Positions 1-62,952 of a stretch of 62,952 bases of DNA are shown in pieces. This DNA is from Candidatus Omnitrophota bacterium (lineage in GTDB: Bacteria; Omnitrophota; Gorgyraeia; Duberdicusellales; 4484-171). A program made the position numbers and the translations under genes. Position 1 is the first letter of the stretch. Every line of letters begins with the position of its first letter. The notes beneath the pieces are model-generated. The model made no database searches. It had not been told where the DNA came from and worked only from the letters and a program-made list of their open reading frames with translations. The stretch covers positions 1-62,952 of the forward strand of contig JAQUWY010000007.1 of NCBI GenBank assembly GCA_028692655.1, written 5' to 3'.

Positions 1-61
1 AATCGTCACGAATTTATCCGGCTCTTTGCCAACATCAAATATTTCTCAAATACAGACCCTC

Positions 62-559
62 TCATCTTTTTTCAATCAAACTTCTTAGTTGTTTTCTCTT
101 TGTCCTCTTTGGAAAAACAGATGGGTAACCTAAAGCAATTACTGCCTCAAGCTCTAAATTCTTAGGAATTTTGAAATACCTGCGTAATTCATCTTTCTGA
201 TTGAGAATTTCACCCAGCCAGCAAGCACCTAACTTTTGAAAGTGAATATAAAGAAGCATGTTCTGAATACAGGCACCGATGGCCATTAAATCTTTTTCTC
301 GGTTATAAGAAGCCTTTTTATCCAAAAACACCAGGATGGCTTTATCCGCTTCTTTTATAACACTGCTGTAATGAGTAAACTCAGCCAATGAGTCTTTCTT
401 GGCCTTATCTAAAACCAGAAATTTCCAGGGTTGATTATTCAATCCTGAAGGTGCCCAGCGGCCGGCTTCTAAGATTTCATCAATTAACCTCTTGGCAATG
501 GTTTTCTTTCTAAATTTACGTATTGAGCGGCGGGTTTTGATAAGCCTTGAAACACTCAT
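62..559 (-). CDS. Nitroreductase family protein
   Basis: RRSIRKF and APSGLNNQPWKF motifs, GACWLG segment. Confidence 0.9.
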   Translation of the reverse strand: MSVSRLIKTRRSIRKFRKKTIAKRLIDEILEAGRWAPSGLNNQPWKFLVLDKAKKDSLAEFTHYSSVIKEADKAILVFLDKKASYNREKDLMAIGACIQNMLLYIHFQKLGACWLGEILNQKDELRRYFKIPKNLELEAVIALGYPSVFPKRTKRKQLRSLIEKR

Positions 560-754
560 ATCTATTAACCTCCTGGAGTTGAATGTTTATTGTATTCTAA
601 AACCGCCCGGATTTCAAACAATACTTTCGGGCTTTCTAACAAGCTTGAATTTATGTATTATTGGGGGTATATTGATAATAGCTTTATTTTAACTACATTT
701 TGCCCAATACCAAACTTTATATTGGTATTGGGTTTTTCTGGGAAAACTCCGTTA

Positions 755-773
755 GTTGATTTTTGTGTTATAG
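755..773 (+). mobile_element. Right half of attC-like (or attI-like) site; start of cassette 1
   Basis: GTTGATT-tttgt-GTTATAG; GTTATAG is the exact reverse complement of CTATAAC at 1616, as expected for the two ends of one cassette. Confidence 0.55.
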
Positions 774-800
774 GTAAATAATAAATAGGGGAAGAATAAA

Positions 801-1190
801 ATGAATTTTTGGGGAAAGATATCTAAAGTGTTATTAAGCTTTGGCGAAAGTCCGGCGGAACGAAAGATCAAAGAATCCACAATAGAAAATTGGTATCTAC
901 ATTTATCCGAAGAAGACCGAAAATTCTTCCCTGATAAGTCCGCGTTTGAAAAGGGCTTCCGTGATGTACCTGTGCGAAAAGTTGATCTGGCATTCCAAAT
1001 CTATCAAAAAGAAGCGAATGGACAGATGGAGAAAGAACCTTTATCGTCGTCTGACAAAACTCTTGTTGAGAATGCCTATCTAGCCGGTTATCATCAAGCT
1101 AAAGAAGAGTGGAAATGGTCAAAAGATGAGGCATGCAAAAGAGGTGATCAGGTCGCTTGGTTTGCATTACATATTTATAGATATTGTTAA
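801..1190 (+). CDS. Hypothetical protein (cassette 1, ORF1)
   Basis: 129-aa ORF, purine-rich RBS-like GGGGAAG upstream; no family recognised. Confidence 0.7.
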   Translation: MNFWGKISKVLLSFGESPAERKIKESTIENWYLHLSEEDRKFFPDKSAFEKGFRDVPVRKVDLAFQIYQKEANGQMEKEPLSSSDKTLVENAYLAGYHQAKEEWKWSKDEACKRGDQVAWFALHIYRYC

Positions 1191-1207
1191 TTCATAGGTA
1201 ATAAAAT

Positions 1208-1609
1208 ATGAGAAAATACATTGATGACATAACCGCAACTCTTGCCAAATTTCAATACATTGAGGAATTTCTTCGCATGTATATACAAAAAGTAAATAGC
1301 AGAATCAGAAAAACAATGAAGGGGAAAATACCCTACAAATACAGCGAAAAATGGGTTAAAAAAGATTCCTTAGGAACATTGATAGATAAATTTGAAAAAA
1401 ATAATGACAACAAAATTTTAATCAAAAGATTAAAAAGCTTAGTTCCTGAACGCAACAAAATAGCACATAAGGGGTTGTTAATCACTAGAGACCAGATTGT
1501 CAATGTTTCTTCTGTAAAATTAAAAAAAGAAAAGCTAAAAAAAATACGCATAAGTGCTGGAGTAGCACTAAATAGAATAAATGATGAAATAAGAAAAATT
1601 GAAAAATAA
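1208..1609 (+). CDS. Hypothetical helical protein with HEPN-like RNKIAH motif (cassette 1, ORF2)
   Basis: 133-aa ORF containing ERNKIAH (R-x4-H). Confidence 0.55.
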   Translation: MRKYIDDITATLAKFQYIEEFLRMYIQKVNSRIRKTMKGKIPYKYSEKWVKKDSLGTLIDKFEKNNDNKILIKRLKSLVPERNKIAHKGLLITRDQIVNVSSVKLKKEKLKKIRISAGVALNRINDEIRKIEK

Positions 1610-1615
1610 ATAAAC

Positions 1616-1845
1616 CTATAACAGCTCAATCCAGCCGACCTAAGCCGCCGGCTGGTTGAGGATATCGTAACATTGGGCCGTCGAAGTTGCTATTTTATAA
1701 AGAATTTGTGTCCGGGCGCCTGAATATCGGGTTAAATCTTACTCAACTTTGTTTCGTAACTTTTAACCCGAAGCGCCTCGGACATAGTTCAGCTAATCCC
1801 GGCCTTCGGTCGGGAAAGTTTCAATAGCTAATTTTTGTGTTAGGC
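1616..1845 (+). mobile_element. attC-like site A (unusually long)
   Basis: CTATAAC-5nt-AATCCAGC ... GCTAATT-5nt-GTTAGGC directly after a stop codon; extra C in L'' equals extrahelical G on the bottom strand. Confidence 0.6.
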
Positions 1846-1858
1846 CAACGAAATAATA

Positions 1859-2446
1859 ATGGATAAATTTCCAAAACGGAAACTGACTAGATTAAAAAAA
1901 TATGATTATTCACAAACAGGCTATTATTTTGTAACCATCTGCACACAAAACCGCAAAGAAATATTCGCATCGATTAAAAATAATCAAATAATATTAAACG
2001 AATTCGGCAGAATTGTTAAAAAATCATGGTTGCAAATACCCGAACATTTTAAAAACATCGAATTGGATAAATATATAATAATGCCCAACCATATCCATAC
2101 AATTATAAATATTGTAGGGGCGGGGTCACCCCGCCCGTTAAAAAACCACGACAATGATGATAACAAAATAATTGGGTATAGTATCGGGCGAGGAAACCTC
2201 GCCCCTACAAAATTGGGCCAGGTTATGGCATTTTTCAAATACCAGACAACAAAACAAATAAATAAATTACAAAATAGGCCAGGTATAAAAATATGGCAAC
2301 GTAGATATCATGACCACATTATCCGTAACGATAAATCATTGAATAGAATACGTGAATATATTGATAATAATCCTAAAACCTGGGATAATGATATTGAAAA
2401 CCCCATTAGGTTAGGTGCAATAGAATCGGAATTGATTAATGTATAA
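1859..2446 (+). CDS. REP-associated tyrosine transposase (RAYT, Y1 HUH family)
   Basis: RLKKYDYSQTGYYFVTICT, MPNHIH (HUH), WQRRYHDHIIR, YIDNNP. Confidence 0.9.
   Translation: MDKFPKRKLTRLKKYDYSQTGYYFVTICTQNRKEIFASIKNNQIILNEFGRIVKKSWLQIPEHFKNIELDKYIIMPNHIHTIINIVGAGSPRPLKNHDNDDNKIIGYSIGRGNLAPTKLGQVMAFFKYQTTKQINKLQNRPGIKIWQRRYHDHIIRNDKSLNRIREYIDNNPKTWDNDIENPIRLGAIESELINV
2114..2208. repeat. Inverted GTAG-type REP doublet inside the RAYT ORF
   Basis: GTAGGGGCGGGGTCACCCCGCCC (2114-2136) and reverse-oriented GGGCGAGGAAACCTCGCCCCTAC (2186-2208). Confidence 0.8.
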
Positions 2447-2614
2447 CAACTCAATCCCCGCCTTCGCGTAAAGCTATGGCGGGCAGGCAGCCGGCTCATT
2501 CGGCGCGCTCCTTGGCTTTGTCAAGTCGCTTACTCAGAGCAAGCTCCCCTGCAGCTAAAGCGGTTTACCCTGAGCGAATGAAATGAGTCGAAGGGCTGAT
2601 TTCGGGTGTCAGAA
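2441..2614 (+). mobile_element. attC-like site B carrying two palindromic insertions
   Basis: GTATAAC-aactc-AATC[31 bp insert]CAGC ... GCTGATT-6nt-GTCAGAA; overlaps RAYT stop codon. Confidence 0.6.
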
Positions 2615-2628
2615 ATAAAGAAGCGGTA

Positions 2629-3021
2629 ATGAGAAAAATAACTACAATTACTTTCTTGATAGCAATAAGTGTCTTCTTTAATAACTGCTTATTTGCCCAG
2701 CAGAAAAACACCGAATGCAAGAAGCTGAAAAAAGAGATAAAAAGCCTGATCAGTGAATGCCAAAGCTGTGAAACTGATGGAGAATGCTTTGTGGATGAGA
2801 GTTTGATTATAGGGTGCCCCTTTGGGTGTGATTTTATACGCAGCCATAAATTCGATAACAGTAAATATTTAACTTCAATTAAAATAGAAATTGAGAAATA
2901 CAGTGATGTATGCGAAAAATGCCTGTGGGATTGCGACGTTACACCCAAAAAGCAGGAAGTTGGCTGCCGCCAGGGCAAATGCGTGGATTTAAGATATTAT
3001 TCCGGGAAGAATCTGGATTAA
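2629..3021 (+). CDS. Secreted cysteine-rich hypothetical protein (cassette 3)
   Basis: Hydrophobic N-terminal signal-like segment; 11 Cys in mature region. Confidence 0.7.
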   Translation: MRKITTITFLIAISVFFNNCLFAQQKNTECKKLKKEIKSLISECQSCETDGECFVDESLIIGCPFGCDFIRSHKFDNSKYLTSIKIEIEKYSDVCEKCLWDCDVTPKKQEVGCRQGKCVDLRYYSGKNLD

Positions 3022-3028
3022 AAGATAA

Positions 3029-3457
3029 ATGAGGCTTTGGTCAATACATCCAAAATACTTAGACACAAAAGGGCTGCTTGCGCTCTGGCGGGAGGCTTTG
3101 CTGGCAAAAAAAGTGCTGCAAAATAAAACCAAAGGTTATAAAAAACACCCCCAGCTTCTGCGTTTTAAGAGTCAGAAAAACCCCGTTGGCGCTATAAATT
3201 ACTATCTTTATGAAATATTCAAAGAATCCAAAAAAAGAGGTTTTAATTTCTCCTGCCGCAAGGCCTGTTCTATATCTAAAAAGAGTTCTATTACCGTAAC
3301 AAGCGGACAAATAAAATATGAATTCAGCCATTTACTGGCTAAGTTAAGAAAAAGAGATGCGGTTAGGTATCGCTTGTTTAAAAATACTAAAAGAATAAAG
3401 GTGCATCCTATATTCAGAAAAAAGAAGGGCGAAGTAGAACCCTGGGAGAAATTGTAA
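3029..3457 (+). CDS. Pyrimidine dimer DNA glycosylase (T4 endonuclease V-like)
   Basis: MRLWSIHPKYLDTKGLLALWRE and HPQL motifs. Confidence 0.9.
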   Translation: MRLWSIHPKYLDTKGLLALWREALLAKKVLQNKTKGYKKHPQLLRFKSQKNPVGAINYYLYEIFKESKKRGFNFSCRKACSISKKSSITVTSGQIKYEFSHLLAKLRKRDAVRYRLFKNTKRIKVHPIFRKKKGEVEPWEKL

Positions 3458-3486
3458 AGCAGAAGAACGCATAGTAAATACAACCA

Positions 3487-4413
3487 CTAAACCCACCAGT
3501 AGCCTAATTCTTTCAAAATTCTTGGCCGGTGCTGCCAATCACTAAGAACCTTTACCCATATCTCAAGATATACTTTCTTATCGTAAATCTTCTCTATTTC
3601 TGAACGAGCCAAGGTGCCTATTGCTTTAAGGCCACGGCCCTGCTTGCCAATTACTATCTTTTTCTGAGAATTTCTCTGCACATATATTGTTACTTCTATA
3701 TGCACCACCTTTTTCCTGTCTTTTATGGCTGATACCTCTACTGCTACTGAATGGGGCAGTTCCCTGTCCAAGGCCAGAAAAAGCTTTTCCCTGACAATAT
3801 CGGCTATTCTAAACTGTATAGGAAAATCGGTCAGAGTATCTGTATCATAGAATGGGCCTGATTGCGGAAGATTTTCAAGTAAAGCCGCTCTAAGCTCATC
3901 TATATTCTTGCCGGTCTTGGCTGAAACCGGAATAAACTGTGCTGAAGGTTTTTTACCAACTTTTTCATCCGCCTTTTTTTGCCAAGCTTCAATGTAGCTA
4001 TTTAGATATACGGATTTTAGGTCTATTTTATTTAAAACCATGATTACAGGGATATTTTGAGTACTGATAATATCCATTAAGCGGGATTCTTCTTTGCCGA
4101 TGCGCCGAGAAACATCAACAACATACACAATAATATCGCTACCTTCTATCGAGCGTTTGGAAATAACATTGAGATGCTCAGCCAGATGGTCCTTGAAAGA
4201 GTGCATCCCGGGAGTATCCACAAATACTATTTGAGCTCCTTCTAAATTTAATATACCTCGTATCTGATGCCGGGTAGTTTGAGGAATGGGAGAAATGATA
4301 CTTACTTTCTCTCCTACTAAAGCATTCATCAAAGTAGATTTTCCTGTATTCGGCCGGCCTAACACCGCCACAAATCCTGCTTTAAATTTTTTTTCGCTTT
4401 CTTTTGTTATCAT
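3487..4413 (-). CDS. era: GTPase Era
   Basis: GRPNTGKSTL, PQTTR, DTPG, NKID, C-terminal KH domain with GKQG. Confidence 0.97.
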   Translation of the reverse strand: MITKESEKKFKAGFVAVLGRPNTGKSTLMNALVGEKVSIISPIPQTTRHQIRGILNLEGAQIVFVDTPGMHSFKDHLAEHLNVISKRSIEGSDIIVYVVDVSRRIGKEESRLMDIISTQNIPVIMVLNKIDLKSVYLNSYIEAWQKKADEKVGKKPSAQFIPVSAKTGKNIDELRAALLENLPQSGPFYDTDTLTDFPIQFRIADIVREKLFLALDRELPHSVAVEVSAIKDRKKVVHIEVTIYVQRNSQKKIVIGKQGRGLKAIGTLARSEIEKIYDKKVYLEIWVKVLSDWQHRPRILKELGYWWV

Positions 4414-6425
4414 TGACCGTTGTCCTTTACCCTTGCTAAACGGGTTTTTTCATAAAAATTATCTGTATATTCCCGGAACAAAGAAACTTCTAAAAATTCG
4501 GCTTTTAAGGGGTTATATCCATAAGAAGCCAAGAGAAAATAAGCCGTGGAAGAAAGCGAACCCGTCTTATCGCCTTTAGGTGTGCGCCAGCCGTGCCCGG
4601 TATCTATGAAAGGGCTTGTCGCATAAGGAAGACAAGGGTCCTGCTTACCCGATGCCGAAAGAGAAGTGATTATCATCTGCCCGAGCTGATCTGTATAAAA
4701 CCTGGCTTTGGTAAAATATATTTTAGACTTCGCGGGATTTATATCTTTAAAATATTCTGCCATTATCTCGAAAGATAAAATCATTTGAGATGTCCATTCT
4801 CCGGAAACAACGCCCCCCCTGGGAATATTCTTGGCTTTAGCGAAATCAAACCCCTGTATTTTAAATTCCTGCTGTCCCCGTTTGAATATAGCAGTAACCT
4901 CGCAATGTTTGACGGCAAAATCAAGAATTACCTCGGGGTCCATGTTTAATTCATAGAGCGTCTTGGGGCCGAAAGCCGCGATGGACCAGGCATAGGTATC
5001 AGTTGCTATCGTAGAATCTCCTTTGCCCCGTTTAACCGGAAGGTGAAAATCGGTATAACAATAGCGCTCAATCCACGACTTTATTTTATCCGCGGCGCGG
5101 CGGTATTCATAGTCACCGCTTAGCTCGTAGAATAATTCAAAAAAAGCGTAAGCATCAAGATTGTGCTCTGTGGAATACCAATCGTGCATAGGCCCGCCTT
5201 TAAGGCCGCATTCAGAATCCATCATCGATAACAAGAATCCTGCCACCTTTTGTGCTATAGCAATATACCTGTCATCTCCGCTTTCTTTGGTATAACATAA
5301 AGCCGCCAGGCCAATCCAGGCGTTGGGCCCGCTATGTATAACATATTCGAATACCTGGCCGTTTGAAAAATACGCGTTATAAATATCCTGGCCATGGTTA
5401 ACCCTTGCAAGGTAAAAATCAAGTATCCTGGAAGCCTCTCTCAAATGACCCTGGCAGGAAAAAACTATAGCAGCCAGCGCCTGATCGTAAGTAAAACAAG
5501 CTTCCTCTAAGCTGGCGTCTCCTTCGTAACTTATGACTAAACCGGTGGATAAATCCTGGCGGTTCCTTATCCAGCCAAACATCCCCTTTAAGATCTTTCC
5601 CGAAACAGCGCTTCTGGCTTTTTCTAACTCCCGAGCCTTGCGGCCGGCAAAAACGGCTGTTTCTTCTCTTTTTTTCTTCTGTGCTCTAAAAAAATCGTTT
5701 TCTTTCTTTAGGCGGGAAAGCTCGGATTCAAGAGAAAAAATTCTCTGTTCCAGGTCATGTGCCAGGTCAGACTTCCTGCTCTGCCTTGAAACCCGGTCAT
5801 ATTCTTCCTTCTTGCTGAGTATATTTTCATCCAGAAGCTTTATGCGGGAAGCTATTTCTTCTATACGTTCTTTATAAAATAAACTTTCTGACTGCTGATC
5901 CAGGAAGGTTTCGTCTAAAGAAGAGCTTTTTTGAATAATATCGATGTAATCACTAATCAACTCGTGGTTCTGGCGATTAAGCGAACGGGTTTCTAAAAAT
6001 AGTGCCGACGATACTATGGCCAATAGCAGTAACGAGGCTATTAAAACCCTGGGCACATATTTCTTCGCTATCGCAAAATTGAAAAGCAGTGCTGCTTTAT
6101 TTTTCGGTATATCTTTAAATTCCAAACCTGCCTTATATACTTTGTAAGAATCCTGTTGTTTCGCCTGCATCCAGGCAACGGTCGCCTGGGTTTCTATTGT
6201 CCTGTGCCCAAATGGAAGATGAATCTTCAATAGCAAACTGGACGGATCCTTGAGCCTATCCCAAAAACCCCACCATAAATCATTGGCTACCAGGCATATT
6301 CCGGCTTTGGCTATATCACGAGTAAACCCCTGCAGCCAGGGGGTAATCTGTTTACCATTCTCGTCCTGGACGACAAACTCTACCGGCAATACTGTCGATA
6401 TTCTTAAATATTTTCTCCTATTCAT
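4410..6425 (-). CDS. PilZ domain - TM helix - coiled coil - putative six-hairpin glycosidase-like domain protein
   Basis: RRKYLR and DIAKAG PilZ-like motifs; TM VLIASLLLLAIVSSALFL; coiled coil; TYDQALA / STEHNLD motifs. Start moved to MNRRK. Confidence 0.6.
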   Translation of the reverse strand: MNRRKYLRISTVLPVEFVVQDENGKQITPWLQGFTRDIAKAGICLVANDLWWGFWDRLKDPSSLLLKIHLPFGHRTIETQATVAWMQAKQQDSYKVYKAGLEFKDIPKNKAALLFNFAIAKKYVPRVLIASLLLLAIVSSALFLETRSLNRQNHELISDYIDIIQKSSSLDETFLDQQSESLFYKERIEEIASRIKLLDENILSKKEEYDRVSRQSRKSDLAHDLEQRIFSLESELSRLKKENDFFRAQKKKREETAVFAGRKARELEKARSAVSGKILKGMFGWIRNRQDLSTGLVISYEGDASLEEACFTYDQALAAIVFSCQGHLREASRILDFYLARVNHGQDIYNAYFSNGQVFEYVIHSGPNAWIGLAALCYTKESGDDRYIAIAQKVAGFLLSMMDSECGLKGGPMHDWYSTEHNLDAYAFFELFYELSGDYEYRRAADKIKSWIERYCYTDFHLPVKRGKGDSTIATDTYAWSIAAFGPKTLYELNMDPEVILDFAVKHCEVTAIFKRGQQEFKIQGFDFAKAKNIPRGGVVSGEWTSQMILSFEIMAEYFKDINPAKSKIYFTKARFYTDQLGQMIITSLSASGKQDPCLPYATSPFIDTGHGWRTPKGDKTGSLSSTAYFLLASYGYNPLKAEFLEVSLFREYTDNFYEKTRLARVKDNGQ

Positions 6426-6484
6426 AAAGCTTATCTCTATATCCTGGTTACCCAGTAAAATATGCGGGTTAGTGGGCCGGGAAA

Positions 6485-6847
6485 TCATTTACGAAGCTTA
6501 TTTAGCTTACTGAAAAATATTTTGAACTCGGTTAGTTCTCTCACTTTTTCCAAATCAGGATCCCTGAGCATATAAGAAAACTCTTCGTATCCTATCAGAA
6601 CCGCCCGTTTAAGTTCTTTTAAAGCTTCCTGAGGGCAATCGAGAAGGGAAAGGCTGCAGGCTAAATTATAATGCACAAAAGGATCATCGGGTTTAAGCTC
6701 GGCGAGTTTTCTATCAACGGCAAGGCCTTCCTGATAAAAGCCTTTGCGGGTATAGGAATCTCCCAAAGAAATCAGGACATTTACAAAATTCGGGCATTCT
6801 TTAAGTATGCTTTCATAAAATTTTATTTCGAAGTCTTTCCTTCTCAT
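6485..6847 (-). CDS. TPR-repeat protein
   Basis: LGDSYTRKG, YNLACSLS motifs; AGGAG upstream of MRRK start. Confidence 0.8.
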   Translation of the reverse strand: MRRKDFEIKFYESILKECPNFVNVLISLGDSYTRKGFYQEGLAVDRKLAELKPDDPFVHYNLACSLSLLDCPQEALKELKRAVLIGYEEFSYMLRDPDLEKVRELTEFKIFFSKLNKLRK

Positions 6848-6877
6848 TCTGTCGCTTCGCTCCTGCACGCTGATGAT

Positions 6878-6955
6878 CGCAGATTAGATACCGCAGATTG
6901 ACACAGGTATTATTCTGTGATCATCTGCGATTTTTCATCTGTGGCCATCTGCGTT
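6878..6955. repeat. CAGAT/ATCTG degenerate hairpin element, copy 1
   Basis: Tandem CGCAGATT units facing ATCTGCG/ATCTGTG units. Confidence 0.7.
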
Positions 6956-9303
6956 TTCTCTAGGATGATTTCTTCACGCAAGAGATATATCGCTTCTTCA
7001 AGATATTTTTTGAACTTTTGATAGTCTTTCTGCTCTACAATCGGCTTCTTCACAACGAATTCCTGCTTAAAATTAATAATTCCTGCGGCTTGCCGGCAGG
7101 AAACAGTAAGCTTAAACCAGGGGTTGTCTGAAATTACCTGACTTGGCAAATATTTTATAGTTACATTCTCGGGCAGCACTATATTGATATCAGCCGACTT
7201 AGTGTACAATCCTTCAAAATCTATGGGATAATTTCTTTCCTCTTTGCTTATCAATTTATAATCCAGATATACCTGATCCAAAACCGGGACTATCCGCAGT
7301 TTACCCGCCGGATTAAAAAATTTGTCGGCAAAGAAATTATAAATAAGCCTGGGGTTAGAGTCTAAACCTTCTATATTTTCAATTTTGTAATCCTTTAACT
7401 GCGAAAGAGAAGATATCTCCATCATTTTTTTCTGGATATTCTCTTTTATTATTTCAGGATGTGTATATTTTACATACCAGCGGTAAGAAGCAGCAAAAAA
7501 TCCCTCGCTTATAACACTTCTGGTAATGTCAGCGTTTTCCTCCAGTGAAATTTTTATATCCATGCCGTAACGAATAACATTATCGCTACTTTGTGGTGTA
7601 ACAAGCATTTCCCAGGTATCATCGAAAAAGACTAAAACTTTCCTGTCCTGATCTGAGGAAGGTATCCGGCCAAAAGAAGTTGTTTCGGCGGTAGGATCCA
7701 TAAATATAAGTTTACCCTCAATCTGCACAGCACAAATGGCATGATTAAAGTTTAAAGAAGGAAAACTTTCTTCTGCCGGATAAACTTGCCGGGTAGGAAT
7801 CAATACGGGATAAGCCGAAAGGCCGGCTTTTTTCAACATAGCTACCAGTAAAATAGCCTGGTCTTTGCAGTCGCCATAACGGTTAGTAAACACTTCCTGG
7901 GCCGAATGAGGTTCGTAGCCGCTGTCTCCGTATTCTATTGCCACATAGCGAATATTTTGGGCCACGAATTCATAAATGCTCTTGGCTTTTTGATAATCAT
8001 CCGCTTTGCCTTTTATCAAACCTTCTACAGCCGCTAAAGCATCTTTGCCTAAATCTAATTTCCCCTTATACAAAGATTTCCACCAGGTATAAATCTGGCC
8101 CCAAGAAGAAAAGCTTGAAACCGCAAATGCAGGATTAATCATAGACTCCGGCGGCATAGCGTATTCAGGAATGATGGATTTTACTTCCTTGAATTCCCAG
8201 CTATATATATTATTATCGGCATCCTGGCTCATAACCGGCTCAAGATTAATTTCTTTAGCATATCCCGGGTTAAAAAATTTGAATCTAGGCTGGGTTTTCT
8301 TAGGGACTATAAGCCGGAAAGAGGCTTTAAATATGGGGTAGGCTTCCCGCAAACGATAAATAAAGCTAAAGTCTTTTTCGTTGACAAGTTTAGAAGAATA
8401 AATTTTTAGTTTATACTCTATAATAGCGCCTACGTCGACTGCTGGCATAGAGACAATAAATGCCCGGGAATTACTGTATAGAGGAAAGTTAAGATACCTG
8501 CTGACATCTCTGATGTTTTCTCCTCCGGCATATACAACTTTGCCGTCTTTGGTGATAGTGCGGGCAAACTCCAATTCTACTCTCTGATAAGTAGAATCAT
8601 ACCCAACCTCAACTTCAGCAAGGCTTTTGCCCCGTTCTTTTAAAACCTTTTCTACAACATGAATTGAAGAAATAGATGTATTCTCTTCTGTTATTCTGGT
8701 TTCTTCATCCACAAGAAGCATTAGAGCAGCTTCGTCTTCTATTTTCTGAATAAATTCCTGGGAAGATTTATCCAGTTCCTCTACCTGGGGCGGGATTTTA
8801 CCCTCACTATTTGTCTTTATAAATTTTATTCTCTTTTGGGCTTTTTGTTTAAACCGGCCTTGAATTTTAGCATAGATTTTTAAAGCTTTAGGGAAAAGGT
8901 TTTTATTCTCCAAGACATCCCCGTAAAGATAAAGGTATTCTGAATCTTGCGGTTGGAGTTTAATCTGCTCAAAAAGAGCCATAGCAAAGTCGTATTCTTT
9001 TAGACGGGCGTATGTTTTAGCAAGAAGGTGGCTGGCTACAGGATTATCAAAACCAATGAGAATATCTTTTGCTTTTTGATAATCTCTAAAATTATAGTAG
9101 AACTGGGCTAGCTCGAGCCTTAATTTGGCATCATCCGGATTAAGAGCAAGCGCCTGTTGATAACTGGCGGTTAAATTCTGATAGTTCCTGCTAAAATCCG
9201 TAAGGCTTTCCTGCTGATAAAGACACCTGTTCGAAGCAGAACAGGAATAGAAACTCACCAGTAATAAAACTATTATTAATTTATGAAATGATTTTAAGCA
9301 CAC
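6910..9303 (-). CDS. Probable lipoprotein: TPR + DUF3857 + transglutaminase-like domain
   Basis: Lipobox-like FYSC; GDCKD, FNHAI, MDPT give Cys-His-Asp triad. Confidence 0.85.
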   Translation of the reverse strand: MCLKSFHKLIIVLLLVSFYSCSASNRCLYQQESLTDFSRNYQNLTASYQQALALNPDDAKLRLELAQFYYNFRDYQKAKDILIGFDNPVASHLLAKTYARLKEYDFAMALFEQIKLQPQDSEYLYLYGDVLENKNLFPKALKIYAKIQGRFKQKAQKRIKFIKTNSEGKIPPQVEELDKSSQEFIQKIEDEAALMLLVDEETRITEENTSISSIHVVEKVLKERGKSLAEVEVGYDSTYQRVELEFARTITKDGKVVYAGGENIRDVSRYLNFPLYSNSRAFIVSMPAVDVGAIIEYKLKIYSSKLVNEKDFSFIYRLREAYPIFKASFRLIVPKKTQPRFKFFNPGYAKEINLEPVMSQDADNNIYSWEFKEVKSIIPEYAMPPESMINPAFAVSSFSSWGQIYTWWKSLYKGKLDLGKDALAAVEGLIKGKADDYQKAKSIYEFVAQNIRYVAIEYGDSGYEPHSAQEVFTNRYGDCKDQAILLVAMLKKAGLSAYPVLIPTRQVYPAEESFPSLNFNHAICAVQIEGKLIFMDPTAETTSFGRIPSSDQDRKVLVFFDDTWEMLVTPQSSDNVIRYGMDIKISLEENADITRSVISEGFFAASYRWYVKYTHPEIIKENIQKKMMEISSLSQLKDYKIENIEGLDSNPRLIYNFFADKFFNPAGKLRIVPVLDQVYLDYKLISKEERNYPIDFEGLYTKSADINIVLPENVTIKYLPSQVISDNPWFKLTVSCRQAAGIINFKQEFVVKKPIVEQKDYQKFKKYLEEAIYLLREEIILEKTQMATDEKSQMITE

Positions 9304-9571
9304 TTTTAATATCCTGGCCTTCCTTTATTCCCAGGCTTTTAGCTTTACGGCTGGCTGAATACACGTTGGAACTCAAAGCCTGCTTGATGGTAGAAACACC
9401 TTTGATTAAAACCGCCGTATCTTTAAAGCTGTCGGCAGCTTTTAAGTTTAGATAGCCGCACATCACATAACCGCGCCTGCCTTTTAGAATTATCAGCTTC
9501 TTTTTCCCCAGAGGCATACAATAAGCTGCGATATTTTTTCTGCCTATCCTTATCTTTTTAGTTTGCAGCAT
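9281..9571 (-). CDS. DUF1805/YunC family protein
   Basis: GYVMCGYLN motif, 96 aa. Confidence 0.85.
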   Translation of the reverse strand: MLQTKKIRIGRKNIAAYCMPLGKKKLIILKGRRGYVMCGYLNLKAADSFKDTAVLIKGVSTIKQALSSNVYSASRKAKSLGIKEGQDIKSVLKIIS

Positions 9572-9601
9572 TTTTAAAAGATTTGCTTTTTAAGATACTA
9601 T

Positions 9602-10753
9602 CTATTTAAGAGCTTTTATAAATCTCTCTATGCGGATTATCGCTTCTTTTAAATTGTCCAGAGTGTTGGCGTAAGATATCCTTATATGCGTATCAAATTC
9701 GTCGCCAAAAGCTTTTCCCGGAACGACAGCGACTTTTTCCTGAAATAAAAGCTTCTTCGCAAAATCCAGGCAATTAACATGGAATTTTTTCAGGGAAGGG
9801 AAACAATAAAAAGCGCCTTGAGGCTTTGGAGTATAGAATCCCAGGCGGTTTAATTCCTTAACTACAAAGTCTCTTCTTCTTTTATATTGGCTCCGCATAT
9901 CCGCGACTTCTCTCTGAGCCCGCAGAGCTTCTATCGCGGCAACTTGCGAAACAATAGGGACACACATCATTGAAAAAGAATGGATTTTAGTCATGGCAGA
10001 AATAATTTCCTTGTCAGCACATACATACCCCACCCTAAACCCTGTCATCGCATACCCTTTGGAAAACCCATTAAGCAGAATCGTTTTACGTTTGGCTTTT
10101 TTATCTAAAGCAGTAAAAGGTACATGCTTAAAATCGTAGGTCAACTCATCATAAACTTCATCGCTTATAACAAGCGCCCCGCTTAAAGCTATCAGACGCC
10201 AAATCTTTGCGAGCTCCGAACCAGAATAATGAACCCCAGTCGGGTTTGAAGGATTGTTCAAGATAATAGCTTTAGGTTTTACAGATAGGGCGTTCTTTAG
10301 CTGCTTTAAATCTATCTTAAAATCACTTTTTTCGTCAGTAATTAGATACTGCACTTTTGCTCCGGCAATTTGTGCTAAAGCCGGATAAGCTACGTAATGA
10401 GGGCTTATTACTAAAACCACGTCTTTTGGCTCTACTATGGCACGCAAAGCAAGGTCAAGCCCTTCACTGACACCGGTAGTTATTAAAATTTCATTTTCCG
10501 GTTTATAGTTAAGCGAGTATTTAGAATTTAGAAATTCAGAAATCCCCTGACGAAGGCTAAGTAAACCGCTGTTAGAAGTATAAGAAGTCAAGCCTTCTTC
10601 AAGAGCAGTAATAGCTTTTTCCCTGATTCTCCAAGGGGTTATAAAATCCGGCTCGCCTACACCCAGGGAAATAACCTCCGGCATGCCCAGCACCAGGTCA
10701 AAGAATTCCCTGATTCCCGAAGGAGAAACTTTTTTTATGTGTTTAGCAATCAT
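9602..10753 (-). CDS. Class I/II PLP-dependent aminotransferase
   Basis: LGVGEPDF, NPSNPTG, SDEVY, GFSKGYAMTGFRVG; start moved to MIAK. Confidence 0.93.
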   Translation of the reverse strand: MIAKHIKKVSPSGIREFFDLVLGMPEVISLGVGEPDFITPWRIREKAITALEEGLTSYTSNSGLLSLRQGISEFLNSKYSLNYKPENEILITTGVSEGLDLALRAIVEPKDVVLVISPHYVAYPALAQIAGAKVQYLITDEKSDFKIDLKQLKNALSVKPKAIILNNPSNPTGVHYSGSELAKIWRLIALSGALVISDEVYDELTYDFKHVPFTALDKKAKRKTILLNGFSKGYAMTGFRVGYVCADKEIISAMTKIHSFSMMCVPIVSQVAAIEALRAQREVADMRSQYKRRRDFVVKELNRLGFYTPKPQGAFYCFPSLKKFHVNCLDFAKKLLFQEKVAVVPGKAFGDEFDTHIRISYANTLDNLKEAIIRIERFIKALK

Positions 10754-10762
10754 ATTATTTCT

Positions 10763-10833
10763 GTGCCTGTACACCAGCCACCAGTGCACCAGTTAATTTT
10801 TCTCACCAGTGCTATGGCGTTACTGTAACCGGC
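10763..10833. repeat. CACCAG(T/C) ~7-mer repeat tract
   Basis: caccagc-caccagt-gcaccagt ... caccagt in lrp-aminotransferase gap. Confidence 0.55.
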
Positions 10834-10839
10834 ACTCCT

Positions 10840-11322
10840 TTAATAGGTTATCGGCAATCTTTGGTTTTTGTCTTTTTTTGTTAAAATTATCCCGTCTTCT
10901 TTATATTTTTTAAGCATAAAATGTGTAGCCGTAGCTTTTACCGAACTCAAAGGAGCCAGCTTTTCGGAAACAAATCCAGCCACAGTCTGTATATCTTTGC
11001 CGGAGACCTCTAACAGCAAATCATACGTACCCGACAAAAGATAGCAATTTTTTACTTCCGGAAAACGGTAAATCCTTTCAGCGATAAGATCGAAACCTAC
11101 ATCTTTCTGCGGTGCTATTCTAACTTCTATAAGCGCTACGACGTTCTGTTCATTTTTGAGTTTTGTTTTATTAATAATAGCTTTATATTTTACGATAATT
11201 CCTTTTTTTTCGTAACTCTTTACTGCTTTTTCTATTTCTTTGATACTCTTGCCGGTTAATTTTTTCAGGTCTTCAAAAGAAATCCTGGCATTACTTTCTA
11301 AAATCTCCAAGATATCATCCAT
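10840..11322 (-). CDS. Lrp/AsnC family transcriptional regulator
   Basis: ILEILESNARIS HTH, SGTYDLLL; AAGGAGG RBS before MDDIL. Confidence 0.93.
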   Translation of the reverse strand: MDDILEILESNARISFEDLKKLTGKSIKEIEKAVKSYEKKGIIVKYKAIINKTKLKNEQNVVALIEVRIAPQKDVGFDLIAERIYRFPEVKNCYLLSGTYDLLLEVSGKDIQTVAGFVSEKLAPLSSVKATATHFMLKKYKEDGIILTKKDKNQRLPITY

Positions 11323-11606
11323 ATTATCCTCCTTGCGTAATTTTATTGGAGCTTTCATAATTTATAAATACCTTCTGCGGGTTTAATATCTCCTAATAGC
11401 TTCGCTGGCAGGCTATTGTAATCTTCCAAAATAGCCACATCTGCATCTTCATCATCCGAAACAGAAACCTGAAAGCTTAGAATATTTTAACCCCTCGCAA
11501 GATACGCCGGGCTTTAGGGCCATCTCTATGAATAGCCCGAGAGGGCTTTGCTCTTAAATTCGGCACACTCTGTATTTTACCAAATTATTCCTTTATGCAT
11601 AGAAAA

Positions 11607-12437
11607 TTATGCATCGGAAGGTTCCGTGTGTAAATTCAGGATTTGCCTTAGGCTTATCCTCAAAACTTTCGAATCCTTATCCTGATAGCACAGGTAAAAA
11701 CCTTTTTTTTCTTGTGTGACCTGCAGCGGTTTAAGCAGCGCCTCTTCAACCCTCCGCGCACAAGAAAAGCATCTTGCTTTAATTACACCTTCGGAATCAA
11801 TAACCTGACGCAAGACGCCTATTTTCTTATTTTCTTGGGCCTGAAAAATGTCATTATCTAACCCGCAAAGAGATACAAGCTCCTCTAAAGTTTCAATCCC
11901 CTTTTGCTTAAAAACATCTATAAGCTTATAGAAAATTTTAGCGGCAAAAAGAGAATCATCTATCGCCCTATGGAATCCACCACTGCAATCTAAATTAAAA
12001 TAGCGGGCAACTGACTCAAGATTATATCTGGTCAGTTCCAACAAACCTCTGGCCATCGAGAGTATGTCAACAGCCGGAACATCCGGGGCTTCATAGTTGT
12101 TTTTTTTAAGATAGTGTTTAATAAACCCTACATCAAAACCGGCATTATATGCACAGATAATGGATCCTTTTAAGAATTTAATCAGGTTATCGGCAATTTC
12201 TTTAAAAGCAGGTGCATTTTTAAGTTCTTCATCAGAAATTTTATGCACCTGGTAAGCCTCCTTGGGCATAAGTTTTCCGGGATTAACCAGGCTGTGAAAT
12301 GTCTGAATCGTCCGGCGTTTTTCCATTTTTACCGCACCTATCTCACAAATTGCATCTCCCATAACAAAATCTAAGCCGGTAGTTTCTAAATCAAGAAAAA
12401 CTAAAGTGTACTCTTCAATATTTTTTTTTAAATCCAT
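11607..12437 (-). CDS. DEDDh 3'-5' exonuclease (DNA Pol III epsilon-like) with possible WYL-like C-terminus
   Basis: DLETTG, YNAGFD, HRAIDD; start moved to MDLKK. Confidence 0.85.
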   Translation of the reverse strand: MDLKKNIEEYTLVFLDLETTGLDFVMGDAICEIGAVKMEKRRTIQTFHSLVNPGKLMPKEAYQVHKISDEELKNAPAFKEIADNLIKFLKGSIICAYNAGFDVGFIKHYLKKNNYEAPDVPAVDILSMARGLLELTRYNLESVARYFNLDCSGGFHRAIDDSLFAAKIFYKLIDVFKQKGIETLEELVSLCGLDNDIFQAQENKKIGVLRQVIDSEGVIKARCFSCARRVEEALLKPLQVTQEKKGFYLCYQDKDSKVLRISLRQILNLHTEPSDA

Positions 12438-12442
12438 ATTTT

Positions 12443-12520
12443 TCGGTTTGCGGTTAACGGCGTTCGGTTTTCGGATTTTCTTTTTTTTCGAAAACCGCAA
12501 ACCTAAAACCGACAACCGAA
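12443..12520. repeat. 7-mer repeat hairpin (TTCGGTT / AAAACCG)
   Basis: ttcggtt tgcggtt aacggcg ttcggtt ttcggat facing aaaaccg caaacct aaaaccg acaaccg. Confidence 0.7.
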
Positions 12521-12524
12521 TTAA

Positions 12525-12935
12525 TTAGATGATTATCTTAGCAACAACTGTTCTTTCTCTAGAACGTGTGTCGAAATCAACCAATACTATTTGCTGCCAG
12601 GTACCTAAATCAAGATTACTTTCAGAAACGGAAACAAAAAAATTAGTTTTTAAAAAAGTGCTGCGTAAATGCGAATGGCCATTGTCATCACTCCATGCAG
12701 CATTATGAGCATAATCTTTGCGAAAGGGCAACAGGCGCTCAAAAGACTGGCTTAGATCTTTTACCAAACCGGGCTCATATTCCATAGTAGTCAAGGCTGC
12801 AGTTGAACCTATGACTGACAGAAAAATAATCCCGCTTTCTATGTGGTTTTGGGCGATGAGAGCCTGTATTTGAGGGGTAATATTGATAATATCATCGTTC
12901 CCTTTGGTCTTTATCTTTATAAATGCTGTTATCAT
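12525..12935 (-). CDS. YjbQ family protein (paralog 1)
   Basis: DNGHSHLRS, LGTWQQIVLVDFD. Confidence 0.9.
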   Translation of the reverse strand: MITAFIKIKTKGNDDIINITPQIQALIAQNHIESGIIFLSVIGSTAALTTMEYEPGLVKDLSQSFERLLPFRKDYAHNAAWSDDNGHSHLRSTFLKTNFFVSVSESNLDLGTWQQIVLVDFDTRSRERTVVAKIII

Positions 12936-12955
12936 ACTCCCAAAATGGCCCGGAT

Positions 12956-13279
12956 TTATCCTATTTTGCTGCCGGGGTCAACTTTCTTATCGCAGGTTAA
13001 TAGTCCCAAATCATCCTTTGAGCGGGCCGCTAAAAGCATGCCTTCGGAAACTATACCCCTGAGAGTTTTCGGTTCAAGATTGGCCAGCACCACCACCTGT
13101 TTACCCAGCAAAGAATCCTGCTCATAAAAAGGCTTGATCCCAGCCACCAAAGTAACTACTTTTTCTCCAATATCAACTTTTAGAACATATAGTTTTTCCG
13201 CATCGGGATGAGGGTTTACCTCGATTACTTTGCCTATTTTTAAGTCTAATTTTGAAAAATCATCGAAACTTACCATCAA
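12956..13279 (-). CDS. Stand-alone tRNA-binding OB-fold protein (Trbp111/CsaA/MetG C-terminal-like)
   Basis: FSKLDLKIG, HPDAEKLY, NLEPKTLRGIVSEGMLL. Confidence 0.9.
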   Translation of the reverse strand: MMVSFDDFSKLDLKIGKVIEVNPHPDAEKLYVLKVDIGEKVVTLVAGIKPFYEQDSLLGKQVVVLANLEPKTLRGIVSEGMLLAARSKDDLGLLTCDKKVDPGSKIG

Positions 13280-13447
13280 ACCTCCTTCTGAATGATACCA
13301 CCGTTGAATATTGTAGAATATTTTATTTAACAGACTTTAAAATTTTCAAGCCTCATCTTTCTTGATTCTACCAACTCTTGAAATTAAAGCAATGTTTTTT
13401 GTTTTATGCCGGCAAGGAAGGCTTAACCTGTTAAGAAAGTCTATCTG

Positions 13448-13762
13448 TCAGGCCTTAAAAGCTATATCTTTTATAATTATCCAGAGCAGAACGACTATGA
13501 TAACCGTAGATACAATGTAGAAATCATGAAAATATATGAACTCTCGCAGCTTTTCTAAATTACGGTGCTGTTTTTCAGGAATATTGTATTTCTTCTTTAT
13601 CGCCGGGCGGATTTTTAGAACATCTTCCCTCCTGAAACGCAGGAATTCTCCGGCAACTTTAAAATGAGGGATAATGTTGTTGTTTGCCAAAGCGATTATT
13701 TCTTTTTCGGGGATTCCCAGGATATGCGAAGCTTCCCGGGTAGCTAAAAGTTTTTCTTTCAT
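13448..13762 (-). CDS. Excisionase-like HTH protein with C-terminal TM helix
   Basis: LLATREASHILG..IPHFKVAGEFLRF; hydrophobic YIVSTVIIVVLLWIII. Confidence 0.75.
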   Translation of the reverse strand: MKEKLLATREASHILGIPEKEIIALANNNIIPHFKVAGEFLRFRREDVLKIRPAIKKKYNIPEKQHRNLEKLREFIYFHDFYIVSTVIIVVLLWIIIKDIAFKA

Positions 13763-13915
13763 TTTTACTTCTAATACTTTTATTTCTATTACTTAATTCT
13801 TTTAAGAAAATATATTTTACAGTATTTTTATATCAAGGCAATGTTTATTTTAAGCCGCAAGCTGACTTAAAAGGCACAACAATACTCGGCGGAATAAGTT
13901 CAAGCGGTATTCTTA

Positions 13916-14410
13916 TCAAGTTCTGGTAGCTATCCACTCTTCTACTTGTTTACGGTCAAACAAGAGCTTATTGCCTTCTTTTTCAACCGGAATCTTGCCT
14001 CCGTCAACCCATTCCATGATCTTTCCCTCCTCGATTGACAGGTAATCGGAAAGCTCTGAAAGAGATATTTGAGATTCAAGCATCCGGCTCTTACCGTTAA
14101 ATACGGCACCTTCTTCAATGGAGAGCTTGGGAGCCTGGATGTCTCCAACAACTTGAGCGGTAGAAACAAGTCTTAAAATTTCGCTGGCCCTGATATTACC
14201 TTTTACGTTTCCGGCAACAGTAACTGCCTCTCCAATAATATCAGCCTTAACCTCAGCGCTGGAACCTATAATCAGATTGCCTTTGGTAGTAAGATTTCCT
14301 TCAAACTTACCGTTAATCCTCAAATTTACAGGGTCGGAAAAAACCAGGCTTCCCTGCATGGCGGCATCAACATCAAGGACTTTCTCATCCATCCTTCTTT
14401 TGGCCATCAT
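13916..14410 (-). CDS. Bactofilin fused to C-terminal excisionase-like HTH
   Basis: LRINGKFEGNL..VAGNVKGNI..LSIEEGAVFNG; LSELSDYLSI..WVDGGKIP..LLFDR. Confidence 0.85.
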   Translation of the reverse strand: MMAKRRMDEKVLDVDAAMQGSLVFSDPVNLRINGKFEGNLTTKGNLIIGSSAEVKADIIGEAVTVAGNVKGNIRASEILRLVSTAQVVGDIQAPKLSIEEGAVFNGKSRMLESQISLSELSDYLSIEEGKIMEWVDGGKIPVEKEGNKLLFDRKQVEEWIATRT

Positions 14411-14461
14411 TACACCCCCTAATATTATATCTACTGGCTATTTTTAAAACAGAAAACCATA

Positions 14462-14887
14462 TTAAAGAATATTTTTCTCTACTTTTTTTAAAACGGAAAG
14501 GGAAAGATAAGAAAGCAAGGTTACGATAATCGCTCCACTTATATACCCGCAGCCTATTGCCAGGCCTATGCCCGAGCTCACCCAAACACTTGCGGCTGTT
14601 GTCAAGCCTTTGACACCCTCCCTGCTCCTAATAATTGTTCCGGCTCCTAAAAATCCTATGCCAGTTACTACACCTGCAGCGATACGCGCAGGGTCAATAG
14701 AGCCTTGGCCCTGGTAAACGCCGTGCACATAAAGAGAGGTCAACATTATAAGAGCCGAGCCCATACACACTAATATATGAGTCCTGAAACCTGCCCCGCC
14801 GCCTTTTTTTTCGCGTTCCAGGCCTATGATGCCTCCCAAAATAAAAGCAATAATTAATCGTAAAGTAGTAGAAAGTATATTAGGCAT
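14462..14887 (-). CDS. MgtC/SapB family membrane protein
   Basis: GLERE, AGFRTH, DPARIAAGVVTGIGFLGAG. Confidence 0.92.
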   Translation of the reverse strand: MPNILSTTLRLIIAFILGGIIGLEREKKGGGAGFRTHILVCMGSALIMLTSLYVHGVYQGQGSIDPARIAAGVVTGIGFLGAGTIIRSREGVKGLTTAASVWVSSGIGLAIGCGYISGAIIVTLLSYLSLSVLKKVEKNIL

Positions 14888-15877
14888 TTAGCTGCCTCCT
14901 GCTTCTAAATTTAAACGGCTTCTGACCCCTAATGTATTATACAGGTAAAAACCCAATCCCGCAACTGCCGCGGCATTGTCCCCGGAATATTCTTTGGGAG
15001 AAATCAAGAAAGAAAGCCCTTCATCCTCTTTCTTTTTAAGCATTTTTCGTAAATAAGTGTTGGCGGCCACCCCTCCTCCTATCACCACCTTAGAAATTTT
15101 ATACTTATCGGCCGCCTCTATGATAGTCTTAGTAATGGCCTGTGCCACTGTGTGCTGGAAAGAAGAGATCAAACCGATTTTTGCTTTGTGATTAAAAGCG
15201 TTTTCCTTTTCTAAATCTCTTTTTTTATAAATTAAAGCTGTTTTGATGCCGCTAAAGCTCAAATCAAAGCCTGACTTTCCACACTTAAAGTTGAAATCTT
15301 CTCGGCAGGCATGCTGATAAAGCCTATCGATGACAGGGCCTCCCGGGTATCCTAAGCCATAATGCACGGCTATTTTATCATAAACTTCTCCGCAGGCATC
15401 ATCTTTAGTCCTGCCGATAAGCCTGGGCTTGCTAAAATCTTCAACCAGATATAAATCTGTATGCCCGCCTGAAATAACTACTCCCAGAAAAGGAAAAGTT
15501 ACAGTATTTTTGTTATTCAAAAAAGGAGCGAAAAGATGGGCATGCAGATGATCCACTCCCAGAAAAGGTTTTCTTAAAGCCAAAGACAAGGCCTTAGCGA
15601 AATTCAACCCTACCACCAAAGCTCCTATTAAGCCCGGACGATAAGTAGCAGTAATAAGATTTATTTTTTTAAGAGAGACCCCTGATTTTTTCTCTGCAGT
15701 TGAAACGATCTTATCGATATTTTTTAAATGGGCCCGGGTGGCTATCTCAGGGATAACCCCTCCATATTTCTTATGCTCGCGCAGCGATGAAAGAGTTATA
15801 TTAGCAAGGACACGATAATCTTTAAGGATAGCACAAGAGGTTTCATCACAAGAAGTTTCTATTCCAAGAGTATACAT
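14888..15877 (-). CDS. tsaD: tRNA N6-adenosine threonylcarbamoyltransferase
   Basis: GIETSCDET, HLHAH, SGGHT, GGGVAAN, DNAA. Confidence 0.96.
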   Translation of the reverse strand: MYTLGIETSCDETSCAILKDYRVLANITLSSLREHKKYGGVIPEIATRAHLKNIDKIVSTAEKKSGVSLKKINLITATYRPGLIGALVVGLNFAKALSLALRKPFLGVDHLHAHLFAPFLNNKNTVTFPFLGVVISGGHTDLYLVEDFSKPRLIGRTKDDACGEVYDKIAVHYGLGYPGGPVIDRLYQHACREDFNFKCGKSGFDLSFSGIKTALIYKKRDLEKENAFNHKAKIGLISSFQHTVAQAITKTIIEAADKYKISKVVIGGGVAANTYLRKMLKKKEDEGLSFLISPKEYSGDNAAAVAGLGFYLYNTLGVRSRLNLEAGGS

Positions 15878-16015
15878 ATAGATTCAAATTAATAACCTAT
15901 TTCTGTGTATTTCAACATAGTTCTATTATATTCCTACAGGCATTGAGATACGGTAAATATGCTTTGTAAAATAAAGCAGGAATACATTATTTAATATTTA
16001 AATTTTAGAATCACG

Positions 16016-17236
16016 CTACTTGGCTGCTTTTAACACCTGGATACCTTTAATCAAATCCAACGCTCTTACTATCTGATAATCTTTTTTATAATCAAATTCT
16101 TCTTTTTTTGCCTCCAACTCTTTAAAAACATCCTCTTTCTCTTCGTCTGAGACCTCTTTGGTGACCTCTATATCAGGGTCTATGCCTTTCTCGTGTATAC
16201 TTTTTCCGGCAGGAGTGTAATATTTAGAAGTCGTTACTCTTAGAGCTGAACCGTCAGATAAAGGTATTATTGTTTGGACCGACCCCTTGCCAAAAGTTTT
16301 TTCCCCAAGGAGGATAGCCCGGTCGTTTTCCCTCAAGGCCGCGGCAAGAATTTCACTTCCCGAAGCACTTCCTTTGTTTATAAGCACCACTATCGGAATC
16401 TGGGTATGTTTATTATTTTTGCTATCTGCGCTGTATATCTTTTCGTCTTCACTTCGGGATTTGGTTGAAACAATCACTTTCCCGGAAGGAAGAAAGATGC
16501 TGGAAACATCCACTGCGGAGCTTAAAAGCCCTCCGGGATTATTTCTAACATCGACGATTAAAGCTTTCATGCCCGCTTTATTAAGCCTAGTTAAAGCTTT
16601 GGATAAATCCTTAGCTGTGGTTTCCCTGAATTCCGATATCCTCAGATAAGCTATATCATCTTTTAGAATAACGGCTCGCTTGATATCTTCTATTTTGATT
16701 ATACCCCGGGTGATTTTTATATCTTCAATTTTTCGGGGTTTTTCTCTCAAGACTGTTATAGTGACATCTGTGCCGGGCTTGCCGCGCATTTTCTTAACTG
16801 CTTCATTAAGGGTTATTCCTCTAGTCAGCTCGCCCTCAATTTTCACTATAATGTCTCCGGCTTTAACCCCGGCCTTCCAAGCCGGAGTATCTTCTATGGG
16901 AGAAACTACGGTAAGGAGTCCATCTCTCATCGTAATCTCTATGCCTAAACCTCCGAATTTCCCCTCTGTTTCAACAAGAAGATTGGCATAATCCTCAGGG
17001 GTTAGAAACTGGCTGTAAGAATCAAGGGAAGCCATCAAACCTTCCATGGCCCCATAAATTAAATCCTGAGCTTTTTTGTCCTCTACATACTTTTCTTCTA
17101 CAACCGCTAAGCTTTCGGAAAATATTTCGAGTTCTTTGTATAGATCATCTTTTTGTTTTGCAAATGACATACCTGCTTGATAAGAAATGGCCGCTATCCC
17201 TAAAATTACGGCGAAACCAAAAAATCTTTTTCGCAT
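16016..17236 (-). CDS. Carboxy-terminal processing protease (S41 family)
   Basis: PDZ, DVRNNPGG, SASGSE, KTFGKGSVQ. Confidence 0.95.
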   Translation of the reverse strand: MRKRFFGFAVILGIAAISYQAGMSFAKQKDDLYKELEIFSESLAVVEEKYVEDKKAQDLIYGAMEGLMASLDSYSQFLTPEDYANLLVETEGKFGGLGIEITMRDGLLTVVSPIEDTPAWKAGVKAGDIIVKIEGELTRGITLNEAVKKMRGKPGTDVTITVLREKPRKIEDIKITRGIIKIEDIKRAVILKDDIAYLRISEFRETTAKDLSKALTRLNKAGMKALIVDVRNNPGGLLSSAVDVSSIFLPSGKVIVSTKSRSEDEKIYSADSKNNKHTQIPIVVLINKGSASGSEILAAALRENDRAILLGEKTFGKGSVQTIIPLSDGSALRVTTSKYYTPAGKSIHEKGIDPDIEVTKEVSDEEKEDVFKELEAKKEEFDYKKDYQIVRALDLIKGIQVLKAAK

Positions 17237-17266
17237 ATTCAGTATCCTCCTCTCTAAATATTGCCT

Positions 17267-18694
17267 CTAAGGCCTGTTATTTTTTAAAACTTCCTCCAAA
17301 AGTTCTTTGGCTATTTTCGGGTTTGCCTTGCCGCGGGTTTTTTTCATAACCTGGCCCATAAGAAACTGCAAAGATTCCTTTTTCCCCTGATAATATTCGG
17401 TTACCGCTTTTGGATTTTGCTCAATAGACTCCTTTACAAATACTGCCAATTCTTCCTGGCTTGAAACCTGGGCTAAATTTTGGCTGAGGATTATTTCATC
17501 AATATCTTCATTCGTTTCTATACTTAAAGCCAGCGCCTTCTTGGCTGTTAAATTGTTCAGCTTGCCCTCATGGAAATATTTTACTACTTTAGAAAAATTA
17601 GCGGCAGATATTTTTACCGTTTCGAAATTACTTTTCAGTGCATTAACCTGCTCCAGCAGAGGGCCTAAAACCCAGTTTGAAACTTCTCTGGGGTTAGAAT
17701 AATACCGCACAACCTCTTCAAAAAATAAAGCAAGACGGGGATTCAGCAAATATACATCAATATCTTTCTCAGTCAGCCCGTAATCTGACCGGAATCTCTT
17801 TTGTTTTTCTAATGGCATCTCCCCTACAAAAGATTTTTCTTTATCTATGCACTCATCTGAGATAAAAAAATCAACAAGATCCGGTTCAGGAAAATAACGG
17901 TAATCGTGGGCTTCTTCCTTGGTACGCATAATGGCCGAAGCCATCTTTTGGCTATCCCATAGGCGGGTTTCCTGGATAATAGCTTCTCCCCTGTTTAAAG
18001 CAGCGGTTTGCCTTTTAACCTCATATTCCAAGGCCGCTCTTACCCCTCTAAAAGTATTCATATTTTTTAATTCCACTTTCGTCCCAAACTCAGTTTGCCC
18101 GGCCGGCCGCAAAGAAATATTGGCATCACAGCGTAGGGACCCCTTTTCCATATCGCAATCAGAGGCTCCAATATATTTTAAAATCAGTTTAAGCTGGTTT
18201 AAATACTCAAACGCTTCCTGCGGACTTTTGATGTCCGGTTCGGAAACAATCTCAAGCAGCGGCATGCCGGTGCGGTTAAAATCAACCAGGGAATAACCTT
18301 CTTTGTGTATTAATTTACCAGCGTCTTCCTCCATATGAACACGGTTTATCCTTATTTCTCTGCCCTCAGGCAATGCCAGGTGCCCGCCTTGGCCCAAGGG
18401 CATTTTATACTGGGAGATTTGGTAGTTTTTGGGTAAGTCCGGATAAAAATAGTTTTTCCTTTCAAAATAAATCGTCCGGTTTATCCTGCACCCCAAAGCA
18501 ATGCTTACCCTTACGGCTAACTCTAATACTTTTTGATTAAAAACCGGCAGGACCCCCGGATACCCGCAGCATACAGGACAAATATTAGTATTGGGCGGGC
18601 TGTTAAACTCAGTCGAACAAGAACAAAATATTTTAGACTCGGTGCTTAACTGAGCATGGACTTCCAAGCCTATGATTGTCTCAAAATCATTCAT
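17267..18694 (-). CDS. gatB: Asp/Glu-tRNA amidotransferase subunit B
   Basis: IGLEVHAQL, YPDLPKNYQISQ, RYFPEPDL. Confidence 0.98.
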   Translation of the reverse strand: MNDFETIIGLEVHAQLSTESKIFCSCSTEFNSPPNTNICPVCCGYPGVLPVFNQKVLELAVRVSIALGCRINRTIYFERKNYFYPDLPKNYQISQYKMPLGQGGHLALPEGREIRINRVHMEEDAGKLIHKEGYSLVDFNRTGMPLLEIVSEPDIKSPQEAFEYLNQLKLILKYIGASDCDMEKGSLRCDANISLRPAGQTEFGTKVELKNMNTFRGVRAALEYEVKRQTAALNRGEAIIQETRLWDSQKMASAIMRTKEEAHDYRYFPEPDLVDFFISDECIDKEKSFVGEMPLEKQKRFRSDYGLTEKDIDVYLLNPRLALFFEEVVRYYSNPREVSNWVLGPLLEQVNALKSNFETVKISAANFSKVVKYFHEGKLNNLTAKKALALSIETNEDIDEIILSQNLAQVSSQEELAVFVKESIEQNPKAVTEYYQGKKESLQFLMGQVMKKTRGKANPKIAKELLEEVLKNNRP

Positions 18695-18776
18695 TGTTTT
18701 TCTCTTGTAAACAGATAATCACAGGTAAAACCTTATGTCTCCTTTTATATTTAACTTGTTCTCTGCTTTTTGTTTT

Positions 18777-20198
18777 CTACCTTAATGGTGGTACTTTTTT
18801 ATGAAAATCGGTACAGCTCTGATAAGTAGAACCCAAGCTTAGAAGTGTCTCTTCATCAAATTCTTTTCCTATAAGCTGAAAACTTATCGGTAAATTGCTT
18901 TTGGTAAAACCGCAAGGCAGAGAAACCGCGGGTATGCCGGCTAAATTAACAGAAATAGTATAAATATCGGACAAATACATACTCAAAGGGTCATCTTTTT
19001 TTTCGCCAATCTTAAAAGCCGGGGTAGGCGTAGTCGGAGTAAGAATGGCGTCTACCGACTTAAACACTTCGTTAAAATCATTCCTTATAAGGCGCCTAGC
19101 TTTAAGGGCCTTAATATAATATGCTTCGTAGTAGCCGCTGGATAAACTGTACGTTCCCAGAAAAATACGCCTTTTTACCTCATCACCAAAACCGATCTTT
19201 CTGGTCCGGCAATATAACTCTTCCAAATTTCTGGACGGCTCGCGCAGGCCGTACTTAATCCCATCAAATCTTTGCAGGTTGGAGCTCGCTTCTGAAGAAG
19301 CGATTATGTAATAGGCAGCTACGGCATATTCGGTATGGGGTAGGCTCACCTCCGCTATTTTTATGTTATTTTTTTTATACAATGAAATAACTTTTTCTAT
19401 GGCAGCGCGGATTTCTTCATTGAGGCCGGCTCCGAAATATTCCTGCGGGATTCCTATAGTGAACTTCTTCCCTTCAGAAGACAGGCTTTTGGTAAAATCA
19501 GGTACATCTTTTTTAACGCTGGTCGAATCCCGCCGGTCAAAGCCGCAGATTATATTTAAAAGATGGGCGCTATCGGCAATACTCGTAGTTATGGGGCCTA
19601 TCTGGTCAAGACTTGAACCAAAAGCAACCAGTCCATAACGGGAAACACGGCCGTAGGTAGGTTTAAACCCTACTACTCCGCAAAAAGCACAAGGCTGGCG
19701 TATGGAACCTCCTGTATCTGAACCCAGAGCAAAAGGAACCAGCCTAGCCGCTACCGCAGCGGCGGACCCGCCGGAAGAGCCGCCAGCTACTCTTGAAGTG
19801 TCCCAAGGGTTTCGGGTCGGGCCATAACAGGAATTTTCCGTAGAAGAACCGAAAGCGAATTCGTCCATGTTGGTAGTACCAAAAATTATAAGCCCTGCTT
19901 TTTTTAAGCGGCGTACAACTTCCGAATCGTAGGCAGAGACATGCGTTGACAATATCTTTGAAGCGCAAGTAATTCTTTTACCTTCAATACAGATATTATC
20001 TTTGATGGCAATTGGTAGCCCGCCTAAAGAAGAATCCCCATTGACTGGAGTAAAATTGTCATACATTTCCACAAAACTCTTTAAATAAGAATCCACTTTT
20101 TTTGCCCGGGAATGAAAAAACCTAAAGACCTCTTCTTTTGAGGTTTTTTTGCTGTAAATATTCTCTGCTATCTGCCTTGCTTCTTTATCAATATTCAT
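18777..20198 (-). CDS. gatA: Asp/Glu-tRNA amidotransferase subunit A
   Basis: IKDN, GGSSGGSAAAV, GSDTGGSIRQP. Confidence 0.98.
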   Translation of the reverse strand: MNIDKEARQIAENIYSKKTSKEEVFRFFHSRAKKVDSYLKSFVEMYDNFTPVNGDSSLGGLPIAIKDNICIEGKRITCASKILSTHVSAYDSEVVRRLKKAGLIIFGTTNMDEFAFGSSTENSCYGPTRNPWDTSRVAGGSSGGSAAAVAARLVPFALGSDTGGSIRQPCAFCGVVGFKPTYGRVSRYGLVAFGSSLDQIGPITTSIADSAHLLNIICGFDRRDSTSVKKDVPDFTKSLSSEGKKFTIGIPQEYFGAGLNEEIRAAIEKVISLYKKNNIKIAEVSLPHTEYAVAAYYIIASSEASSNLQRFDGIKYGLREPSRNLEELYCRTRKIGFGDEVKRRIFLGTYSLSSGYYEAYYIKALKARRLIRNDFNEVFKSVDAILTPTTPTPAFKIGEKKDDPLSMYLSDIYTISVNLAGIPAVSLPCGFTKSNLPISFQLIGKEFDEETLLSLGSTYQSCTDFHKKVPPLR

Positions 20199-20244
20199 TC
20201 TTAAATTCTCTTAAAAAGCATGTGTTAAAAACTAACGCCCCGGC

Positions 20245-20526
20245 CTAAATAATATTGGGAACTTTAAAATAACCGTCTTGCGAGGAAGGAGAATTTTCAA
20301 TAATTGCTTTCCGGCAAGAAGAAAGAATTGCCTTATCTTCTCTGAAAGCATTTGTTTCCGGATGCAAACCTCTCATAGGCTCTATACCATCAGTATTTAA
20401 GGTCTTTAGCTTATCGATGTATTTAATGATCTTGGTAAGCTGGCCGCCTAACGATTCTTTCTCGTCATCGGTTATCTCTATTTTCGCCAATCTCGCTACG
20501 TATTCTACATTTTTAGTATCAGCCAT
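20245..20526 (-). CDS. gatC: Asp/Glu-tRNA amidotransferase subunit C
   Basis: VARLAKI, FREDK, YFKVP; upstream of gatA. Confidence 0.95.
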   Translation of the reverse strand: MADTKNVEYVARLAKIEITDDEKESLGGQLTKIIKYIDKLKTLNTDGIEPMRGLHPETNAFREDKAILSSCRKAIIENSPSSQDGYFKVPNII

Positions 20527-20623
20527 AAATCCGCCTTTGAAATAATGATTTTTCCCAAGAAATTTTAATTATACCATCACCATTTTAAAAATCCATCAAA
20601 ACAGGGCTTTCCTAACAATTGGA

Positions 20624-22168
20624 TCAAGAAGGTTTGAATTTCCCCCTGAACATTGAGGCCTCAAGAAAACTTTGGAGCCTGCGCGAACGGCTGGGATGCC
20701 TTAACTTTTTAAGCGCTTTTGCTTCAATCTGCCTTATGCGTTCACGAGTTACTTTGAAAATGGTCCCAACCTCCTCCAAAGTCTTGGGACTGCCGTCCTC
20801 AAGCCCAAAACGTAAAGTAAGAATATTTTTTTCTCTGTCAGTCAAGCTTTCCATAGCCTGTTCAAGTTCTTCTTTTAACATAGAAAAAACTGTGGCATTA
20901 GCCGGTGAAACCGCTTTTTTGTCTTCTATGAAATCTCCGAAAGATGTGTCTCCGTCGTCCCCGATAGGAGTATGAATTGAGATGGGCTGTTGGGAAACTT
21001 TAATAATATCTTTTATTTTTACTACCGGCAGCCTTAATTCTTTGGCTAACTCTTCCGGCGTAGGCTCCTTACCTTTTTCCTGTATAAAAAGCCGCGATAT
21101 CCTTATTATTTTATTAATCGTTTCTGTCATATGCACAGGAATCCTTATGGTACGCGCCTGATCAGCTATAGCTCTGGTTATAGCCTGGCGTATCCACCAA
21201 GTAGCATAAGTAGAAAACTTATACCCTCTTTTATATTCAAACTTTTCTACAGCCTTAATCAGCCCGATATTCCCTTCCTGTATTAAATCCAGAAAGGATA
21301 GGCCACGATTCACATACTTTTTTGCTATACTGACAACCAGCCTCAGGTTTGCTTCTGCCAGCGTGCGTTTTGCTTGATTATAAGCACGGGCCTTATCCAT
21401 TGTGGCACGCATCTTGTCTTTGGGCTCCTGTTGGCCAAAACCAAGTTTTTTGACCAGTCGTTTTCTTTCCCGAGAAAGCTGCCTCCTCTGACTTTCTTTT
21501 GCTTTGCCGCGGCCTTTTATTCTATCTTCTTTTTTCTTCAGCGCTACAGCCTGACGGACGATTTCTTTAGTTTTAGCTATAATCTGCTCTATAATACCGA
21601 TTGTGAAATTAAATTCTTTTAAAGTTTTTTTCTGGCTTTCGATTTTTTTAGTACGGGACAGTTTCCCGTAAAGCTTCTGTATCCTTTTAATTTCCTTTTC
21701 TTTGTTTTTTATCTCTCCCTTTACAAAATCATCGGGGTTGAGCTCTTCGCTTATCAGTTGTTTGGATATTTTTACAAACGCGTCTTTTGATATCCCGGTA
21801 GAGAAGACTTCTTCCCGCAGGATTTCTTCGGCGTCTTCAATTTTCTTGGCAAGAGTAATTTCTTCCTCACGGGAAAGCAGAGGAATCTGGCCCATTTGTT
21901 TAAGATACATCTTCACCGGATCATCTATCGGCTGAGTGGTAGAAGTCGTTTGTTTTTTCTTCTCCTTTTCCCATTCTGAAACCTCTTTAGCTTCCAGCAC
22001 ACTTATATCTTTGCTGTCTAATTTCTCAAATATACTGTCTAAGTCCTGAGCCGTAATTACTTCTTCCGAGAGAAAGTGATTTATTTCATCATAAGTAAGA
22101 TAACCCTTCTTTTTTCCTAAATCAATTAACTGCCCAATACTTCTTTCTAAAAGTTTCTTCTTAACCAT
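20624..22168 (-). CDS. rpoD: RNA polymerase primary sigma factor
   Basis: [24 protein letters not shown], region 4 [10 protein letters not shown]. Confidence 0.97.
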
Positions 22169-22211
22169 TTTCTAATACCTCACTCTTAATTATATTAGCA
22201 AACTTCTAATA

Positions 22212-23966
22212 TCATAAACGGCTATATTCACTCAACAACTCTTTAACTCTTTCGTTATCGCCTTCTTTTTCGGCCAGGCGGATCTTCTCCTGTAAAGTTT
22301 TCTTCTCCTCCAAAGCAGCCTTTTTGCAAAGCTTTAAAATGCTTTCTTTAAACACGTTTTTGTCTAAAGGCACATCATCATCCATCAAAATTTTAGAAAC
22401 AAAGCCGCTTATGCTTTTATCGTCGATAAGCCTTAAAAAAGACTGTGGAGAAACTGCCTCTTTTTCTAATTCAAGTTTAAAAAGAAAAGCGACTGTCTTG
22501 CGAACTAGAGCTGAAGTGAAATTCTTCTCTCTCAGGTTTTTCTTAACAATAAGAAACGCTTTTGGGTTAGTAAGCATGCATTTTAGCAAAATTTTTTCAG
22601 TAAAAGGGACAAATATTTCCTGAGAAAGCCGGCTTACGGGAGCGCCGGAATCAGACCTCGAAGCTTTCCGCTGTGCGAAACGATTATCCTTAGGGAAAAA
22701 ACTGCGAAATTCAGCTATGGCGATTTCTTCTTTTATTCCTAAGGCCTGTGATAACTTTTTTATATATTCATATTTTTCGATTTCACTTTGAAGCTTGTCT
22801 ATCGTGGTTAGCATGTCTTTGGCAATTTTGGTTTTCCCCTCTATACTGGTAGAATCATGCGTTTGCTTTAAAACTTCCAGTTTGTAGGTAAAAAAATCCC
22901 GGCTCTCATCTATCACTTTTGAAAAAGTTTCTTTTCCTTTTTTAAAAGCCAGGGAATCCGGATCATGCCCGGAAGGAACACATGCCACTTCTGCTTTTAA
23001 ACCGTTTTCGAGCAACAAATCTATTGAGCGTAGAGCAGCATTTCTGCCGGCCGAATCTGAGTCATACATAAGCACAACTGAAGAAGTATAACGTTTCAGA
23101 AGTCTTATTTGTTCAACAGTAAGTGCTGTCCCCAGAGAGGCAGCTATATTCTTAACTCCCCTCATAAAGGGAACAATCATGTCCAGATAACCCTCAACCA
23201 CTATCGCCGAGCCTTTGCGGACAATTTCATCTTTTGACAGATTAAGCCCAAAAAGATTGTCTCTTTTAGCATATATGACATTTTCTAAAGAATTTATATA
23301 TTTAGGAGCTTCGGGCACATTTCGCCAGAGCCTAGCCCCAAATCCAACAACCCGGGAACGAACATCAAATACCGGAAATGTAATTCTATCGGAAAATAAG
23401 TCTTTAAATCCGTTCCTACTCCCGCGCACCAAAGCTACTTTATCCATCTCTTCCAAAGTAAAACCGAGTTTCCTCAGGTGCTGTATTAAAGAATTTCCGC
23501 CGGGAGCATAACCCAAAAGAAATGTGTCCATAGTTTCCCGGGCTATTCCTCTGCTTTTCAAATATTCAACTATTTGTTTGCATCGTGAGCCGTCTTTTAG
23601 AGTTTTATGGTAAAAAACAGCGGCTTCTTGTAAAACTTTATAAAAAGTTTCTTTACTCTTGGCTCTTGGGCCTTTTTGGTATGGTATTTCAAGGCCCAAG
23701 CGCTTGGCCAGCATTTCCACGGCTTCCGGAAAATTAACTTTTTCAATCAGGCTGAGAAATTGAAAAACGCCTCCACCTTCTGAACAGCCAAAACAATGGA
23801 ATATCTGTTTTTGAGGGCTGACCATAAAAGAGGGGGTTTTTTCTCCATGAAAAGGGCATAAGCCTTTAAAATTCCTTCCGGATTTTTTCAAGGATACATA
23901 CTCAGACACCACCTCCACGATATCTGTCCGTGACTGAACTTCTTCTATAAATTTCTGAGGAATCAT
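22212..23966 (-). CDS. dnaG: DNA primase
   Basis: CPFHGEKTPSF zinc finger, VEGYLD, YDSD TOPRIM. Confidence 0.98.
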   Translation of the reverse strand: MIPQKFIEEVQSRTDIVEVVSEYVSLKKSGRNFKGLCPFHGEKTPSFMVSPQKQIFHCFGCSEGGGVFQFLSLIEKVNFPEAVEMLAKRLGLEIPYQKGPRAKSKETFYKVLQEAAVFYHKTLKDGSRCKQIVEYLKSRGIARETMDTFLLGYAPGGNSLIQHLRKLGFTLEEMDKVALVRGSRNGFKDLFSDRITFPVFDVRSRVVGFGARLWRNVPEAPKYINSLENVIYAKRDNLFGLNLSKDEIVRKGSAIVVEGYLDMIVPFMRGVKNIAASLGTALTVEQIRLLKRYTSSVVLMYDSDSAGRNAALRSIDLLLENGLKAEVACVPSGHDPDSLAFKKGKETFSKVIDESRDFFTYKLEVLKQTHDSTSIEGKTKIAKDMLTTIDKLQSEIEKYEYIKKLSQALGIKEEIAIAEFRSFFPKDNRFAQRKASRSDSGAPVSRLSQEIFVPFTEKILLKCMLTNPKAFLIVKKNLREKNFTSALVRKTVAFLFKLELEKEAVSPQSFLRLIDDKSISGFVSKILMDDDVPLDKNVFKESILKLCKKAALEEKKTLQEKIRLAEKEGDNERVKELLSEYSRL

Positions 23967-23980
23967 TTTTCTCTTCGTAA

Positions 23981-24070
23981 ACCGCAGATTAGCGCAGATT
24001 AATACTGCAGACGAACACAGACTTCATCAGTGATCATCCACTACTTTTTATCTGTGATCATTTGCGTTTA
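23981..24070. repeat. CAGAT/ATCTG degenerate hairpin element, copy 2
   Basis: cgcagatt agcgcagatt .. acacagac facing atctgtgatcatttgcg. Confidence 0.7.
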
Positions 24071-25020
24071 TGGGTAAACCGTTTAAATCCTGAAAATTCG
24101 TAAATATGAAGTTTTTCTTTTTTCTCTAAATGATCAAGCATCAAATTGATGCCTAAATTATCTGAAGCGATATGAGAAGCAAAGATAACATTGATGTTAA
24201 ACTCTTTACACTTCTTGAAATGCTCCTCCGACTGATGCATCGCTATTATAGTGTCTACGCCTCTGGCAGAAAGTTCCTTATAGATCCCTTGCGGGCCTTC
24301 GGTCCCTCCGGTGAATTCAAGATGTATATTCTTACAGCGGGAATTTTTGCTGCCTATAGCTAATTGAGGCGGGTTATTACTTTTGGCAGCATGCTGATAC
24401 TCCGGTATTTCGTAAAGAATTTCCAGGACTTGGCCAAGAGATTGCGGTTTATTTTTGTCCAGTTCCCGGCACAAATACTGGTAGGCAAGATTGTCACACG
24501 GAGTGTGCATGCACATAAAGTTCAATCCCAGAAGCCTAGCTGCATCGACGCTTCTGGAATGATTAGCCGCGCTAACCCTTCTGGCAACCTGAGCTTTTCT
24601 CTCTTTAAGAAGGTTTTCGCAAACACTTACCGCCACGCCTTCATCCGAAAAAACATCTACTTGCAAATCCATCACTTCATAAAACCGCGCATAAGCAGCC
24701 CCCTGGGGATGATGAGAAGCTACCAGGTCAATCTTTTCCCCTTTTTCTCTAAGCCTGTCCGCGAGTACTAACTCTCCCGCGTCAACATCAACTCCTACGA
24801 TCATAGACCTTATCTGATCCTGGGGGTCTCCCCAAAGCAGGCGGCTGTCGGCAAAAGGATTAAAGAGGCTGTCCTGGTCAAAAAACTCTTTTTCTTTGGC
24901 GCAAAGTTTTTCGTACTCCTTCTCCTTTTCTTTTAGCGCTTTTTCTATAGCCGGGCGGCTGCGAACATCGGCCTCAATGCCTTTCTTTATTATTTCCTGA
25001 TAAAGACTCTTTAGCTTCAT
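24058..25020 (-). CDS. NIF3/NGG1p-interacting factor family protein
   Basis: SHHPQG, HTPCDN, HIASDNLG. Confidence 0.85.
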   Translation of the reverse strand: MKLKSLYQEIIKKGIEADVRSRPAIEKALKEKEKEYEKLCAKEKEFFDQDSLFNPFADSRLLWGDPQDQIRSMIVGVDVDAGELVLADRLREKGEKIDLVASHHPQGAAYARFYEVMDLQVDVFSDEGVAVSVCENLLKERKAQVARRVSAANHSRSVDAARLLGLNFMCMHTPCDNLAYQYLCRELDKNKPQSLGQVLEILYEIPEYQHAAKSNNPPQLAIGSKNSRCKNIHLEFTGGTEGPQGIYKELSARGVDTIIAMHQSEEHFKKCKEFNINVIFASHIASDNLGINLMLDHLEKKEKLHIYEFSGFKRFTHKRK

Positions 25021-25558
25021 AATGTGTTTCTACCTCCTTATTTAATTGCGCCTGCGGGTAAATATCCTTGTAAATCTTGCTCAAAAATAAATATACCTGG
25101 GGAGCCGCTTTTCTAAACAAATTATTTGTCATAAAAAAGCTTGTGCGCTGGGAACAAAAGGGAAGAAGAGATAAAATAAAGATTAAAATGCTCGAAAATA
25201 ATAACGCTCTTGCCGCTCCCAGAGCAAAAGAAAGCCATCTATGACTACGGGGGATCTCTTCTTTTTTAAACAAAAAACAAATAATAGCCCTTAAGGCACT
25301 GAATATTAAAACTGCCGCCGTAAAAATCAAAGAGAAAACAGCTGCGTACAGATAGCTTCCGGTTAAGAATGAAACCTGGGTTTTTATGTTGTCGGCGGCA
25401 ATGATATAATATTGAAAGGCGAAGAAACTACCAGCTAGCAAACCCAGTAGTTTAAAGAATTCACAGACAGAACCCCGAACAACAGAAATATAAAGGATTC
25501 TGACGCAAAAAATTATAAAAATTAAATCTATAAGACTCGCTCTCGCAAAGATTTCCAT
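24974..25558 (-). CDS. CvpA-family membrane protein
   Basis: IDLIF, RG..EF.L.G pattern, several TM segments. Confidence 0.75.
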   Translation of the reverse strand: MEIFARASLIDLIFIIFCVRILYISVVRGSVCEFFKLLGLLAGSFFAFQYYIIAADNIKTQVSFLTGSYLYAAVFSLIFTAAVLIFSALRAIICFLFKKEEIPRSHRWLSFALGAARALLFSSILIFILSLLPFCSQRTSFFMTNNLFRKAAPQVYLFLSKIYKDIYPQAQLNKEVETHYEAKESLSGNNKERH

Positions 25559-25577
25559 TTATTTTTAGGGTAATTAG

Positions 25578-25606
25578 TATATAGCATATAGTCACGGAAA
25601 TGTCAA
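25578..25606 (-). promoter_or_regulatory. sigma70-type promoter for cvpA-nif3-dnaG-rpoD
   Basis: TTGACA-N17-TATATA on minus strand. Confidence 0.6.
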
Positions 25607-25916
25607 GAAACTTCCTCACTGATAATGTAGGCTTTTAGCGTTATGAAATAGCGATTTTATAAATCCCCGGGCGTTTTGGCTGAATATAAATTTGGCATTA
25701 CGGCTAAAACGCCGGATATATTGATTTTAGCTACCCTTCGTGGTAAAGTGAAATAAAGAAGTTTAGCGGATATGGCTATTACATGATGGCCATTATCATC
25801 CGTATTGATTTCTTCAACTAAAGTAAAACATAGTCTTTATCAAACTAGGCAGGCTATCCTATCGCACAAGTAGAAGCTTTCGACAGCAACTAGTTTTTTA
25901 GACATACCATCTATCT

Positions 25917-27044
25917 ATGGAAAAAGATGACTTTGCAATAGCTTTCAGTAAAAGAAAATCGGAAGAAGCCGCAAAAGAGGTTTCTCTAAAAATAAAGAGC
26001 AGTTTTTCTAAAAGTATTGGTTTCCTATTCGTATTTTTTACCCCTCATTACAACCCTTCAAATATTTTAGCAACTTTAAACCTTACTTTAAAACCGGAAA
26101 AAATTTTAGGCATACAGTCTCCATTCCTTGTTTTTGAAGATACCCTTGCCCAGGAAGGAATTGTAGTTTGCTGTATGAGCGGACAAGATGTCTCATTTGA
26201 AGAAAGCTTTATGGAAGAAAAACCTTCCAAGGAAATCGAATCATTTCTCAGGCTCGCATTCAGAAAGATACGTAAAAAAAATTTCTCTCTCCTCTCTTTT
26301 CTTGGGCCGGGAATCAATCCTGTTCCATATTTAAGCGGTTTAAGGCTCTTTTTGGGAGAAATATTTACTCTCGCCGGTGGCGGCTTCACAAAAAAGTATT
26401 CTTCCAACACCTGGCAAATAGTGAACAACGACATAATAGAAGGTGCTGTAAATATTATAGTTAAAGGCTTAGACACAACATCTTTGTCTTTGGGGGGATA
26501 TCTGCCCTTGGGAAAACCTTTTGTTATAACCAAAGCCGCTCCTGCAAGAAATTTAGTTATAGAAATCAATAATGAACCGGCCATAAACATATATCGGAAG
26601 TATTTAGAGGAAAAATTCGAACAATTCCAAGATAATAAGCTATTTTCCCTTTACCCCCTGGGCATAAAAAACGGGGAAAAATTTGACGTAATAAGAGTGC
26701 TGGATTCTTTAGCAGACGGCTCTCTCGCTTGTGTAGGAAACTTAAAAGAAAAAGATACCGGCCACATAATGTTTCTTGATACCGGCCTGCTGCAAAATCA
26801 AATAGAATCTCAGCTTTCCCCCCTGGTAGCTAAAAACCAGGGATTGGTAATCATAGTAGGCTCTCTATTACAAAAAGAAATCATTAAGGATAATTCTTAT
26901 ACGGTGGTAAAATTAATAAAGAAATCGCTGGGTAAAAATTTTTCCGTTATTGGGATGTATTGCGATTATTCCATGCGTTCCTCAAGGGAAACTAACTCTA
27001 TAGGGATAGACTCAGGTAATACCTTGCTTACTTTTTGGCAATAG
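25917..27044 (+). CDS. FIST-domain sensor protein
   Basis: AGG, PLGKPFVIT, EINNEPA, YPLG FIST pattern. Confidence 0.75.
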   Translation: MEKDDFAIAFSKRKSEEAAKEVSLKIKSSFSKSIGFLFVFFTPHYNPSNILATLNLTLKPEKILGIQSPFLVFEDTLAQEGIVVCCMSGQDVSFEESFMEEKPSKEIESFLRLAFRKIRKKNFSLLSFLGPGINPVPYLSGLRLFLGEIFTLAGGGFTKKYSSNTWQIVNNDIIEGAVNIIVKGLDTTSLSLGGYLPLGKPFVITKAAPARNLVIEINNEPAINIYRKYLEEKFEQFQDNKLFSLYPLGIKNGEKFDVIRVLDSLADGSLACVGNLKEKDTGHIMFLDTGLLQNQIESQLSPLVAKNQGLVIIVGSLLQKEIIKDNSYTVVKLIKKSLGKNFSVIGMYCDYSMRSSRETNSIGIDSGNTLLTFWQ

Positions 27045-28510
27045 TTATGGAAAAAATATTTTTCTTTCTTGAACCGCTTGGCGGAACCATAGTTTTATTT
27101 TTTATTACCATACTGATGCTCGTAATGCATATAGTAAGAAAAAATAAGGCTATTTTATTCCTCACGAAAGAAAGAAATCATCTCAATGCCACAATCAACG
27201 ACCTGGATCAGCAGGCTAAATTAATAATCAAAAGCGATATGGAAGTAAAACTTTACCAGCAAGAGATAGAGAGTGAACTTAATAAACTTACTTTGGTAGA
27301 AAACCTCATTCTTTCCTCAATACATATCCTTGACAAAGACAAGCTGCTCCTTCAGGTAGATGAAAAAGTCATAGCTGCTCTTGATTTTAGAAAAAGCCTG
27401 ATACTGGACTTTAAGACCCTAGAGGAAAAAGTAAACATAGGCTTCGAGGCCGCGGAAATAGAGGCAATAAAAAGTATACTCCAGTACAAAAAGGATATCA
27501 TGAAAGATTCCCTTATCGTAAATCAAGATTCTGAAATATATAAACAACTTGCTCTCAGCAGCGGTTTAAAGAATACTCTAATAGCCCCTTTAAAAACTCA
27601 GGAAGAAGTGTACGCGATGCTTATCGTTTCTGAATTAACTAATTCAGCTGAAATAAAAAAATCTCAAAGAGAGGCTTTCCTGATAATCTGCATGTACCTG
27701 GGCCAATGCCTTGAAAATATCCGCCTTTTTGAAAACTTATATGTAGTAAAAGACGACCTGGAAAAAAAGATCAAGGAACGCACCAATGAGCTGGTAAAAA
27801 GTTTGAGGGAAATAGAGGTGATAAGCAAAGCGAAATCGGATTTTATTTCAAGCGTATCTCATGAATTAAGAACACCCCTTACCTCCGTAAAAGGTTTTTC
27901 TTCCCTGCTTGCTGACGAACGCTTCGGAAAACTGCCGCAAGAAGCAAAACAAAGATTGCTGAAAATAGATGAAAATGTAAATAAACTTATGGAAATAGTT
28001 AATACTCTTCTTGACATTTCAAGAATTGAATCAGGAAAAATGGAATTAAAAATATCTACTTTTGATATAGTAAGACTTATCAAAGAGGTAACAGACTTTC
28101 TTTCACCTCAGATAGAAGAAAAAAACCTTCAATTATCGGTAAGCCTGCCCGAAAAAATAAATGTTTTTATGGACAAGAACCTTATAGAGAGGGTATTGAT
28201 AAATATAATAAATAATGCTATAAAATTTACCCCGGAAAAAGGGAAAATTACCGTAAAATGTGAAAAGGGAGCAAATGAAACTACGGTATCTATCGCTGAT
28301 ACCGGCTATGGGATGTCGAAAGAAGATTCGGGGAAGATATTTCAGGAATTCTTCCGGGCCGCTAATCCGGAAAGCAGCAAAGTGAAGGGTACGGGCCTGG
28401 GCCTTTCTCTGGTTAAAAGAATAATTGAAACACATAAAGAGAAAATATGGGTTGAGTCTGAAATAAATAAAGGCACAGTTTTTTATTTTACATTAAAATG
28501 CGCGAATTAA
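27035..28510 (+). CDS. Membrane-anchored sensor histidine kinase
   Basis: SHELRTPL, NNAIKF, DTGYG, GTGLGL; N-terminal TM. Confidence 0.95.
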   Translation: MAIVMEKIFFFLEPLGGTIVLFFITILMLVMHIVRKNKAILFLTKERNHLNATINDLDQQAKLIIKSDMEVKLYQQEIESELNKLTLVENLILSSIHILDKDKLLLQVDEKVIAALDFRKSLILDFKTLEEKVNIGFEAAEIEAIKSILQYKKDIMKDSLIVNQDSEIYKQLALSSGLKNTLIAPLKTQEEVYAMLIVSELTNSAEIKKSQREAFLIICMYLGQCLENIRLFENLYVVKDDLEKKIKERTNELVKSLREIEVISKAKSDFISSVSHELRTPLTSVKGFSSLLADERFGKLPQEAKQRLLKIDENVNKLMEIVNTLLDISRIESGKMELKISTFDIVRLIKEVTDFLSPQIEEKNLQLSVSLPEKINVFMDKNLIERVLINIINNAIKFTPEKGKITVKCEKGANETTVSIADTGYGMSKEDSGKIFQEFFRAANPESSKVKGTGLGLSLVKRIIETHKEKIWVESEINKGTVFYFTLKCAN

Positions 28511-29424
28511 AAATTTTGGTCGTCGATGATGACCCTGACATTTTGGAACTGATAGATGCAACTCTTAAGGAGCAGTTCGAAGTTATTACGGCTTCTGACG
28601 GAAAAGAAGCTATGGAAAAACTGAGAACCGACTCTCCAAATCTTCTGGTTCTCGACTACATGCTGCCCGATATCCAGGGGCCCCAAATATGCAAGGCAAT
28701 ACGCAAAGACACCCTCCTGATGAATGTTCCGATATTGATGCTTACCGGCAAAGGAGAAATAGAAGATAAAGTTTTCGGCTTAGAATCAGGGGCAGATGAT
28801 TATATGCTTAAACCTTTTTCTCCGCAGGAGCTTATTGCCAGGGTAAGAATGTTGATACGCCGCTCCGGAGCCAATTTAGATGCTAATCCTCTGACCCGGC
28901 TGCCGGGAAACGTATCAATAAATAAAGAATTGAGCGAGCAAATAGAAAAAAATAATAAATTTTCCGTTCTCTATATCGATATAGACAACTTCAAAGCACT
29001 TAACGACCACTATGGCTTTGAACAAGGAGATACCGTCATAAAAACAACAGCCAGAATTTTAATAGATGCCATACATCTTAAAGGATCCGTAAACGATTTT
29101 ATCGGCCACATAGGGGGAGACGATTTCGTTATTATTACAAGCCTGGAGCTCGCCGAGGGCATAGCCAAAAAGATAGTTATTGATTTTGATAAAGTTTCGC
29201 CTAAATTTTTTGAAGAAGAAGAAAGGGCAAAAGGATATATAGAGTCAAAGGGAAGAGACGGACAAATTCACAAATTTAGTTTTCCTACCATATCCATAGG
29301 CATTGTTTCTAATCTTAACCGGACATTTACTCATACCGCTCAAATAAGCTCTCTTGGAGCAGAAATGAAGGGCTTAGCCAAAAAGTTTCCGGAAAGTAAG
29401 TACATTTTTGATAAACGCACCTAA
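28498..29424 (+). CDS. Response regulator with GGDEF (GGDDF) diguanylate cyclase domain
   Basis: VVDDD, LDYMLP receiver; DIDNFKALND, GGDDF. Confidence 0.92.
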   Translation: MRELKILVVDDDPDILELIDATLKEQFEVITASDGKEAMEKLRTDSPNLLVLDYMLPDIQGPQICKAIRKDTLLMNVPILMLTGKGEIEDKVFGLESGADDYMLKPFSPQELIARVRMLIRRSGANLDANPLTRLPGNVSINKELSEQIEKNNKFSVLYIDIDNFKALNDHYGFEQGDTVIKTTARILIDAIHLKGSVNDFIGHIGGDDFVIITSLELAEGIAKKIVIDFDKVSPKFFEEEERAKGYIESKGRDGQIHKFSFPTISIGIVSNLNRTFTHTAQISSLGAEMKGLAKKFPESKYIFDKRT

Positions 29425-29474
29425 TTTTAAGCACCTTTTGGGAGCCTCATTCTTATGCCGCGGGCTTTTTCCTT

Positions 29475-29503
29475 TTGCATTCCAAAGAAAAATAGAGTAT
29501 ACT
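29475..29503 (+). promoter_or_regulatory. sigma70-type promoter upstream of MITE-A and tRNA-Leu
   Basis: TTGCAT-N17-TATACT. Confidence 0.6.
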
Positions 29504-29509
29504 TTTATC

Positions 29510-29745
29510 TGTATTATTCAAAAGTTAAGTTTACAGTCTACTCTATAACCGTATCATTTACCGTTAGAGGGTTGTACCTGCCTACCGGTAGGCAGGTAGC
29601 TGGAAACGGCTGTCGTTGAACGTTAATCATCTCTATTCATAAGATTTTATTAACGCAGCCGGCAAACAAATAACGATACGAGTTACGCAACCGTATACCG
29701 TTTGCCTTTACACAAAATATATAAACACATCTCCAGAATTATACA
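29510..29745 (+). mobile_element. MITE copy A (236 bp)
   Basis: TGTATTATTC..GAATTATACA imperfect ~26-bp TIRs; TTTTATC duplicated at 29503-29509 and 29746-29752. Confidence 0.9.
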
Positions 29746-29785
29746 TTTTATCTCTGGCTAAGGTTTTTACAGCTTTATTCTTGCC

Positions 29786-29872
29786 GCGCGGGTGGTGGAA
29801 TTGGCAGACACGTTAGGTTGAGGGCCTAATGGTAGCAATATCATGGGGGTTCAAGTCCCCCCCCGCGCACCA
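29786..29872 (+). tRNA. tRNA-Leu(GAG)
   Basis: GCGCGGG/CCCGCGC acceptor, anticodon arm TTAGG-TTGAGGG-CCTAA, long variable arm, TTCAAGT, encoded CCA. Confidence 0.97.
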
Positions 29873-29914
29873 ATTAATCTAAAAAATGAGGCTACAATAA
29901 ATGCGGTTTTTAAG

Positions 29915-30631
29915 TTAGGCCAGTTCTAAATTTCCCCAAAGAAATATTTCACCTTCAAAAATAATAAGTAAACCTTCCACAAAAGGGTTTGTTGTAATGC
30001 AAGAAAACACTTCTTTTATATCTTTTCTCTGCTTGATCTGATTAGACAAAGATGTCGCTAAAGCATCAGCGACAGTTGCCCCGCTGGATAAAACCGTCAC
30101 TAAATCTGCCCTGCCGAAATTAAGGCTGTGCCCAATATGAGCCGAAGAAGAAGCAAGGCCAAAAGAACAGTCTCTGCTTTTTATTTTCAGTTTTATAACC
30201 TCCGGTTCAAAACATCTTCCGGCATAGACTCCTATTATTTTGTCCTCGTTGATCTTTAAGAATATATCTCCTCCGTTTTCTATGATTATCTCCTGAGAAA
30301 ACAAACTTAGCCTTAACCCTGTTTCTTCGGCAATAGCGCCGGCAACTGAAGCAAATGGGCCTATATTGGCAATCCTGGAAGCAGCAAGCATTTTTTGGAT
30401 GATAACCGCAGCGTTTTTATTTTCCCTAAGAGGGGAAAGGGAGGTTAAAAATTCGGGGTTGGACTTTGCATAATTTTCAATAACTTCGTAGCAATTAACG
30501 AGAACCTTCTTGGCTGACTCCTGGTCTATTTCCTCCTTTGAGCAGATAAGAAGATCGCTTTCTTGGAAACCTATCTCTAACTTATAATTTGCTTTGATTG
30601 TATCACGGTAAGACCGTTCTTCGTATGTCAT
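29915..30631 (-). CDS. UPF0280/ApbE-like protein
   Basis: GPFASVAGAIAE, ENGGDIF, GHSLNFGRAD. Confidence 0.88.
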   Translation of the reverse strand: MTYEERSYRDTIKANYKLEIGFQESDLLICSKEEIDQESAKKVLVNCYEVIENYAKSNPEFLTSLSPLRENKNAAVIIQKMLAASRIANIGPFASVAGAIAEETGLRLSLFSQEIIIENGGDIFLKINEDKIIGVYAGRCFEPEVIKLKIKSRDCSFGLASSSAHIGHSLNFGRADLVTVLSSGATVADALATSLSNQIKQRKDIKEVFSCITTNPFVEGLLIIFEGEIFLWGNLELA

Positions 30632-30715
30632 AAATGATAGCTTTTACTACTTCGGCGCTGATTTATGCAAATGTCAGTGAATACGGCCTGCTGGATTCGC
30701 CAAAACCGGGACCGG

Positions 30716-31354
30716 CTATTTTTGATAGTCTAAAACCACCACTTTTTTGAAAGTATTTACGTTTTCAGATGAAAGCTCTAAGTATCTCTCCTGCTGATAA
30801 TCTCTGCCTTTTAAGAATTCCTCGACTCCGGAAATATCAAAATCAATTTCGGGTGTCTTGTAGTGCATTGGTATTGAAATCCGGGGAGAAATATTTTCGA
30901 TTAATTTTACGGCTTCGGGGGCATCTATTGTAAAGGTTCCCCCCACAGGTACAAAAGCCACATCGATTCCTTTTAGCCTGGAATAATCTAAATCCAGAGT
31001 TCCTAGGTCTCCAAAGTGAGCAATCTTTAAGCCTTCGGCTTCGATTACAAAAATTATATTTTTCCCTCTTTGCCGGCCGCAGACCTTATCGTGATAAGAA
31101 TCAATACCTTCAACCTTTATGTTTTCTATATTATTTATACCGGCAGAGTTGATTATACATAAACATTTAAAATTTTCTATATAACAATGGTCTAAGTGGG
31201 AATGAGAAATTGTTACTATATCAGGACGAACATTTACAGGTTTATATCTTAAGGCACCGCCATAGCTGCCCGATTCATAAGGGTCGGTAATAACCTTAAA
31301 GCCTGATTTGGTTTCAATTAAAAAACAGGAGTGCCCCATCCAGCTTATTCTCAT
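30716..31354 (-). CDS. MBL-fold metallo-hydrolase
   Basis: GHSCF, SHSHLDH, HFGDLG, PMHY. Confidence 0.92.
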   Translation of the reverse strand: MRISWMGHSCFLIETKSGFKVITDPYESGSYGGALRYKPVNVRPDIVTISHSHLDHCYIENFKCLCIINSAGINNIENIKVEGIDSYHDKVCGRQRGKNIIFVIEAEGLKIAHFGDLGTLDLDYSRLKGIDVAFVPVGGTFTIDAPEAVKLIENISPRISIPMHYKTPEIDFDISGVEEFLKGRDYQQERYLELSSENVNTFKKVVVLDYQK

Positions 31355-31398
31355 TATCGCGCTTCTCCATTTTCTAAACTGGTTTTCTAAATTATCAA

Positions 31399-32082
31399 TT
31401 ATCCGTCATCAATTATTCTCTCTAGGATTTCGCGTGATACGCCAATATCCGCCACGAATATCTCGCCGCACATTTTGGGCCCCTTGTTTAAAAAAAATCC
31501 TTTCTTGGCGCCGATAAAAGTTATAGTATAATCCGCTCTGATGCTTTCCCCCTGGATAGTGCCTTCCTGAGCCGAAAGGCCGCTGGGGACATCACAGGAA
31601 ATTATTTTTTTCCCGCTTGAGTTTATTATGCCTATAACTTCCTGAGAAAATGCATCAGCCTTACCTTTGAGCCCTATTCCGAAAATACCTTCAAGAATAA
31701 AATCACAGGTATTAAGCATCTCTCTTAAAAGCCGGGTATTATCTTTTTTAATAGAGTTTATTTTTATACCACAGCCCTCAAGCGCCCGCTTCTGCCAAAA
31801 GGCTTCTTCCTTTAATGGCCTCTCTTCCAAGACAGCTATCTCTTCCTCCATGCCCCGGGAGGCCATTTTCCTGGCACAGCTTAACACGTCTGCTCCGTTG
31901 TTACCCCTTCCCGAAACAACCAAGGCTTTTTTGCCTAATCTCAGGCTCTCAATAATACAGAAAAGGTTGCTTGAAGCATTTTCTATTAGCTCTCTTTCGC
32001 TAAAACCGATTTTCTTTGCCGCACGGTCAAGTTCTTTTACCTGTTGAACATCTAATGGATATTTGCCGGAGTAATTTTTCAT
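31399..32082 (-). CDS. nnrE: NAD(P)H-hydrate epimerase (stand-alone YjeF N-terminal domain)
   Basis: LIENA, GRGNNGAD, DVPSG, VADIG. Confidence 0.88.
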   Translation of the reverse strand: MKNYSGKYPLDVQQVKELDRAAKKIGFSERELIENASSNLFCIIESLRLGKKALVVSGRGNNGADVLSCARKMASRGMEEEIAVLEERPLKEEAFWQKRALEGCGIKINSIKKDNTRLLREMLNTCDFILEGIFGIGLKGKADAFSQEVIGIINSSGKKIISCDVPSGLSAQEGTIQGESIRADYTITFIGAKKGFFLNKGPKMCGEIFVADIGVSREILERIIDDG

Positions 32083-32155
32083 TTTTAAGCAGTTTTACGC
32101 AAAACGAGGTTTTTAAAAACTGGGGAAGGATTACTTTCTAAACACAAAGCCTATA

Positions 32156-33127
32156 TTAATGAGTCTCATTTCTTCTGCCTCGTTTTTTAAACAGGCCTAA
32201 GAATTTATCCTCATACTCTTTGTATACATTCCAATGATCAAGCTCACCCTTAAGCTGATTAGCCACTCCAATATCTTTCTCAGTTTTTTTGAATAAATCC
32301 TCTATTTTTTCCCGGGCTGACTGAGGAAGCTTGGTATAGGCGGCTAGATCCTTTTTTATTTTATCTATATCCTCTTCGCTTAAGGGGCTGGGGCCGGGCT
32401 GAGGAGATTCTCCTTTAAGGTAACTTATAAGCTTATCTATCTCTTCTTCTATAAATTTGCTTCTTTGGATTATAGAGTCAAGATTCAAATTGAGCTTGAA
32501 ATATTTACTTAAAACCTGCAATATCCCGGCAGTAGCTTTGGGGTTTTCTATCTGAACCATATAAAATGGTATTTCGCCCAAAAGGCAAAATCCTGAGATT
32601 TTTTTCTTTTTTCCTACCCCAAGTATTATGCCGTTAAGGCCGCTGATTTGTCCCGAAGGTAACGTTTTCGCACCTATCTTTTCAAGCTCTGCCAAAAGGC
32701 TGCTGGTGGTGGCAGACGCCCATATTTTAGATTCACTGCGATGCTCAAGCGGTTCCGGTTTGGCAGCGAAAGTGCAGATGGTTTTAGCTTTGTATTTCTT
32801 TATAAAATTAATAATATGCAAAGAAAAGGCTTCAGCGTATTCTAAAGGGGGCTGGACCTCACCCAATAAAAGGATTATATCAGGAGAGTTTTTCCCTTTA
32901 TAATAATAGAAAAATCCTGCGGGGGCTGTAGGTATATCAAGTATTCCTTTATTAACTACAACGGCTGCCGGCTTGAAAAATTGTCCGGTCTCCAGCTTAG
33001 CAAATACTTTAAAGCTTAAGGCCTCTTTCAGAAAAAGAGCGCTTCTATATGCTACTTCACCCATTCCTGGCCAAGCAGCAATAAAAATTGGATCTTTTAG
33101 TTTTGGAGATGATATCTCTTTAATCAT
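32156..33127 (-). CDS. PAC2 family protein
   Basis: WPGMGEV, GQISGLNG, CLLGEIP. Confidence 0.85.
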   Translation of the reverse strand: MIKEISSPKLKDPIFIAAWPGMGEVAYRSALFLKEALSFKVFAKLETGQFFKPAAVVVNKGILDIPTAPAGFFYYYKGKNSPDIILLLGEVQPPLEYAEAFSLHIINFIKKYKAKTICTFAAKPEPLEHRSESKIWASATTSSLLAELEKIGAKTLPSGQISGLNGIILGVGKKKKISGFCLLGEIPFYMVQIENPKATAGILQVLSKYFKLNLNLDSIIQRSKFIEEEIDKLISYLKGESPQPGPSPLSEEDIDKIKKDLAAYTKLPQSAREKIEDLFKKTEKDIGVANQLKGELDHWNVYKEYEDKFLGLFKKRGRRNETH

Positions 33128-33215
33128 TTTTGCCTCAAATACATAGCTATTGCTTTAAACTTTACCATAATCACCATAAAAAACAAGCAAAAAACTTCTC
33201 TTGGTTTTTACCCCT

Positions 33216-34466
33216 TCACTTGGACGGCATAGCCTTATTGAGCGATTCAAGAAATTCCTTAAGTTTTTTTTCTGAACCAACGTCTTTGGGGTAATAGTAT
33301 TTCCGGCTTACACCGTAATCCTGCTTAATGAAACCTCCAAAATCATGAGGATACTTGTAATCTTTGGAGTGAGTCTTTATATGATCGGGGACTTCCTTAA
33401 CCGCTTCATCTTCTACACTGCTTAACGCTTTCTTTATAGCCAGACAAGCAGAATTAGACTTCAAGGAAGCTGCCAGATAGATAACTGTTTGGGCTAAAAT
33501 CAAGCCGGACTCGGGCATCCCGATAACCTCAACAGCCTTAAAACAGTTAGCCGCCAGCACAAGCGCAAAAGGATTGGCATTGCCGATATCTTCAGAGGCT
33601 AGAATAATCAGGCGCCGGGCAATAAACCTGGGGTCCTCACCAGCCTTAAGCATCTTTGCCAGCCAGTATAAGGCGCCATCAACATCGCTGCCTCGAATTG
33701 ATTTTATAAAGGCCGATATGGTATCATAATGGTAGCCGCCTGCCTTATCATAAAGAACTTTCTTTTGAACGCTGTTTTTTGCCAAGTCTAAGTCAAAAAC
33801 TACTCTTTCGCCAGGTAAAACCTTAGAACTTAAAACTCCTATTTCCAGGGCATTCAAAGCACTTCTGGCGTCTCCGCCGCAAACTTCAGCAATATAATTT
33901 AGAGCCTCATCTTTTATTTTGAGATCAAAACTCCCTATGCCTCGTTCCTTATCCCGGCAGGCCTTTTTGAGCAACTCTACAATATCTGCCTGGCTCAAAG
34001 GCTTAAATTGCACAACAATGGAACGGGAAATAAGAGAAGGTATCAAGTAATAGGAAGGGTTATGAATGGTCGCACCTACTAAGGTTATACTGCCGGTTTC
34101 AGTATCGGGAACCAAAGCCTCCTGCTGTAATTTATTAAACCTGTGGAATTCATCTATAAAAATAGTTGTTTTACGGCCGGTCTCGGACAAATTTTTTTTT
34201 GCTTTGGCAAGAACTTTTTTTACCTCACCCACCGAGGAAAAAGCAGCATTAAGATATTCGAAGTCGGAAGCCAGCTCTTTAGATATTACCAGGCCTAAAC
34301 TAGTTTTGCCGCTTCCTGGCGGGCCCCAGGCAATCAAAGAAGGCAGCCGGCGGGCAAAAATTGCCCTTTTCAATATTTTCCCGGTAGATAAAATATGGTT
34401 CTGGCCGACAAACTCTTCCAAGTTTTGGGGCCGCATTCGAAGGGCTAAGGGGATCTCTTTATGCAT
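33216..34466 (-). CDS. rarA: Replication-associated recombination protein A
   Basis: PLALRMRP, GPPGSGKT, SAFIKSIRGSD, ASEDIG. Confidence 0.95.
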   Translation of the reverse strand: MHKEIPLALRMRPQNLEEFVGQNHILSTGKILKRAIFARRLPSLIAWGPPGSGKTSLGLVISKELASDFEYLNAAFSSVGEVKKVLAKAKKNLSETGRKTTIFIDEFHRFNKLQQEALVPDTETGSITLVGATIHNPSYYLIPSLISRSIVVQFKPLSQADIVELLKKACRDKERGIGSFDLKIKDEALNYIAEVCGGDARSALNALEIGVLSSKVLPGERVVFDLDLAKNSVQKKVLYDKAGGYHYDTISAFIKSIRGSDVDGALYWLAKMLKAGEDPRFIARRLIILASEDIGNANPFALVLAANCFKAVEVIGMPESGLILAQTVIYLAASLKSNSACLAIKKALSSVEDEAVKEVPDHIKTHSKDYKYPHDFGGFIKQDYGVSRKYYYPKDVGSEKKLKEFLESLNKAMPSK

Positions 34467-34590
34467 ATTTCTTTAGTTTGTAAAATGAAGGGGGTTTTTC
34501 CGCAAAAGCAGAATCCCGCTGAATAAATACTTCCAAGGGCGGGAAATTCGATCTAGCATTTTTTCCGAAAAATGCTGATCTCATTAAAAT

Positions 34591-34752
34591 AAAACCCCGC
34601 CATGAGTCCGTCACAGGTTGACGCTATCAGTCCTTTCCTCATACAAGTGGGGGCTTCATCTTAACCCTTTACGGGAAAAGAGAATTCAGCTCCCTTGAGT
34701 CTGTTATTAGCTGTAGCGCTCTTACCTGCCAACGCGACAGGCAGGGTTACTT
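34591..34752 (-). ncRNA. ssrS: Probable 6S RNA
   Basis: Downstream of pheT; 5' ACCCTGCC pairs with 3' GGCGGGGT closing a ~160-nt rod; own promoter. Confidence 0.7.
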
Positions 34753-34760
34753 TCATCTTT

Positions 34761-34789
34761 ATTGTAACATTTGTTTTCTGTATTTTCAA
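34761..34789 (-). promoter_or_regulatory. sigma70-type promoter of the 6S-like RNA
   Basis: TTGAAA-N17-TACAAT. Confidence 0.65.
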
Positions 34790-34838
34790 GAAAGCCCCGG
34801 AGCACTGCGAAAACGTTTTCGCTAAACCAAACTCAACC

Positions 34839-36839
34839 TCAGCGTAGCACCACACCCTTGTAAGAGCTTAACGCCTTCCTGATATCATTATGAAAAAAAT
34901 CTACCTCCTCAGAAGAAAGGGTTTTTTCTGGAGATTGGTAAAAAATCCTTAAGGTAAACGCAGATTGATTTGAAGGTATATTTTTGTCTTTATATACATC
35001 TACAACTTGTAAATCGCTTAAATAATTTACTTTGCTGCGAATGATTTTTTCTATTTCCTTAAACCTTACATCGCGGCACAAAGCAATGCTTATATCTCGG
35101 CTCACAACAGGATAAGCGCTGAACTGTTTAAAAAACGCTTGTGAACTTTTTTTCTGTAAAGAACCTGCGTTAATTTGGCAAAAAAATACTTCCCCTTTTA
35201 GATCAAAGTCTTTTTTTACCGCTTGGTCTAACTTCCCCACAAATCCCAGAACATCTTCTCCAACGCATAGCGCTAAAGAATTGGTAAAATTATCCATCTC
35301 GGCCTCTTTGAAGTAATAGCCTTCTATATTCAAAAACTTCATTAATAATTCTACGGAACCTTTAAGCAGAAAAAAATCCTGGTTATTTCCTCCAAAAGCC
35401 AAAGCCAGCGACGGGATTTCCAAAAACCCGCTTTTTCCCAGCCCGTAGGTATCGGCTAATTCAAAAAACTTTAATTCATTCATGCCCCTGTTGAAATTAT
35501 GCCGGAGGCACCCCAGCATACCGGAAAGTAAACTTGGGCGCAGGCTGGCTTCCTGCTTGCGTAGGGGATTTATAATTCGCACAGTCGCCTCTTCTTGAAG
35601 CCGGGCGAGATCTTCTTTGGATTCAACACTGTAGGTCACTATCTCCTTAAACCCAAGCAAAGCCGCATAATCCTTTAGCTTGTTATTAAAACAATAACTC
35701 TGTTGGCCGCCGGCTTGAATTTTGGCACAAGCTGACGCTGGCAGAAATGGTATCCTGGACGGTATCTTGTCATACCCAAAAATACGGGATACTTCCTCGT
35801 AAACATCGACTTCTTTTCCAATGTCAAACCTCAACCGTGGAGGCATAATCGAAAAAACCTTGCTCGAAACTTCTCGAACCCTGCACCCCAAGGAAACAAG
35901 AATCTTTTTCACCTTTGCTTTTGGATACATAAGACCTAGATAACCTGAAAGCTTATCCAAATCCAAAATTATTTCTTTCCTTTTCGCCGCCGGTTTTTTC
36001 CCCGAAAAGCAACCGCCTGCGTAAATTCCGGAACATTTTTTTACCATAAGGAATGCGGCCTCTCGGCAAGCACACTCTAAATTGTCTGAAGACACCATTC
36101 TCTCGAACCGGTAGGAAGCTTCCGTATCAAGGCCGGCCGCACGGCGCGACCGCCGTACCGTAAGAGGAGAGAAAACAGCCGCTTCTAAAAAAACATTTTT
36201 AGTCTGGCTGGTAACTTCTGTATTTTTTGACCCCATAACTCCTGCCAAAGCAATAACTTTTTTATCATCAGCAATAACAAGATTCTGGCCGGTTAATTCT
36301 CTCTCCTTATCGTCAATGCCCAGGAATATCTCTCCTTTTCTGGCCCGTCGCACACAAACATTGCCTTCTATCTTATCTTCATCAAAAGCATGCAGGGGAT
36401 TACCCCATTTGAGCATGCAATAATTAGTTATATCTACTACATTGTTTACCGAAGTTAAACCACAATTAGCAAGAAACTGCTGCACTTTTAGGTCGCCTGG
36501 AGCAACCTTGGCCTGCCGCAGTACTTTGGCTATATAGTAAGGGCAATCCTGGCTGTCTTCTATCTTTATTGAACGAGCCTTATAAATTTTACCGGTTAAA
36601 GCAGGCGGTTCTTTGAGCTTTAATTTCTTGCCTAAAACTGCCGCTATCTCCCGGCTAATGCCCGTAATCGAAAGCCAATCGTAGCGGTTAGTAGTAACTT
36701 CTATATCAAAAACCCAGTCGCTGCCTAGTTTTTGCAAACTCTCAACTTCCATGCCAGCCATAGTCAAAACTTGAGACAGCCTTTCGGGCTCTATTTTGAT
36801 ATCTAAAAATTCTTTTATAAAATTTAAACTAAACCTCAT
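34839..36839 (-). CDS. pheT: Phenylalanyl-tRNA synthetase beta subunit (short form)
   Basis: DIEVTTNRYD, NNVVDITNY, HAFD, DVYEEV; start moved to MRFS behind AAGGAG. Confidence 0.96.
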   Translation of the reverse strand: MRFSLNFIKEFLDIKIEPERLSQVLTMAGMEVESLQKLGSDWVFDIEVTTNRYDWLSITGISREIAAVLGKKLKLKEPPALTGKIYKARSIKIEDSQDCPYYIAKVLRQAKVAPGDLKVQQFLANCGLTSVNNVVDITNYCMLKWGNPLHAFDEDKIEGNVCVRRARKGEIFLGIDDKERELTGQNLVIADDKKVIALAGVMGSKNTEVTSQTKNVFLEAAVFSPLTVRRSRRAAGLDTEASYRFERMVSSDNLECACREAAFLMVKKCSGIYAGGCFSGKKPAAKRKEIILDLDKLSGYLGLMYPKAKVKKILVSLGCRVREVSSKVFSIMPPRLRFDIGKEVDVYEEVSRIFGYDKIPSRIPFLPASACAKIQAGGQQSYCFNNKLKDYAALLGFKEIVTYSVESKEDLARLQEEATVRIINPLRKQEASLRPSLLSGMLGCLRHNFNRGMNELKFFELADTYGLGKSGFLEIPSLALAFGGNNQDFFLLKGSVELLMKFLNIEGYYFKEAEMDNFTNSLALCVGEDVLGFVGKLDQAVKKDFDLKGEVFFCQINAGSLQKKSSQAFFKQFSAYPVVSRDISIALCRDVRFKEIEKIIRSKVNYLSDLQVVDVYKDKNIPSNQSAFTLRIFYQSPEKTLSSEEVDFFHNDIRKALSSYKGVVLR

Positions 36840-36868
36840 ACGTCGCTTCCACTCCTTCACACTGATGG

Positions 36869-36952
36869 CCGCAGACAAATATTGCAGACAGCCACAGATA
36901 AAAAACAACATTTGTAATCATCGGCGTTCTTTAGTGTCTGTGAACATCTGCG
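36869..36952. repeat. CAGAT/ATCTG degenerate hairpin element, copy 3
   Basis: cgcagac..tgcagac..cacagat facing gtctgtgaacatctgcg. Confidence 0.7.
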
Positions 36953-36955
36953 ATA

Positions 36956-38035
36956 TCAAAATTGATCTAAAAACCTGACATCGTTTTCATAAAAAAGCCG
37001 TATATCGTCTACCCCGTACTTAAGCATTGCTATTCTCTCTACGCCCATGCCGAAAGCAAATCCCCGATATTTTTTGGGACTTATCCCGCAGGCTTTTAAA
37101 ACATCCGGGTGTATCATGCCGCAGCCTAAAATTTCAAGCCAGCCTTTGCCCTTACACACGCTGCATTTAGCGGTTTGCGGTTTGCGCCTGCCTGCCAGTA
37201 GGCAGGATTTATCAGTTTGCACAAATGACTTTTTATTTCTGCATATAATACAGGAAATATCCACCTCAGCCGAAGGTTCGGTGAAAGGAAAAAAATGCGG
37301 CCTGAATCTTAAGGATACATCGGGAGAAAAAAAAGTATGCGCGAACTGCAGAAGTACGCCTTTTAAATGGGAAAAATCCAGGCTTTCAGCCACAGCAAAG
37401 CCCTCTATCTGATGAAACATAAAAGAGTGCGTAGCATCAACTTCATCGGGCCTGTAGACTCTGCCGGGAGAAATTACCGCCAAGGGCGGCTTGGCATTCT
37501 TCATTACTCGAATTTGAGAAGGCGAGGTATGGCTTCTTAATAGATATTTGCCTTTTTTTGACTCCGGAATATCCAAATAAAAGGTATCAAAAGCATCCCT
37601 GGAAGGATGGTCTAAAGGTATATTTAAAGCTTCAAAATTGTGCCATTCGTCTTCAATCTCGGTTCCCTCAATAACAGAAAATCCTATATTTTCAAAAATA
37701 GAACATATCTGCCGGTTGACTTTAGTCAATACATGCAAAGAACCAGTATCAGGAATCCTGGAAGGAAAAGTTAGATCGGTCTTAGGTTCTGTCATTTGGC
37801 CAGTAGAAAGTTTTTGCTCCAATAATACAGTCATCTTGTTTTTTAAAACATTAAGGGCTTTGCCATAAACAGCCTTTTCTTCTTTAGACAAAGAAGGAAT
37901 TTGAGAAAAAAGCTTGGCCAAAGAAGACTTACGCCCCAGAAAATCGGTCTTAATTTCTTCTAGGCTCTTAGCATCATTATCGGCCTTTAGACGGTTATTA
38001 AATTCCTGGAATAATTGTTTAATTTTTTCTTCCAT
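36956..38035 (-). CDS. pheS: Phenylalanyl-tRNA synthetase alpha subunit
   Basis: HPSRDAFDTF, LRSHTS, FHQIEG, FPFTEPSAEVD, FAFGMGVER. Confidence 0.98.
   Translation of the reverse strand: MEEKIKQLFQEFNNRLKADNDAKSLEEIKTDFLGRKSSLAKLFSQIPSLSKEEKAVYGKALNVLKNKMTVLLEQKLSTGQMTEPKTDLTFPSRIPDTGSLHVLTKVNRQICSIFENIGFSVIEGTEIEDEWHNFEALNIPLDHPSRDAFDTFYLDIPESKKGKYLLRSHTSPSQIRVMKNAKPPLAVISPGRVYRPDEVDATHSFMFHQIEGFAVAESLDFSHLKGVLLQFAHTFFSPDVSLRFRPHFFPFTEPSAEVDISCIICRNKKSFVQTDKSCLLAGRRKPQTAKCSVCKGKGWLEILGCGMIHPDVLKACGISPKKYRGFAFGMGVERIAMLKYGVDDIRLFYENDVRFLDQF
37171..37206. repeat. REP-like palindrome plus 7-mer repeats in frame inside pheS
   Basis: cggtttg x2 followed by CCTGCCTGCCAGTAGGCAGG. Confidence 0.75.
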
Positions 38036-38504
38036 ATTTCTCTCTCACAATGTAAACTAAAGCGGCCGCAAGGCAGATCACAACTGCAATGCCGGAAGCT
38101 TTTATCTTAGTTAAAGAAACTGTTTCAGGGAATTTATACCCCTTCTCTATCACCTTTATGCTCTGCGCATGAATATCGGTTAATTGATGCTGCTGACATT
38201 GTTTAAAAAATTTTCCTTTTACCCGGATAACATCTCCTTTTCGGCAATATCCGCCCCAAGAGTGTATGGCTTTTATTATCTGAGGCCGTGAGAAAAAAAT
38301 TCCCATATGATACCCTGAAGAAGAAATATTCACCCATGCTCCGTCACCCTGGCTCAAAGACTCGCCGATAACCTCTCCTTCTACCTGAAGGTATTTACCG
38401 TCAAAATTCTCGGGGGTTTTAAGCAGCTCCTCCAAGGAAACTATTTTGGCTGAAACGATTGCCGGCAAAAGAAAAATTAATAGCAAAAAAATAAACTTTT
38501 TCAT
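38019..38504 (-). CDS. Exported OB-fold-like protein with C-terminal TM
   Basis: Signal-like N-terminus, VEGEVIG..GDVIRVKGKF, hydrophobic C-terminus. Confidence 0.65.
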   Translation of the reverse strand: MKKFIFLLLIFLLPAIVSAKIVSLEELLKTPENFDGKYLQVEGEVIGESLSQGDGAWVNISSSGYHMGIFFSRPQIIKAIHSWGGYCRKGDVIRVKGKFFKQCQQHQLTDIHAQSIKVIEKGYKFPETVSLTKIKASGIAVVICLAAALVYIVREKYGRKN

Positions 38505-38516
38505 AGAATATAGACG

Positions 38517-40004
38517 TTATTTCTTAAAAAGCGAAAGCAAAAACCCTATAGAAACAAATATTGATATAAATTCAAGCCTTCCTGCCCACATTTGAAAGAT
38601 ATACACTATCTTTAGAAGCAACGGCATGGTGGGATTAGTAATCCCCACTGAAAGCCCTACATTAGCAGTAGCGGAAACTGATTCAAATAAAGACAAAGAA
38701 GCAGGGTACCCCAAAACTATAGCAACCAGAGCGCCGGCCAAATAAGTAAGAAGGAAAAAGGCCGAATATATAAAAGCTTCTTTGACTCTTTTACTGGAAA
38801 AAACCAAATCCTGCAAATGATGAAACCGGTCTTTGTAAACAGACCGAAACGGCATCATCCAACGTTTTATCTCTGTAAAAAAAGTTTTAAAAATTATCCC
38901 CAGGCGCATCAATTTTATGCCTCCGGTAGTCGAACACACTCCTCCTCCCACCATCATAGCGAAAATTAGCGCCAAAACCCCCAGTATGGGAAAATGATTT
39001 AATCCTAAACTGTTAAGATTCGTAAACCCGCAGCCGGTATGTGCCGAAACCAGCTGATAAAAGCCTTTGCGAAAAAGTATTTCTCCAGTTCCACAAAAGC
39101 GTAGAGAAAAATATAAGATTCCGGTTAGGCCAAAAAGGCTTAGCATGAAAGTTTTTATTTCAAAGTTTTTGAAGATTTCTTTTTTGCTTCTGTTCCAGAG
39201 CCAAAAATGCAAGTTGAAATTTATAGCCCCCAAGACCATAAACACTACAGTTGCTGCCTCCATCAGCGGTGAATGATAATAGGCAATATTTTGCGCTTGG
39301 GGCGCAAAGCCTCCGGTATCAAAAGCAGCAAAAAAAATCCAAAGCGCGTGGAAAAAAGATTTATCCCACTTCATCCCCTGGTTATAAAGTATAGCGAAAA
39401 ATGCCGCTACCCCCAGCACCATATACACAAAACTTACTTTCCATATAAACCTAGAAGTGTCTACTACATTAGGTAAAATTTTTTCCTGCCGTGCCTCTCC
39501 TATATAAAAGCCTAAAGCTACTGAACGTGCCCTGGTTAGTATAGAAAGGCTGGCTAAAATTATACCCTGGCCTCCGATAAACATAGTTAAATGCCGCCAC
39601 ATATTGTGAGCAAATGATAAGTGGTCTAAATCCTGGATTAACACCAGCCCTGTTGTAGCGAATCCGCTCATTGACTCAAACCAAGCGTCTATATATGAAG
39701 CAAAATGCCCTGATAGATGCAAAGGCACAGCTCCCAGCAAAGAAAAAATCAGCCAGCCAAAACTGACGGTAAAAAAAGCATGAATCCATCCAGCTTCTTT
39801 TTTCATGGGAAATAAAAGCATCAGCCCAAACCCCAATGCTCCGCATATTCCAAAACCAATAAGAAAATCAAAAAAAGGGGAAACCTCACGTTTCAGGGCC
39901 GCTGTAACTAATGGTATCAGCATGAAAAAGCTTAATCCCAAAACAAGCCTGCCCAAAATATTCAGTATGGAAGAAAAATCTTTTCTGTCGGGAGAAATAA
40001 TCAT
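38517..40004 (-). CDS. trkH: Trk potassium uptake membrane protein
   Basis: FESMSGFATTG, FDTGGF, HTGCG, STTGGIK, ANVGLSVG pore motifs. Confidence 0.93.
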   Translation of the reverse strand: MIISPDRKDFSSILNILGRLVLGLSFFMLIPLVTAALKREVSPFFDFLIGFGICGALGFGLMLLFPMKKEAGWIHAFFTVSFGWLIFSLLGAVPLHLSGHFASYIDAWFESMSGFATTGLVLIQDLDHLSFAHNMWRHLTMFIGGQGIILASLSILTRARSVALGFYIGEARQEKILPNVVDTSRFIWKVSFVYMVLGVAAFFAILYNQGMKWDKSFFHALWIFFAAFDTGGFAPQAQNIAYYHSPLMEAATVVFMVLGAINFNLHFWLWNRSKKEIFKNFEIKTFMLSLFGLTGILYFSLRFCGTGEILFRKGFYQLVSAHTGCGFTNLNSLGLNHFPILGVLALIFAMMVGGGVCSTTGGIKLMRLGIIFKTFFTEIKRWMMPFRSVYKDRFHHLQDLVFSSKRVKEAFIYSAFFLLTYLAGALVAIVLGYPASLSLFESVSATANVGLSVGITNPTMPLLLKIVYIFQMWAGRLEFISIFVSIGFLLSLFKK

Positions 40005-40072
40005 TATTTTATGGATTTAGCAGCCACCGCCCTTGCTTGCGCGGATTTAAATAGCCGGCCGACACAGTGCAG

Positions 40073-40192
40073 TTAAAACACAAAAGAAAGCATATACCCA
40101 AGGCCTAAAAGAAACGCACAAAATAGAATCTCGGTAATAATCCCTAGTGTAATCTTTATCCCATTCTGGCCCAACTGGAAAGCTTTCATCAT
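40073..40192 (-). CDS. Small 39-aa single-TM protein (absent from ORF track)
   Basis: MMKAFQLGQNGIKITLGIITEILFCAFLLGLGYMLSFVF; ATGA overlap with trkA stop. Confidence 0.6.
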   Translation of the reverse strand: MMKAFQLGQNGIKITLGIITEILFCAFLLGLGYMLSFVF

Positions 40193-40854
40193 ATTTTTCC
40201 TATTAAAGCCTTAACAAGGTCTTTTTCTACATCAATAAGAGTGGCTGCGATTACTTCATCGCCGGGAAGAATAACGGTAGACCCGTAAGGAATAATAATA
40301 TCCGGCCCTCTCAGGACCGAAACTAAGACCGAATTCTGGGGCAAGGTTATATCCTTTACAGCTTTATTGGCTACCGGAGAAGCCTCTGGTATGTCCACGC
40401 GGACAATAGAAAGCCTGCCTTTTTTTATGCTGAAAAGGCTCATAACATCCGTAAAAGATGCCTCTTCTTCAACTATCCTGGCAATTATCGAAGTAGAATC
40501 TATAGGGTTATCAACCTCCATATACTTATATAAAGGTATGTGCTTGGGATCATTCACTCTGGCAACGGTCCTTTTTACTCCGAATAATTCCTTGGCGAGA
40601 TAACAAATTATGGTATTATCTTCATCATTGGAAGCCGCACTCACGCAAACGTCGGCTTTTTCTATTTTAGCTTCTTTTAGTATCTCGGGATAAGTCGCAT
40701 CTCCGCAGATAAGCATAATATTGCTCATTTCACTGGCCAGCTGATTGCATAGATTTTCATTCCGGTCTATAAGACAAACTTGGTGGTTATCTTCTCGCAG
40801 CTTTTTAGCCAGAACGCTTCCCAGCCTTCCGGCTCCAGCAATTACTACATACAT
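40189..40854 (-). CDS. trkA: TrkA/KtrA family RCK subunit (N+C domains)
   Basis: GAGRLG, GDAT, ARVND, TrkA_C LRG..IP.G. Confidence 0.92.
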   Translation of the reverse strand: MYVVIAGAGRLGSVLAKKLREDNHQVCLIDRNENLCNQLASEMSNIMLICGDATYPEILKEAKIEKADVCVSAASNDEDNTIICYLAKELFGVKRTVARVNDPKHIPLYKYMEVDNPIDSTSIIARIVEEEASFTDVMSLFSIKKGRLSIVRVDIPEASPVANKAVKDITLPQNSVLVSVLRGPDIIIPYGSTVILPGDEVIAATLIDVEKDLVKALIGKI

Positions 40855-40924
40855 TCCTTGTCTCCTCCAAACCTGCTTATAAATTTACAACTACGCACTA
40901 TCTTTCTCATAACACAGTATGCGC

Positions 40925-41320
40925 TTAAGCAATACATTTACGTAATACTTCCACAATCAGATATGTGCGATTAACAATAGTCAATCCTTCTTCCTTAAAA
41001 ATCTTCTTTTTCATAGTATCATTGACCTGCAGGATTACTTTTTTTGTGCCGTATTTTCTCTTTGTTACCTTGCCAACTACAAGATTAAGATTGTCATTGC
41101 CGGTAATAACATATACCGCATCGGCATCTTTAACCCCGGCTTTCTCCAGAGTATTGATATCTAAAGCGTCAGCCCAGATTTTTTTCCCGTTAAAATCATC
41201 TCCTAAGATGTCCAGGTTTTTTAAGCTTTTATCGACTACAACAACATTAGCATCACCGGAGAGCTCTAAAGCCAACTCTCTACCTGTTTTGCCGGAGCCA
41301 ATAATAACTATGTGCTTCAT
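40925..41320 (-). CDS. TrkA_N-only RCK protein
   Basis: GSGKTG, ADA, TGNDNLN; 131 aa. Confidence 0.85.
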   Translation of the reverse strand: MKHIVIIGSGKTGRELALELSGDANVVVVDKSLKNLDILGDDFNGKKIWADALDINTLEKAGVKDADAVYVITGNDNLNLVVGKVTKRKYGTKKVILQVNDTMKKKIFKEEGLTIVNRTYLIVEVLRKCIA

Positions 41321-41357
41321 AATAAATTTGGTTTCAGGCGCTTAAGCCGGAATTAAG

Positions 41358-41705
41358 TCACTTGGATTTAATTACTTCTACAATTTTATCAAACACCTGC
41401 GGGTGCTCGGCTCCTAATTTAGCCAGAATATCCCGCGAAAGAATGATTTTTTTCTCTTTTAGCCCGTGGATGAGCTCTCTGTAAGAAATACCTCTGGCCA
41501 TTGCGGCGGCTCCGATTCTGGTAATCCAGAGCGACCTAAACTCTCTTTTTTTTGCCCGTCTGTCCCGATAGGCATAGGAGTATGCCCGGCGCAAAGTTTC
41601 AATGGCTCTACGATATTTAGTAGACCTCTCCCCCCAAAAACCTTTGGCTTGCTCTAACACTTTCTTCTTTCTTTTTCTTGCCGCTACAGAATGCTTTGTC
41701 TTCAT
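41358..41705 (-). CDS. rplT: 50S ribosomal protein L20
   Basis: AKGFWG, YAYRDRRAKKREFRSLWITRI; AGGAG before MKTK. Confidence 0.97.
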   Translation of the reverse strand: MKTKHSVAARKRKKKVLEQAKGFWGERSTKYRRAIETLRRAYSYAYRDRRAKKREFRSLWITRIGAAAMARGISYRELIHGLKEKKIILSRDILAKLGAEHPQVFDKIVEVIKSK

Positions 41706-41767
41706 AGTTTCTCCTTGTATGTATTTTACTAAAATTGTGCCTGCTGTTTCGAAACACCTAGTCTTTC

Positions 41768-41968
41768 CTAAGCTGAGTAAGGCATCGCTTCTCTTACCAT
41801 CTTCCTCTCGGCGCTGGAAACCTGACACTGCCTGCGCAGGTCTCTTTTGCGTTTGGTTTTCTTGCAACTGAGAAGATGCCTCCTGCCGGCTTTAGACCTC
41901 ACGATTTTCTTTTTCTTTGTTATCTTTACTCTCTTAGATACAGATTTTTTTGTTTTCAGTTTTGGCAT
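41768..41968 (-). CDS. rpmI: 50S ribosomal protein L35
   Basis: MPKLKTKKSVSKR, RRHLL. Confidence 0.96.
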   Translation of the reverse strand: MPKLKTKKSVSKRVKITKKKKIVRSKAGRRHLLSCKKTKRKRDLRRQCQVSSAERKMVREAMPYSA

Positions 41969-42125
41969 ACTATCTCCTTTTTGCGCAGCTTGCGGCTTCT
42001 ATCTTCCGCAGGTTTTTGTATAATCACGGGAGGAAACCAGAATTCATATACCCTGCTGGAATTTATTTATAATTATATCACAAACTTTCTTGCTGCATTT
42101 ATTTTTTAGTCTGACAGCCTTGCTG

Positions 42126-42635
42126 TTATTTAGGGCTTAAAATGAGAACAAGGGTTTTGCCTAACATATGAGGCTCGCGGTCAACTCTTCCAACACTTTC
42201 CACATCTTTAATCATCTTATCAATAACCCTTCTGCCTATTTCTTTATGCGCTATCTCGCGCCCCCGGAAAAACATTCTTACACGCACTTTATGATGCTTG
42301 CCCAGAAATTCTTTCGCATGCTTAAGCTTTACCTCATAATCATGTTCATCAATTCTGGGGCTTATCCTCAGCTCTTTAAGCTGCAGCTGTTTCTGGTGTT
42401 TCTTTACTTCTTTTTCTCTTTTTTCCTGTTCATATTTATATTTTGAGAAGTCGATTATACGGCAAACCGGAGGATTTGCCTGAGGAGCAACTTCAACTAA
42501 ATCCAAACCTTGCTCCTCAGCTTTTTTTAAGCCTATGTCGCGAGGGAAAACCCCTAACTGTTCTCCTTCGGGGCCTATCACCCGTAAGGTCTTGGCAAGA
42601 ATCCTTTGATTCACTCTGACATATTTCACGTACAA
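42126..42635 (-). CDS. infC: Translation initiation factor IF-3
   Basis: LDLVEVAPQANPPVCRI, FRGRE. Confidence 0.97.
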   Translation of the reverse strand: MYVKYVRVNQRILAKTLRVIGPEGEQLGVFPRDIGLKKAEEQGLDLVEVAPQANPPVCRIIDFSKYKYEQEKREKEVKKHQKQLQLKELRISPRIDEHDYEVKLKHAKEFLGKHHKVRVRMFFRGREIAHKEIGRRVIDKMIKDVESVGRVDREPHMLGKTLVLILSPK

Positions 42636-42647
42636 TTACCTCCTTAT

Positions 42648-44369
42648 TTAAAGAGACTCCTTTTTGTTGCAACCCTCTTTTAGAATATGAAAAAAATCAG
42701 CCAAGCCCATAGCGCCCATATTTTTCATTCCCTGAGCGCGTAAAGAAACTTTGCCCTCGGCTTGTTCTTTTTTCCCGACAATGACCATGTAAGGTATTTT
42801 TGAAAGTTCTTTATCTCTTATTTTTTTTTGTAACGTTTCATCCCTTAAGTCAGCTTCGGCCCTATAACCTTTGTCTTCTAAAGATTGTTTTATTTTCAGG
42901 GCGTATTCTTTCTGATCCTGGGTTACGCTTAAAACACTTACCTGTACCGGAGCAAGCCATAGAGGAAACTTACCGGCATAATGCTCTATAATGGTAGCAA
43001 TAAATCTTTCCAAACTGCCCAGAATAACCCGATGGATCATTACTACCCTTTCCTGCCCCCCATCGGGAGAACGATAGGTTAAATTAAACCGCTTAGGTAT
43101 ACTATAATCCAGCTGAACAGTAGCACATTGCCATTGCCTATTCAAGGCATCTGTTAATTTAATATCAATTTTTGGCCCGTAAAAGGCCCCGTCTCCTTTG
43201 TTTATTTTGTAAGAAAAATTTTTCTTCTTTAAAACATCTTCTAATATCGACTCAGACATCTTCCAGTCTTCTTCGTCGCCAATAAACTTATCGGGCCGAG
43301 TGCTTAGTTCGGCTACAAACTCGGAAAAGCCGAACTTCTCCATTGCCGTTTTAACAAAGTCTAAAACGCCTTCTATTTCTGAATATAAATCGTCTTTGCG
43401 GCAAAAAATATGCGCGTCGTCCTGGGTAAAACCTCTCACCCGTAGTAAACCGTGCAAAACCCCGCTTTTTTCATACCTGTAAACTGTGCCTAATTCAAAA
43501 AGGCGCAGAGGAAGGTCTCTCCAGCTTCTTAATTGAGATTTGTAAATCAGTATGTGGCCGGGGCAATTCATAGGCTTCAAAATGAACTCCTGGTTATCTT
43601 TCTTGATGGGATACATATAGTCTTCGTAGTACTCCAGGTGCCCGCTTTTTACCCATAGTTTTTTATCCATAATGTGAGGTGTCGAAACCAGTTGATAACC
43701 CCTTTTCAAATGTTCTTTTATCTCCCAGTCTTCTATTATTCTTTTAAGCACTGCTCCTTTGTGGAGATAAAAAGCCAGGCCGGCACCAGCCTGGTTGTGA
43801 TAAATATCAAATAACCCCAGTTCTTTACCCAATTTGCGGTGGTCCCTTTTTTTTGCCTCCTGCAAATTATCCAGGTAAATCCTAAGCTCTTTAGCCGTTT
43901 CAAAAGCTGTGCCGTAAATACGCACCAGCTGGGCATTGCTTTCCATGCCCCGCCAGTATGCCCCCGAAGTTGATAGAATCTTAAAATGCTTAACCTTACC
44001 AGTAGAGCCAACATGCGGGCCGCGGCATAAATCAACGTAACCGGCGTGCTTATAAATAGAAACCTTTTCCTGGGCTAATTCTTTAATTAGTTCTACCTTA
44101 TAAGCTTCACCATGGCTTTTAAAAAAATCCAAGGCCTTGTCTTTAGGCCATTCTTCATGCACAAAAGGATAGTCCGCAGAAACCTCTTCTCTCATCAGTT
44201 CCTCTATCCTAGATAGATCTTCTTCCTTTACTCCTTGAGGAATATAGAAATCATAGTAAAACCCATTCTCGATAGACGGGCCAATGCCTAGTTTAGCTTC
44301 GGGGTATATTTTTTTTACTGCCGAAGCCATGATATGCGAACAAGAATGTCTTAAAGTTTCTAAATCCAT
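42648..44369 (-). CDS. thrS: Threonyl-tRNA synthetase (no N-terminal TGS domain)
   Basis: LRHSCSH, DLCRGPH, KPMNCPGH, GAFYGPKID. Confidence 0.98.
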   Translation of the reverse strand: MDLETLRHSCSHIMASAVKKIYPEAKLGIGPSIENGFYYDFYIPQGVKEEDLSRIEELMREEVSADYPFVHEEWPKDKALDFFKSHGEAYKVELIKELAQEKVSIYKHAGYVDLCRGPHVGSTGKVKHFKILSTSGAYWRGMESNAQLVRIYGTAFETAKELRIYLDNLQEAKKRDHRKLGKELGLFDIYHNQAGAGLAFYLHKGAVLKRIIEDWEIKEHLKRGYQLVSTPHIMDKKLWVKSGHLEYYEDYMYPIKKDNQEFILKPMNCPGHILIYKSQLRSWRDLPLRLFELGTVYRYEKSGVLHGLLRVRGFTQDDAHIFCRKDDLYSEIEGVLDFVKTAMEKFGFSEFVAELSTRPDKFIGDEEDWKMSESILEDVLKKKNFSYKINKGDGAFYGPKIDIKLTDALNRQWQCATVQLDYSIPKRFNLTYRSPDGGQERVVMIHRVILGSLERFIATIIEHYAGKFPLWLAPVQVSVLSVTQDQKEYALKIKQSLEDKGYRAEADLRDETLQKKIRDKELSKIPYMVIVGKKEQAEGKVSLRAQGMKNMGAMGLADFFHILKEGCNKKESL

Positions 44370-44375
44370 TTTAAA

Positions 44376-44472
44376 TTCGTATAGAGTGTATCGTATTTCG
44401 TATATCGCAATGCGATAATGCCTTTCTTAAATTCTCAATACGAAGCATTATATACGCTATACGTTATACGAA
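44376..44472. repeat. 7-mer repeat hairpin (TATACG/CGTATA) between tRNA-Val and thrS
   Basis: ttcgtatagagtgtatcgtatttcgtat facing atacgaagcattatatacgctatacgttatacgaa. Confidence 0.7.
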
Positions 44473-45219
44473 AATGGTGGGCGGTGTAGGATTTGAACCT
44501 ACGACCCTCTGAATGTAAGTCAGATGCGCTTCCGCTGCGCCAACCGCCCGTTTATTTGCCCAAATTCCAAGGCCTTTAATCCAGCCGTTAATTTTTGATC
44601 TAAGGCTTGTATCTGCTATAACAATTCTAAATGTTCCTAAAGGTAACGTATCTCTTTTATTTTTACAAACCTTGCTTACAGCAAATTGTGTTTTATGAAA
44701 CTGTTTAAGTGGTATACCACTGGCTTGTGCCCAAAATTTCCTTGCTTTGTTTTCGTCTAAATGCGGATGCAAATGAAGAGCCCCTCGAAACTTAGAGCTA
44801 GAAACACCGCAGACCTCACGAAAGAAACGCATCATTAATTTAATCATCTGGGGGTCTGAATTGCTAAAATTAACCATATTCACCCCCGCCTTATATCCTT
44901 CAGCCCAATACAATGCGCTTCCAACAATACACAATGTCTTTAAAGAACAATTCGCCGGTATTTGGGCGGCCGCATCTCGCTCAATTGCCTGTCGTTTACA
45001 TAGCCAGAATTGCTTTGGGCTGTTGGGATGATTTGCGGCTTTCGCGCGTGCCCTATCTTGATTATTACGTAGCTTTGCTATTTGAACCTCTGTAAGAGCT
45101 ACGTCTCTAACCCACCTGCTTACAGAACTTTTTGAACACCCCAACTCTTTCGTAATGGACCTAACAGACCATCCTCGCTGACGTAATTGTCTCGCTTGCT
45201 GTTTTTTGTGTTTCTTCAT
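44464..45219 (-). CDS. HTH + LAGLIDADG-like domain protein; ORF reads through tRNA-Val
   Basis: N-terminal HTH (GWSVRSITKELGCSKSSVSRW); GSALYWAEG and FSNSDPQMI motifs. Confidence 0.65.
   Translation of the reverse strand: MKKHKKQQARQLRQRGWSVRSITKELGCSKSSVSRWVRDVALTEVQIAKLRNNQDRARAKAANHPNSPKQFWLCKRQAIERDAAAQIPANCSLKTLCIVGSALYWAEGYKAGVNMVNFSNSDPQMIKLMMRFFREVCGVSSSKFRGALHLHPHLDENKARKFWAQASGIPLKQFHKTQFAVSKVCKNKRDTLPLGTFRIVIADTSLRSKINGWIKGLGIWANKRAVGAAEAHLTYIQRVVGSNPTPPTIFV
44475..44549 (-). tRNA. tRNA-Val(TAC)
   Basis: GGGCGGT/ACCGCCC acceptor, TCTGA-CTTACAT-TCAGA, GTAGG-TTCAAAT-CCTAC, CCA. Confidence 0.97.
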
Positions 45220-45250
45220 TATCGAACCTCTGTATTAGTATCAAAATAAA

Positions 45251-45279
45251 TTATAATCCAGAGGTTCCTCACTGTCAAT
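45251..45279 (-). promoter_or_regulatory. Perfect-consensus sigma70 promoter with overlapping inverted repeat
   Basis: TTGACA-N17-TATAAT; GAACCTCTG..CAGAGGTTC spans -10 and +1. Confidence 0.85.
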
Positions 45280-45301
45280 AAGCCCTTGGCGAATACGCTC
45301 A

Positions 45302-45329
45302 ATGATACCAAATTTTTTTGAAAAATCAA
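45302..45329 (-). promoter_or_regulatory. Second upstream promoter (possible ancestral tRNA-Val promoter)
   Basis: TTGATT-N16-TATCAT with TG extension. Confidence 0.45.
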
Positions 45330-45381
45330 CCCTATAACTTCGCCCGGCGGACTGGCCAGACCTGAACTCAAAGACACTAAT

Positions 45382-45822
45382 TTATCCCTTGGGCAAAGCG
45401 GTCATACAAAAAACCATAACAAACAAAGCTACAGTTTCAATTACGCCCAGAACCATGATGTAGTTTCCAAAGCCTTTACCTGTCTCAGCTAAGGCATCAG
45501 AAGCTTTTGCGGCGGCTTTACCCTGAAAAAAAGCCGAAAGCCCCATGGCAAGCCCGCCAAGACAGCCTATAATCATCTGGTAGATATATGCGTCTGAAGG
45601 AAGCTTTGCCGCTTGTATAGCGTTACGTAAAATCATCCCGTAAATGGTTTGAGACAGCGGAGCTCCCACAAAAGCTATCAAAATAAAAGGAGCCACTTTA
45701 TTCTGGATAAAGGCCTTCTTCCAGGCGCCTATCGCCGCCATACCCGCGACCCCTGTTCCCATAGCTGAGCCTATTGCCGAAAGAGTTAAAGAAAAATTCA
45801 TATCTCCTAGACCTTCTACCAT
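45382..45822 (-). CDS. V/A-type ATP synthase subunit K (proteolipid)
   Basis: Four TM helices, PLSQTIYG, IETVALF; AGGAGG RBS. Confidence 0.93.
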   Translation of the reverse strand: MVEGLGDMNFSLTLSAIGSAMGTGVAGMAAIGAWKKAFIQNKVAPFILIAFVGAPLSQTIYGMILRNAIQAAKLPSDAYIYQMIIGCLGGLAMGLSAFFQGKAAAKASDALAETGKGFGNYIMVLGVIETVALFVMVFCMTALPKG

Positions 45823-45876
45823 ATACACCTCCTGATTTATAAAATAATTTTTTGTATATAAACGATACCTCTATCC

Positions 45877-47649
45877 TTATTCTTTAAACGGCTTGTATTC
45901 TTTTCCGGACCACTCCATACCTAAATGGCCGGAAAATTCAAGCATGTTTAAACGCATTCCGTGAACAATCACCGCCATAAATCCTAAGGTTATATTTAGT
46001 GTGTGGCCCAAAACAAGAATAAGCGCGGCCATAAACCCTGCAACTACGCTATTGATACCTGAAGCCAACGCCATATTATTAAAGCTTGAGGCAACTATAG
46101 CCGAAGCATAACCTACAGCAAACAATCTTAAGTATGAAACTATATCCGAAAATGAACTTATAACGCTTAAAGGCAGGTTACCTAAAGATATTAGGGCCCC
46201 TTTGAGCATATTCTTTTGGGGATTAGAAAACAATACTGCCAGAATCAGCCCAATTGAGAGCAGCCAGAGAGAAAGCCCAGGTAGGCGGCTTCCTAAAACA
46301 AGCGAGTTGGCTACGAAAAAGACTCCCCAAAGTATACAGATCCAGCCCACCTGAGCCAGAGCTTTCAGAGAATTTATTAAAGACAGCGCTAACTTAGCGT
46401 GGGCTATTGTCAGGTGTATAACTCCTATCACAAAACAAAGCCCCATCATGAAGCTCTGGTTTGTAGTTGAGGCCGAGCTTATCTTATTAACAACTACTGC
46501 TTTAAAAACCGGCAGTTGCGCTATTTTTTCACAGCCAAACCATGTGCCGGTTATAGCACCCCAGGCAATAGTGGCTAAGCTTAACACACCTATTAAAAAA
46601 AAGGGTTCTGAAGGCGCCCTGGGAAATTTTTTTCTGGCATAAAGAGTAATAAAAAGAAAAATTATTCCGTAACCGGCATCTCCTATAAGCATAGCAAAGA
46701 AAAGACTGAAAAAGAGAAGAAACCAGAAACTTATATCAAATTCTTTATAGCCGGGAACCGTTCCCATAAACTTAAATACCGGGTCTATAATCCTCACCCA
46801 GCGGGGATTTCTTATCAATGTAGGAACCTCCTGGGGTTCATCAGGCTCCTCCACCAACAATGCCCATCCATGCTGGATAGCCGCCTCATTTATCGCGGGC
46901 ACGTCTTCGCTGGGGCAAAAACCTTTCAAACAGTAAATACCCTGTTTATTGACCATGCCAAACCGTACATGGCAAAAATCGAGCCTCTTGTGGAATTCTG
47001 TTTTTACGCGGGAGAAGTACCTGGCATAAATTCTAAAATCGTCTATCTGCTTGTCAATTTCTTTAAAGTCAGCAGCCAGTATATATATCATTTTCTGTAA
47101 TGCGTTTTTATCTATATTGGGCACATGAACTTCGGGAAGATTTAGCGCCTCTTGCGCATCTCTGGTTACCAGCGCCAGGCGAAGGCCTCCTTTCTCCCGG
47201 GACAAAACATAAACAAGTTTTCCGGTATCTATTTGTTTAAGACTGCTTTTGGGCCCGTAATAAAGCTTTATGAAAACGCCTTCTTTCTTCAGCCGCTGCA
47301 GAGCTCCGTAGGAAACATCACCCCATTCCCGGAACCAATCCAGCCTCTTTTTTAAATTTTCTATCTGAGAAGCGAGCTCTTGCCTCTGCCCGCTTAAAGC
47401 TAATATTTTTTTTGCTATCAAGACGGCTTTAGAATTATCTAAATCCTTCTGGGGAGCCTTACTGCTTCCAAGCAACGTCAGAATTTTATCAACCATGGGA
47501 ATCCTGCGGTTTAAAGTATCGATATAATCCGCATGCGGTGGCTGCATAGGCTCAACATGCACCAGGCCAAGTTTGCGCAGCCGTCCTACGGCGCTGTTAG
47601 CGTCTTTTTCAGCAACCATAACTGTTATTTTTTTCATTCTAACAATCAT
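45877..47649 (-). CDS. V/A-type ATP synthase subunit I
   Basis: GDAGYG, SYLRLFA, HGMRLNMLEF. Confidence 0.95.
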   Translation of the reverse strand: MIVRMKKITVMVAEKDANSAVGRLRKLGLVHVEPMQPPHADYIDTLNRRIPMVDKILTLLGSSKAPQKDLDNSKAVLIAKKILALSGQRQELASQIENLKKRLDWFREWGDVSYGALQRLKKEGVFIKLYYGPKSSLKQIDTGKLVYVLSREKGGLRLALVTRDAQEALNLPEVHVPNIDKNALQKMIYILAADFKEIDKQIDDFRIYARYFSRVKTEFHKRLDFCHVRFGMVNKQGIYCLKGFCPSEDVPAINEAAIQHGWALLVEEPDEPQEVPTLIRNPRWVRIIDPVFKFMGTVPGYKEFDISFWFLLFFSLFFAMLIGDAGYGIIFLFITLYARKKFPRAPSEPFFLIGVLSLATIAWGAITGTWFGCEKIAQLPVFKAVVVNKISSASTTNQSFMMGLCFVIGVIHLTIAHAKLALSLINSLKALAQVGWICILWGVFFVANSLVLGSRLPGLSLWLLSIGLILAVLFSNPQKNMLKGALISLGNLPLSVISSFSDIVSYLRLFAVGYASAIVASSFNNMALASGINSVVAGFMAALILVLGHTLNITLGFMAVIVHGMRLNMLEFSGHLGMEWSGKEYKPFKE

Positions 47650-47662
47650 CGCTATAACTAAT

Positions 47663-48277
47663 TCAAACAGGAACGGCCATTTGCTTCCTGCGGTTTATTT
47701 TAGCTTTGGCAATTTTACCCCTCACGACTTCGGCAGTCTGGAGCTCGCCTAAATATATCTGTATAACTCTGATATTTTCCTGGGCCAGAGGAATTTTTAC
47801 TTTTTCAAAAAGATTCACCCTCTGGGAAGCTATGTGTAATTCTTCTTTCAGAATTTCCAGTTGCTTATGATAAACCTCCAGCTTAGCCTTCAAAGTTATC
47901 ATCTCCTTAAGAGCTCCAATACCCGCATCCACCCAAAGAGGCATATTAAATAAGTCATATTGGGATTCTTTAAATTCGACTCCTTTAAAAACCGGCATAT
48001 CTATTCCCGCTACATTTCCGGAAATAGTATTTATCTTTTTAAGGCTGCAAAAATCAGAAAGTTTTACGTCTTCAGCAAATACGTCAACCCAGCCCACAAC
48101 TTTATTTCTGAAATTTTCTATATCCTGGGCTAATTCTTTAATCGCCTGGTGAACTTTTACTATTTCCAGCTTAAGCTGTTTTTCTTTAAGCTGCAGCATG
48201 GGAAGGTAGCGATTAAACCTTTTAAGCTCTTCCTTCTGGTGTTTTAATTCGTTTTTGGTCAGCCTGATTTTAGCCAT
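47663..48277 (-). CDS. V/A-type ATP synthase subunit D
   Basis: LPMLQLKEKQL, QRVNLFEKVKIP. Confidence 0.95.
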   Translation of the reverse strand: MAKIRLTKNELKHQKEELKRFNRYLPMLQLKEKQLKLEIVKVHQAIKELAQDIENFRNKVVGWVDVFAEDVKLSDFCSLKKINTISGNVAGIDMPVFKGVEFKESQYDLFNMPLWVDAGIGALKEMITLKAKLEVYHKQLEILKEELHIASQRVNLFEKVKIPLAQENIRVIQIYLGELQTAEVVRGKIAKAKINRRKQMAVPV

Positions 48278-48337
48278 GCTATTATTAAAAAGTCTTGCGG
48301 GAATCTCTTAGGCCATAAACCCGTGAGCTCTTCGGAT

Positions 48338-49714
48338 TCATTCTTCATAATCCTGTTCTTGAGAGGATTCACCAGAAAGGTCCTCCGAAGATTCCGCTGC
48401 TTGAGGATTGGCGCCTGGAGCCTTAGCCGGCCAGAATTCCTGGACTAAGTCAGTACGAAAGCTTGTCTCCTGAGGTAGAAAACATTCCGAGAGGATTTTC
48501 CAGCCGTTATCAAGAGCCTTTTCCAAAGAAATATTGACTGATAAATCCATCATGTGAGCTTCAAATAGCTTGCCGTACTTAAGCAATTTTTTATCCCAGG
48601 CGGTCATACGGAAGCCCATTGAACGTTTTTCTTCGGCTTCTTTATATTGGGCATACAGCTGTATCATACCATCCATTATGGCCCTGTGGTCCTTGCGGGT
48701 CTTATCATTGACCTGCTGTTTAAGACGGCTCAAAGAACCAAAAGGTTCTATCCTGGCTCCTCTTAAATAGAACTGCCCCTCGGTAATATAGCCAGTATTA
48801 TCCGGAACAGGATGCGTAACATCATCTCCGGGCATAGTAGTAACCGCTAAAATAGTTACCGAGCCGGCACCTTCAAAATCAACGGCTTTCTCGTACCTCC
48901 GGGCTAATTGGCTGTATAAATCGCCAGGATAGCCCCTGTTAGAAGGAACCTGTTCCATAGTAATGGCTATTTCCTTTAAGGCGTCCGAAAAATTTGTCAT
49001 ATCGCTTAGAAGCACCAGGACATCTTTGCCTACCAGTGCAAATTTTTCAGCTACCGCCAGGCATAAATCCGGAACCATCAAACCTTCAACTATAGGGTCT
49101 GAGGCAGTATGTACAAAAAATACGGAACGAGACAAGGCGCCGCCGTCATCTAAAGCTTTTTTAAAAAACATGTATTGGTCATATTTAAGGCCTATGCCGC
49201 CTAAGACAATCATATCAACTTCGGCCTGAAGGGCTATGCGGGCCAGAAGTTCATTGTAAGGCTCTCCGGAAATAGAAAATATCGGCAGCTTCTGGGAAAC
49301 AACCAGAGAGTTAAAAACATCTATCATCGGTATATTGGTGCGAATCATCCTTTCGGGAATAATCCTCTTGGCGGGATTAACCGAAGGCCCGGTTATCTCA
49401 ATAAGGTTTTCGCTTAAATCCGGCCCCTTATCCCGGGGCCTGCCGCTGCCGTCAAAAATTCTACCCAGCATATTTTCAGAAAAACCAACCCTCATGGGAA
49501 AACCTGAAAATGTAACTTCGTCATTGGTAGAAATGCCGCGGCTGCCGGAAAAAACTTGTAAAGATACTATGTCCGCTTCAAGTTTTATGACCTGTGCCAG
49601 GGAAGAACCTCGAGCACTTTTAACCAGGGCTAATTCTTCATAGCTTACGCCATCGGCCTTTACCGTAATAACATTTCCGTTAATGCTTAATATTTTACTG
49701 TGAACTTTCCTCAT
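48338..49714 (-). CDS. V/A-type ATP synthase subunit B
   Basis: [28 protein letters not shown]. Confidence 0.96.
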
Positions 49715-49732
49715 TTATCTCTTCGCTCCTAT

Positions 49733-49828
49733 GTGCAGATATATACAGCTCCCTATTGCAAACAATCACAGATAAAAATACTATCCGCAATTATCAGCGC
49801 CCTTTGTCCTCTGCGCTCATCTGTGTAT
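49733..49828. repeat. CAGAT/ATCTG degenerate hairpin element, copy 4
   Basis: tgcagat..cacagat facing ctctgcgctcatctgtgt. Confidence 0.65.
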
Positions 49829-51545
49829 CAAGAAATTCTTCTATCTTTCTTTCCTGTTCCTTAAACTCCTGAGATTCCCATTCTTTATAGTTCCAGTCTA
49901 CAAATAATTGACGTAGAGCGTGGAACGCCTTGCGGGCATTATCTTTTGTATCAAAATTAAGCTTTTTATTCAGAACAGAATAAATTTTGCCGAATACATA
50001 TTCCTGGCGCGCAAGGCCTGTGGCCGCATCAACCTTATCAAACCCGTTTTGCTGCAAGTAAACACTGTCTAAAAATTCGGCCTTCAAATATATTATAAAA
50101 TCATCCATTGACGTGCCTTCTTCCCCGATAACCTTCATCATCTGCCCCACTTCATTACCTTTAATCAACATTTCTCTGGCATCTTTAATCACTTCCGGAG
50201 CTATAAAACTGGGATAGCGCGACCAGCTCTCTAAAGGATCTATTGAAGGAAACCTCCTGGCGTTAGCTCTATCCCGGGAAAGCCCGTGAAAAGCACCCAC
50301 TACTTTTAAGGTAGCCTGAGTCACCGGTTCATCAAAGTTGCCGCCGGCAGGGCTCACTGTACCGCCAATAGTAAGGCTTCCCTTTTCTCCTAGGAAAAGC
50401 TCTACCAACCCTGAACGCTCGTAGAACTCGGCTATGCGGGATTCAAGATACGCCGGGTAAGCTTCTTCTCCGGGAATCTCTTCAAGCCGGCCAGAAACTT
50501 CCCTCATAGCTTGAGCCCAGCGGGAAGTGGAGTCGGCCAAGAGTAAAACATTTAATCCCATCTGGCGATAGTATTCACCCAGAGTCGCAGCGGTATAAAC
50601 AGAAGCGTCTCTTGCAGCTACCGGCATAGAGGAAGTGTTACATATTATAATTGTGCGCTCCATAAGAGATTTCCCCGTACGGGGATCATTAAGTTCGGGG
50701 AATTTACGCAAGGTCTCAACTACCTCCCCTGCCCTTTCTCCGCAGGCGGCGAGTATAACAACATCAACATCGGCATAACGGCTGGTTAGCTGCTGCAAAA
50801 CGGTCTTGCCGGCTCCAAAAGGGCCGGGTATGCAGTAGGTTCCCCCTTTTGCTACAGGGAAAAATGTATCGATAATACGTATTTTGGTAGTCAATGGTTC
50901 TTTCGGAGTAAGCTTCTGCCGGTACGCTTTTATGGGAATTTTTATCGGCCAGTCAAAGGCCATGCCAACCTTAATGTTGTTTCCCCGGGAATCCCGCAAG
51001 ATAGCTATAGTATCTTTTATGGTGTAATCGCCTTCGGAGGCAATTTTTTCAACACTATATTCTCCGGTTAAATCAAAGGGCACCATTATGTAATGCTTAA
51101 ATATGCCTTCCTGGACATACCCGAGCGGCTCTGCACTGCTTACAGTTTTCTTCCCTGTTTTGATTAGAGGGAAAAAATGCCATTTAGCCCCACTATTCAA
51201 AGCATCCAGTTGAATACCCCTGGGCAGAAAAAACCCAAATTTTTTGGCAAGTTCCGGAAGGGGATTCTGCAATCCGTCATACACCTGGCCAAGAAGGCCG
51301 GGGCCGAGCTTAACCGAAAGCATTGTTAAAGAGAACTCAATTCGGTCTCCAACCTTTACCCCTTTTGTATCTTCAAAAACCTGCATGTAAGCTGTATTAT
51401 CACTTATTCGAATGACCTCAGCCATCAGCTTCTCTTTACCGCATATAACATAACCCACTTCATTTTGAAGAACATCTTCTTCAAAATGAACAGTTATCAT
51501 GTTTCCCTGTATTGACTGGATATAACCAACACGTTCGTTCGTCAT
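49794..51545 (-). CDS. V/A-type ATP synthase subunit A
   Basis: PGPFGAGKTV, CGERAGE, DSTSRWAQA. Confidence 0.97.
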   Translation of the reverse strand: MTNERVGYIQSIQGNMITVHFEEDVLQNEVGYVICGKEKLMAEVIRISDNTAYMQVFEDTKGVKVGDRIEFSLTMLSVKLGPGLLGQVYDGLQNPLPELAKKFGFFLPRGIQLDALNSGAKWHFFPLIKTGKKTVSSAEPLGYVQEGIFKHYIMVPFDLTGEYSVEKIASEGDYTIKDTIAILRDSRGNNIKVGMAFDWPIKIPIKAYRQKLTPKEPLTTKIRIIDTFFPVAKGGTYCIPGPFGAGKTVLQQLTSRYADVDVVILAACGERAGEVVETLRKFPELNDPRTGKSLMERTIIICNTSSMPVAARDASVYTAATLGEYYRQMGLNVLLLADSTSRWAQAMREVSGRLEEIPGEEAYPAYLESRIAEFYERSGLVELFLGEKGSLTIGGTVSPAGGNFDEPVTQATLKVVGAFHGLSRDRANARRFPSIDPLESWSRYPSFIAPEVIKDAREMLIKGNEVGQMMKVIGEEGTSMDDFIIYLKAEFLDSVYLQQNGFDKVDAATGLARQEYVFGKIYSVLNKKLNFDTKDNARKAFHALRQLFVDWNYKEWESQEFKEQERKIEEFLDTQMSAEDKGR

Positions 51546-52027
51546 TTAACCTCACATAAAGAGTTGAAATTCTCTCTTCCTTTTTCCTTGTTGAAAACAA
51601 AAAACTTTTCTAAAATCTGCAGTTTCAAAAAATAATAGGTTAGATACCCCAAGTTAAAATTATTATCAGTTTGTAGATTATCCACAAAATCCCAGCGCAG
51701 CTTCAAGAGTTTCTTTTCGATTTCTAGAGGCGAAGATCCAGAAAGAGCCTCATTCAGTTGGCCTCTTAAGCGATAATCCTGAATCTTTTTTCTGAAACTA
51801 ACCAGAGCCTGGCGTAAATCCAGCTCAAACTCTTTATATTTCCTTAGATAAATGTTGTCCCGAAGGCTGGGCTCACAATCAGAAATATGAATCTGCGATA
51901 TAAAAATAAAGTCTTTGTTGCTTAACCACTTTTCGGCTTCGGACAAAAAATACTGCCTGTCTATCTGGGGAGCCTGCCCGAAAATAAGCGTGGGTAATTG
52001 TGCAATAAAATAATAGTGCTTATCCAT
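51542..52027 (-). CDS. DUF2764 family protein (putative V-ATPase subunit C)
   Basis: YYFIAQLP, FE..LR, position between subunits E and A. Confidence 0.75.
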   Translation of the reverse strand: MDKHYYFIAQLPTLIFGQAPQIDRQYFLSEAEKWLSNKDFIFISQIHISDCEPSLRDNIYLRKYKEFELDLRQALVSFRKKIQDYRLRGQLNEALSGSSPLEIEKKLLKLRWDFVDNLQTDNNFNLGYLTYYFLKLQILEKFFVFNKEKGRENFNSLCEVK

Positions 52028-52628
52028 TCTTAGAGTTTAGAATCTCTGCTATGGCAGGATTTATAAATTCTCCTAAGGCCTCCAATATACTTGCTTCAGT
52101 AAAATCATAATACACGTCTTTGCCTTTTATACCTATGCGGAATCCTTTGTCTATGTATTTATTCACTTTTATCTCTATGCCTTTTTTAAGATTTTCTTTC
52201 AGTTGAGAGGACAGAATCTTTTCTAATTCCTTTTTGTCAGCTTCGCTAACAATTACCTCGGCCGCCGGCTTTTTATCTTGTTGCCAGTTTTCGGTAGTCT
52301 TTGTGATAAGTTTAGCCATAAACTCCGGTTTCAATTCACCGGATATTTTGGTTTTAAAAACTCCGTCAAACAAAGCTTTAAGTTCATTTTTCACTGACAG
52401 CATAAGATCCCGGGCAGCTTGGCGCAGGGCATCTTGAGCGTTAGCCTTCAATTTTTCCGAATCTGTTTTTGCTTTTGCGAGAATGGCGTCCGCTTCGGCC
52501 TTAGCCTGAATTTTTATCTGGTCGGCCTGCTGTCCAGCCTGGCGCAATATGTCATCGGAAGCTTTCTTTGCCTCGTCAATACCTTCTTTCTTTATCTTAT
52601 CTATCAGGCTATCTAATTTGGCATCCAT
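52020..52628 (-). CDS. V/A-type ATP synthase subunit E
   Basis: DKIKKEGIDEA helical stalk, GFRIG; first gene of operon. Confidence 0.9.
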   Translation of the reverse strand: MDAKLDSLIDKIKKEGIDEAKKASDDILRQAGQQADQIKIQAKAEADAILAKAKTDSEKLKANAQDALRQAARDLMLSVKNELKALFDGVFKTKISGELKPEFMAKLITKTTENWQQDKKPAAEVIVSEADKKELEKILSSQLKENLKKGIEIKVNKYIDKGFRIGIKGKDVYYDFTEASILEALGEFINPAIAEILNSKNG

Positions 52629-52874
52629 AATAGTAACTCCCCCTATTTTTATTTTATATGAAGTCCCGCCGGCTTACAACGGTAACTGCTTTTTTAAAAC
52701 TTCCCTTTGGCGGAATGAAACCCCGAACCGAAAGTTATTTATCCTTGTTCTTATAGCGATAGCTTTTTGGTTCGCGGGTAAAGCAGTCAAGAAAATCAAT
52801 TATATAGCCCCACATCAAAAAATCAAATTTTATCTTTTTGGGGCCTTTTTCATAAAAACCTACCTCCAGTAAAT

Positions 52875-53540
52875 TCAGCTTGCCAGAATGCCTTTGGCCG
52901 CCTTTAAGTAATCTTTTTGGCTTATTATCGGCCGGCCCACTACTACATAATCGGCGCCTTGAGCAAACGCAAAATTAGCCGTAGCCACTCTCCTCTGGTC
53001 ACCCCTTGCTCCTTCAGGAGCGCGTATGCCGGGAGTTATCACTTTAAGCTTACAGTTTCTTTTTATTAAAGCAGCTTCTTTAGCTGAAGCGATGACTCCG
53101 TCTAAGCCACAAGCTTTAGCTGCCCGGGCTAGAGATAAAACAGATTTTCTATCGGCAGCTTCACTTGTCAGCTCAGTAACTCCCAGCACTAACGGCCTTC
53201 TAACTTTTAGTTTTCTGGCTGCCGCGGTTATTTCTTTTTTTACTTCCCTTAAGGCTTTTGGGCCAGACTTTATGTGGACGGTAAAAGCCCAGCAGCCCAT
53301 TTGCACATAGGTTTTAGAGGCCTCCTTCATTGTGTTGGGGATATCGTATAGTTTCAAATCCAAAAACACATCAATACCTTTGCCGATAATTGTTTTTACC
53401 AAAGCCGGGCCGAATTTGGTAAAAGCTATGGAGCCGATTTTAAACTTAACCCCCTTGGGGGAAAGCTTACGTACGGCATTATAGATTTTGCCTTTATCTT
53501 CTAAATCCAGAGCTACAATCAATTTTTTCCACTTAAGCAT
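52875..53540 (-). CDS. pyrF: Orotidine 5'-phosphate decarboxylase
   Basis: VALD, DLKLYDIPNT, TPGIR, VVGRPI. Confidence 0.96.
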   Translation of the reverse strand: MLKWKKLIVALDLEDKGKIYNAVRKLSPKGVKFKIGSIAFTKFGPALVKTIIGKGIDVFLDLKLYDIPNTMKEASKTYVQMGCWAFTVHIKSGPKALREVKKEITAAARKLKVRRPLVLGVTELTSEAADRKSVLSLARAAKACGLDGVIASAKEAALIKRNCKLKVITPGIRAPEGARGDQRRVATANFAFAQGADYVVVGRPIISQKDYLKAAKGILAS

Positions 53541-54438
53541 CGAGGCTGCCTCTTAGTTGGTTGATGTTGTTTATCTTTTTCTTTTTTAAATAGTTTTTTA
53601 TCCCCCTTAGGATTTTAACCGATGCTGCAGGGTCGATAAAATTAACCGTTCCCAAGCTAATGGCGGTGGCCCCAGCAATGATAAACTCCAGAGCGTCATC
53701 GGCAGTCTCTATGCCCCCGCCGCCAATAACCGGTATTTTTACGGCCCTTGAAACTTTCCATACTCTATATAAAGCCATAGGTTTAATTGCTCTTCCAGAA
53801 TAACCCCCATAGCAATTGCCCAGATATGGTGCGCCTGTCTGTATATTGACAGCCAGGCCGAAAAAAGTATTCACTGTAGAAATAGCATCTGCTCCGGCGG
53901 CGCAGGCAGCAACAGCTATTTCTTTTATGTCTGTAACTTCGGGCGTAATCTTTGCTATAAGTGTTTTTTTAGTCAGTCCGCGCAAAATCTTTATGGTTTC
54001 ATAAGTATCTTTTCTGCTTTGAGAAATTATCTTTTTGCGCTTGATATTGGGACAGGATAAATTAAGCTCAATCGCTTCAACGGCCTTCTCTTGGGAAAGC
54101 CTTTTAACCATTGTTTTGTATTCATTAATAGAAAACCCGCCGATACTCAAGATAAATTCTGTCTTTACCTTACTAAGCCTTGGCAGATCTTCGGCGATAA
54201 AGTTCTCCAGGCCTTTGCCTTCAAGGCCCACTGAATTTATAACCCCGCAACCGGTTTCATAAATTCTTGGCGGACAGTTACCCGGACAAGGATTAAGGGT
54301 TATGGTTTTAGCAGTTACCGCTCCAATGCTGGCATAATCCGCCAAACCCTTTAATTCATCTGAAGACCCAAAAGTCCCCGAAGCGCAAATTATTGGATTC
54401 CTAAGCTTTAATTTACCTATTTTTACTTTTAACTCCAT
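53533..54438 (-). CDS. pyrD: Dihydroorotate dehydrogenase B catalytic subunit
   Basis: ASGTFG, ELNLSCPN, GGYSGRAIKP, GGGGI. Confidence 0.95.
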   Translation of the reverse strand: MELKVKIGKLKLRNPIICASGTFGSSDELKGLADYASIGAVTAKTITLNPCPGNCPPRIYETGCGVINSVGLEGKGLENFIAEDLPRLSKVKTEFILSIGGFSINEYKTMVKRLSQEKAVEAIELNLSCPNIKRKKIISQSRKDTYETIKILRGLTKKTLIAKITPEVTDIKEIAVAACAAGADAISTVNTFFGLAVNIQTGAPYLGNCYGGYSGRAIKPMALYRVWKVSRAVKIPVIGGGGIETADDALEFIIAGATAISLGTVNFIDPAASVKILRGIKNYLKKKKINNINQLRGSLDA

Positions 54439-54582
54439 AGATTAATATTCTTTCCCTATAAGCTTAATACTTATTATAAATAAATGCAATAGCCAATCAA
54501 GGCGTTTTTTGAACCGGGGAAGCCTTGGCGTCTTTCTTTTACTCGGTGCGGCATTGATAAAGGTATCCTGAAATGCCTAAAA

Positions 54583-54939
54583 TTATTTGCTGAAAATAAG
54601 CTTTACAGAAATCAGCAATAGCAAACAGCCAAAAATCTTCTTTAATACGGGCTCGGGAACTTTCTGGACAATGCTTGCCCCGAGGAATCCCCCCAGAAAA
54701 AAACCCACACACATAAGCCCCGCCGCATTAACTTTAACATTGCCGGCATAGTAATACTTTAGAGCGGCCAGCAGGCCTATAGGAGGAATCATCATAGCCA
54801 AGGTTGTTCCCTGGGCCTGATGCTGGGTAAACCCGAACAGGCAAACCAAAGCCGGGATTACAAGCGCCCCGCCGCCTATGCCTAAAAACCCGCTAAAAAT
54901 TCCGGCACCGAACCCTAAAATTAAATATAAATACCACAT
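54583..54939 (-). CDS. TauE/TSUP family small membrane protein
   Basis: GFLGIGGG..P, QHQAQGTTL. Confidence 0.88.
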   Translation of the reverse strand: MWYLYLILGFGAGIFSGFLGIGGGALVIPALVCLFGFTQHQAQGTTLAMMIPPIGLLAALKYYYAGNVKVNAAGLMCVGFFLGGFLGASIVQKVPEPVLKKIFGCLLLLISVKLIFSK

Positions 54940-54960
54940 ATCCTCTCCTTATTAAATAGT

Positions 54961-55277
54961 AAAACTAAATATCTAAATTCTAAGCCCTAAATGTATTATT
55001 CGAAAGTTATGTTTACAGCCTGCTCTATAGCCGTATCATTCATCGTTAGAGAGTTGCGCCGGCCTACCGGTAGGCCGGCAGCTTGAAACGGCTGTCGTTG
55101 AACGTTAATCGTCTCCATTCCTAAGATTTTATTAACACAGCCGGCAAACGAATAACGATACGAGTTACGCAACCGTATACCGTTCGCCTTTACACAAAAT
55201 ATGTGAATATATCTTAAGAATTATACGCCCTAAACGAATTCATAGGGTTTGTTTAGGTTTTAGATTTTCGGATTTAT
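54961..55277. repeat. 7-mer repeat hairpin (CTAAAT/ATTTAG) split by MITE-B
   Basis: ctaaatatctaaattctaagccctaaa | cgaattcatagggtttgtttaggttttagattttcggattt. Confidence 0.65.
54992..55227 (+). mobile_element. MITE copy B (236 bp)
   Basis: Aligns end to end with copy A; CCCTAAA duplicated at 54985-54991 and 55228-55234. Confidence 0.9.
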
Positions 55278-55301
55278 GATTTTTCATTGGCTTAGCTGTT
55301 T

Positions 55302-56099
55302 TCAAAAGATATCTCTCAAATTAAACACCGGGCCGTCTTTGCAAACTTTTTTATATCCCTTTTTTGTCTCGATTACACAGCCGTGGCAAACTCCCAAGCC
55401 ACAGCCCATAAATTGTTCAAAAGATACCTGGCAATTTATCCCGGGATACTTTTTTATAATTTTATGGATTTCGTAAAACATTTCCTTGGGGCCGCAGGCA
55501 TATATCGTATATCGCAGGTCGCATGTCGTATGTCGTAAAATACCTTTCAGTAAGGCGACAACGGTACTTTTGTGGCCTCTGGAACCGTCTTCGGTAGCAA
55601 CATAAACCTTACAGCCTAAATCCTTAAATTCTTTCTCGCACAATACTTCCTTTTTTGTCTTTGCTCCCAGTAGTATTAAATTTTGATTTTTTGGTTTTGG
55701 GTCTTTGGTTTCCGTTAGTTTTTTTGCTAAAAAAACTAACGGCGCCACACCGAGGCCGCCGGCTATAAGAATATGTTGAACGTTAGACGCAGGACGCGGG
55801 ACGTAAAATCCTTTGCCGAGAGGGCCAATTATATCCAGAGCCGCTCCGGGCTTTAGCCTCGATAGCGCTTCCGTACCTTTACCCCTGACTCTAAAAAGAA
55901 TAAAAACATCTTTACCCTGGACTCTGTGAATACTCAAAGGGCGCCTCAAAAGAACAGGTTTTATTTTAAGGTGGAGAAACTGCCCCGGATAAGAGTTGGA
56001 ACTTATATAAGAAGATGTAAATCTTAGCAGAAACACATCGGATTTAAGCTTTTTTACTTCTTTAACCCTAGCTTTGATATTTTTGGCCGCTTGCTTCAT
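55302..56099 (-). CDS. pyrK: Dihydroorotate dehydrogenase electron transfer subunit
   Basis: RRPLSI, GPLGKG, AGGLGVAP, ACGP, CGLGVCHGC..C. Confidence 0.94.
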   Translation of the reverse strand: MKQAAKNIKARVKEVKKLKSDVFLLRFTSSYISSNSYPGQFLHLKIKPVLLRRPLSIHRVQGKDVFILFRVRGKGTEALSRLKPGAALDIIGPLGKGFYVPRPASNVQHILIAGGLGVAPLVFLAKKLTETKDPKPKNQNLILLGAKTKKEVLCEKEFKDLGCKVYVATEDGSRGHKSTVVALLKGILRHTTCDLRYTIYACGPKEMFYEIHKIIKKYPGINCQVSFEQFMGCGLGVCHGCVIETKKGYKKVCKDGPVFNLRDIF

Positions 56100-56105
56100 T
56101 ATAAC

Positions 56106-57974
56106 TCATTTTACCAGAGGCTGGTTTTTTCTCAATTTCTTTCGCAGTTCCTCATCTTTAAAATCTATCCTTGAAACTTGCCTTAAGCCCTGTACGGAAT
56201 TGCCTAAATATACCTTGTCGGCACCAAACACATCTTCGTAACGTAGCACTTTCTCTTTGGCCCGGCCAGAAAGTAAGAGGTGTTGTCTTAACACCCCGGG
56301 CAGAAGCCCGCAGGAAACAGGCGGCGTATACAAGAGGTTTGCGCAGGAAATGAAAATATTATTTATAGCTCCTTCTGTAAATTCTCCTTTTTCATTAATG
56401 AATAACGTTTCATCAAATCCTTTATTGACAGCTCTTCTTCTTTGCCCGTTATATCGGTGCCGGTAAGAGGTCTTGTGGTATAAAAAAATGTTCTCGGGAT
56501 CGATGATCTTTGAGCTTACCAAAACTCTTGCCGGTGGCTTAGCTTTAATGAAAGGTTTACTTTCTATTTTCAGGCGTCCGTCTTTGGCTATTAAAACGCG
56601 GATTTTATATCTGCCGGGTTTTATTTCTGCCCGCAGCTTTCTTGTTAACTCCTTAGAATCGTATTGAATACCAAAATACCGGCAGGATTTAGCCAGCCTC
56701 TTTAAATGTTCCTCCAGAAGCCAATACTTTCCTCTATCCAGCAGAAGGCTTTCAATCAAACAAAAACGCCTGTTGTTATCGGTAAAAAATTTCGCTTTTA
56801 GGAGAGTTTCTTCGTATTCCCGGCAAGATACAGAATCATACACTATGCCTGCGCCTACGCCCAGCTCACCGCGGCCTTTGTGTATTTCTAAAGTCCTTAT
56901 GGCCACATTAAAGCAAGCTTTACTCTCGGGAGATATGTATCCTATGGCGCCGGTATAGACACCCCGCGTTTTCCCTTCAAGCTCTCTTATTATCTCCATA
57001 GTTTTAATTTTTGGCGCTCCGGTAACCGAACCGCAGGGGAAAAGCGAGGCAAATAGCTTCTGTGTTTCTACTCTTTCGCGCAAGCTTGCGGATATAGTAG
57101 ATGTCATTTGATAAAGCGTTTTATGTTTTTCTATCTGGAAAAGGTTGGGAACGCTTACCTTGGCCGCAACTCTTCCCAGGTCATTTCTAAGCAGATCTAC
57201 TATCATAACATTCTCGGCTCTGTCCTTACCGCTTTCCAATAACTCCCTCCTATGCTGTTTGTCTTTGGAATAACTTGGCCCTCTTTTCATGGTTCCTTTC
57301 ATGGGGCGGGCCAGAAGAGTTTTTTTATCCTGACGAAAAAAGAGCTCGGGGGAAAAAGAAAGAACCTGCCGCGAGCCGGTATCTACAAAAGCGGTGTAAG
57401 CAGTTGGCTGGTTCTTTCTTAAGTCCGAATAAAGAGCTGCAGCGCATCCGGTAAAATCGAATCTAATCTTAAAGGTAAAATTTACCTGGTACGTCAGGCC
57501 TTGGCACAGGTATTTTTTTATCTGCCTTATCTTTGCAAAATATTCTCTTGGGCCGATATCCGGCTTTATGTTTTTTATCGTATACAGATTAGGCGGCGAT
57601 TTTTTCTGGCAGGCGCTGCCGAAGGAAAAACTTTTTCCGGAAAAAACCTCCGGGGCCCTAAACACCCCCAGCCAAACAAGCGGGAAATTACTCCCGCGGC
57701 AAAAAGCGCTTAAAGACTTTTCCAGAAAATAACCGAACTCATAAGTAAAGTATCCGGCCATCCAGAACCCTTTGGCTAAATAACTCTCAATTTTTTTGAA
57801 AAGCTCTTTTGGGCTGTCTCCGTTATTAAATGTCAATACGTCCAAGGGCTCATCAAACCAAAAAGATTTTTTATTCTCTTTGTCGCTTGAGAGGGTTTCT
57901 AATAAAACGCACCCTCCCCGTGCCGGCACAGATGAGGATTCAAATAAATTTTTGTATATTGAGCCTTTCTTCAT
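56106..57974 (-). CDS. pabB: Aminodeoxychorismate synthase component I fused to class IV aminotransferase (ADC lyase-like)
   Basis: YQVNFT, SPELF, KDRAENVMIVDLLRNDLG, TGAPK; C-terminal HKT, EGAINN, GLLPG. Confidence 0.9.
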   Translation of the reverse strand: MKKGSIYKNLFESSSVPARGGCVLLETLSSDKENKKSFWFDEPLDVLTFNNGDSPKELFKKIESYLAKGFWMAGYFTYEFGYFLEKSLSAFCRGSNFPLVWLGVFRAPEVFSGKSFSFGSACQKKSPPNLYTIKNIKPDIGPREYFAKIRQIKKYLCQGLTYQVNFTFKIRFDFTGCAAALYSDLRKNQPTAYTAFVDTGSRQVLSFSPELFFRQDKKTLLARPMKGTMKRGPSYSKDKQHRRELLESGKDRAENVMIVDLLRNDLGRVAAKVSVPNLFQIEKHKTLYQMTSTISASLRERVETQKLFASLFPCGSVTGAPKIKTMEIIRELEGKTRGVYTGAIGYISPESKACFNVAIRTLEIHKGRGELGVGAGIVYDSVSCREYEETLLKAKFFTDNNRRFCLIESLLLDRGKYWLLEEHLKRLAKSCRYFGIQYDSKELTRKLRAEIKPGRYKIRVLIAKDGRLKIESKPFIKAKPPARVLVSSKIIDPENIFLYHKTSYRHRYNGQRRRAVNKGFDETLFINEKGEFTEGAINNIFISCANLLYTPPVSCGLLPGVLRQHLLLSGRAKEKVLRYEDVFGADKVYLGNSVQGLRQVSRIDFKDEELRKKLRKNQPLVK

Positions 57975-57984
57975 TTGTTACGGA

Positions 57985-58788
57985 TTATTTCTGGCAGCGC
58001 GGGCAGAAATATGTACCTCGTCCGGCTAAACGGATTCGCTTGATATGGGTTTTACATCTAAGACAGGGTTCATCTTTTCTGTCATAAACTTTATGATATT
58101 TTGCGTAGCTGCCCCGGGCGCCAGAAAGCTGTAAATACTGGTCTACGGAAGAGCCTTTACATCGTATAGCTTCTTTAAGGGTTTTCTTGAGTTCGTCCAG
58201 TAACAGCTTTGTTTCTTCGGCAGACAAACTATTTGCGGGCCGTGCCGGATTAATTTTCGCACGAAACAGCGCTTCGTTAGCGTAAATATTCCCGATTCCG
58301 GAGATAAACTTTTGGTCTAACAATAAAGGCTTTATTTTTGTTTTTCTTGAGCTAACCATCTCTTTAAACTCACCCAATGATATCCCAAACGGTTCCGGGC
58401 CCAGTGTTTTGATAAATTTTAATTCTTTCCAATCGTCAACTATCCGCAATTCTGCGAACAACCTGCCGTCATTAAAATCTAATGTTTTGCCGTTAGAAAG
58501 TTTAAAGGCAATCCTTGTTGATTTAGAGCCCTTGCCCGGATAAATTAATTGCCCAGCCATTTTTAGATGAATCGTCAAAAACTTTCTGTTCGATAGTTCG
58601 ATAACCAGTAATTTTGCTTTTCTTAAAATACTTTTTATCGTTGCCCCGGTTATAGCTTTCTGAAATTTTGCGGGGGAAGGTTCTTTGATCACCTTCGGAT
58701 TAATCACAAAAACTTTTGTGATTTTTTTACCTAAAACCGCTTTTCCCAATTCACGCTTTATTGTCTCAACTTCCGGTAATTCGGGCAT
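57985..58788 (-). CDS. mutM: Formamidopyrimidine-DNA glycosylase
   Basis: MPELPEVET, HLKMAG, GIGNIYANE, C-terminal zinc finger. Confidence 0.97.
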   Translation of the reverse strand: MPELPEVETIKRELGKAVLGKKITKVFVINPKVIKEPSPAKFQKAITGATIKSILRKAKLLVIELSNRKFLTIHLKMAGQLIYPGKGSKSTRIAFKLSNGKTLDFNDGRLFAELRIVDDWKELKFIKTLGPEPFGISLGEFKEMVSSRKTKIKPLLLDQKFISGIGNIYANEALFRAKINPARPANSLSAEETKLLLDELKKTLKEAIRCKGSSVDQYLQLSGARGSYAKYHKVYDRKDEPCLRCKTHIKRIRLAGRGTYFCPRCQK

Positions 58789-58823
58789 ATCTTCTACCTT
58801 TAAACTATCTCCAGAAAAAGCTC

Positions 58824-58870
58824 TAATCTCTAAATTCTAAATCCTAAACAAATTTCAAATCTGAAACTTA
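58824..58870. repeat. 7-mer repeat tract (CTAAAT)
   Basis: tctaaat tctaaat cctaaac aaatttc aaatctg. Confidence 0.6.
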
Positions 58871-58920
58871 AAGCAATAAACTCTTTTTAAAAAATGCTGG
58901 TTCCGCAAAATTCTGTATAG

Positions 58921-59358
58921 TTATCCCCGCCTTGACAAATCTTCGGCAAAGCAGGCACGGCGGCCGGTGTCTATTGTTTTTACATAAACTTGCCTTGTTC
59001 GTGGGCCGTCAAACTCGCAGAAATAAATTCCTTGCCAAGTGCCTAGCTTAAGCTGTCCGCCTTTGATTATAACCATAAGGCTGTTTCCAAAAAGCGAACT
59101 TTTTATATGAGCGTCTGAATTACCTTCCTGATGCGAGAAATTTTTCCCGGAAGGGATTGCTTTGCCAAGATAAGCTAATATATCTTGGATAACCGCAGGG
59201 TCAGCATTTTCATTTATGGTCAAAGCCGCGGTGGTGTGAGGACAAAAAACACAACATAACCCTGATTTAGCCCCTTTCCCAGAAATTACTCTTAAGATGT
59301 CAGTGGTAATGTCTATAAACTCTGTTTTCTTTTTTGTGGAAACCTGCAGAACTTTCAT
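58921..59358 (-). CDS. YjbQ family protein (paralog 2) with C-terminal extension
   Basis: HTTAALTINENADP, NSDAHIKS, LGTWQGIYFCEFDGPR. Confidence 0.93.
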   Translation of the reverse strand: MKVLQVSTKKKTEFIDITTDILRVISGKGAKSGLCCVFCPHTTAALTINENADPAVIQDILAYLGKAIPSGKNFSHQEGNSDAHIKSSLFGNSLMVIIKGGQLKLGTWQGIYFCEFDGPRTRQVYVKTIDTGRRACFAEDLSRRG

Positions 59359-59364
59359 CTGTTT

Positions 59365-59601
59365 TTAAAGAAACAAGAGGAAAAACAAGAAAAACGATAC
59401 AACAAGAATAATGGCTGTCCATACAAACCATGCCGGCCGGGCTGAATCATTATCGTCGATAAGTTTGCCGCAATAATAACAACTTATTGCATCCTCAGGA
59501 ATCGGCTTAGAACAATAAGGGCATTTCTTCATCTTGCCAAAATCCAAGCCTTCTTGTTCTTGAGAAAAGCTTTGGTAATCGAATTTGCCTTCGGCCATCA
59601 T
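59365..59601 (-). CDS. Small zinc-ribbon protein with C-terminal TM
   Basis: CPYC..CYYC, hydrophobic tail. Confidence 0.7.
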   Translation of the reverse strand: MMAEGKFDYQSFSQEQEGLDFGKMKKCPYCSKPIPEDAISCYYCGKLIDDNDSARPAWFVWTAIILVVSFFLFFLLFL

Positions 59602-59605
59602 CCCC

Positions 59606-60121
59606 TTAAACTAAACCTTTATACACACCACTGTAACCCTGGGTTTCTTCTACCGGGAAAAACACCAGTTGAGCCAGGCGGGCATTTTCTTTTATCCTGA
59701 CACCTGCGCCATTTTCTACAATCAAAATAAATTCGCCTTTGCCCCGAAAACCCGCGTCCCAAACCCCATGCTGGGTAAATGCCCCCATGCGTAAAAGAGA
59801 AGTGCGGGTAAATGCTAAAGCAGTAAGGTCGTTGGGCAAATTAACGGTTTCATTTGTCTTTACTTTATATGCACCTTTTGGGAGTTCCCACCAGCCGTAA
59901 GAATCCGTTACAGAATCCTTCATAGGTTTAAGTTCTTTCGCGGCCGGGACTACTCTTTGAGAATTAGAAAAATCAAGCGCGCCGGATCCTTCAAACACAA
60001 AAATCCCTCCGGCAGTTAAATCAAACCCGTTGGGAGTAAGTTGTTTATCCAGAGCTATAAAATTTTCTATTAGCTTTTTATTTTCAATCAACGCACTGAT
60101 CTGTTTTTTGTTTAACATCAC
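59606..60121 (-). CDS. dUTPase / dCTP deaminase family protein
   Basis: PNGFDL, RTSLLRMG, VWDAGFRG, ARLAQLVF, YSGVY. Confidence 0.85.
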   Translation of the reverse strand: MMLNKKQISALIENKKLIENFIALDKQLTPNGFDLTAGGIFVFEGSGALDFSNSQRVVPAAKELKPMKDSVTDSYGWWELPKGAYKVKTNETVNLPNDLTALAFTRTSLLRMGAFTQHGVWDAGFRGKGEFILIVENGAGVRIKENARLAQLVFFPVEETQGYSGVYKGLV

Positions 60122-60208
60122 ACCCCTTCCCTTTTATGCTCTTGGCTTATTGCGCGCTTTGATTTTCAGTTTTCCCATTTTCCGGTTAATTCATTCAGTT
60201 CACCATAG

Positions 60209-60442
60209 TGTAAAATTGTAGAGATATGTTTACATATTTTGTATTGTCAAACGGTATACGGTTGCGTAACTCGTATCGTTATTCGTTTGCCGGCTGCGTT
60301 AATAAAATCTCATGAATAGAGACAGTTGACGTTCAACGACAGCCGTTTCAAGCTACCTGCCTACCGGTAGGCAGGCACAACCCTCTAACGATGAATGACA
60401 CGGCTATAGAGTAGGCTGTAAACATAACTTTCGAATAATACA
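60209..60442 (-). mobile_element. MITE copy C (234 bp, inverted)
   Basis: Reverse complement aligns with A and B; no target duplication visible. Confidence 0.88.
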
Positions 60443-60457
60443 TAAAGAGCTTACGGC

Positions 60458-62950
60458 TTAAAGCTTTTCTTTATTGCTCTTGTAATAATCCTGTATAGCC
60501 TTAGGCTCAAGATTCCCATTCTTAACCGCCTCTATCCCTTCAACGCTTGCCCGGGCAGCTGCCATAGTTGTGATGTAAGAAACTTTATGCTGTATGGCCA
60601 TTATCCGGATATAGCTGTCATCGTGTTTGGACATCCTGCCGGCAGGAGTGTTTATGATAAGCTGTAACTCTTTGTTTTTGATAGCATCTGCGATATTGGG
60701 CCTTCCTTCATGAATCTTTTTTATTTCGATAGTTTCAATGCCTTCCCCTTTCAGGAAAAGCCCGGTACCTGAAGTCGCGTAAATCTTAAAACCCAGGCTG
60801 TTTAACTTTTTTGCCACCGGCAAAAGGCTTTGTTTATCTTTGTCGGTAACTGTAAGCAATACATTACCCTGGGTAGGAAGTTTTAAGCCTGCTGCTTCCT
60901 GGGCTTTATAAAAAGCCAGGCCGAAGGTAGCAGCCATACCCATAACTTCCCCGGTTGCTTTCATCTCCGGTCCTAACAAAGGGTCTACTTCAGGAAACAT
61001 ATTAAAAGGAAACACTGCCTCCTTGACGCCTACATAATTAAAAGTCTGCTTTTTAAGTTGTTTGAAATCTTTTATTTTTTTACCCAGCATAATATCTGTC
61101 GCTATACGGGCAATGGGTATCCCGGTTACTTTTGAAACCAGCGGCACTGTCCGGGAAGCTCTGGGGTTTGCTTCCAATATATATACTTTATCACCGCAAA
61201 TAGCATACTGTATATTTATCAGGCCTACGGTTTCCAAAACCCTTGCTATCCTATCGGTGTATTCTTCTATAACTTCTTTATGCTTGAGGCTAAGCGTCCG
61301 AGTCGGTATTGCGCAGGCTGAATCCCCGGAATGGATACCGGCCAGCTCTATATGCTCCATGATAGAGGCCACAAAAGTTTGCTGGCCGTCACACAAAGCG
61401 TCGACTTCAACTTCAATAGCTTGTTCCAGAAATCTATCTATGAGCATGGGGTATTCCGGAGTCACGTCAATGGCTTCCTTAACATATTTAACCAGCATAC
61501 TTTCGTCGTAAACTATTTCCATGCCGCGGCCGCCTAAAACAAAGGACGGCCTTACCATCAACGGGTACCCGATTCTTGAAGCAACTGCGACTGCTTCCTC
61601 AAGCGAACGGGCAATGCCGCTTTCAGGTTGAGGTATGCCCAGCTCGGTCATTTTTTCTTTAAAATGTTCTCTGTCTTCGGCGAACCTGATACTTTCCGGG
61701 CTTGTACCTAAAATTTTTACCCCGTTATCCTTGAGCTGTTGGGCTATATTTAGAGGGGTCTGGCCGCCAAATTGCACTATTACCCCTTGAGGTTTTTCTT
61801 TTTCATAAATCGCGAGTACGTCCTCGACTGTTAAAGGCTCAAAGTAAAGTTTATCGGAAGTGTCGTAATCCGTAGAAACAGTCTCGGGATTGCAGTTGAC
61901 CATAATAGATTCATATCCATGGTCTCTAAGCGCGAAAGCTGCATGGACACAGGTGTAATCAAATTCTATACCCTGGCCTATCCTGTTAGGCCCGCCGCCT
62001 AAAATCATAACTTTTCTTTTGCTGGAAACACCTACGCAATCTTTATTATTGTAAGTCGAATAGTAATACTGGGCATTTTTAACCCCACTTACCGGCACAG
62101 CTTCATAACCGGCAGTTATACCGCAAGACAACCTTTGCTTACGAACCTGCTCTTCAGATACTTTAAAAATTCCGGCAAGGTATTTATCGGAGAAACCCCA
62201 TTGTTTTGCCTTAATCAATCTATCCTTACTAAGATTTTCGAAACCTGTTTCTATTAGTTCCTGTTCAAACTCAACCAGTTCTTTAAGCTCATTAATAAAC
62301 CATATGCCTATATGGGTTAAGCAGTGCAATTCTTGGGCCGGCATCTGCTTACGCAGCGCTTCATAGACTAAAAATATTCTTTCGCTGGAAGCAACTGCCA
62401 GGCGTTTACGCAATTCATCGAGCGAGAACTCTTTGAATTCTTCGACTCCTAAACCATACCGCTTTATTTCCAGTGAACGTATAGCTTTTTGAATAGTTTC
62501 CTTAAAGGTTTTACCTATGCTCATCACCTCGCCAACAGCCTTCATCTGAGTTCCCAGGGTGTTTTTTGCTTTAGGGAATTTTTCAAAAGCCCAACGGGCA
62601 AATTTAGATACTATATAGTCGCCGCTCGGAACATATTTTTCAAGAGTGCCGGCTTTCCAATATGGGATTTCATCCAGCGTGACCCCAACAGCAAGTTTCG
62701 CCGAAACTCTCGCGATAGGAAAACCGGTAGCTTTAGAGGCAAGCGCCGAAGAACGGGATGTGCGGGGATTTATTTCTATAACCACCAATCGCCCATCCTG
62801 TTTGTTGTGGGCAAATTGCACATTCGTCCCGCCCAGAACACCTATGGCGTCAACTATTTTATAGGAAATTTCCTGCATCCTGTTTTGCAATTCTTTGGGC
62901 ACTGTCAGCATCGGCGCCACACAAAAACTGTCGCCGGTATGCACACCCAT
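60458..62950 (-). CDS. carB: Carbamoyl-phosphate synthase large subunit (5' end outside window)
   Basis: GGGPNRIGQGIEFDY, HSGDSAC, EANPRASRTVP, MGS domain. Confidence 0.98.
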   Translation of the reverse strand: MGVHTGDSFCVAPMLTVPKELQNRMQEISYKIVDAIGVLGGTNVQFAHNKQDGRLVVIEINPRTSRSSALASKATGFPIARVSAKLAVGVTLDEIPYWKAGTLEKYVPSGDYIVSKFARWAFEKFPKAKNTLGTQMKAVGEVMSIGKTFKETIQKAIRSLEIKRYGLGVEEFKEFSLDELRKRLAVASSERIFLVYEALRKQMPAQELHCLTHIGIWFINELKELVEFEQELIETGFENLSKDRLIKAKQWGFSDKYLAGIFKVSEEQVRKQRLSCGITAGYEAVPVSGVKNAQYYYSTYNNKDCVGVSSKRKVMILGGGPNRIGQGIEFDYTCVHAAFALRDHGYESIMVNCNPETVSTDYDTSDKLYFEPLTVEDVLAIYEKEKPQGVIVQFGGQTPLNIAQQLKDNGVKILGTSPESIRFAEDREHFKEKMTELGIPQPESGIARSLEEAVAVASRIGYPLMVRPSFVLGGRGMEIVYDESMLVKYVKEAIDVTPEYPMLIDRFLEQAIEVEVDALCDGQQTFVASIMEHIELAGIHSGDSACAIPTRTLSLKHKEVIEEYTDRIARVLETVGLINIQYAICGDKVYILEANPRASRTVPLVSKVTGIPIARIATDIMLGKKIKDFKQLKKQTFNYVGVKEAVFPFNMFPEVDPLLGPEMKATGEVMGMAATFGLAFYKAQEAAGLKLPTQGNVLLTVTDKDKQSLLPVAKKLNSLGFKIYATSGTGLFLKGEGIETIEIKKIHEGRPNIADAIKNKELQLIINTPAGRMSKHDDSYIRIMAIQHKVSYITTMAAARASVEGIEAVKNGNLEPKAIQDYYKSNKEKL

Positions 62951-62952
62951 AG

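Follow-up and report, generated by a model that had tools for sequence, protein, structure and literature searches.

Why do four operon junctions in a single genome carry a related hairpin between the end of one gene and the start of the next, and how could such an insert be tolerated there? We analysed a window of 62,952 nt (the whole stretch of DNA considered here) on contig JAQUWY010000007.1 of Candidatus Omnitrophota bacterium, assembly GCA_028692655.1. Four imperfect palindromes that are related in sequence, each about 90 nt long and followed by a tail of 15-17 nt to give about 110 bases in total, lie on the minus strand, which is the coding strand at all four places. The junctions are transglutaminase-like/TPR, NIF3/dnaG, pheS/pheT and V-ATPase A/B, with gene identities taken from Pfam, and all of them are inside operons. 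Our results suggest that the four sequences probably form one family of small, gene-less palindromic repeats comparable to MITEs, REP and ERIC, which was gained in this lineage, came to occupy gene junctions and is tolerated there in the manner proposed below.

All features described here are on the minus strand. The first copy (e1) has its hairpin at 6868-6954, between a transglutaminase/DUF3857-TPR gene and a small TPR gene, and is built of two nested stems of CRCAGATG units. The upstream stop (TAA 6910-6912) lies in the loop, after 14 codons of the upstream frame have been read into the 5' arm. The e1 tail AGGAGCGAAGCGACAGA (6848-6864) abuts the ATG of the TPR gene (6845-6847) and has a GGAG 12 nt before that ATG. 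The second copy (e2, hairpin 23982-24069) separates a NIF3-like gene, whose stop (TGA 24058-24060) is inside the first unit CGCAAATGA, from dnaG; its tail TTTACGAAGAGAAAA (23967-23981) is without GGAG and is followed by the dnaG ATG (23964-23966). At the third (e3, hairpin 36860-36953) the pheS stop (TGA 36956-36958) comes 2-3 nt ahead of the first unit, and the tail AGGAGTGGAAGCGACGT (36840-36856) leads to the true pheT start, ATG 36837-36839. The fourth (e4, hairpin 49734-49826) lies between the genes for V-type ATPase subunits A and B, with the subunit A stop (TGA 49794-49796) in the 5' arm and the tail AGGAGCGAAGAGATAA (49715-49730) before the subunit B ATG (49712-49714). The tails of e2 and e4 share the core CGAAGAGA. 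For the two genes whose longest open reading frames begin at 6868 (GTG) and 36911 we rejected these starts, as homologues back ATG 6847 and ATG 36839.

The four hairpins at these places inside operons had been proposed by an earlier sequence-only reading, and all of them are indeed present. In a leave-one-out nhmmer search of the 63-kb window each omitted copy was recovered (E 7.8e-17, 4e-13, 8.8e-14 and 7e-8), with zero matches beyond the four copies, and a covariance model (R1) run on the window with filters off found no fifth copy. The best match outside the family, with an E value of about 1 and not significant alone, is a possible decayed 3' arm plus tail between gatA and gatB (18695-18730), which reads CCTGTGATTATCTGTTTACAAGAGAAAAACA-ATG, compared with ATCTGCGGTTTACGAAGAGAAAA-ATG in e2. 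The gatA-gatB gap is 82 nt in the window and 22 nt in a syntenic relative. Mean column identity in the alignment of the copies is 73%. Each arm comprises two to four CRCAGAT(G) units with a phasing of about 10 nt, the loops measure 8-20 nt, and the window copies contain no ORF. The consensus hairpin, drawn from seven copies, has 31 pairs, in five of which both sides have changed while pairing is kept. Hairpins of CRCAGAT units were also found in Chitinophagales and in IMG/VR contigs.

The upstream genes terminate inside their copy, in the 5' arm or the loop, or just before it. At e1 the transglutaminase-like protein gains 12-14 residues, while its homologues stop 1-4 residues past ILEK, and at e4 the 5' arm encodes the final 10 codons of V-ATPase A (TQMSAEDKGR) and the stop. 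The suggestion that the arm adds similar peptide tails to upstream proteins holds for e1 (TQMATDEKSQMITE) and e4, but the protein upstream of e2 ends in ...KRK and e3 only abuts its upstream gene. When the four copies were translated by hand, every one proved to have a stop in each of the three frames. By the end of the 5' arm or loop the three frames are all closed in e1, e2 and e4; in e3 one frame stays open for about 33 codons, to a TGA at the 3' end of the hairpin.

On the other side of the hairpin, the tail is short and purine-rich, with the consensus (A)GGAGCGAAGCGAC. In 1.25 Mb there are three occurrences of the pattern GAGCGAAG[CA]GA, all of them directly preceded by an ATCTG arm and directly followed by an ATG, and one is at a histidine kinase-response regulator junction in another Omnitrophota MAG (L011), where a better score for the hairpin body is obtained in the orientation opposite to that of its tail. 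Further copies are found in contigs of the source metagenome, with GGAGCGAAGCGAC followed by 0-2 nt and an ATG; examples are GGAGCGAAGCGAC-GA-ATG and GGAGCGAAGCGAC-ATG before two other genes, and ...ATCTGTGAATAGGAGCG. In at least one metagenome copy the tail is absent and there is no ATG within 30 nt. The shared tail ahead of the ATG, as first read from the window, is thus borne out in L011 and in the metagenome contigs where it abuts a start codon. Its recurrence at unrelated junctions supports the view that the tail belongs to the repeat and not to the host genes. The GGAG may act as a ribosome-binding site (RBS), at a GGAG-ATG spacing of 11-12 nt, which is at the long end of the 3-13 nt range in this genome; only about one third of the genes in the window have an SD core. 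The frame of the tail relative to the ATG varies between copies when read by hand.

How these junctions looked without the repeat can be seen in relatives. In a syntenic relative the same four sites are tight, at -8 for TGase-TPR, 41 nt for NIF3-dnaG, -4 (ATGA) for pheS-pheT and -17 for V-ATPase A-B. Across the V-ATPase loci of 80 relatives (1.04 Mb) the repeat model gave zero matches, and the V-ATPase A-B junctions of 43 relatives overlap or have a gap of at most 15 nt, apart from three exceptions that carry other inserts. The sequence-only reading had named retention of the tail in relatives lacking the hairpin as an observation that would speak against it. We scanned the 43 hairpin-less V-ATPase relatives with GAGCGAAG[CA]GA and GGAGCGAAG and found the tail kept in none; the nearest resemblance is the 15-nt spacer AGGAGCTGGATATAA in one relative (L045). 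In the window the copies take up all of the space that separates the last conserved codon upstream from the ATG downstream. These comparisons of sequence support a gain of the repeat at gene junctions in this lineage. A 31-mer of the e1 arm has a depth of 42, whereas the flanks are at about 11, and several contigs whose depth matches that of the genome (about 10-12) break off within the element. We take the excess depth and the contig ends as a sign of recent copies.

We propose that a dispersed, non-autonomous palindromic element splits translationally coupled junctions. Its CAGATGA units and loop would close the upstream reading frame, the unpaired tail, 0-4 nt from the ATG, would supply a GGAG or an A-rich leader, and the downstream gene could then start independently after coupling is lost. 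The imperfect mRNA hairpin of about 30 bp is probably also a stability barrier or processing site, like the REP, ERIC and Correia hairpins. On the minus strand no terminator-like site (a GC-rich hairpin with a T run) overlaps any copy, so that transcription would be expected to read through the copies; on the same finding we rejected an intrinsic terminator or attenuator as their identity. Promoter matches at the copies are at background level only. The element may thus be tolerated because it lacks a terminator, carries stop codons and ends in a tail for initiation.

The sequence-only reading also called the repeat a small mobile element. What stands is that the repeat is dispersed and was acquired in this lineage, at junctions that are tight or overlapping in relatives. 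As in MITEs, terminal inverted repeats are present, the whole body being an imperfect palindrome. The window holds no transposase with matching ends, no empty site was found in a close relative, and when the flanks were read by eye for a fixed-length target-site duplication only e2 had a direct repeat (CGGTTTAC), with none at e1, e3 and e4. Since neither a transposase, a consistent target duplication nor a close empty site was found, it is from the distribution of the copies that we infer mobility by transposition.

The kind of element is already known, namely intercistronic repeat elements, and the hairpin with a tail is a new variant and not a new type of system. A search of the window against Rfam 15 gave only two tRNAs above the gathering threshold, and in the e1 region only sub-threshold matches to microRNA-like hairpins. 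ERIC/IRU elements of enterobacteria and Correia/NEMIS elements of Neisseria are gene-less imperfect palindromes of about 100-150 bp that are co-transcribed with the flanking genes and often lie inside operons. Their long mRNA hairpins are cleaved by RNase III or affect the stability of the transcript, and the elements can extend neighbouring ORFs. Our repeat is likewise a gene-less imperfect palindrome inside operons that extends a neighbouring ORF, but it has no sequence similarity to them, its arms consist of arrayed 7-nt units with a phasing of about 10 nt, its conserved non-palindromic tail abuts the start codon, and neither a TA duplication nor an IHF site is evident. MIRUs lie between the genes of mycobacterial operons in the same direction, their ends overlap the flanking stop and start so that downstream expression is preserved, and they take the form of direct tandem repeats with small ORFs in them. 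The intercistronic position and the overlap with the flanking stop/start region are alike. However, here a hairpin stands in place of a tandem array with small ORFs, and coupling is replaced by the hairpin and an SD-like tail. With no tandem units and with the tail frame differing among copies, we rejected a MIRU-type repeat. The name MIRU stands for mycobacterial interspersed repetitive units (Supply 1997, as cited in PMC3184786). Neisseria REP2 and the Borrelia IR are dispersed repeats immediately upstream of genes (Delihas 2011, PMC3184786). REP2 differs in bringing a promoter and in not being a full palindrome, whereas the elements here are inside operons and also end the upstream ORF. The Chunjie MITE is derived from an IS and bears terminal inverted repeats of the classical kind as well as target duplications, which are features of its own. 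It shares with our repeat a position in operon spacers, being inserted in those of Geobacter uraniireducens with the operon undisturbed, as the work is summarised in a later review (Chen 2008, cited in PMC3184786).

A wider reading concerns gene cassettes. In mini-cassettes with PF05635/GxxExxY genes and in 23S rRNA intervening sequences (IVS; for Coxiella see PMC4990558) inverted flanks form a stem that encloses either a small gene or just a short loop, a design shared with the hairpins here. At the V-ATPase B-D junction of a relative (L095) a PF05635 gene lies between inverted arrays of the heptamer AACATCG and is followed by GAAGGGATT-ATG. The CRCAGAT hairpins could be ORF-less members of a cross-phylum class of array-armed cassettes, to which the PF05635/GxxExxY cassettes and the 23S rRNA intervening sequences would also belong, spread by an undescribed hairpin- or junction-targeting mechanism. 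Its Omnitrophota subfamily would have gained a portable initiation tail that allows coupled genes, pheS-pheT and V-ATPase A-B among them, to be split at no cost. We hold this only tentatively and consider it rather doubtful. The window copies are in mRNA and not rRNA, no small PF05635/GxxExxY ORF lies between their arms, and no filled CAGAT copy was found. The proposal that the hairpins are the empty form of gene cassettes survives only at the level of the class, through L095, but L095 has AACATCG and not CAGAT units.

The repeat might instead be a selected cis-acting RNA module and not a selfish insert, its hairpin being bound by a factor that recognises the CRCAGAU array or being cut by RNase III, so that cistron ratio or stability is set by one control over four operons. 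Every copy is on the mRNA sense strand at a junction inside an operon, the spacing of the units resembles that of binding-site arrays, and CRCAGAT units recur in distant phyla. Yet the four operons are unrelated in function, relatives do without the element at the same junctions, and the copies are about 30% divergent. Only e1 folds far more stably than its shuffles (-38.8 kcal/mol, z -5.3); the degenerate e2-e4, with z between -1.0 and -1.8, barely beat theirs. For the degenerate e2 and e4 and for an ectopic copy (L007) the sense strand gives the better fold and more G-U pairs, but for e1 and L011 antisense folding is better. As folding energies are mixed between strands across the copies and the skew in mismatches (24 G-U vs 16 A-C) is not significant, selection at the RNA rather than the DNA level is unsupported. 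The runs found to hold the sequence are DNA runs only. We therefore regard an RNA module as unlikely.

A further alternative is homology-guided copying, by gene conversion or template switching, between unit-like ATGA-type stop/start junctions, with the native junction replaced and not interrupted. No native spacer is left over, the TPR gene has lost about 10 codons at its N-terminal end, and target duplication is not evident. Junctions in relatives resemble the units: NIF3 has ...CGTAAAAAATGA where e2 has CGCAAATGA, TGase has GCCGGTGGATGAAAAA where e1 has GCCACAGATGAAAAA, the TGase sequence GGATGAAAAA is also unit-like, and subunit A ends in ...FLKTQI..., with the TQI motif, in two homologues. 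In L007 the ectopic fragment joins 85 nt from the 3' end of pheS to the element and to ATGAGG. These resemblances are short and A-rich, however, and possibly due to chance, near-identical arms at several loci would suit any copying mechanism, and L007 may be a chimeric metagenome contig, so that this route seems quite improbable to us. Mobilisation as REP/REPIN-type elements by a RAYT (IS200-like Y1) transposase is very unlikely, for although the window has an ORF with a Y1_Tnp domain at 1859-2446 and REPs are palindromic, intercistronic and able to stabilise upstream mRNA (Delihas 2011, PMC3184786), REPs as described in PMC3733652 are 20-40 bp palindromes with a GTAG or CGTC tag, whereas our bodies of about 90 nt have no conserved tag of this kind at either end, the GC-rich GGGCG hairpins tied to the window's RAYT differ in sequence and no CRCAGAT hairpin lies near the RAYT gene.

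We return to the preferred reading, a family of small palindromic repeats gained at gene junctions, and to what it means for the operons concerned. For heteromeric enzymes, of which PheRS alpha/beta and V-ATPase A/B are examples, the persistence of overlapping stop/start junctions is commonly explained by selection for coupled, equimolar translation. Here the repeat has replaced four tight or short junctions, three of which overlap in relatives, the NIF3-dnaG spacer being the fourth. The element has also rewritten protein C-termini, with the residues added to the transglutaminase-like protein and 10 replaced in V-ATPase A. The family forms part of a landscape of palindromes with short units that has received little description and extends over Omnitrophota, Chitinophagales and further uncultured lineages. 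If the tail works as an RBS, the repeat would be a natural portable module for uncoupling adjacent genes, and it would offer a ready-made intercistronic part for synthetic operons.

Direct reading of the four sites, aligned in mRNA sense (minus strand), shows that each consists of an imperfect palindrome, about 90 nt long, and a purine-rich tail of 15-17 nt that is not palindromic. CRCAGAT(G) units make up the 5' arm, in e1 for example CGCAGATGG-CACAGATG-AAAAAT-CGCAGATGAT-CACAGA, and inverted ATCTGYG units are found in the 3' arm. The tails (AGGAGCGAAGCGACAGA in e1, TTTACGAAGAGAAAA in e2, AGGAGTGGAAGCGACGT in e3 and AGGAGCGAAGAGATAA in e4) end 0 nt from the next ATG. According to Pfam, e1 lies between a DUF3857/transglutaminase-TPR protein (TGase) and a small TPR protein, e2 between a NIF3-like protein and DnaG, e3 between PheS and PheT, and e4 between V-type ATPase A and B, and all of these pairs are co-directional with their neighbours. 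Leave-one-out nhmmer searches of the window regained the omitted copies at E 7.8e-17, 4e-13, 8.8e-14 and 7e-8 and matched nothing beyond them, and a covariance model of the element (R1), run with filters off, found no fifth copy in the window. Reading, alignment and searches confirm the observation of the sequence-only reading that four related hairpin elements lie at gene junctions within the window. The fold is strong in e1 (-38.8 kcal/mol, z -5.3), and the hairpins of e2-e4 are decayed (z from -1.0 to -1.8).

The ends of the flanking proteins reflect these elements to different degrees. The upstream ORF stops in the hairpin loop of e1, which adds the peptide TQMATDEKSQMITE, in the 5' arm of e4, which gives the C-terminal TQMSAEDKGR, and in the first unit of e2, where the protein ends ...KRK*; at e3 the stop lies 2-3 nt ahead of the hairpin. 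TGase homologues end 1-4 residues past ...ILEK, and the window TGase goes 12-14 residues further, into e1, and the small TPR gene that follows has been shortened by about 10 N-terminal codons compared with the syntenic relative. The V-ATPase A of the window keeps its length (583 aa), with its last 10 residues coded by the element. By hand translation, units and loop leave no reading frame open in any copy: in e1, e2 and e4 all three close inside the 5' arm or loop, and in e3 one frame stays open for about 33 codons, until a TGA at the 3' end of the hairpin. Such frame closure is unremarkable in AT-rich DNA.

The window sequence, from an uncultured Omnitrophota bacterium in a landfill metagenome, is present in runs X1 and X2 and is 99.99% identical to GCA_028715335.1, the only genome returned when ribosomal protein L20 was looked up by exact match. 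R1 had no match in 80 V-ATPase loci of relatives (at most 76% aa identity, 1.04 Mb). The A-B junction could be located in 43 of the 80, mostly as an overlap of 1, 4, 17 or 20 nt or a gap of at most 15 nt. The hairpin was found in none of these 43 junctions, and neither was the tail when scanned as GAGCGAAG[CA]GA and GGAGCGAAG; the only resemblance to it is one spacer (L045), all 15 nt of which read AGGAGCTGGATATAA. In the syntenic relative (Logan ERR1025324_142 / GCA_017994375), the TGase and TPR genes overlap (-8), pheS and pheT share an ATGA overlap (-4), and NIF3 and dnaG are 41 nt apart; in the window, the four junctions with an element span 62-116 nt between the upstream stop and the next ATG. 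The cleanest case is pheS-pheT, where the relative reads CAGTTT-CCGTT-ATGAAG and the window CAATTT-(TGATAT + hairpin + tail)-ATGAGG, so that the pheS stop, the hairpin and the tail all fall within the extra segment. No empty site was found in a close relative: the nearest homologues are at most 68% (PheS) and at most 84% (V-ATPase A) identical, and the contig of a sister species (L217, one contig, 82-86% nt identity) ends 350 nt short of e1.

The gatA-gatB junction is also longer in the window (82 nt against 22 nt in the relative), but its reading as an element remnant is not supported, the match being not significant (E about 1). The junction shows GTTTTAC...GTTTAC, and CGGTTTAC, an 8-nt direct repeat, likewise flanks e2 (window 23982-24090), with one copy in NIF3 codons 9 nt ahead of the first unit and the other at the join of 3' arm and tail. 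These direct repeats may be chance or a footprint.

Does the tail belong to the repeat or to the gene that follows? That the e2 tail consists of native NIF3 codons was dropped, because the identical string follows ATCTG at the gatB junction. The motif GAGCGAAG[CA]GA occurs three times in 1.25 Mb (window and fetched loci), in e1, e4 and L011, each time with an ATCTG arm before it and an ATG after it. L011, from a different Omnitrophota MAG, has its element between a histidine kinase and a response regulator; the TAA of the kinase adjoins the first unit, and the tail reads GGAGCGAAGCGAC-ATG. Copies on landfill contigs, aligned to e1, read GGAGCGAAGCGAC-GA-ATG AAG ATT TGG..., GGAGCGAAGCGAC-ATG GCG AAG AAA... 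and ...ATCTGTGAATAGGAGCG; one landfill copy has neither a tail nor an ATG within 30 nt. The sequence-only reading had named retention of the tail in hairpin-less relatives as a result that would count against its proposal. As the tail, in the forms scanned, is absent from such relatives and recurs with the arm, the outcome favours an element, and the tail belongs to the repeat.

Contigs whose depth matches the genome (about 10-12) end within the element, and a 31-mer of the e1 arm has a depth of 42, so several near-identical copies exist. Together, the breaks and the arm depth are evidence for recent duplication. In the metagenome, e3 has no sibling with at least 80% identity. An ectopic fragment in one MAG (JBAYNQ010000070.1, L007:1190-1500) shares about 80% identity with the last 85 nt of the window pheS plus e3 and ATGAGG; it has a 1286-aa ORF on one side and an AMP-binding enzyme gene on the other and is not at a pheS-pheT junction. 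Its pheS stop is mutated from TGA to TGG and the frame enters the hairpin by 6 codons; either this copy took flanking DNA with it or the contig is chimeric.

A strict 3'-arm pattern scan of genome contigs, in a collection without the window's own genome, gave 21 loci, mostly chance, with six real hairpins (L005, L007, L011, L014, L015 and L021). A loose-pattern scan of viral contigs (IMG/VR) also gave mostly chance hits, and only L130, L137 and L175 are real. Hairpins of CRCAGAT units lacking the tail occur in these three viral contigs, in Chitinophagales MAGs, between convergent genes (L005:2716-2829) or in tandem (L014:366-556; L021:1119-1380), and at the groES-groEL junction of an unclassified MAG (L015). 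The Chitinophagales hairpins have CCACAGAT/CGCAGAT units in the two-tier architecture of e1, and the GGAG tail is found in none of them. A blastn search with e1 against plasmids and phages gave no match.

Independent inserts, including other short-unit palindromes, also occupy the V-ATPase A-B junction of other Omnitrophota relatives: a 119-nt hairpin of CGTATAT units (L060:11729-11850), ACCACAGAG repeats directly after the A stop at a contig end (L032:4946-5017), and a 281-nt structured insert (L033:2909-3190). The window itself has a CGTATA/TATACG-unit hairpin between tRNA-Val and thrS, upstream of thrS (44370-44463), which resembles the L060 element and is a second short-unit palindrome family in the window. 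It also has a three-copy intergenic repeat of 235-253 nt (29510-29744, 54962-55226 and 60208-60472; 85-89% identical, one inverted) containing the palindrome TACCTGCCTACCGGTAGGCAGG; this palindrome occurs a fourth time inside pheS (37185-37206).

The suggestion that the hairpins are the empty form of gene cassettes is supported at class level only. Screening for inverted arrays with a spacing of 250-1000 nt led to L095:10813-11330, where a PF05635 gene (23S_rRNA_IVP, E 1.8e-13) is bracketed by inverted AACATCG heptamer arrays; in a relative, this cassette splits V-ATPase B from D, and GAAGGGATT-ATG comes after it. The filled-cassette idea therefore holds for the class, and not yet for the CAGAT family. 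A cassette-like region at the window start holds two ORFs, a small one (1208-1609) that weakly matches HEPN (RiboL-PSP) and a Y1/IS200-like, RAYT-type one (1859-2446), neither of them related to the CAGAT hairpins in sequence.

The nearest known kinds of element are intercistronic repeats. One group comprises the ERIC and Correia hairpins, which have RNA-level effects. The other comprises REP, MIRU, the Chunjie MITE and Neisseria REP2, the last with an RBS and an ATG of its own (Delihas 2011, PMC3184786). Unlike all of these, the CRCAGAT element has arms that are short-unit arrays, has a conserved tail adjoining the start codon and replaces translationally coupled junctions. The element also fails the defining test for a terminator, and no terminator-like sites overlap e1-e4. 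It lacks the consistent target duplication of classical MITEs, the direct repeats of MIRU, and both the tag and the RAYT association of REP. No Rfam family matched the element, and literature text searches found no description of a CRCAGAT hairpin family.

Selection on the sense RNA is not supported by fold energies or by G-U against A-C counts. The sense fold is more stable in e2, e4, L007 and L015, and the antisense fold in e1 and L011. A 7-copy consensus has 24 G-U cells against 16 A-C cells, with compensatory changes at 5 pairs. The body of L011 scores higher in the orientation opposite to its tail; spacer inversion can be enough to flip the better-scoring orientation of a palindrome. The consensus tail includes GCGAAGC, a very stable DNA mini-hairpin motif, to which we give little weight. 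Promoter-like matches on the copies are at background level.

It is plausible that the tail would act as an RBS. Among the 61 genes of the window, only 21 carry a GGAG/GAGG/AGGA core within 3-16 nt of the start, with SD spacings of 3-13 nt, and the element tails have 11-12 nt. In the folds the GGAG is unpaired, 2-4 nt beyond the stem, and tail duplex energies are -6.5 to -8.8 kcal/mol with an anti-SD assumed canonical; e2 has an A-rich leader and no SD. RBS function and mobility are inferred parts of the original proposal. Its core is largely supported: a lineage-specific, dispersed element ends one gene and brings the initiation region of the next.

Follow-up and report, generated by a model that had tools for sequence, protein, structure and literature searches.

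Omnitrophota encode a bactofilin that ends in a folded winged helix (gene A) and, directly downstream, a small predicted membrane protein that begins with a homologous winged helix (gene B). The pair is real and strongly conserved across the phylum, and it is an unpublished variant of the bactofilin system. A two-protein membrane scaffold, in which two charge-complementary winged helices couple the polymer to a tail-anchored partner, is tentatively preferred as its mechanism. We infer the polymerisation of A, the contact between A and B, the membrane anchoring through B and any role in shape, division or nucleoid placement.

Bactofilins are widespread scaffolds. To our knowledge, their membrane attachment and the recruitment of their clients are known for only a few model species. 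Omnitrophota are ultra-small, uncultured PVC bacteria. Full-text searches for bactofilins together with Omnitrophota or Omnitrophica found no paper, and the main genomics paper on Omnitrophota says nothing of bactofilin, FtsZ, MreB or the cytoskeleton. The stretch of DNA analyzed here (the window) is 62,952 nt in length and is contig C12 of a 1.65-Mb, 91%-complete Candidatus Omnitrophota genome. Protein A is the only bactofilin match in this genome. Across the phylum, the bactofilin is fused to a folded adaptor domain and comes paired with an integral-membrane protein of its own.

Domain organization of the two genes

A preliminary description of the window had reported tandem genes that share an excisionase-like helix-turn-helix (HTH), one attached to a bactofilin core and the other to a transmembrane helix. 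Searches of Pfam and NCBIfam and AF2 models bear this out, and the coordinates and supporting matches are reported in Table 1.

Table 1. Features of the A–B locus in the window
Feature	Coordinates	Strand	Evidence
MgtC-family membrane protein gene, upstream of A	14462..14887	(-)	Pfam MgtC, E 8e-41
Gene A, bactofilin–winged-helix fusion protein	13916..14410	(-)	164-aa ORF; Pfam Bactofilin and HTH_17
Short basic N-terminal tail of A, MMAKRRMDEK	14381..14410	(-)	Disordered in model, pLDDT <50 for residues 1–8
Bactofilin β-helix core of A, residues 11–108	14087..14380	(-)	Pfam Bactofilin PF04519, E 7e-26, 90.8 bits vs cut-off 27.9; PDB matches 2n3d, 6ria
Acidified C-terminal HTH_17 winged helix of A, residues 116–163	13922..14065	(-)	Pfam HTH_17 PF12728, E 1.1e-8, 35.7 bits vs cut-off 27; AF2
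A–B spacer, 153 nt, with promoter-like site TTGATA-16-TATATT at 13836-13809	13763..13915	(-)	Consensus scan, 10/12 matches
Gene B, predicted tail-anchored winged-helix membrane protein	13448..13762	(-)	104-aa ORF; Pfam HTH_17
N-terminal HTH_17 winged helix of B, residues 6–50, with conserved basic wing K35, R42, R44, R45	13613..13747	(-)	Pfam HTH_17, E 5e-7, 30.3 bits vs cut-off 27; AF2
Aromatic juxtamembrane motif of B, E74-F-I-Y-F-H-D-F-Y82, running into transmembrane helix (~76–97)	13472..13543	(-)	Conservation in 256 members; AF2

Relatives of A are 163 aa in length and begin MA(K/R), so the second Met (14407) is probably the true start. The NCBIfam model TIGR01764 ("excisionase family") scores 33 bits on A, against a cut-off of 28.8. 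Sequence searches of the PDB with the single proteins returned bactofilin cores only; the core of A matched Caulobacter BacA (2n3d) with an E value of 4e-9 and also the Thermus bactofilin TtBac (6ria). Profile searches of the PDB added BldC, RacA and Xis as weak matches (E 1e-4 to 0.2). The AF2 model of A (mean pLDDT 86.9, pTM 0.65) is a β-helix followed directly by a β-α-α-β-β-α winged helix, the elements of which are E114–116, H117–124, H128–136, E143–145, E148–152 and H153–163. Foldseek aligned the model to 2n3d with a TM-score of 0.82 and an rmsd of 2.1 Å. Core and head are joined by a linker of 4 residues in the window's clade and of 7–19 elsewhere.

In the alignment, residue F104 of A corresponds to F105 of TtBac, which is substituted in the 6ria "F105R" entry, so the end surface of the polymer looks intact in A. 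Diverse relatives likewise have a hydrophobic residue (F, I, L or V) there. Judged by family membership and by this retained hydrophobic end residue, A would polymerise without nucleotide.

The canonical bactofilin membrane-targeting consensus is MFSKKKK, and membrane binding by BacA needs Phe2 and Lys4/Lys7 (PMC12448750). This sequence is typical of the bactofilin family, not universal in it. The A family has the lysines in a MAKKK-type tail and lacks the essential Phe2 in 98%. Of 246 members, 123 have Ala and five (2%) have Phe at position 2, and 19 have Phe at position 3, counts that depend on the start codons picked heuristically for the relatives. The canonical membrane-targeting Phe has apparently been dropped in this family, and the basic tail might bind anionic lipids without it.

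On B, TIGR01764 scores only 22.2 bits, below the cut-off of 28.8. The AF2 model of B (mean pLDDT 81.2) consists of a winged helix (H8–15, H19–27, E34–36, E40–43 and H45–59), a short low-confidence linker and a single helix at residues 65–103. In the sequence, the winged helix is followed by a basic linker of 15–20 residues and a hydrophobic transmembrane helix, with no long coiled coil, and only ~7 residues lie beyond that helix. In some families, an acidic insert of 33 residues separates the head from the anchor. The basic stretch N-terminal of the transmembrane helix fits a tail anchor with the head in the cytoplasm (N-in, C-out). The best-conserved part of B is the aromatic juxtamembrane motif, which ranks above the head. 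Its family consensus is DFWYFNDFY, with F75 in 96%, F78 in 94%, N79 in 87%, F81 in 91% and Y82 in 99% of 256 members.

Conservation and distribution of the pair

Conservation of the pair, which the preliminary description had named as a check, holds throughout the material. In all of the 129 genomes that have both genes, B is the next gene downstream of A and shares its strand. It also follows A on the same strand in 278/278 loci with a recognisable A and enough downstream DNA. These come from 297 loci gathered from 151 phylum-wide genomes, from GTDB (the best 80 species loci) and from metagenomes (80 loci, with a seed from another class). The other 19 comprise 14 contigs that end at A or within ~400 nt after it and five A-less loci that were fetched deliberately. 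All of the best 80 GTDB loci belong to Omnitrophota or to evidently mislabelled bins. Adjacency in 278 independent loci indicates that the arrangement is not due to chance.

Full-length A is encoded in 132 and B in 143 of the 151 Omnitrophota genomes, which sample the phylum evenly. When only genomes of ≥90% completeness are counted, A is found in 113/125 and B in 121/125. Three genomes that seemed to encode A only yielded B on profile search.

Gene order in the window's class is S41 peptidase-TsaD-MgtC-A-B, and in other classes it is A-B-GreA-AcpS-YdjC. An MgtC gene is the upstream neighbor in 97 of 169 scorable loci and is linked to the pair only within the window's class. A phylum-wide operon larger than the pair was considered and rejected, since flanking genes are kept only within classes. 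The flanks differ between classes while the pair is constant, so the unit under selection is the A–B pair. The spacer between the two ORFs, which is in frame in the window, is usually shorter in relatives (median 44 nt), and the same-strand gene upstream of A usually ends only a short way from it (median 47 nt).

DNA-binding potential of the winged helices

The winged helices of A and B are homologous at the family level (hhalign probability 98.3%, E 1.9e-14). They are not mutual closest relatives. A closer relative of the A head is an HTH_17 protein that stands alone in the window's genome; it is 34% identical to this head, has a net charge of +9 and served as an internal control. Structural matches of both heads include BldC, Pukovnik Xis, RdfS and the DNA-binding domain of RacA. 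BldC is the best match for both (TM-score 0.72–0.84, rmsd 1.1–1.7 Å). The folds closest to the B head are BldC (TM-score 0.80–0.84) and the RacA DNA-binding domain (5i44; TM-score 0.69, rmsd 1.9 Å), and pSK1 Par (8csh) aligns with the B model at a TM-score of 0.67. The MADS1 antiphage HTH model (NF047737) scores 32.9 bits on A and 25.3 on B against an equivalog minimum of 80, which reflects generic HTH similarity only. Winged helices of this kind are known to bind proteins, and the presence of CbpM, DafA and Rpp among the fold matches indicates that the fold can do so.

BldC contacts DNA through residues that include K26, T27, T29, R30, K33, H46, R47 and R48, and the substitutions R30A and H46E abolish binding (PMC5859096). 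The DNA-contact residues of BldC were mapped onto 256 non-redundant family members. In A, the position of BldC Arg30, which is also that of the DNA-reading Arg of RacA, is Glu or Asp in 92% (E133 in the window). Trp stands at the Arg47 position in 73%, and 60% have Asp or Glu at that of Arg50. Conserved charged positions in this head are almost all acidic (119, 125, 127, 133, 145 and 157). Its net charge, a crude proxy for DNA binding, is −4 in the window and negative in 92% of the 256 members. Residues L124, V126 and W134 are hydrophobic at the BldC dimer-interface positions Phe21, Val23 and Trp31. On these residues, the head of A is very unlikely to bind DNA canonically. Through avidity, a polymer of A could bind DNA with a non-canonical face.

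The basic positions of the B head in 256 sequences are R42 (100%), K/R35 (93%), R/K44 (95%), K/R45 (87%) and K/R52 (95%). In the wing, the positions of BldC Arg41, Arg48 and Arg50 are Lys or Arg in 93%, 100% and 95%, respectively. In the recognition helix, 72% of members have Glu or Asp where BldC has Thr27, and the residue matching Arg30 varies (K 23%, D 21%, E 18%, R 11%). By the same crude proxy, the B head averages a net charge of +0.75 and is negative in 29% of members. The residues suggest that the B head might bind DNA via the wing, though not as a typical sequence reader.

The preliminary description had offered two mechanisms, a filament–DNA–membrane tether and a head-to-head HTH interaction module. 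The filament–DNA tether is weakened by the predominantly negative head of A, by its Glu or Asp at the DNA-reading Arg and by a recognition helix in B that is not basic, although the wing of B is. The interaction module stays the best reading.

A nucleoid–membrane tether of the RacA, RocS and RicO kind, centred on B, is rather unlikely. The wing of B would bind DNA largely non-specifically, the transmembrane helix would anchor it, and the bactofilin polymer would stand in for the coiled coil that gives RocS and RicO their oligomerisation and multivalency. The structural closeness of the B head to BldC and the RacA DNA-binding domain is consistent with such a tether, as is the basic wing. RocS and RicO are themselves MerR-type winged helices with a membrane anchor that need oligomerisation for action, and B survives in genomes without A, as a self-sufficient tether would. 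The recognition helix of B is not DNA-like, however, the positive charge of its head is slight on average, and the head of A is acidic. The ParB gene is also located elsewhere in the genome (contig C3), unlinked to the pair. Nothing ties the pair to ParABS, the system to which the preliminary description had drawn an analogy from Myxococcus bactofilins.

Possible contact between A and B

The interaction module is preferred on the basis of the complementary conserved charges on the two heads and the absolute linkage of A and B. Co-evolution was analyzed by mean-field DCA on 256 non-redundant A–B pairs (Meff 166), using six within-clade permutations as control. The top inter-protein score was 1.89, against 1.33–1.86 in permuted sets; it is at noise level, and many implausible long-range pairs were returned. 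Head-by-head pairs accounted for 10 of the top 25 inter-protein pairs, against 3–7 in permuted sets and 4 expected from area, a mild enrichment with noisy scores that amounts to a trend. The net charges of the A and B heads are inversely correlated, too weakly to be of use (Spearman rho −0.13, p 0.04).

It is unlikely that A and B make no contact. Under that explanation, adjacency would reflect shared winged-helix ancestry and shared expression. The head of A would recruit some other basic client, and B would be an independent small membrane protein, such as a partner of the MgtC-family neighbor or of another membrane complex. A co-evolution signal that is not clearly above permutation is in keeping with this, and so are the promoter-like site between A and B in the window and the fact that the aromatic motif, not the head, is the most conserved part of B. 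The persistence of B, with its head and motif unchanged, where A has been lost points the same way. However, adjacency and order are kept in all 278 loci, across classes in which every other neighbor has changed, which is hard to sustain without a functional tie, and the conserved head charges are complementary.

Loss of A was found in five f11 genera (G047, G063, G087, G093 and G109) and in the f3 genus g8 (G015 and G033). These genomes encode no bactofilin anywhere and have B. At least seven such genomes were sampled, and they are 95–100% complete. At the A-less loci, B is found straight after tsaD or mgtC, at the expected place of A, as in a clean deletion. The head and juxtamembrane motif of B are unchanged compared with A-bearing sister genomes. 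Judged by these sequences, B is under purifying selection where A is deleted. Retention of an unchanged B indicates a function independent of A, so B is not merely the tether of the filament and is the older or more independent part of the pair. It also means that the invariant Arg42 cannot serve A binding alone. Genome G111, which is 98% complete, encodes neither A nor B, so the module is not strictly essential.

A regulatory switch, in which the head of A or B would be a transcription factor that is kept from DNA when captured at the bactofilin or membrane, is very improbable. Such a switch has a model in Bacillus BacR, which is encoded with the bactofilins BacE and BacF; they hold it at the membrane, and in the bound state it cannot bind DNA (PMC13649987). 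However, B is permanently in the membrane with no obvious release site, the head of A is acidic and covalently fixed to the polymer, the median of 47 nt upstream of A leaves little room for an operator, and neither A nor B matches DUF4004 (PF13171) in Pfam at E ≤ 0.1.

Proposed mechanism and cell context

In the preferred two-protein scaffold, which would be specific to Omnitrophota, A would be an ordinary bactofilin β-helix that polymerises without nucleotide and carries a C-terminal winged helix of the excisionase/MerR type on every subunit. This winged helix, acidic and stripped of DNA-reading residues, would act as a protein-docking head instead of a DNA binder. The C-terminal helix of B would sit in the membrane, with the homologous winged helix and its invariant basic wing facing the cytoplasm. 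Binding of the acidic A head to the basic-winged B head would fasten the polymer to the membrane and array B along the polymer. The wing and the conserved aromatic juxtamembrane motif of B may in addition contact DNA or a further partner. If the winged helices bind each other, the pair represents a new way to anchor a bactofilin and a clear re-use of a DNA-binding fold as a protein–protein connector. Both proteins are small (164 and 104 aa), and the pair is directly testable in E. coli or in vitro.

The window's genome encodes MreB, ParB and a separate HTH_25 protein. MreB was detected in 148 of the 151 Omnitrophota genomes. These include all A-less ones, and loss of A following loss of MreB was rejected as an explanation. 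FtsZ was not detected in the window's genome using Pfam FtsZ_C, tblastn with an E. coli FtsZ query or the tubulin signature motif. A Tubulin/FtsZ domain was found in 0 of 101 Omnitrophota genomes, compared with 13 of 14 control genomes. Published surveys list Omnitrophota as FtsZ-positive or undecided (PMC5147048, PMC12283558).

In a sample with MreB and without FtsZ, any universally kept cytoskeletal module is a candidate for the division or chromosome-handling machinery. The absence of FtsZ and the retention of MreB raise the interest of such a module; by themselves they assign no function to A–B. It is improbable, on present grounds, that the A polymer and B form a nucleotide-independent apparatus that places the nucleoid or the division site at the membrane, alongside MreB and instead of an FtsZ-centred machinery. 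If this were true, the pair would be a self-contained two-protein linker of cytoskeleton, membrane and possibly DNA.

Comparison with known systems

RodZ, as reportedly described by van den Ent et al. in 2010, is a bitopic protein that links the cytoskeletal polymer MreB to the membrane by binding it with a cytoplasmic HTH. The HTH of RodZ is of the Xre type (HTH_25), and RodZ has a periplasmic RodZ_C domain and an actin-like partner, whereas B matches HTH_17 only and ends ~7 residues after its transmembrane helix. B as a substitute for RodZ was rejected, as a separate HTH_25 protein of RodZ-like size (a 253-aa open frame) is encoded on contig C22. In Myxococcus xanthus, a BacNOP bactofilin scaffold is tied to DNA through the adaptor PadC and ParB, in a system that includes ParA (PMC5703909). 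In contrast, the A–B pair has no ParB-like or ParA-like domain, and ParB is encoded on another contig.

With the canonical bactofilins, Caulobacter BacA (2n3d) and TtBac (6ria/6rib), A shares the β-helix core, the hydrophobic residue at the TtBac F105 position and a short disordered charged tail. It differs from them in having a folded C-terminal winged helix and a dedicated downstream tail-anchored partner, and in lacking Phe2 in nearly all members.

BldC and the excisionases Xis and RdfS are stand-alone winged helices that assemble head to tail on DNA (PMC5859096). BldC is basic, reads DNA with Lys26, Arg30, His46, Arg47 and Arg48, and is attached to neither polymer nor membrane. These residues are lost in A, and only the wing arginines are kept in B.

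RacA, RocS, RicO and pSK1 Par are MerR-type chromosome or plasmid anchors that self-associate by coiled coil and use an amphipathic helix or DivIVA binding (PMC11500499; bioRxiv 10.64898/2026.03.06.710092). They have in common with B a small N-terminal winged helix of the MerR/excisionase type and membrane attachment, and RocS and RicO are the nearest architectural analogues of B. Unlike these anchors, B has a transmembrane helix, no long coiled coil and no amphipathic helix or DivIVA-binding end. The recognition-helix Arg that is needed for DNA binding (R18 in RicO, and the equivalent of BldC R30 in RacA) is Glu or Asp in 92% of A and variable in B.

Among published HTH–bactofilin partnerships, that of BacR with BacE/F is the nearest precedent. 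In B. subtilis, BacR (YhbD, DUF4004) is encoded in an operon with BacE and BacF, binds them physically and is held at the membrane (PMC13649987). It is soluble, binds DNA and regulates its own operon (PMC13649987). In Omnitrophota, by comparison, one HTH is fused to the bactofilin and the other is inserted in the membrane, both belong to HTH_17, and neither has a DNA-like recognition helix.

Gene A (164 aa) encodes a bactofilin core with a C-terminal HTH_17 winged helix, the head. Gene B (104 aa), directly downstream, encodes an HTH_17 winged helix with a C-terminal transmembrane helix. The genes preceding the pair follow an order conserved at class level. Of the 169 loci that could be scored, 97 have the MgtC-family gene as the one directly upstream of A. 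The spacer between A and its same-strand upstream gene is short (median, 47 nt). The A-B spacer in the window genome (G000) is unusually long at 153 nt, and the promoter-like site within it suggests that B may also be transcribed on its own in this genome.

Coordinates of features at the A-B locus and of related genes
Feature	Location	Strand	Remarks
S41 (Ctp) peptidase, TsaD, MgtC-family membrane protein	window 14462-17236	(-)	in this order, then A and B
A	window 13916-14410	(-)	
B	window 13448-13762	(-)	
Promoter-like site, TTGATA-16-TATATT	window 13809-13836	(-)	10/12 matches; in A-B spacer
Stand-alone HTH_17 protein, 61 aa	L002 375-560 (G000 contig C31)		34% identity to head of A
Second bactofilin	G107:C43:7185-7496		157-aa frame; 50% identity over residues 7-110

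Five loci (L026-L030) lack A between tsaD/mgtC and B by clean deletion, and B is intact at each. Three are from family f11 (genomes G087, G047, and G093) and two from genus g8 of family f3 (G015 and G033). In f11, the N terminus of B is extended by 25-50 aa. A variant of B with an acidic insert of ~33 residues between winged helix and membrane anchor occurs in families f3 and f5 (L014, L015, L029, and L030); the insert has a consensus of about EVE..P......LD..GKPTHH..DLE.EIK.

The stand-alone HTH_17 protein is strongly basic (charge, +9), unlike the head of A, which may derive from a gene of this kind. Its gene sits just upstream of, and overlaps, an ORF of 511 aa that is predicted to contain a single membrane helix and was judged by eye to be putatively PilM/PilN-like. 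A second bactofilin, without the winged-helix domain, is rare and was found in one genome of the phylum.

Many public MAGs with the Omnitrophota-specific A-B pair are labeled 'uncultured Planctomycetia', and one is labeled 'Methanosarcinales archaeon'. These MAGs (L047-L053, L062, L070, and others) are probably mislabeled or contaminated bins.

MreB was detected in 148 of 151 Omnitrophota genomes. The FtsZ/tubulin domain (PF00091) had no match in any of 101 genomes. The window genome also gave no match to the FtsZ_C profile, no tblastn hit to E. coli FtsZ, and no GGGTG[ST]G motif. In published surveys of PVC bacteria, Omnitrophota are entered as either FtsZ-positive or undecided (PMC5147048, PMC12283558).

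Follow-up and report, generated by a model that had tools for sequence, protein, structure and literature searches.

The IS481 family, an ISfinder family whose type is IS481 of Bordetella pertussis, comprises insertion sequences (IS) of roughly 0.95-1.3 kb, a range that includes the 1.14 kb of the Omnitrophota IS described below. Termini of the form TGT...ACA, which this IS shares with the family, are common to the retroviral-integrase superfamily as a whole. The IS also resembles IS481-family members in its single ORF, which combines an HTH at the N terminus with a DDE domain of the rve type, and in its inverted ends of ~26 bp. Target duplications in the family span 2-15 bp, with 6 bp in most members (PMC10045372), and the duplication of 7 bp made by the Omnitrophota IS lies within that span. 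It departs from most of the family in this duplication length, in its hosts, which are Omnitrophota and Planctomycetota, and in a transposase score below the NCBIfam trusted cut-off.

The repeats that we describe here are gene-free derivatives (a MITE, miniature inverted-repeat transposable element) and not IS. They resemble the CREE/NEMIS elements of Neisseria, which are likewise small, intergenic and multi-copy, end in inverted repeats of 26 bp and duplicate their target. CREE adopt a long hairpin fold and contain promoter-like sequences at their termini, as is predicted for the MITE. CREE are 100-160 bp long (the MITE 236 bp), and their transcripts are bound or cut by RNase III, with altered expression of neighbouring genes (PMC2649163, PMC2229807). 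Whereas CREE duplicate TA and have no identified parent IS, the MITE duplicates 7 bp and its parent IS has been identified.

The REPINs and REP sequences that RAYTs move (PMC3116915) are likewise short, palindromic, dispersed intergenic repeats, and the genome studied here contains RAYT-like genes. In contrast to the MITE, they have neither IS-type TIRs nor a target duplication, and the likeness may concern just the palindromic core of the MITE or a 20-nt palindrome nested in it. A further likeness is to the intervening sequences (IVS) of 23S rRNA that carry a 23S_rRNA_IVP ORF: the core arms bracket an IVP gene elsewhere in this genome, as an IVS stem would, and by analogy the core of the MITE would be the ORF-less form. 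Unlike a 23S rRNA IVS, that locus lies outside any rRNA gene. The 20-nt palindrome we take to be comparable to cyanobacterial small dispersed repeats and yeast mitochondrial GC clusters. Like such small nested palindromic repeats it resides in a mobile element, and sequences that are otherwise the same may have it or lack it; it differs from them in that it inserts at a set position with respect to a conserved motif.

We analysed a stretch of 62,952 nucleotides from the MAG of an uncultured Omnitrophota bacterium (assembly GCA_028692655.1, contig JAQUWY010000007.1), referred to as the window, and followed its repeats through the whole 1.65-Mb MAG and related genomes. The repeats are very probably a MITE that is mobilised in trans, its DDE transposase being supplied by an Omnitrophota IS481-family IS of 1.14 kb. 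The literature that we searched yielded no description of a MITE in Omnitrophota or of a MITE tied to the IS481 family. For this phylum, which is known almost solely through metagenomes, the MITE and its IS provide a fully worked pair, with ends, duplication length, empty site and parent.

Results and discussion

Three copies in the window

Copies A (29510-29745, forward strand, 236 bp), B (54992-55227, forward strand, 236 bp) and C (60209-60442, reverse strand, 234 bp) align end to end with 89-90% identity. A preliminary description of the window had reported these three copies, the last one inverted, with coordinates that are correct to the base. Copy A is flanked by a response-regulator/GGDEF gene and tRNA-Leu(GAG), copy B by TauE-family and PyrK-like genes, and copy C by dCTP deaminase and carB.

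The left end of the MITE is TGTATTATTCGAAAGTTATGTTTACA and the right end, as reverse complement, is TGTATAATTCTGGAGATGTGTTTACA. They form imperfect TIRs of ~26 bp with TGTA...TACA termini, in which 21/26 bases match between the arms; in copy A, the left TIR (TGTATTATTCAAAAGTTAAGTTTACA) spans 29510-29535 on the forward strand and the right arm 29720-29745. The arms are kept in every full-length copy. The terminal base of copy B is G instead of A, and copy C has a variant right end, ...CAATTTTACA. The longest internal ATG-ORF comprises 29-40 aa, in line with the lack of an ORF described before; the imperfect 26-bp TIRs starting with TGTA had been described as well.

Exact 7-bp duplications flank copy A (TTTTATC, at 29503-29509 and 29746-29752) and copy B (CCCTAAA, at 54985-54991 and 55228-55234). 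The flanks of copy C match at 3/7 bases and hold no duplication, so that the earlier statement of duplications at A and B and none at C is accurate. On its 3' side, 40 nt away, copy A has tRNA-Leu(GAG) (29786-29872, forward strand), and on its other side, at 29474-29503, a site that resembles a promoter. Within the left end, a promoter-like sequence TTTACA-16-TATCAT (29530-29557, forward strand), identified by its match to the consensus only, is kept across copies.

Empty sites in related strains

The copy A site is empty in a related strain that is represented in public landfill and groundwater assemblies (runs X2 and X5). The contig of this strain is identical over 29481-29510 and then continues with CTGGCTTAAGC... 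into tRNA-Leu, with one TTTTATC and no MITE. It reads ...TATAC TTTTATC TCTGGCTTAAGC... at the site, and the empty site is precise at the TIR ends. An element-free locus that keeps both 7-mers had been named beforehand as the observation that would speak against transposition; the 7-mer is single here, and the duplication at copy A was therefore made by the insertion. Relatives likewise lack copies B and C: in one contig, no more than 145 nt separate 54940 from 55300, and at the site of copy C 60208 is joined to 60457 via 21 other letters. Presence or absence of the MITE thus varies among related strains at three sites.

Copies across the genome

The expectation that many more copies would exist genome-wide was borne out by 17 copies on 11 contigs of the MAG, of which 12 are full length and the other 5 carry truncations or deletions. 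All are intergenic (17/17). The full-length copies share 85-96% identity (median 90%). Five of them have an exact 7-bp duplication, one has a 6/7 match, and one has a 7/7 match with a 1-nt shift; the chance of a 7/7 match at MITE spacing in this genome is 1.75e-4 per site.

The variant right end defines a subfamily of four copies (C, C37, C15:53362 and C57:81250), none with an exact duplication; a search for duplications of other lengths or offsets at these copies gave only weak, unconvincing 4-5-bp matches. Seven extra bases (CTCTTTA) came with copy C, and because the same bases flank copy C37, a number of copies may have dispersed in a different way, for example by aberrant transposition or recombination. 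Also against the proposed reading are three copies that are cut off at the nested palindrome (described below) and a fourth that is cut off near it; in at least three of the four, a different repeat is joined on at that point.

A probable IS481-family parent

An IS of 1.14 kb (1139-1149 bp) with TGTA...TACA termini is found in related Omnitrophota genomes and in one metagenome contig. The left end of the L075 copy (214-1362, 1149 bp), TGTATTATTCAGGAGATGTGTTTACA, matches the right arm of the MITE at 24/26 bases and the left arm at 21/26, and the IS ends in L075, G001 and G316 share up to 24/26 bases with the MITE ends. The L075 copy encodes a single, unframeshifted ORF of 333 aa with HTH_28, rve and rve_3 domains, in which the motifs D160/D224/E260 are present. 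No IstB-like helper was found in the IS with MITE-matching ends.

Of the NCBIfam models, NF033577 (transpos_IS481) gives the best match to the transposase (193 bits, E = 5e-57, against a curated trusted cut-off of 224 bits), compared with 99 bits for IS3 and 24 bits for IS21. The preliminary description had proposed a non-autonomous element of an IS with TGT..ACA ends and had named IS481, IS21 and IS30 as candidate families; the parent is now identified, and it very probably belongs to the first of these. Derivation from another TGT...ACA family (IS21, IS30, IS3 or Tn7-like) is the least probable of the readings that we weighed. It could draw on termini that the whole retroviral-integrase superfamily shares and on a score under the IS481 trusted cut-off, but the IS481 model outscores that of IS3 by about 95 bits and that of IS21 by 170 bits, the unframeshifted ORF occupies a 1.14-kb element without an IstB-like helper, and the only IS3-family element of this genome has unrelated ends.

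G001, a genome of the same family, contains about 6 copies of a homologous IS (63% aa identity), and homologues also occur in the same-class genome G316. Exact 7-bp duplications flank 7/7 insertions checked in related Omnitrophota genomes, comprising GACAAAG within a contig and six contig-end pairs joined by identical 7-mers; the L075 copy, with its low-complexity flanks, is outside this count. Element and IS break assemblies: in G001, one contig of 1,140 nt consists of the IS, and 11 contig ends terminate within its sequence. Matching 7-mers allow these contigs to be joined. MITEs with the same ends are present in other Omnitrophota MAGs, with a 7-bp duplication (TGTTGGA) in L057 and a 6/7 match in L055, and those in L050 and L055 also contain the palindromic module described below. 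A solo end beside a PadR gene in G060 (L046/L067) was considered as a parent IS and rejected, as neither a transposase nor a second end lies within 6.8 kb. For the repeat in G061, only contig-end junctions were recovered and not its interior, and a first metagenome pattern, consisting of the TIR plus a subterminal motif, gave zero matches.

A transposase between the same TIRs, which the preliminary description had suggested looking for, is present in related genomes and in the metagenome contig, but not in this assembly. No cognate transposase was detected by tblastn in the MAG, which is 91% complete, and its sole rve gene is that of the IS3-family element, which disrupts a methyltransferase gene. 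Fossil IS ends lie at C3:55421, C25:27673 and C25:40326. As only such fossils occur in the assembly, the MITE has probably become stranded in this genome, unless the IS escaped assembly or binning. Because the cognate transposase was not found in the MAG, we infer mobilisation in trans rather than see it. In the mechanism that we propose, the IS481-family transposase would bind the ~26-bp TIRs (TGTAYWATTC...GTTTACA) and insert the element by cutting the target with a 7-bp stagger; gap repair would then leave the 7-bp duplication.

In its size, which for a MITE is below about 500 bp, its lack of coding capacity, TIRs, target duplication with an empty site, dispersed copies and IS-shared ends, the element is a MITE, a gene-free jumping element of an ordinary kind. 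Less usual is its layered build.

A captured palindromic core

The core of the MITE is a palindromic module of ~130 nt, which in copy A extends from 29555 to 29715 on the forward strand and is interrupted by a 20-nt palindrome. The copy A module is recognized by covariance model R1 (97.8 bits) as well as by nhmmer, and it aligns to stand-alone copies of the core, which occur without MITE ends at about 11 loci in this genome. Among genomes of the family, 22/73 contain the core, with 0 or about 10-44 matches per genome and a patchy distribution among genera. The module arms bracket the 23S_rRNA_IVP gene (Pfam 73 bits) at C34:44329-44824. The MITE interior is a captured copy of this separate palindromic repeat, which is dispersed in its own right.

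The dispersal of the core without IS ends, in 22/73 family genomes and, in the present genome, at about 11 separate loci, would also fit a mobile unit that is the core itself, an IVS- or REPIN-like hairpin moved by a RAYT-type single-strand enzyme or another system, with the IS481-type ends as passengers. The variant-end copies without duplications and the 4-5 Y1_Tnp genes of this genome point the same way. We consider this very improbable: 12/12 full-length copies are bounded exactly by the IS-type ends and not by the core, a 7-bp duplication, exact or nearly so, flanks seven copies, and at the empty A site the boundaries fall precisely on the TIR ends. To our knowledge, HUH enzymes make no target duplications. 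Furthermore, neither a MITE copy nor a core copy adjoins any of the Y1_Tnp genes (C34:2111, C54:23486, C34:64670, C14:13874 and 1859-2446 in the window). Repeats that flank a RAYT gene, a GTAG-type hairpin substrate and the lack of a target duplication mark REP/REPIN-RAYT systems, to which the MITE does not belong. The earlier judgement that the RAYT is unlikely to be the mobiliser agrees with the 7-bp duplications and with the positions of the Y1_Tnp genes.

Less probable still is that the repeats are a functional structured RNA gene or a cis-regulatory leader, with the inverted ends and 7-mers incidental. The element folds better than shuffled sequences (z = -3.7), the promoter-like consensus match is conserved, one relative has an orthologous copy at 100% identity, against 80-95% for the flanking genes, and stand-alone cores lie in sense orientation upstream of cutA, rimO-like and cysE genes. 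However, Rfam searches of the window at the gathering score returned only tRNAs, and at E <= 1 neither copy B of the MITE (L009) nor seven stand-alone cores gave a match. A compensatory change was seen in 0/15 predicted pairs of the core stem, and we therefore do not claim an RNA structure for the core. The MITE copies between co-directional genes are oriented antisense in 10 cases and sense in 4, a difference that is not significant, and the variable presence at three sites in related strains and the patchy genus distribution also speak against an RNA gene or leader.

A nested 20-nt palindrome

The MITE that is very probably moved by the IS481-family transposase carries within its core a perfect, GC-rich palindrome of 20 nt, found at about 29 loci. 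In copy A it is CCTGCCTACCGGTAGGCAGG (29577-29596); in copy B a variant, CCGGCCTACCGGTAGGCCGG (55059-55078), has both arms altered with pairing kept; in copy C it lies at 60356-60375. Its insertion point is fixed, GGTTGCG^YAGCT, that is, after GGTT(A)GCG, and an orthologous copy of the module is identical otherwise but lacks the 20 nt. From this pattern, the palindrome appears to enter its fixed site independently of the MITE. The layers are, from the outside inwards, IS-derived ends, the captured ~130-nt imperfect palindrome and the 20-nt perfect palindrome. The captured interior repeat, the nested palindrome and the absence of the cognate transposase from the MAG are additions to the preliminary description. 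An IS-derived vehicle with another repeat, and a palindrome that repeatedly enters one site, offer a lead to new mobilisation mechanisms in this repeat-rich lineage.

We speculate, while regarding it as unlikely, that the MITE acts at the RNA level as a mobile chimera of three layers, composed of an IS481-type vehicle, an IVS-like hairpin and a landing pad for the palindrome. If so, the IS481-type ends would spread the hairpin, which at other loci brackets 23S_rRNA_IVP genes and lies in putative 5' leaders, into new transcription units. With the module would come a promoter and a processing site of RNase III type; copy A, between tRNA-Leu and its putative promoter, would be an example. The module (GGTTGCG^YAGCT) would then be the specific landing pad of the independently mobile 20-nt palindrome.

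MITE copies in the window and across the genome

The three elements reported in the preliminary description lie where it placed them, all in intergenic positions. Copy A (29510-29745, + strand) is located between a response-regulator/GGDEF gene and tRNA-Leu(GAG), copy B (54992-55227, + strand) between a TauE-family gene and a PyrK-like gene, and copy C (60209-60442, - strand) between the dCTP deaminase gene and carB. As described there, they align end to end and carry imperfect 26-bp terminal arms. Identity is 89-90%, the arms (TGTATTATTCGAAAGTTATGTTTACA on the left, TGTATAATTCTGGAGATGTGTTTACA as the reverse complement of the right) agree in 21 of 26 bases, and no ATG-ORF inside is longer than 40 aa. 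Copies A and B are flanked on both sides by exact 7-bp duplications, TTTTATC (29503-29509 and 29746-29752) and CCCTAAA (54985-54991 and 55228-55234), and copy C has none (3/7 bases agree). The chance of a 7/7 flank match at MITE spacing is 1.75e-4, estimated from 200,000 placements drawn at random in this genome.

The prediction that many more copies would be found genome-wide was borne out: the assembly, a 1.65-Mb Candidatus Omnitrophota MAG from a landfill metagenome (62 contigs, 39.8% GC, 91% complete), contains 17 copies on 11 contigs, every one of them intergenic. Twelve are full-length (nine of ~236 bp, three of 215-217 bp), with identities of 85-96% (median 90%) and roughly even conservation along the element. 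Three copies lack the 5' part, one lacks the 3' part, and one has an internal deletion bounded by CCGTAT repeats. Exact duplications flank five copies (TTTTATC, CCCTAAA, TTCGGGT, AACTAAA and ATAAAAC); the duplication is 6/7 at C22:36527, and 7/7 after a 1-nt shift at C10:7939. Copy C belongs with C37:20286, C15:53362 and C57:81250 to a subfamily with a variant right end, ...CTCTACAATTTTACA, in which none of the four copies has an exact duplication. All features that define prokaryotic MITEs are present in the element.

Empty sites in relatives

We compared the window with Logan contigs from public landfill and groundwater runs. At the site of copy A, a contig from a related strain (~87% identity in the flanking gene) extends to 29510 and continues with CTGGCTTAAGCTTTCAGAAACAATATAGCATATT directly into tRNA-Leu, without a MITE; a 94-nt Logan contig is identical to the window across 29481-29510. 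The relative reads ...AGAGTATAC-TTTTATC-TCTGGCTTAAGC..., with the 7-mer present once, and the sequence that follows is homologous to the right flank of copy A (TTTTATC-TCTGGCTAAGG). The locus is a precise empty site; retention of both 7-mers at such sites, which the preliminary description had named as what would refute its reading, was not observed.

At the copy C site, a relative joins 60208 to 60457 via 21 other letters, and the MITE is absent. The insert in the window consists of the MITE plus seven bases, CTCTTTA (element orientation), which also form the left flank of the C37 copy and the right flank of C45:18430. The relative's junction and these shared bases indicate that copy C truly lacks a duplication, and it may have originated in an aberrant event. 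At the copy B site, no more than 145 nt separate 54940 from 55300 in a relative, compared to 359 in the window.

Parent insertion sequence

A search of this genome for a transposase between MITE-type ends, or for further copies of these ends, yielded neither. The sole rve-domain gene of the assembly belongs to an IS3-family element (OrfA and OrfB; C3 ~55810-57066, L112:765-2021) that interrupts a methyltransferase gene, splitting it in two; we rejected it as the parent of the MITE because its ends are unrelated. Separately, an ORF at 1859-2446 of the window gave a weak Y1_Tnp (RAYT-like) match (27 bits); it was missing from a family scan of the whole genome, which listed four other genes with Y1_Tnp.

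Scanning GTDB species representatives for the end pattern returned 15 loci, confined to Omnitrophota, a single Planctomycetia MAG and Ca. Scalindua rubra; several coincide precisely with contig ends, which fits a repeat that interrupts assembly. A metagenome scan identified L075, a contig of 1,423 nt in which an entire element of 1,149 bp is present. The left end of this element is TGTATTATTCAGGAGATGTGTTTACA, and the reverse complement of its right end is TGTACTATTCACAAGTCAAGTTAACA; the left end agrees with the MITE right arm at 24/26 and with the left arm at 21/26 bases. Its single 333-aa ORF has HTH_28, rve and rve_3 domains, and among NCBIfam models transpos_IS481 ranks first (E = 5e-57, 193 bits; below the curated cut-off of 224 bits), compared to 99 bits for IS3 and 24 bits for IS21. 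The motifs GID(160), SDNG(224) and CCER(260) give a D-64-D-36-E arrangement, with spacing typical of the superfamily.

Homologues of the transposase (62-63% amino acid identity) are present in two related genomes. In G316, from the same class, a 1,142-bp IS lies within a contig with GACAAAG at both flanks, and one further junction pair is connected via TCTGGTA. In G001, from the same family, the IS forms a separate 1,140-nt contig, and other contigs end inside it, five at the left end and six at the right; all five left junctions could be matched to a right junction by an identical 7-mer (TACAGAT, AAGTGAC, TGTTACA, AACAGCG and GAAATTG). Ten of these 11 contig ends are thus pairable, which would scaffold that MAG. 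The GACAAAG site and the six junction pairs show that the duplication is exactly 7 bp in 7/7 insertions checked, the same length as that of the MITE. IS481-family duplications span 2-15 bp, with 6 bp commonest, and TGT...ACA termini are typical (PMC10045372); 7 bp falls inside this range. The parent IS has the defining features of the family, with the exception of the curated score cut-off. The reading of the preliminary description, a non-autonomous derivative of an IS, is supported by matching ends, 7-bp duplications and the IS481 model.

Three solo ends of an IS481-type element (C3:55421, C25:27673 and C25:40326) indicate that the lineage formerly hosted the IS. C25:27673 retains ~20 nt of IS subterminal sequence, and it and C3:55421 are fossils of the autonomous element, the transposase of which is now absent from the assembly. 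At C25:40301-40427, the right end of the internally deleted MITE copy (93 nt) meets the IS-type end C25:40326 over a 7-nt spacer (...TTTTACA-AACTAGA-TGCACTATC...), a geometry resembling an IR-IR junction, with a spacer as long as the target duplication. With the MAG 91% complete, the MITE is either stranded here or has an IS that was missed in assembly or binning.

Other Omnitrophota MAGs contain MITEs with the same ends and different interiors, one of them (L057) with an exact 7-bp duplication, TGTTGGA. The literature searched yielded no report of MITEs in Omnitrophota or of MITEs linked to IS481. A 40-nt mini-element in the anammox planctomycete Ca. Scalindua rubra (L048, MAYW01000120.1, 5543-5582), hardly more than two inverted ends (TGTATTATTCAATAGGTGTGTTTACATTTTGAATAGTACA), may have been derived from this group of ISs as a minimal form.

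A palindromic core inside the MITE

The stretch from ~45 to ~205 of the MITE did not come from the IS: R1, a covariance model built on this core, gives no match on L075, L076 or L111. The region is a ~130-nt imperfect palindrome of short ACG-containing repeats with a conserved base, GGTTGCGTAGCT...AGCTACGCAACC. R1 matches occur in 22/73 genomes and 12/37 genera of the bacterial family, with a patchy distribution (zero or ~10-44 per genome, counted on both strands because the core is palindromic). Cores in other genera lack IS481-type ends. Two other Omnitrophota MAGs (L050, L055) have MITEs with the same core between similar ends, so the chimera is either old or arose more than once.

This genome has 28 core loci, 16 of them within MITE copies; the 12 stand-alone matches correspond to ~11 loci, since one is split in two. 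Stand-alone cores lie upstream of genes resembling cutA-ccdA, rimO-like and cysE (called by eye from N-terminal sequences), and in a genome of another genus (G016) a core immediately precedes a cutA-like ORF. At C34:44329-44824, the two core arms bracket a gene for a 143-aa 23S_rRNA_IVP four-helix-bundle protein (Pfam, 73 bits); the left arm runs up to the ATG, and the right one overlaps with the stop codon. This one locus suggests reading the core as an IVS-like cassette that lacks the ORF. Neither core nor MITE matched Rfam, and 15 predicted core pairs showed no compensatory change; we therefore do not call the core a structured RNA.

A nested 20-nt palindrome

A perfect 20-nt palindrome, CCTGCCTACCGGTAGGCAGG, occurs at 29 loci genome-wide, including close variants, and is preceded by GGTT(A)GCG at every one. 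In the window it is found at 29577-29596, 55059-55078 and 60356-60375, and at 37187-37206, a variant within the ORF 36956-38035. Both arms are altered in copy B (CCGG...CCGG), with pairing intact. In the alignment, the palindrome falls in one column for the MITE and for the stand-alone cores C25:10238 and C57:7074, whose identity to the MITE core is only 56-70%. It is missing from the three 215-217 bp MITE copies. The orthologue of the C37 MITE in a related MAG (L049/L073) is 100% identical except that the 20 nt are absent, with flanking genes at 80-95% identity (junction GGGTTGC[GC]CTGCCTACCGGTAGGCAG[GC]AGCTCG). The palindrome has thus been gained or lost independently, at one site, and appears to behave as an independently mobile, site-specific mini-element. 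In the same pair, the MITE and ~300 nt around it (L073:6787-7567) are 97-100% identical, either through local, unusually high conservation or through recent exchange.

Among the truncated MITE copies (C46:8157, C15:50038, C45:18431 and C34:16153), three are cut at the palindrome, two losing the 5' part and one the 3' part; the fourth (C34:16152), also without its 5' part, is cut close by. All four are joined to other sequence at the palindrome or near it; in at least three, C34:16153 not included, this consists of long arrays of AAAAACTG-like ~8-nt repeats followed by GGTTGAGG-type arrays. Such arrays end in the palindrome elsewhere too, the array-palindrome unit being present at at least 12 other loci. 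A further locus of this set is C9:20250-20700. These truncations and joints indicate that the palindrome also acts as a break or recombination point. The layered build of IS ends, captured IVS-like palindrome and nested site-specific 20-mer is the part that merits more work.

Possible effects on neighbouring genes

As a functional analogue, the Neisseria Correia element comes closest, with its 26-bp ends, hairpin, promoters and RNase III processing (PMC2649163); there the duplication is TA and the parent is not known. A single strand of the MITE folds better than shuffled sequences (z = -3.7), and its left end holds a promoter-like site, TTTACA-16-TATCAT, with 10/12 consensus matches, conserved among copies. 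Copy A is inserted right behind another promoter-like site, TTTGCA-18-TATACT (29474-29503), which in the empty-site relative lies ~40 nt ahead of tRNA-Leu. We speculate that transcription of tRNA-Leu may now either pass through a leader of 236 nt, rich in hairpins, or start from the MITE's promoter-like site.

Follow-up and report, generated by a model that had tools for sequence, protein, structure and literature searches.

The DNA analyzed here comes from a Candidatus Omnitrophota bacterium (GCA_028692655.1, contig JAQUWY010000007.1), whose genome is a metagenome assembly of 1.65 Mb in 62 contigs. We refer to the whole stretch of 62,952 nt as the window. It carries an intact pheS gene, encoding the alpha subunit of phenylalanyl-tRNA synthetase, with the gene for the beta subunit, pheT, directly downstream (Table 1). 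The pheST operon is ordinary, and its gene order is also present on related contigs. Pfam identifies the class II core (F) domain of PheS (PF01409, tRNA-synt_2d; 326 bits, 1.9e-97) and its N-terminal helical domain (PF02912, Phe_tRNA-synt_N; 51.9 bits), and PheRS alpha chains in the PDB match the protein with a best E of 1.8e-95. The closest PheS among 5.8 billion proteins, also from Omnitrophota, is 69% identical.

Table 1. Features of the pheS locus, repeat copies in the window and RAYT genes of the source genome. Positions are those of the window unless preceded by a contig name.
Feature	Position	Strand	Details
RAYT gene	1859-2446		195 aa
Family-1 MITE copy A	29510-29744	plus	perfect palindrome CCTGCCTACCGGTAGGCAGG at 29577-29596
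pheT (beta subunit)	34839-36911	minus	ORF; directly downstream of pheS
pheS (phenylalanyl-tRNA synthetase alpha subunit)	36956-38035	minus	359 aa, intact; ORF and Pfam
CSVC, second half of knuckle	37154-37165	minus	residues 291-294; C291 and C294 invariant in 42 homologs
ATTTA, direct repeat copy 1	37165-37169		beside 37-nt core
Linker RNKKSFVQTDKSCLLAGRRKPQTAK	37166-37240	minus	residues 266-290, 25 residues; ORF translation
Similarity to family-2 intergenic repeat profile	37169-37211		~43 nt; nhmmer, blastn
Heptamer tract GCGGTTT x2.4	37170-37186		coding strand CGCAAACCGCAAACCGC, encoding RKPQTA; TRF; unique in window
20-nt palindrome CCTGCCTGCCAGTAGGCAGG	37187-37206		7-bp stem and 6-nt center; encodes (S)CLLAGR
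ATTTA, direct repeat copy 2	37207-37211		beside 37-nt core
CIIC, first half of knuckle	37241-37252	minus	residues 262-265; C262 and C265 invariant in 42 homologs
Family-1 MITE copy B	54992-55226	plus	palindrome CCGGCCTACCGGTAGGCCGG; flanking duplication GCCCTAAA
Family-1 MITE copy C	60208-60442	minus	palindrome at 60356-60375
RAYT second copy	C14:13511-14122		
RAYT fragment	C18:1-120		

Right after class II motif 2 (FPFTEPSAEVDIS; FPFTEPSAEVD), PheS has a four-cysteine knuckle, CIIC-RNKKSFVQTDKSCLLAGRRKPQTAK-CSVC, and the protein keeps every invariant column of a 42-sequence alignment, C262, C265, C291 and C294 included. The long loop between CIIC and CSVC, which the earlier note on this DNA had put at about 24 residues, is present and measures 25. 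In Pseudomonas aeruginosa PheRS (PDB 4p71), CxxC...CxxC likewise follows directly on motif 2 and the flanks align closely, but the linker there is ~4 residues long; E. coli-type PheS is without the cysteines. We assume, from the sequence pattern, that CxxC...CxxC binds zinc; a literature search on zinc in PheS proteins with four cysteines yielded nothing of use. AlphaFold2, run on the 42-sequence alignment, returned a poor whole model (mean pLDDT 64, with residues 269-287 below 50), which we dropped for both loop placement and fold search. The hypervariability of the site suggests instead that the linker lies on the protein surface, and it is from this hypervariability that we argue for tolerance of an insert.

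Within the linker, RKPQT is encoded by a tract of the 7-nt unit GCGGTTT and CLLAGR by a palindrome related to the core of a MITE, both as originally proposed. The palindrome agrees with the MITE core at 18/20 positions (at 29577 and 60356, with a variant at 55059), and the shuffled window yielded 0 matches of this quality. Together with a GCG prefix it differs by a single mismatch (20/21) from GCGCCTGCCTGCCGGTAGGCA, which is multi-copy in the source genome. Its central 6 nt have lost their symmetry and a 7-bp stem remains. The extra cysteine of the insert lies between the presumed metal ligands.

The tract and the palindrome had been read as two repeat types brought together in one loop. This part of the reading falls away: the two also adjoin in the repeat that we regard as the donor, and pheS therefore holds a single contiguous module. 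The donor is an intergenic repeat that we term family 2. A profile of 12 family-2 copies, searched with nhmmer against the whole 1.65-Mb genome, matched pheS at 37169-37211 (28.9 bits, E 8.5e-7), aligned to profile positions 26-69, as the top match outside bona fide family-2 elements. With blastn, positions 37171-37204 aligned to the family-2 repeat with 31/34 identity (E 1.8e-5; at least 4 copies). The match between pheS and the family-2 repeat is short, at 34-43 nt.

Repeats break the assembly elsewhere in this genome and several copies lie near contig ends, and a repeat fragment misjoined into pheS during assembly or binning might leave a similar picture. We give such an artefact a next to negligible chance. 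The insert is exactly in frame, pheS is continuous on both sides of it, and the contig spans 63 kb with three MITE copies in it. Moreover, blastn finds that the insert differs from every other repeat copy in the genome, which speaks against a collapsed repeat.

Two intergenic repeat families of the genome bear on the origin of the module. Family 1 is a MITE of 235 nt with the 20-nt palindrome as its core and ~15 copies in the genome. Copy A has the terminal inverted repeat GTATTATTC/GAATTATAC and the flanking duplication TTTTATC; target duplications of 7-8 bp were seen in two window copies. In copy B both arms of the palindrome have changed together, a double compensatory change that leaves it perfect. 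At gathering thresholds, Rfam reported only two tRNAs in the window, with the MITE and the palindrome corresponding to no described RNA family. Family 2 is a composite element of 400-500 nt, made of short tandem repeats around CGGTTTTCGGTTAGCG-CCTGCCTGCCGGTAGGCAAGG-TTTTAACTT, and heptamers and palindrome stand side by side in ~14-20 of its copies. Family 1 was considered as the donor and rejected, since pheS shares only the 20-nt core with it (18/20) and the match to family 2 is longer and better. A blastn search with the whole MITE showed no extension into pheS, so the match does not run along the element with its terminal inverted repeats and target duplication.

The palindrome also has a distribution of its own. 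In the form GCGCCTGCCTGCCGG(T/C)AGGCA it occurs in 19/60 genomes of the host's bacterial family (16/37 genera), usually in several copies, with 0 occurrences of the reversed control. It is conserved as a unit among genomes while its flanks differ, and within the source genome chimeric elements are joined at it, for example a family-1 left arm to a family-2 right arm. These junctions and the compensatory change indicate that it behaves as an independent, recombination-prone unit. The genome-wide scan for the palindrome in coding DNA, suggested by the earlier note, located 31 sites, and only the one in pheS falls within a long ORF, of 362 codons; the ORFs at all other sites reach at most 147.

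The heptamers are likewise mainly an intergenic feature. TRF reports 6 further arrays of the GCGGTTT unit in the genome and 19 arrays of its 1-nt variant AAAACCG, and arrays of AAACCGC and AAAACCG rank among the commonest heptamers of the genome. Period-7 arrays number 91 outside long ORFs, which is 19% of the genome, versus 35 inside, an enrichment of ~11-fold. Those inside coding sequence include an in-frame TTTGCGG x5.4, the same unit as in pheS, in POR-alpha (2-oxoacid:ferredoxin oxidoreductase alpha), as well as in-frame 7-nt arrays in a GltD-like protein, MnmE, LysA and HisF, and in PyrK, which is encoded in the window. Our full-text literature search retrieved no paper describing such heptamer/palindrome repeats in Omnitrophota.

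A palindrome kept as a unit in 16/37 genera with varying flanks, preserved in MITE copy B by compensatory change and placed at the junctions of chimeric elements could be a working cis-element, in pheS an RNA structure, a protein site regulating pheST or a site for a palindrome-binding factor. Its effect on the protein would then be incidental. We regard this reading as very improbable for the copy in pheS. The center of this copy is asymmetric and only the 7-bp stem is left. RNA folding does produce a hairpin there, a modest one with a local z-score of -1.8, and the terminator and promoter scan at the palindrome detected nothing, a terminator-like tail included. An internal terminator or attenuator was dropped on these two grounds. 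In addition, the palindrome (CCTGCC) is found in the PheS loop of 0 of the 51 relatives checked at the DNA level, which include genomes that have it elsewhere.

The boundaries of the insertion can be traced. One copy of ATTTA lies on either side of the 37-nt core (37170-37206), and core plus one ATTTA amount to 42 nt, or 14 codons. When 37170-37211 is deleted in silico, the frame stays open and reads CIIC-RNKKSFVQTDK-CSVC. The loop of this reconstructed empty site has 11 residues, the modal length in the bacterial family, and ends in K like the family consensus. Chance alone would give an exact 5-nt flanking repeat at 0.23% of positions in the window, and at ~6% when the boundary is allowed to slip. 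The ATTTA beside the palindrome also aligns with TTTTA in the donor, so the flanking repeat may be microhomology rather than a target duplication.

Among the long simple repeats of bacteria, those with heptanucleotide units are the most frequent, and they have been attributed to polymerase slippage (PMC4692102, PMC4679880). In many relatives, moreover, the loop contains heptamers but no palindrome. The heptamers of pheS might thus have arisen in place, by local slippage in an A-rich loop, with the likeness of the palindrome due to convergence or chance. This is improbable in our view, because palindrome and GCG prefix match the genomic repeat at 20/21 positions, the joint arrangement has an E of 8.5e-7 and shuffles gave 0. 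A single slippage step of 7 nt would, besides, break the frame.

Comparison with relatives shows the long linker to be unusual among bacteria at large but not within the host's bacterial family. Ten order- or class-level relatives have a linker of 4 residues (KGKG and similar). Within the host's bacterial family, linkers measure 6-21 residues in 19 genomes and 4-23 in 22 more, and among 120 database homologs they span 6-37 with a mode of 11 (39/120). The statement that bacterial PheS normally has a few residues here thus fits the outgroups and P. aeruginosa, and it does not fit the family itself, where linkers of 6-37 residues are usual (4-37 across other genera). Linkers of the family have a high content of K, R, S, N and Q, with K at ~1/3 of residues. 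Their last residue before CSVC is almost always K or R, and they are mutually unalignable. In the homologous loops (n=120) Cys and Trp are both at 0 and Leu is at 1.4%.

In a tree built with the loop masked, the nearest PheS sequences are P0026 and P0035 (support 0.77), whose loops, EGNDKGAR and EGKAVSSGAR, are unrelated to that of the window. A long loop conserved at the protein level in lineages lacking the repeat had been named as the finding that would overturn the idea of a repeat-derived loop; the loop proved to be conserved in no relative. As the nearest PheS is only 69% identical, the evidence on presence or absence of the insert in close relatives is indirect. One metagenomic PheS of another clade, P0040, has the loop YLLARQG; its coding DNA, GCCTACCTGCTGGCAAGGCAGG, is a hairpin whose stem resembles that of the insert. 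Shared ancestry with this insert was rejected, as P0040 does not lie near the window PheS in the loop-masked tree. Its hairpin is possibly an independent hit, and it could represent an older or recurrent event.

No other site of PheS varies as much in length within the bacterial family as the linker, which has repeatedly been refilled by the repeats of each genome. In at least 6 genomes it is built of that genome's own tandem repeats of 7 or 8 nt: AACTCCG x3 in G003, CCAGAAA-type x4 in G020, GAGCCGGT-type octamers x4 in G039, ACAGACC x4 in G051, CGCTTCA x3 in G042 and GTCAGAA x6 in G049. Among metagenome contigs, P0015 and P0021 have heptamers flanking GC-rich hairpins, and P0011 and P0040 have GC-rich hairpins with no clear heptamer tract. 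Pooled over 17 expanded loops, self-similarity of the DNA is 0.42 at lag 7 and 0.41 at lag 8, versus 0.32-0.35 at neighboring lags. The rest of pheS gives 0.25-0.27 at lags 7-8, with only the usual codon signal, and the loop DNA is without a period-3 peak. For G003, G020 and G039, further copies of the loop repeat are present in the respective genome, against nearly 0 matches for reversed-pattern controls. In G003 the repeat lies in frame in a 909-codon ORF, which we take to be ValRS-like from its HMGH signature. In G039 it lies in frame in a 347-codon ORF, presumably DHODH (PyrD)-like as named by eye, in a 288-codon ORF and at a second PheS site.

The earlier note had spoken of repeat DNA converted into protein and of its domestication. 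The first part stands, since the repeat lies in frame in an essential gene that is intact and is translated with it. The second is not supported: the C, L and L of the insert are atypical of homologous loops (Cys 0/120, Leu 1.4%). The evidence points to a tolerated insertion and not to an acquired function. A functional account would have the residues of the repeat recruited, perhaps into a basic arm (RRK) that touches tRNA-Phe or another RNA, and would see selected extensions in the long K/R-rich loops of the family. The strong K/R content of these loops, their nearly constant K or R before CSVC and the retention of the expansion in most genera of the family speak for it. We nevertheless consider it unlikely, because sequence and length of the loop are unconserved even between neighboring lineages, 4 residues suffice in the 10 order- or class-level relatives, and homologous loops avoid the C, L and L that the insert contributes. 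The DNA of the loops, furthermore, has a period of 7-8 nt and not that of codons. A-rich repeats free of stops yield K, N, Q, T and R in any frame, so the basicity may be a by-product.

We therefore favor, with a probability of about 0.78, an in-frame insertion driven by the DNA and tolerated by the protein, resembling the Rickettsia palindromic elements (RPEs) and located at a recurrent hot spot. On this account, a 37-nt module of the genome's own intergenic repeats would have entered the pheS linker in frame. Together with the 5-nt ATTTA, gained by duplication or matched by microhomology, it would have added 42 nt or 14 codons, taking the linker from 11 to 25 residues, and the insert would be translated as ...SCLLAGRRKPQTA... 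The direction of transfer was presumably from intergenic repeat to gene, and the insert is probably neutral. If the linker is pinned at its base by the four cysteines, the added length would bulge out as a surface loop, which probably accounts for its tolerance. One candidate mechanism is hairpin-directed single-strand transposition by an enzyme of the Y1/RAYT type, for which the palindrome CCTGCCTGCCGGTAGGCAGG would serve as substrate; another is template switching at microhomology during replication.

The comparison with RPEs made in the earlier note is borne out, in that an essential gene has stayed open while repeat DNA is translated as part of it. RPEs, as Ogata et al. (2000) are summarized in PMC10969869, are ~100-150 bp long and are grouped in families, each coding for a conserved peptide; they occur in dozens of genes, in frame, in unrelated essential genes of metabolism or translation whose proteins they leave functional in being read through, and are absent from orthologs (PMC10969869). 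The pheS insert is similarly a multi-copy palindromic repeat of its own genome, located in frame in an essential gene whose protein is intact, and it is absent from orthologs, the nearest of which is only 69% identical. It differs in its size of 37-43 nt, in its make-up of heptamers and a 20-nt palindrome and in encoding no conserved peptide. In addition, pheS holds the sole coding copy of the palindrome in the genome, and the hot spot is reused across genera.

Classical REPs are usually untranslated. The palindrome resembles REP/REPIN-RAYT systems in being short, GC-rich, present in tens of copies and mostly extragenic, in a genome that has RAYT genes. Across 60 genomes of the bacterial family, presence of the palindrome and presence of RAYT are associated (counts 13/6/10/31, odds ratio 6.7, Fisher p 0.0017), in a test that ignores kinship. 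The palindromes here do not flank RAYT genes as in REP/REPIN systems: none of the CCTGCC type was found beside either RAYT copy of the source genome, and RAYT adjacency in that genome was rejected for this reason. In another genome (G006), one palindrome lies ~60 nt from a RAYT fragment. Heptanucleotide repeats are known from Xanthomonas (GGGAATC), Nostoc (GGGGAYT) and Beggiatoaceae (TAACTGA), where they are essentially intergenic or at gene edges (PMC4692102, PMC4679880). Ours are alike in being genome-specific 7-nt units enriched between genes with occasional copies in ORFs. They differ in occupying internal loops of housekeeping enzymes and in their coupling to a palindrome.

At locus pheS, selfish or simple-repeat DNA would thus have turned into protein in an essential aminoacyl-tRNA synthetase, between the presumed ligands of a metal site, and its footprint is recoverable, with 42 nt, 5-nt direct repeats and an ‘empty site’ that can be reconstructed. 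This offers a system for studying how loops are gained, how far the core of an aminoacyl-tRNA synthetase tolerates insertions and how repeats move in Omnitrophota. Such inserts also enlarge the alignment gaps in phylogenomic marker genes of uncultured lineages. More tentatively, and with rather low confidence, we suggest that the family may have an active process, guided by sequence or DNA structure, that writes and rewrites short modules of heptamers plus hairpin into permissive loop codons, perhaps through the action of a single-strand nuclease of the RAYT/Y1 type on the conserved CCTGCC...GGCAGG palindrome. If this were true, the linker of the PheS knuckle would be a conserved landing pad, and loops of essential proteins would be continually remodeled by the repeats of their own genome rather than by point mutation.

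Two genes of the same genome (G000) carry 7-nt tandem tracts in frame. PyrK, whose FAD, NAD and Fe-S domains were confirmed by Pfam, contains TATGTCG x5.3 and TTTTTGG x3.4, translated as RHTTCDLRYTIY and TETKDPKPKNQN, respectively. The alpha subunit of 2-oxoacid:ferredoxin oxidoreductase contains TTTGCGG x5.4, a unit identical to the pheS heptamer, which is read as NRKPLIRNRKPKR and is located where the POR_N match (residues 20-201) ends.

Repeats are also translated in relatives. In the genome G039, a second in-frame octamer-repeat insert in PheS follows AFDTFYL (LASEPVNQLANEQANRQTG), and the PheS octamers recur in frame at locus L047 (G039:C12), directly past the NISCPNV motif of an ORF that we take, by eye, to be DHODH (PyrD)-like. 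The heptamer AACTCCG, which fills the PheS loop of the relative G003, recurs in frame in a 909-codon ORF of that genome, presumed to be ValRS-like from its HMGH signature.

Within the RAYT ORF, which encodes a homolog of Y1-type transposases, two GC-rich hairpins are translated directly past the HIH motif. The peptides that they encode are VGAGSPRPL and IGRGNLAPT, and the RAYT homologs of the relatives G006 and G042 carry other hairpins at the equal position (NNPVGDGHAHP and NNPVGTGHALS). From these sequences, the site past HIH looks like an in-frame hairpin slot that has been used repeatedly, another such slot besides the pheS loop.

Coordinates of repeats and the features that carry them
Feature	Location	Strand	Detail
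pyrK	window 55302-56099	minus	7-nt tracts at 55501-55537 and 55688-55711
TTTGCGG x5.4	G000 C14:1741-1778		within 2-oxoacid:ferredoxin oxidoreductase alpha subunit
Octamer-repeat insert, G039 PheS (L050)	G039:C47:24245-24268		
AACTCCG heptamer (L041)	G003:C105:12814-12841		in-frame copy in ValRS-like ORF
RAYT ORF	window 1859-2446		hairpins 2108-2147 and 2175-2214
MITE copies A and B with flanks	window 29480-29780 and 54930-55260		
Facing 7-nt arrays	window 12440-12520		TTTTCGG x5.7, CGAAAAC x4.6
Heptamer arrays	window 44377-44470		TCGTATA x4.4, TATACGC x2.9

Other arrays in the window lie beside genes. The TTTTCGG/CGAAAAC pair, a mirror-array arrangement of a kind also noted at other places in the genome, stands immediately upstream of the likely start of ORF 11610-12524. 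The TCGTATA and TATACGC arrays occupy the whole spacer that separates tRNA-Val (44478-44549) from the start of a 592-codon open frame below it, presumably thrS-like as judged by eye; they lie upstream of that frame's first Met and are non-coding.

The terminal inverted repeats of the 235-nt MITE read GTATTATTC and GAATTATAC, and its target duplications are TTTTATC at copy A and GCCCTAAA at copy B. A tRNA gene (29786-29869) begins 41 nt past the end of copy A. At four sites in G000 (C46:8155, C15:50185, C45:18575 and C47:5383), different repeat arms meet exactly at the 20-nt palindrome, with the left or right arm of the MITE on one side and the T-rich array of family-2, the composite intergenic repeat, on the other. 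This arrangement suggests that the palindrome is a site of recombination or cleavage.
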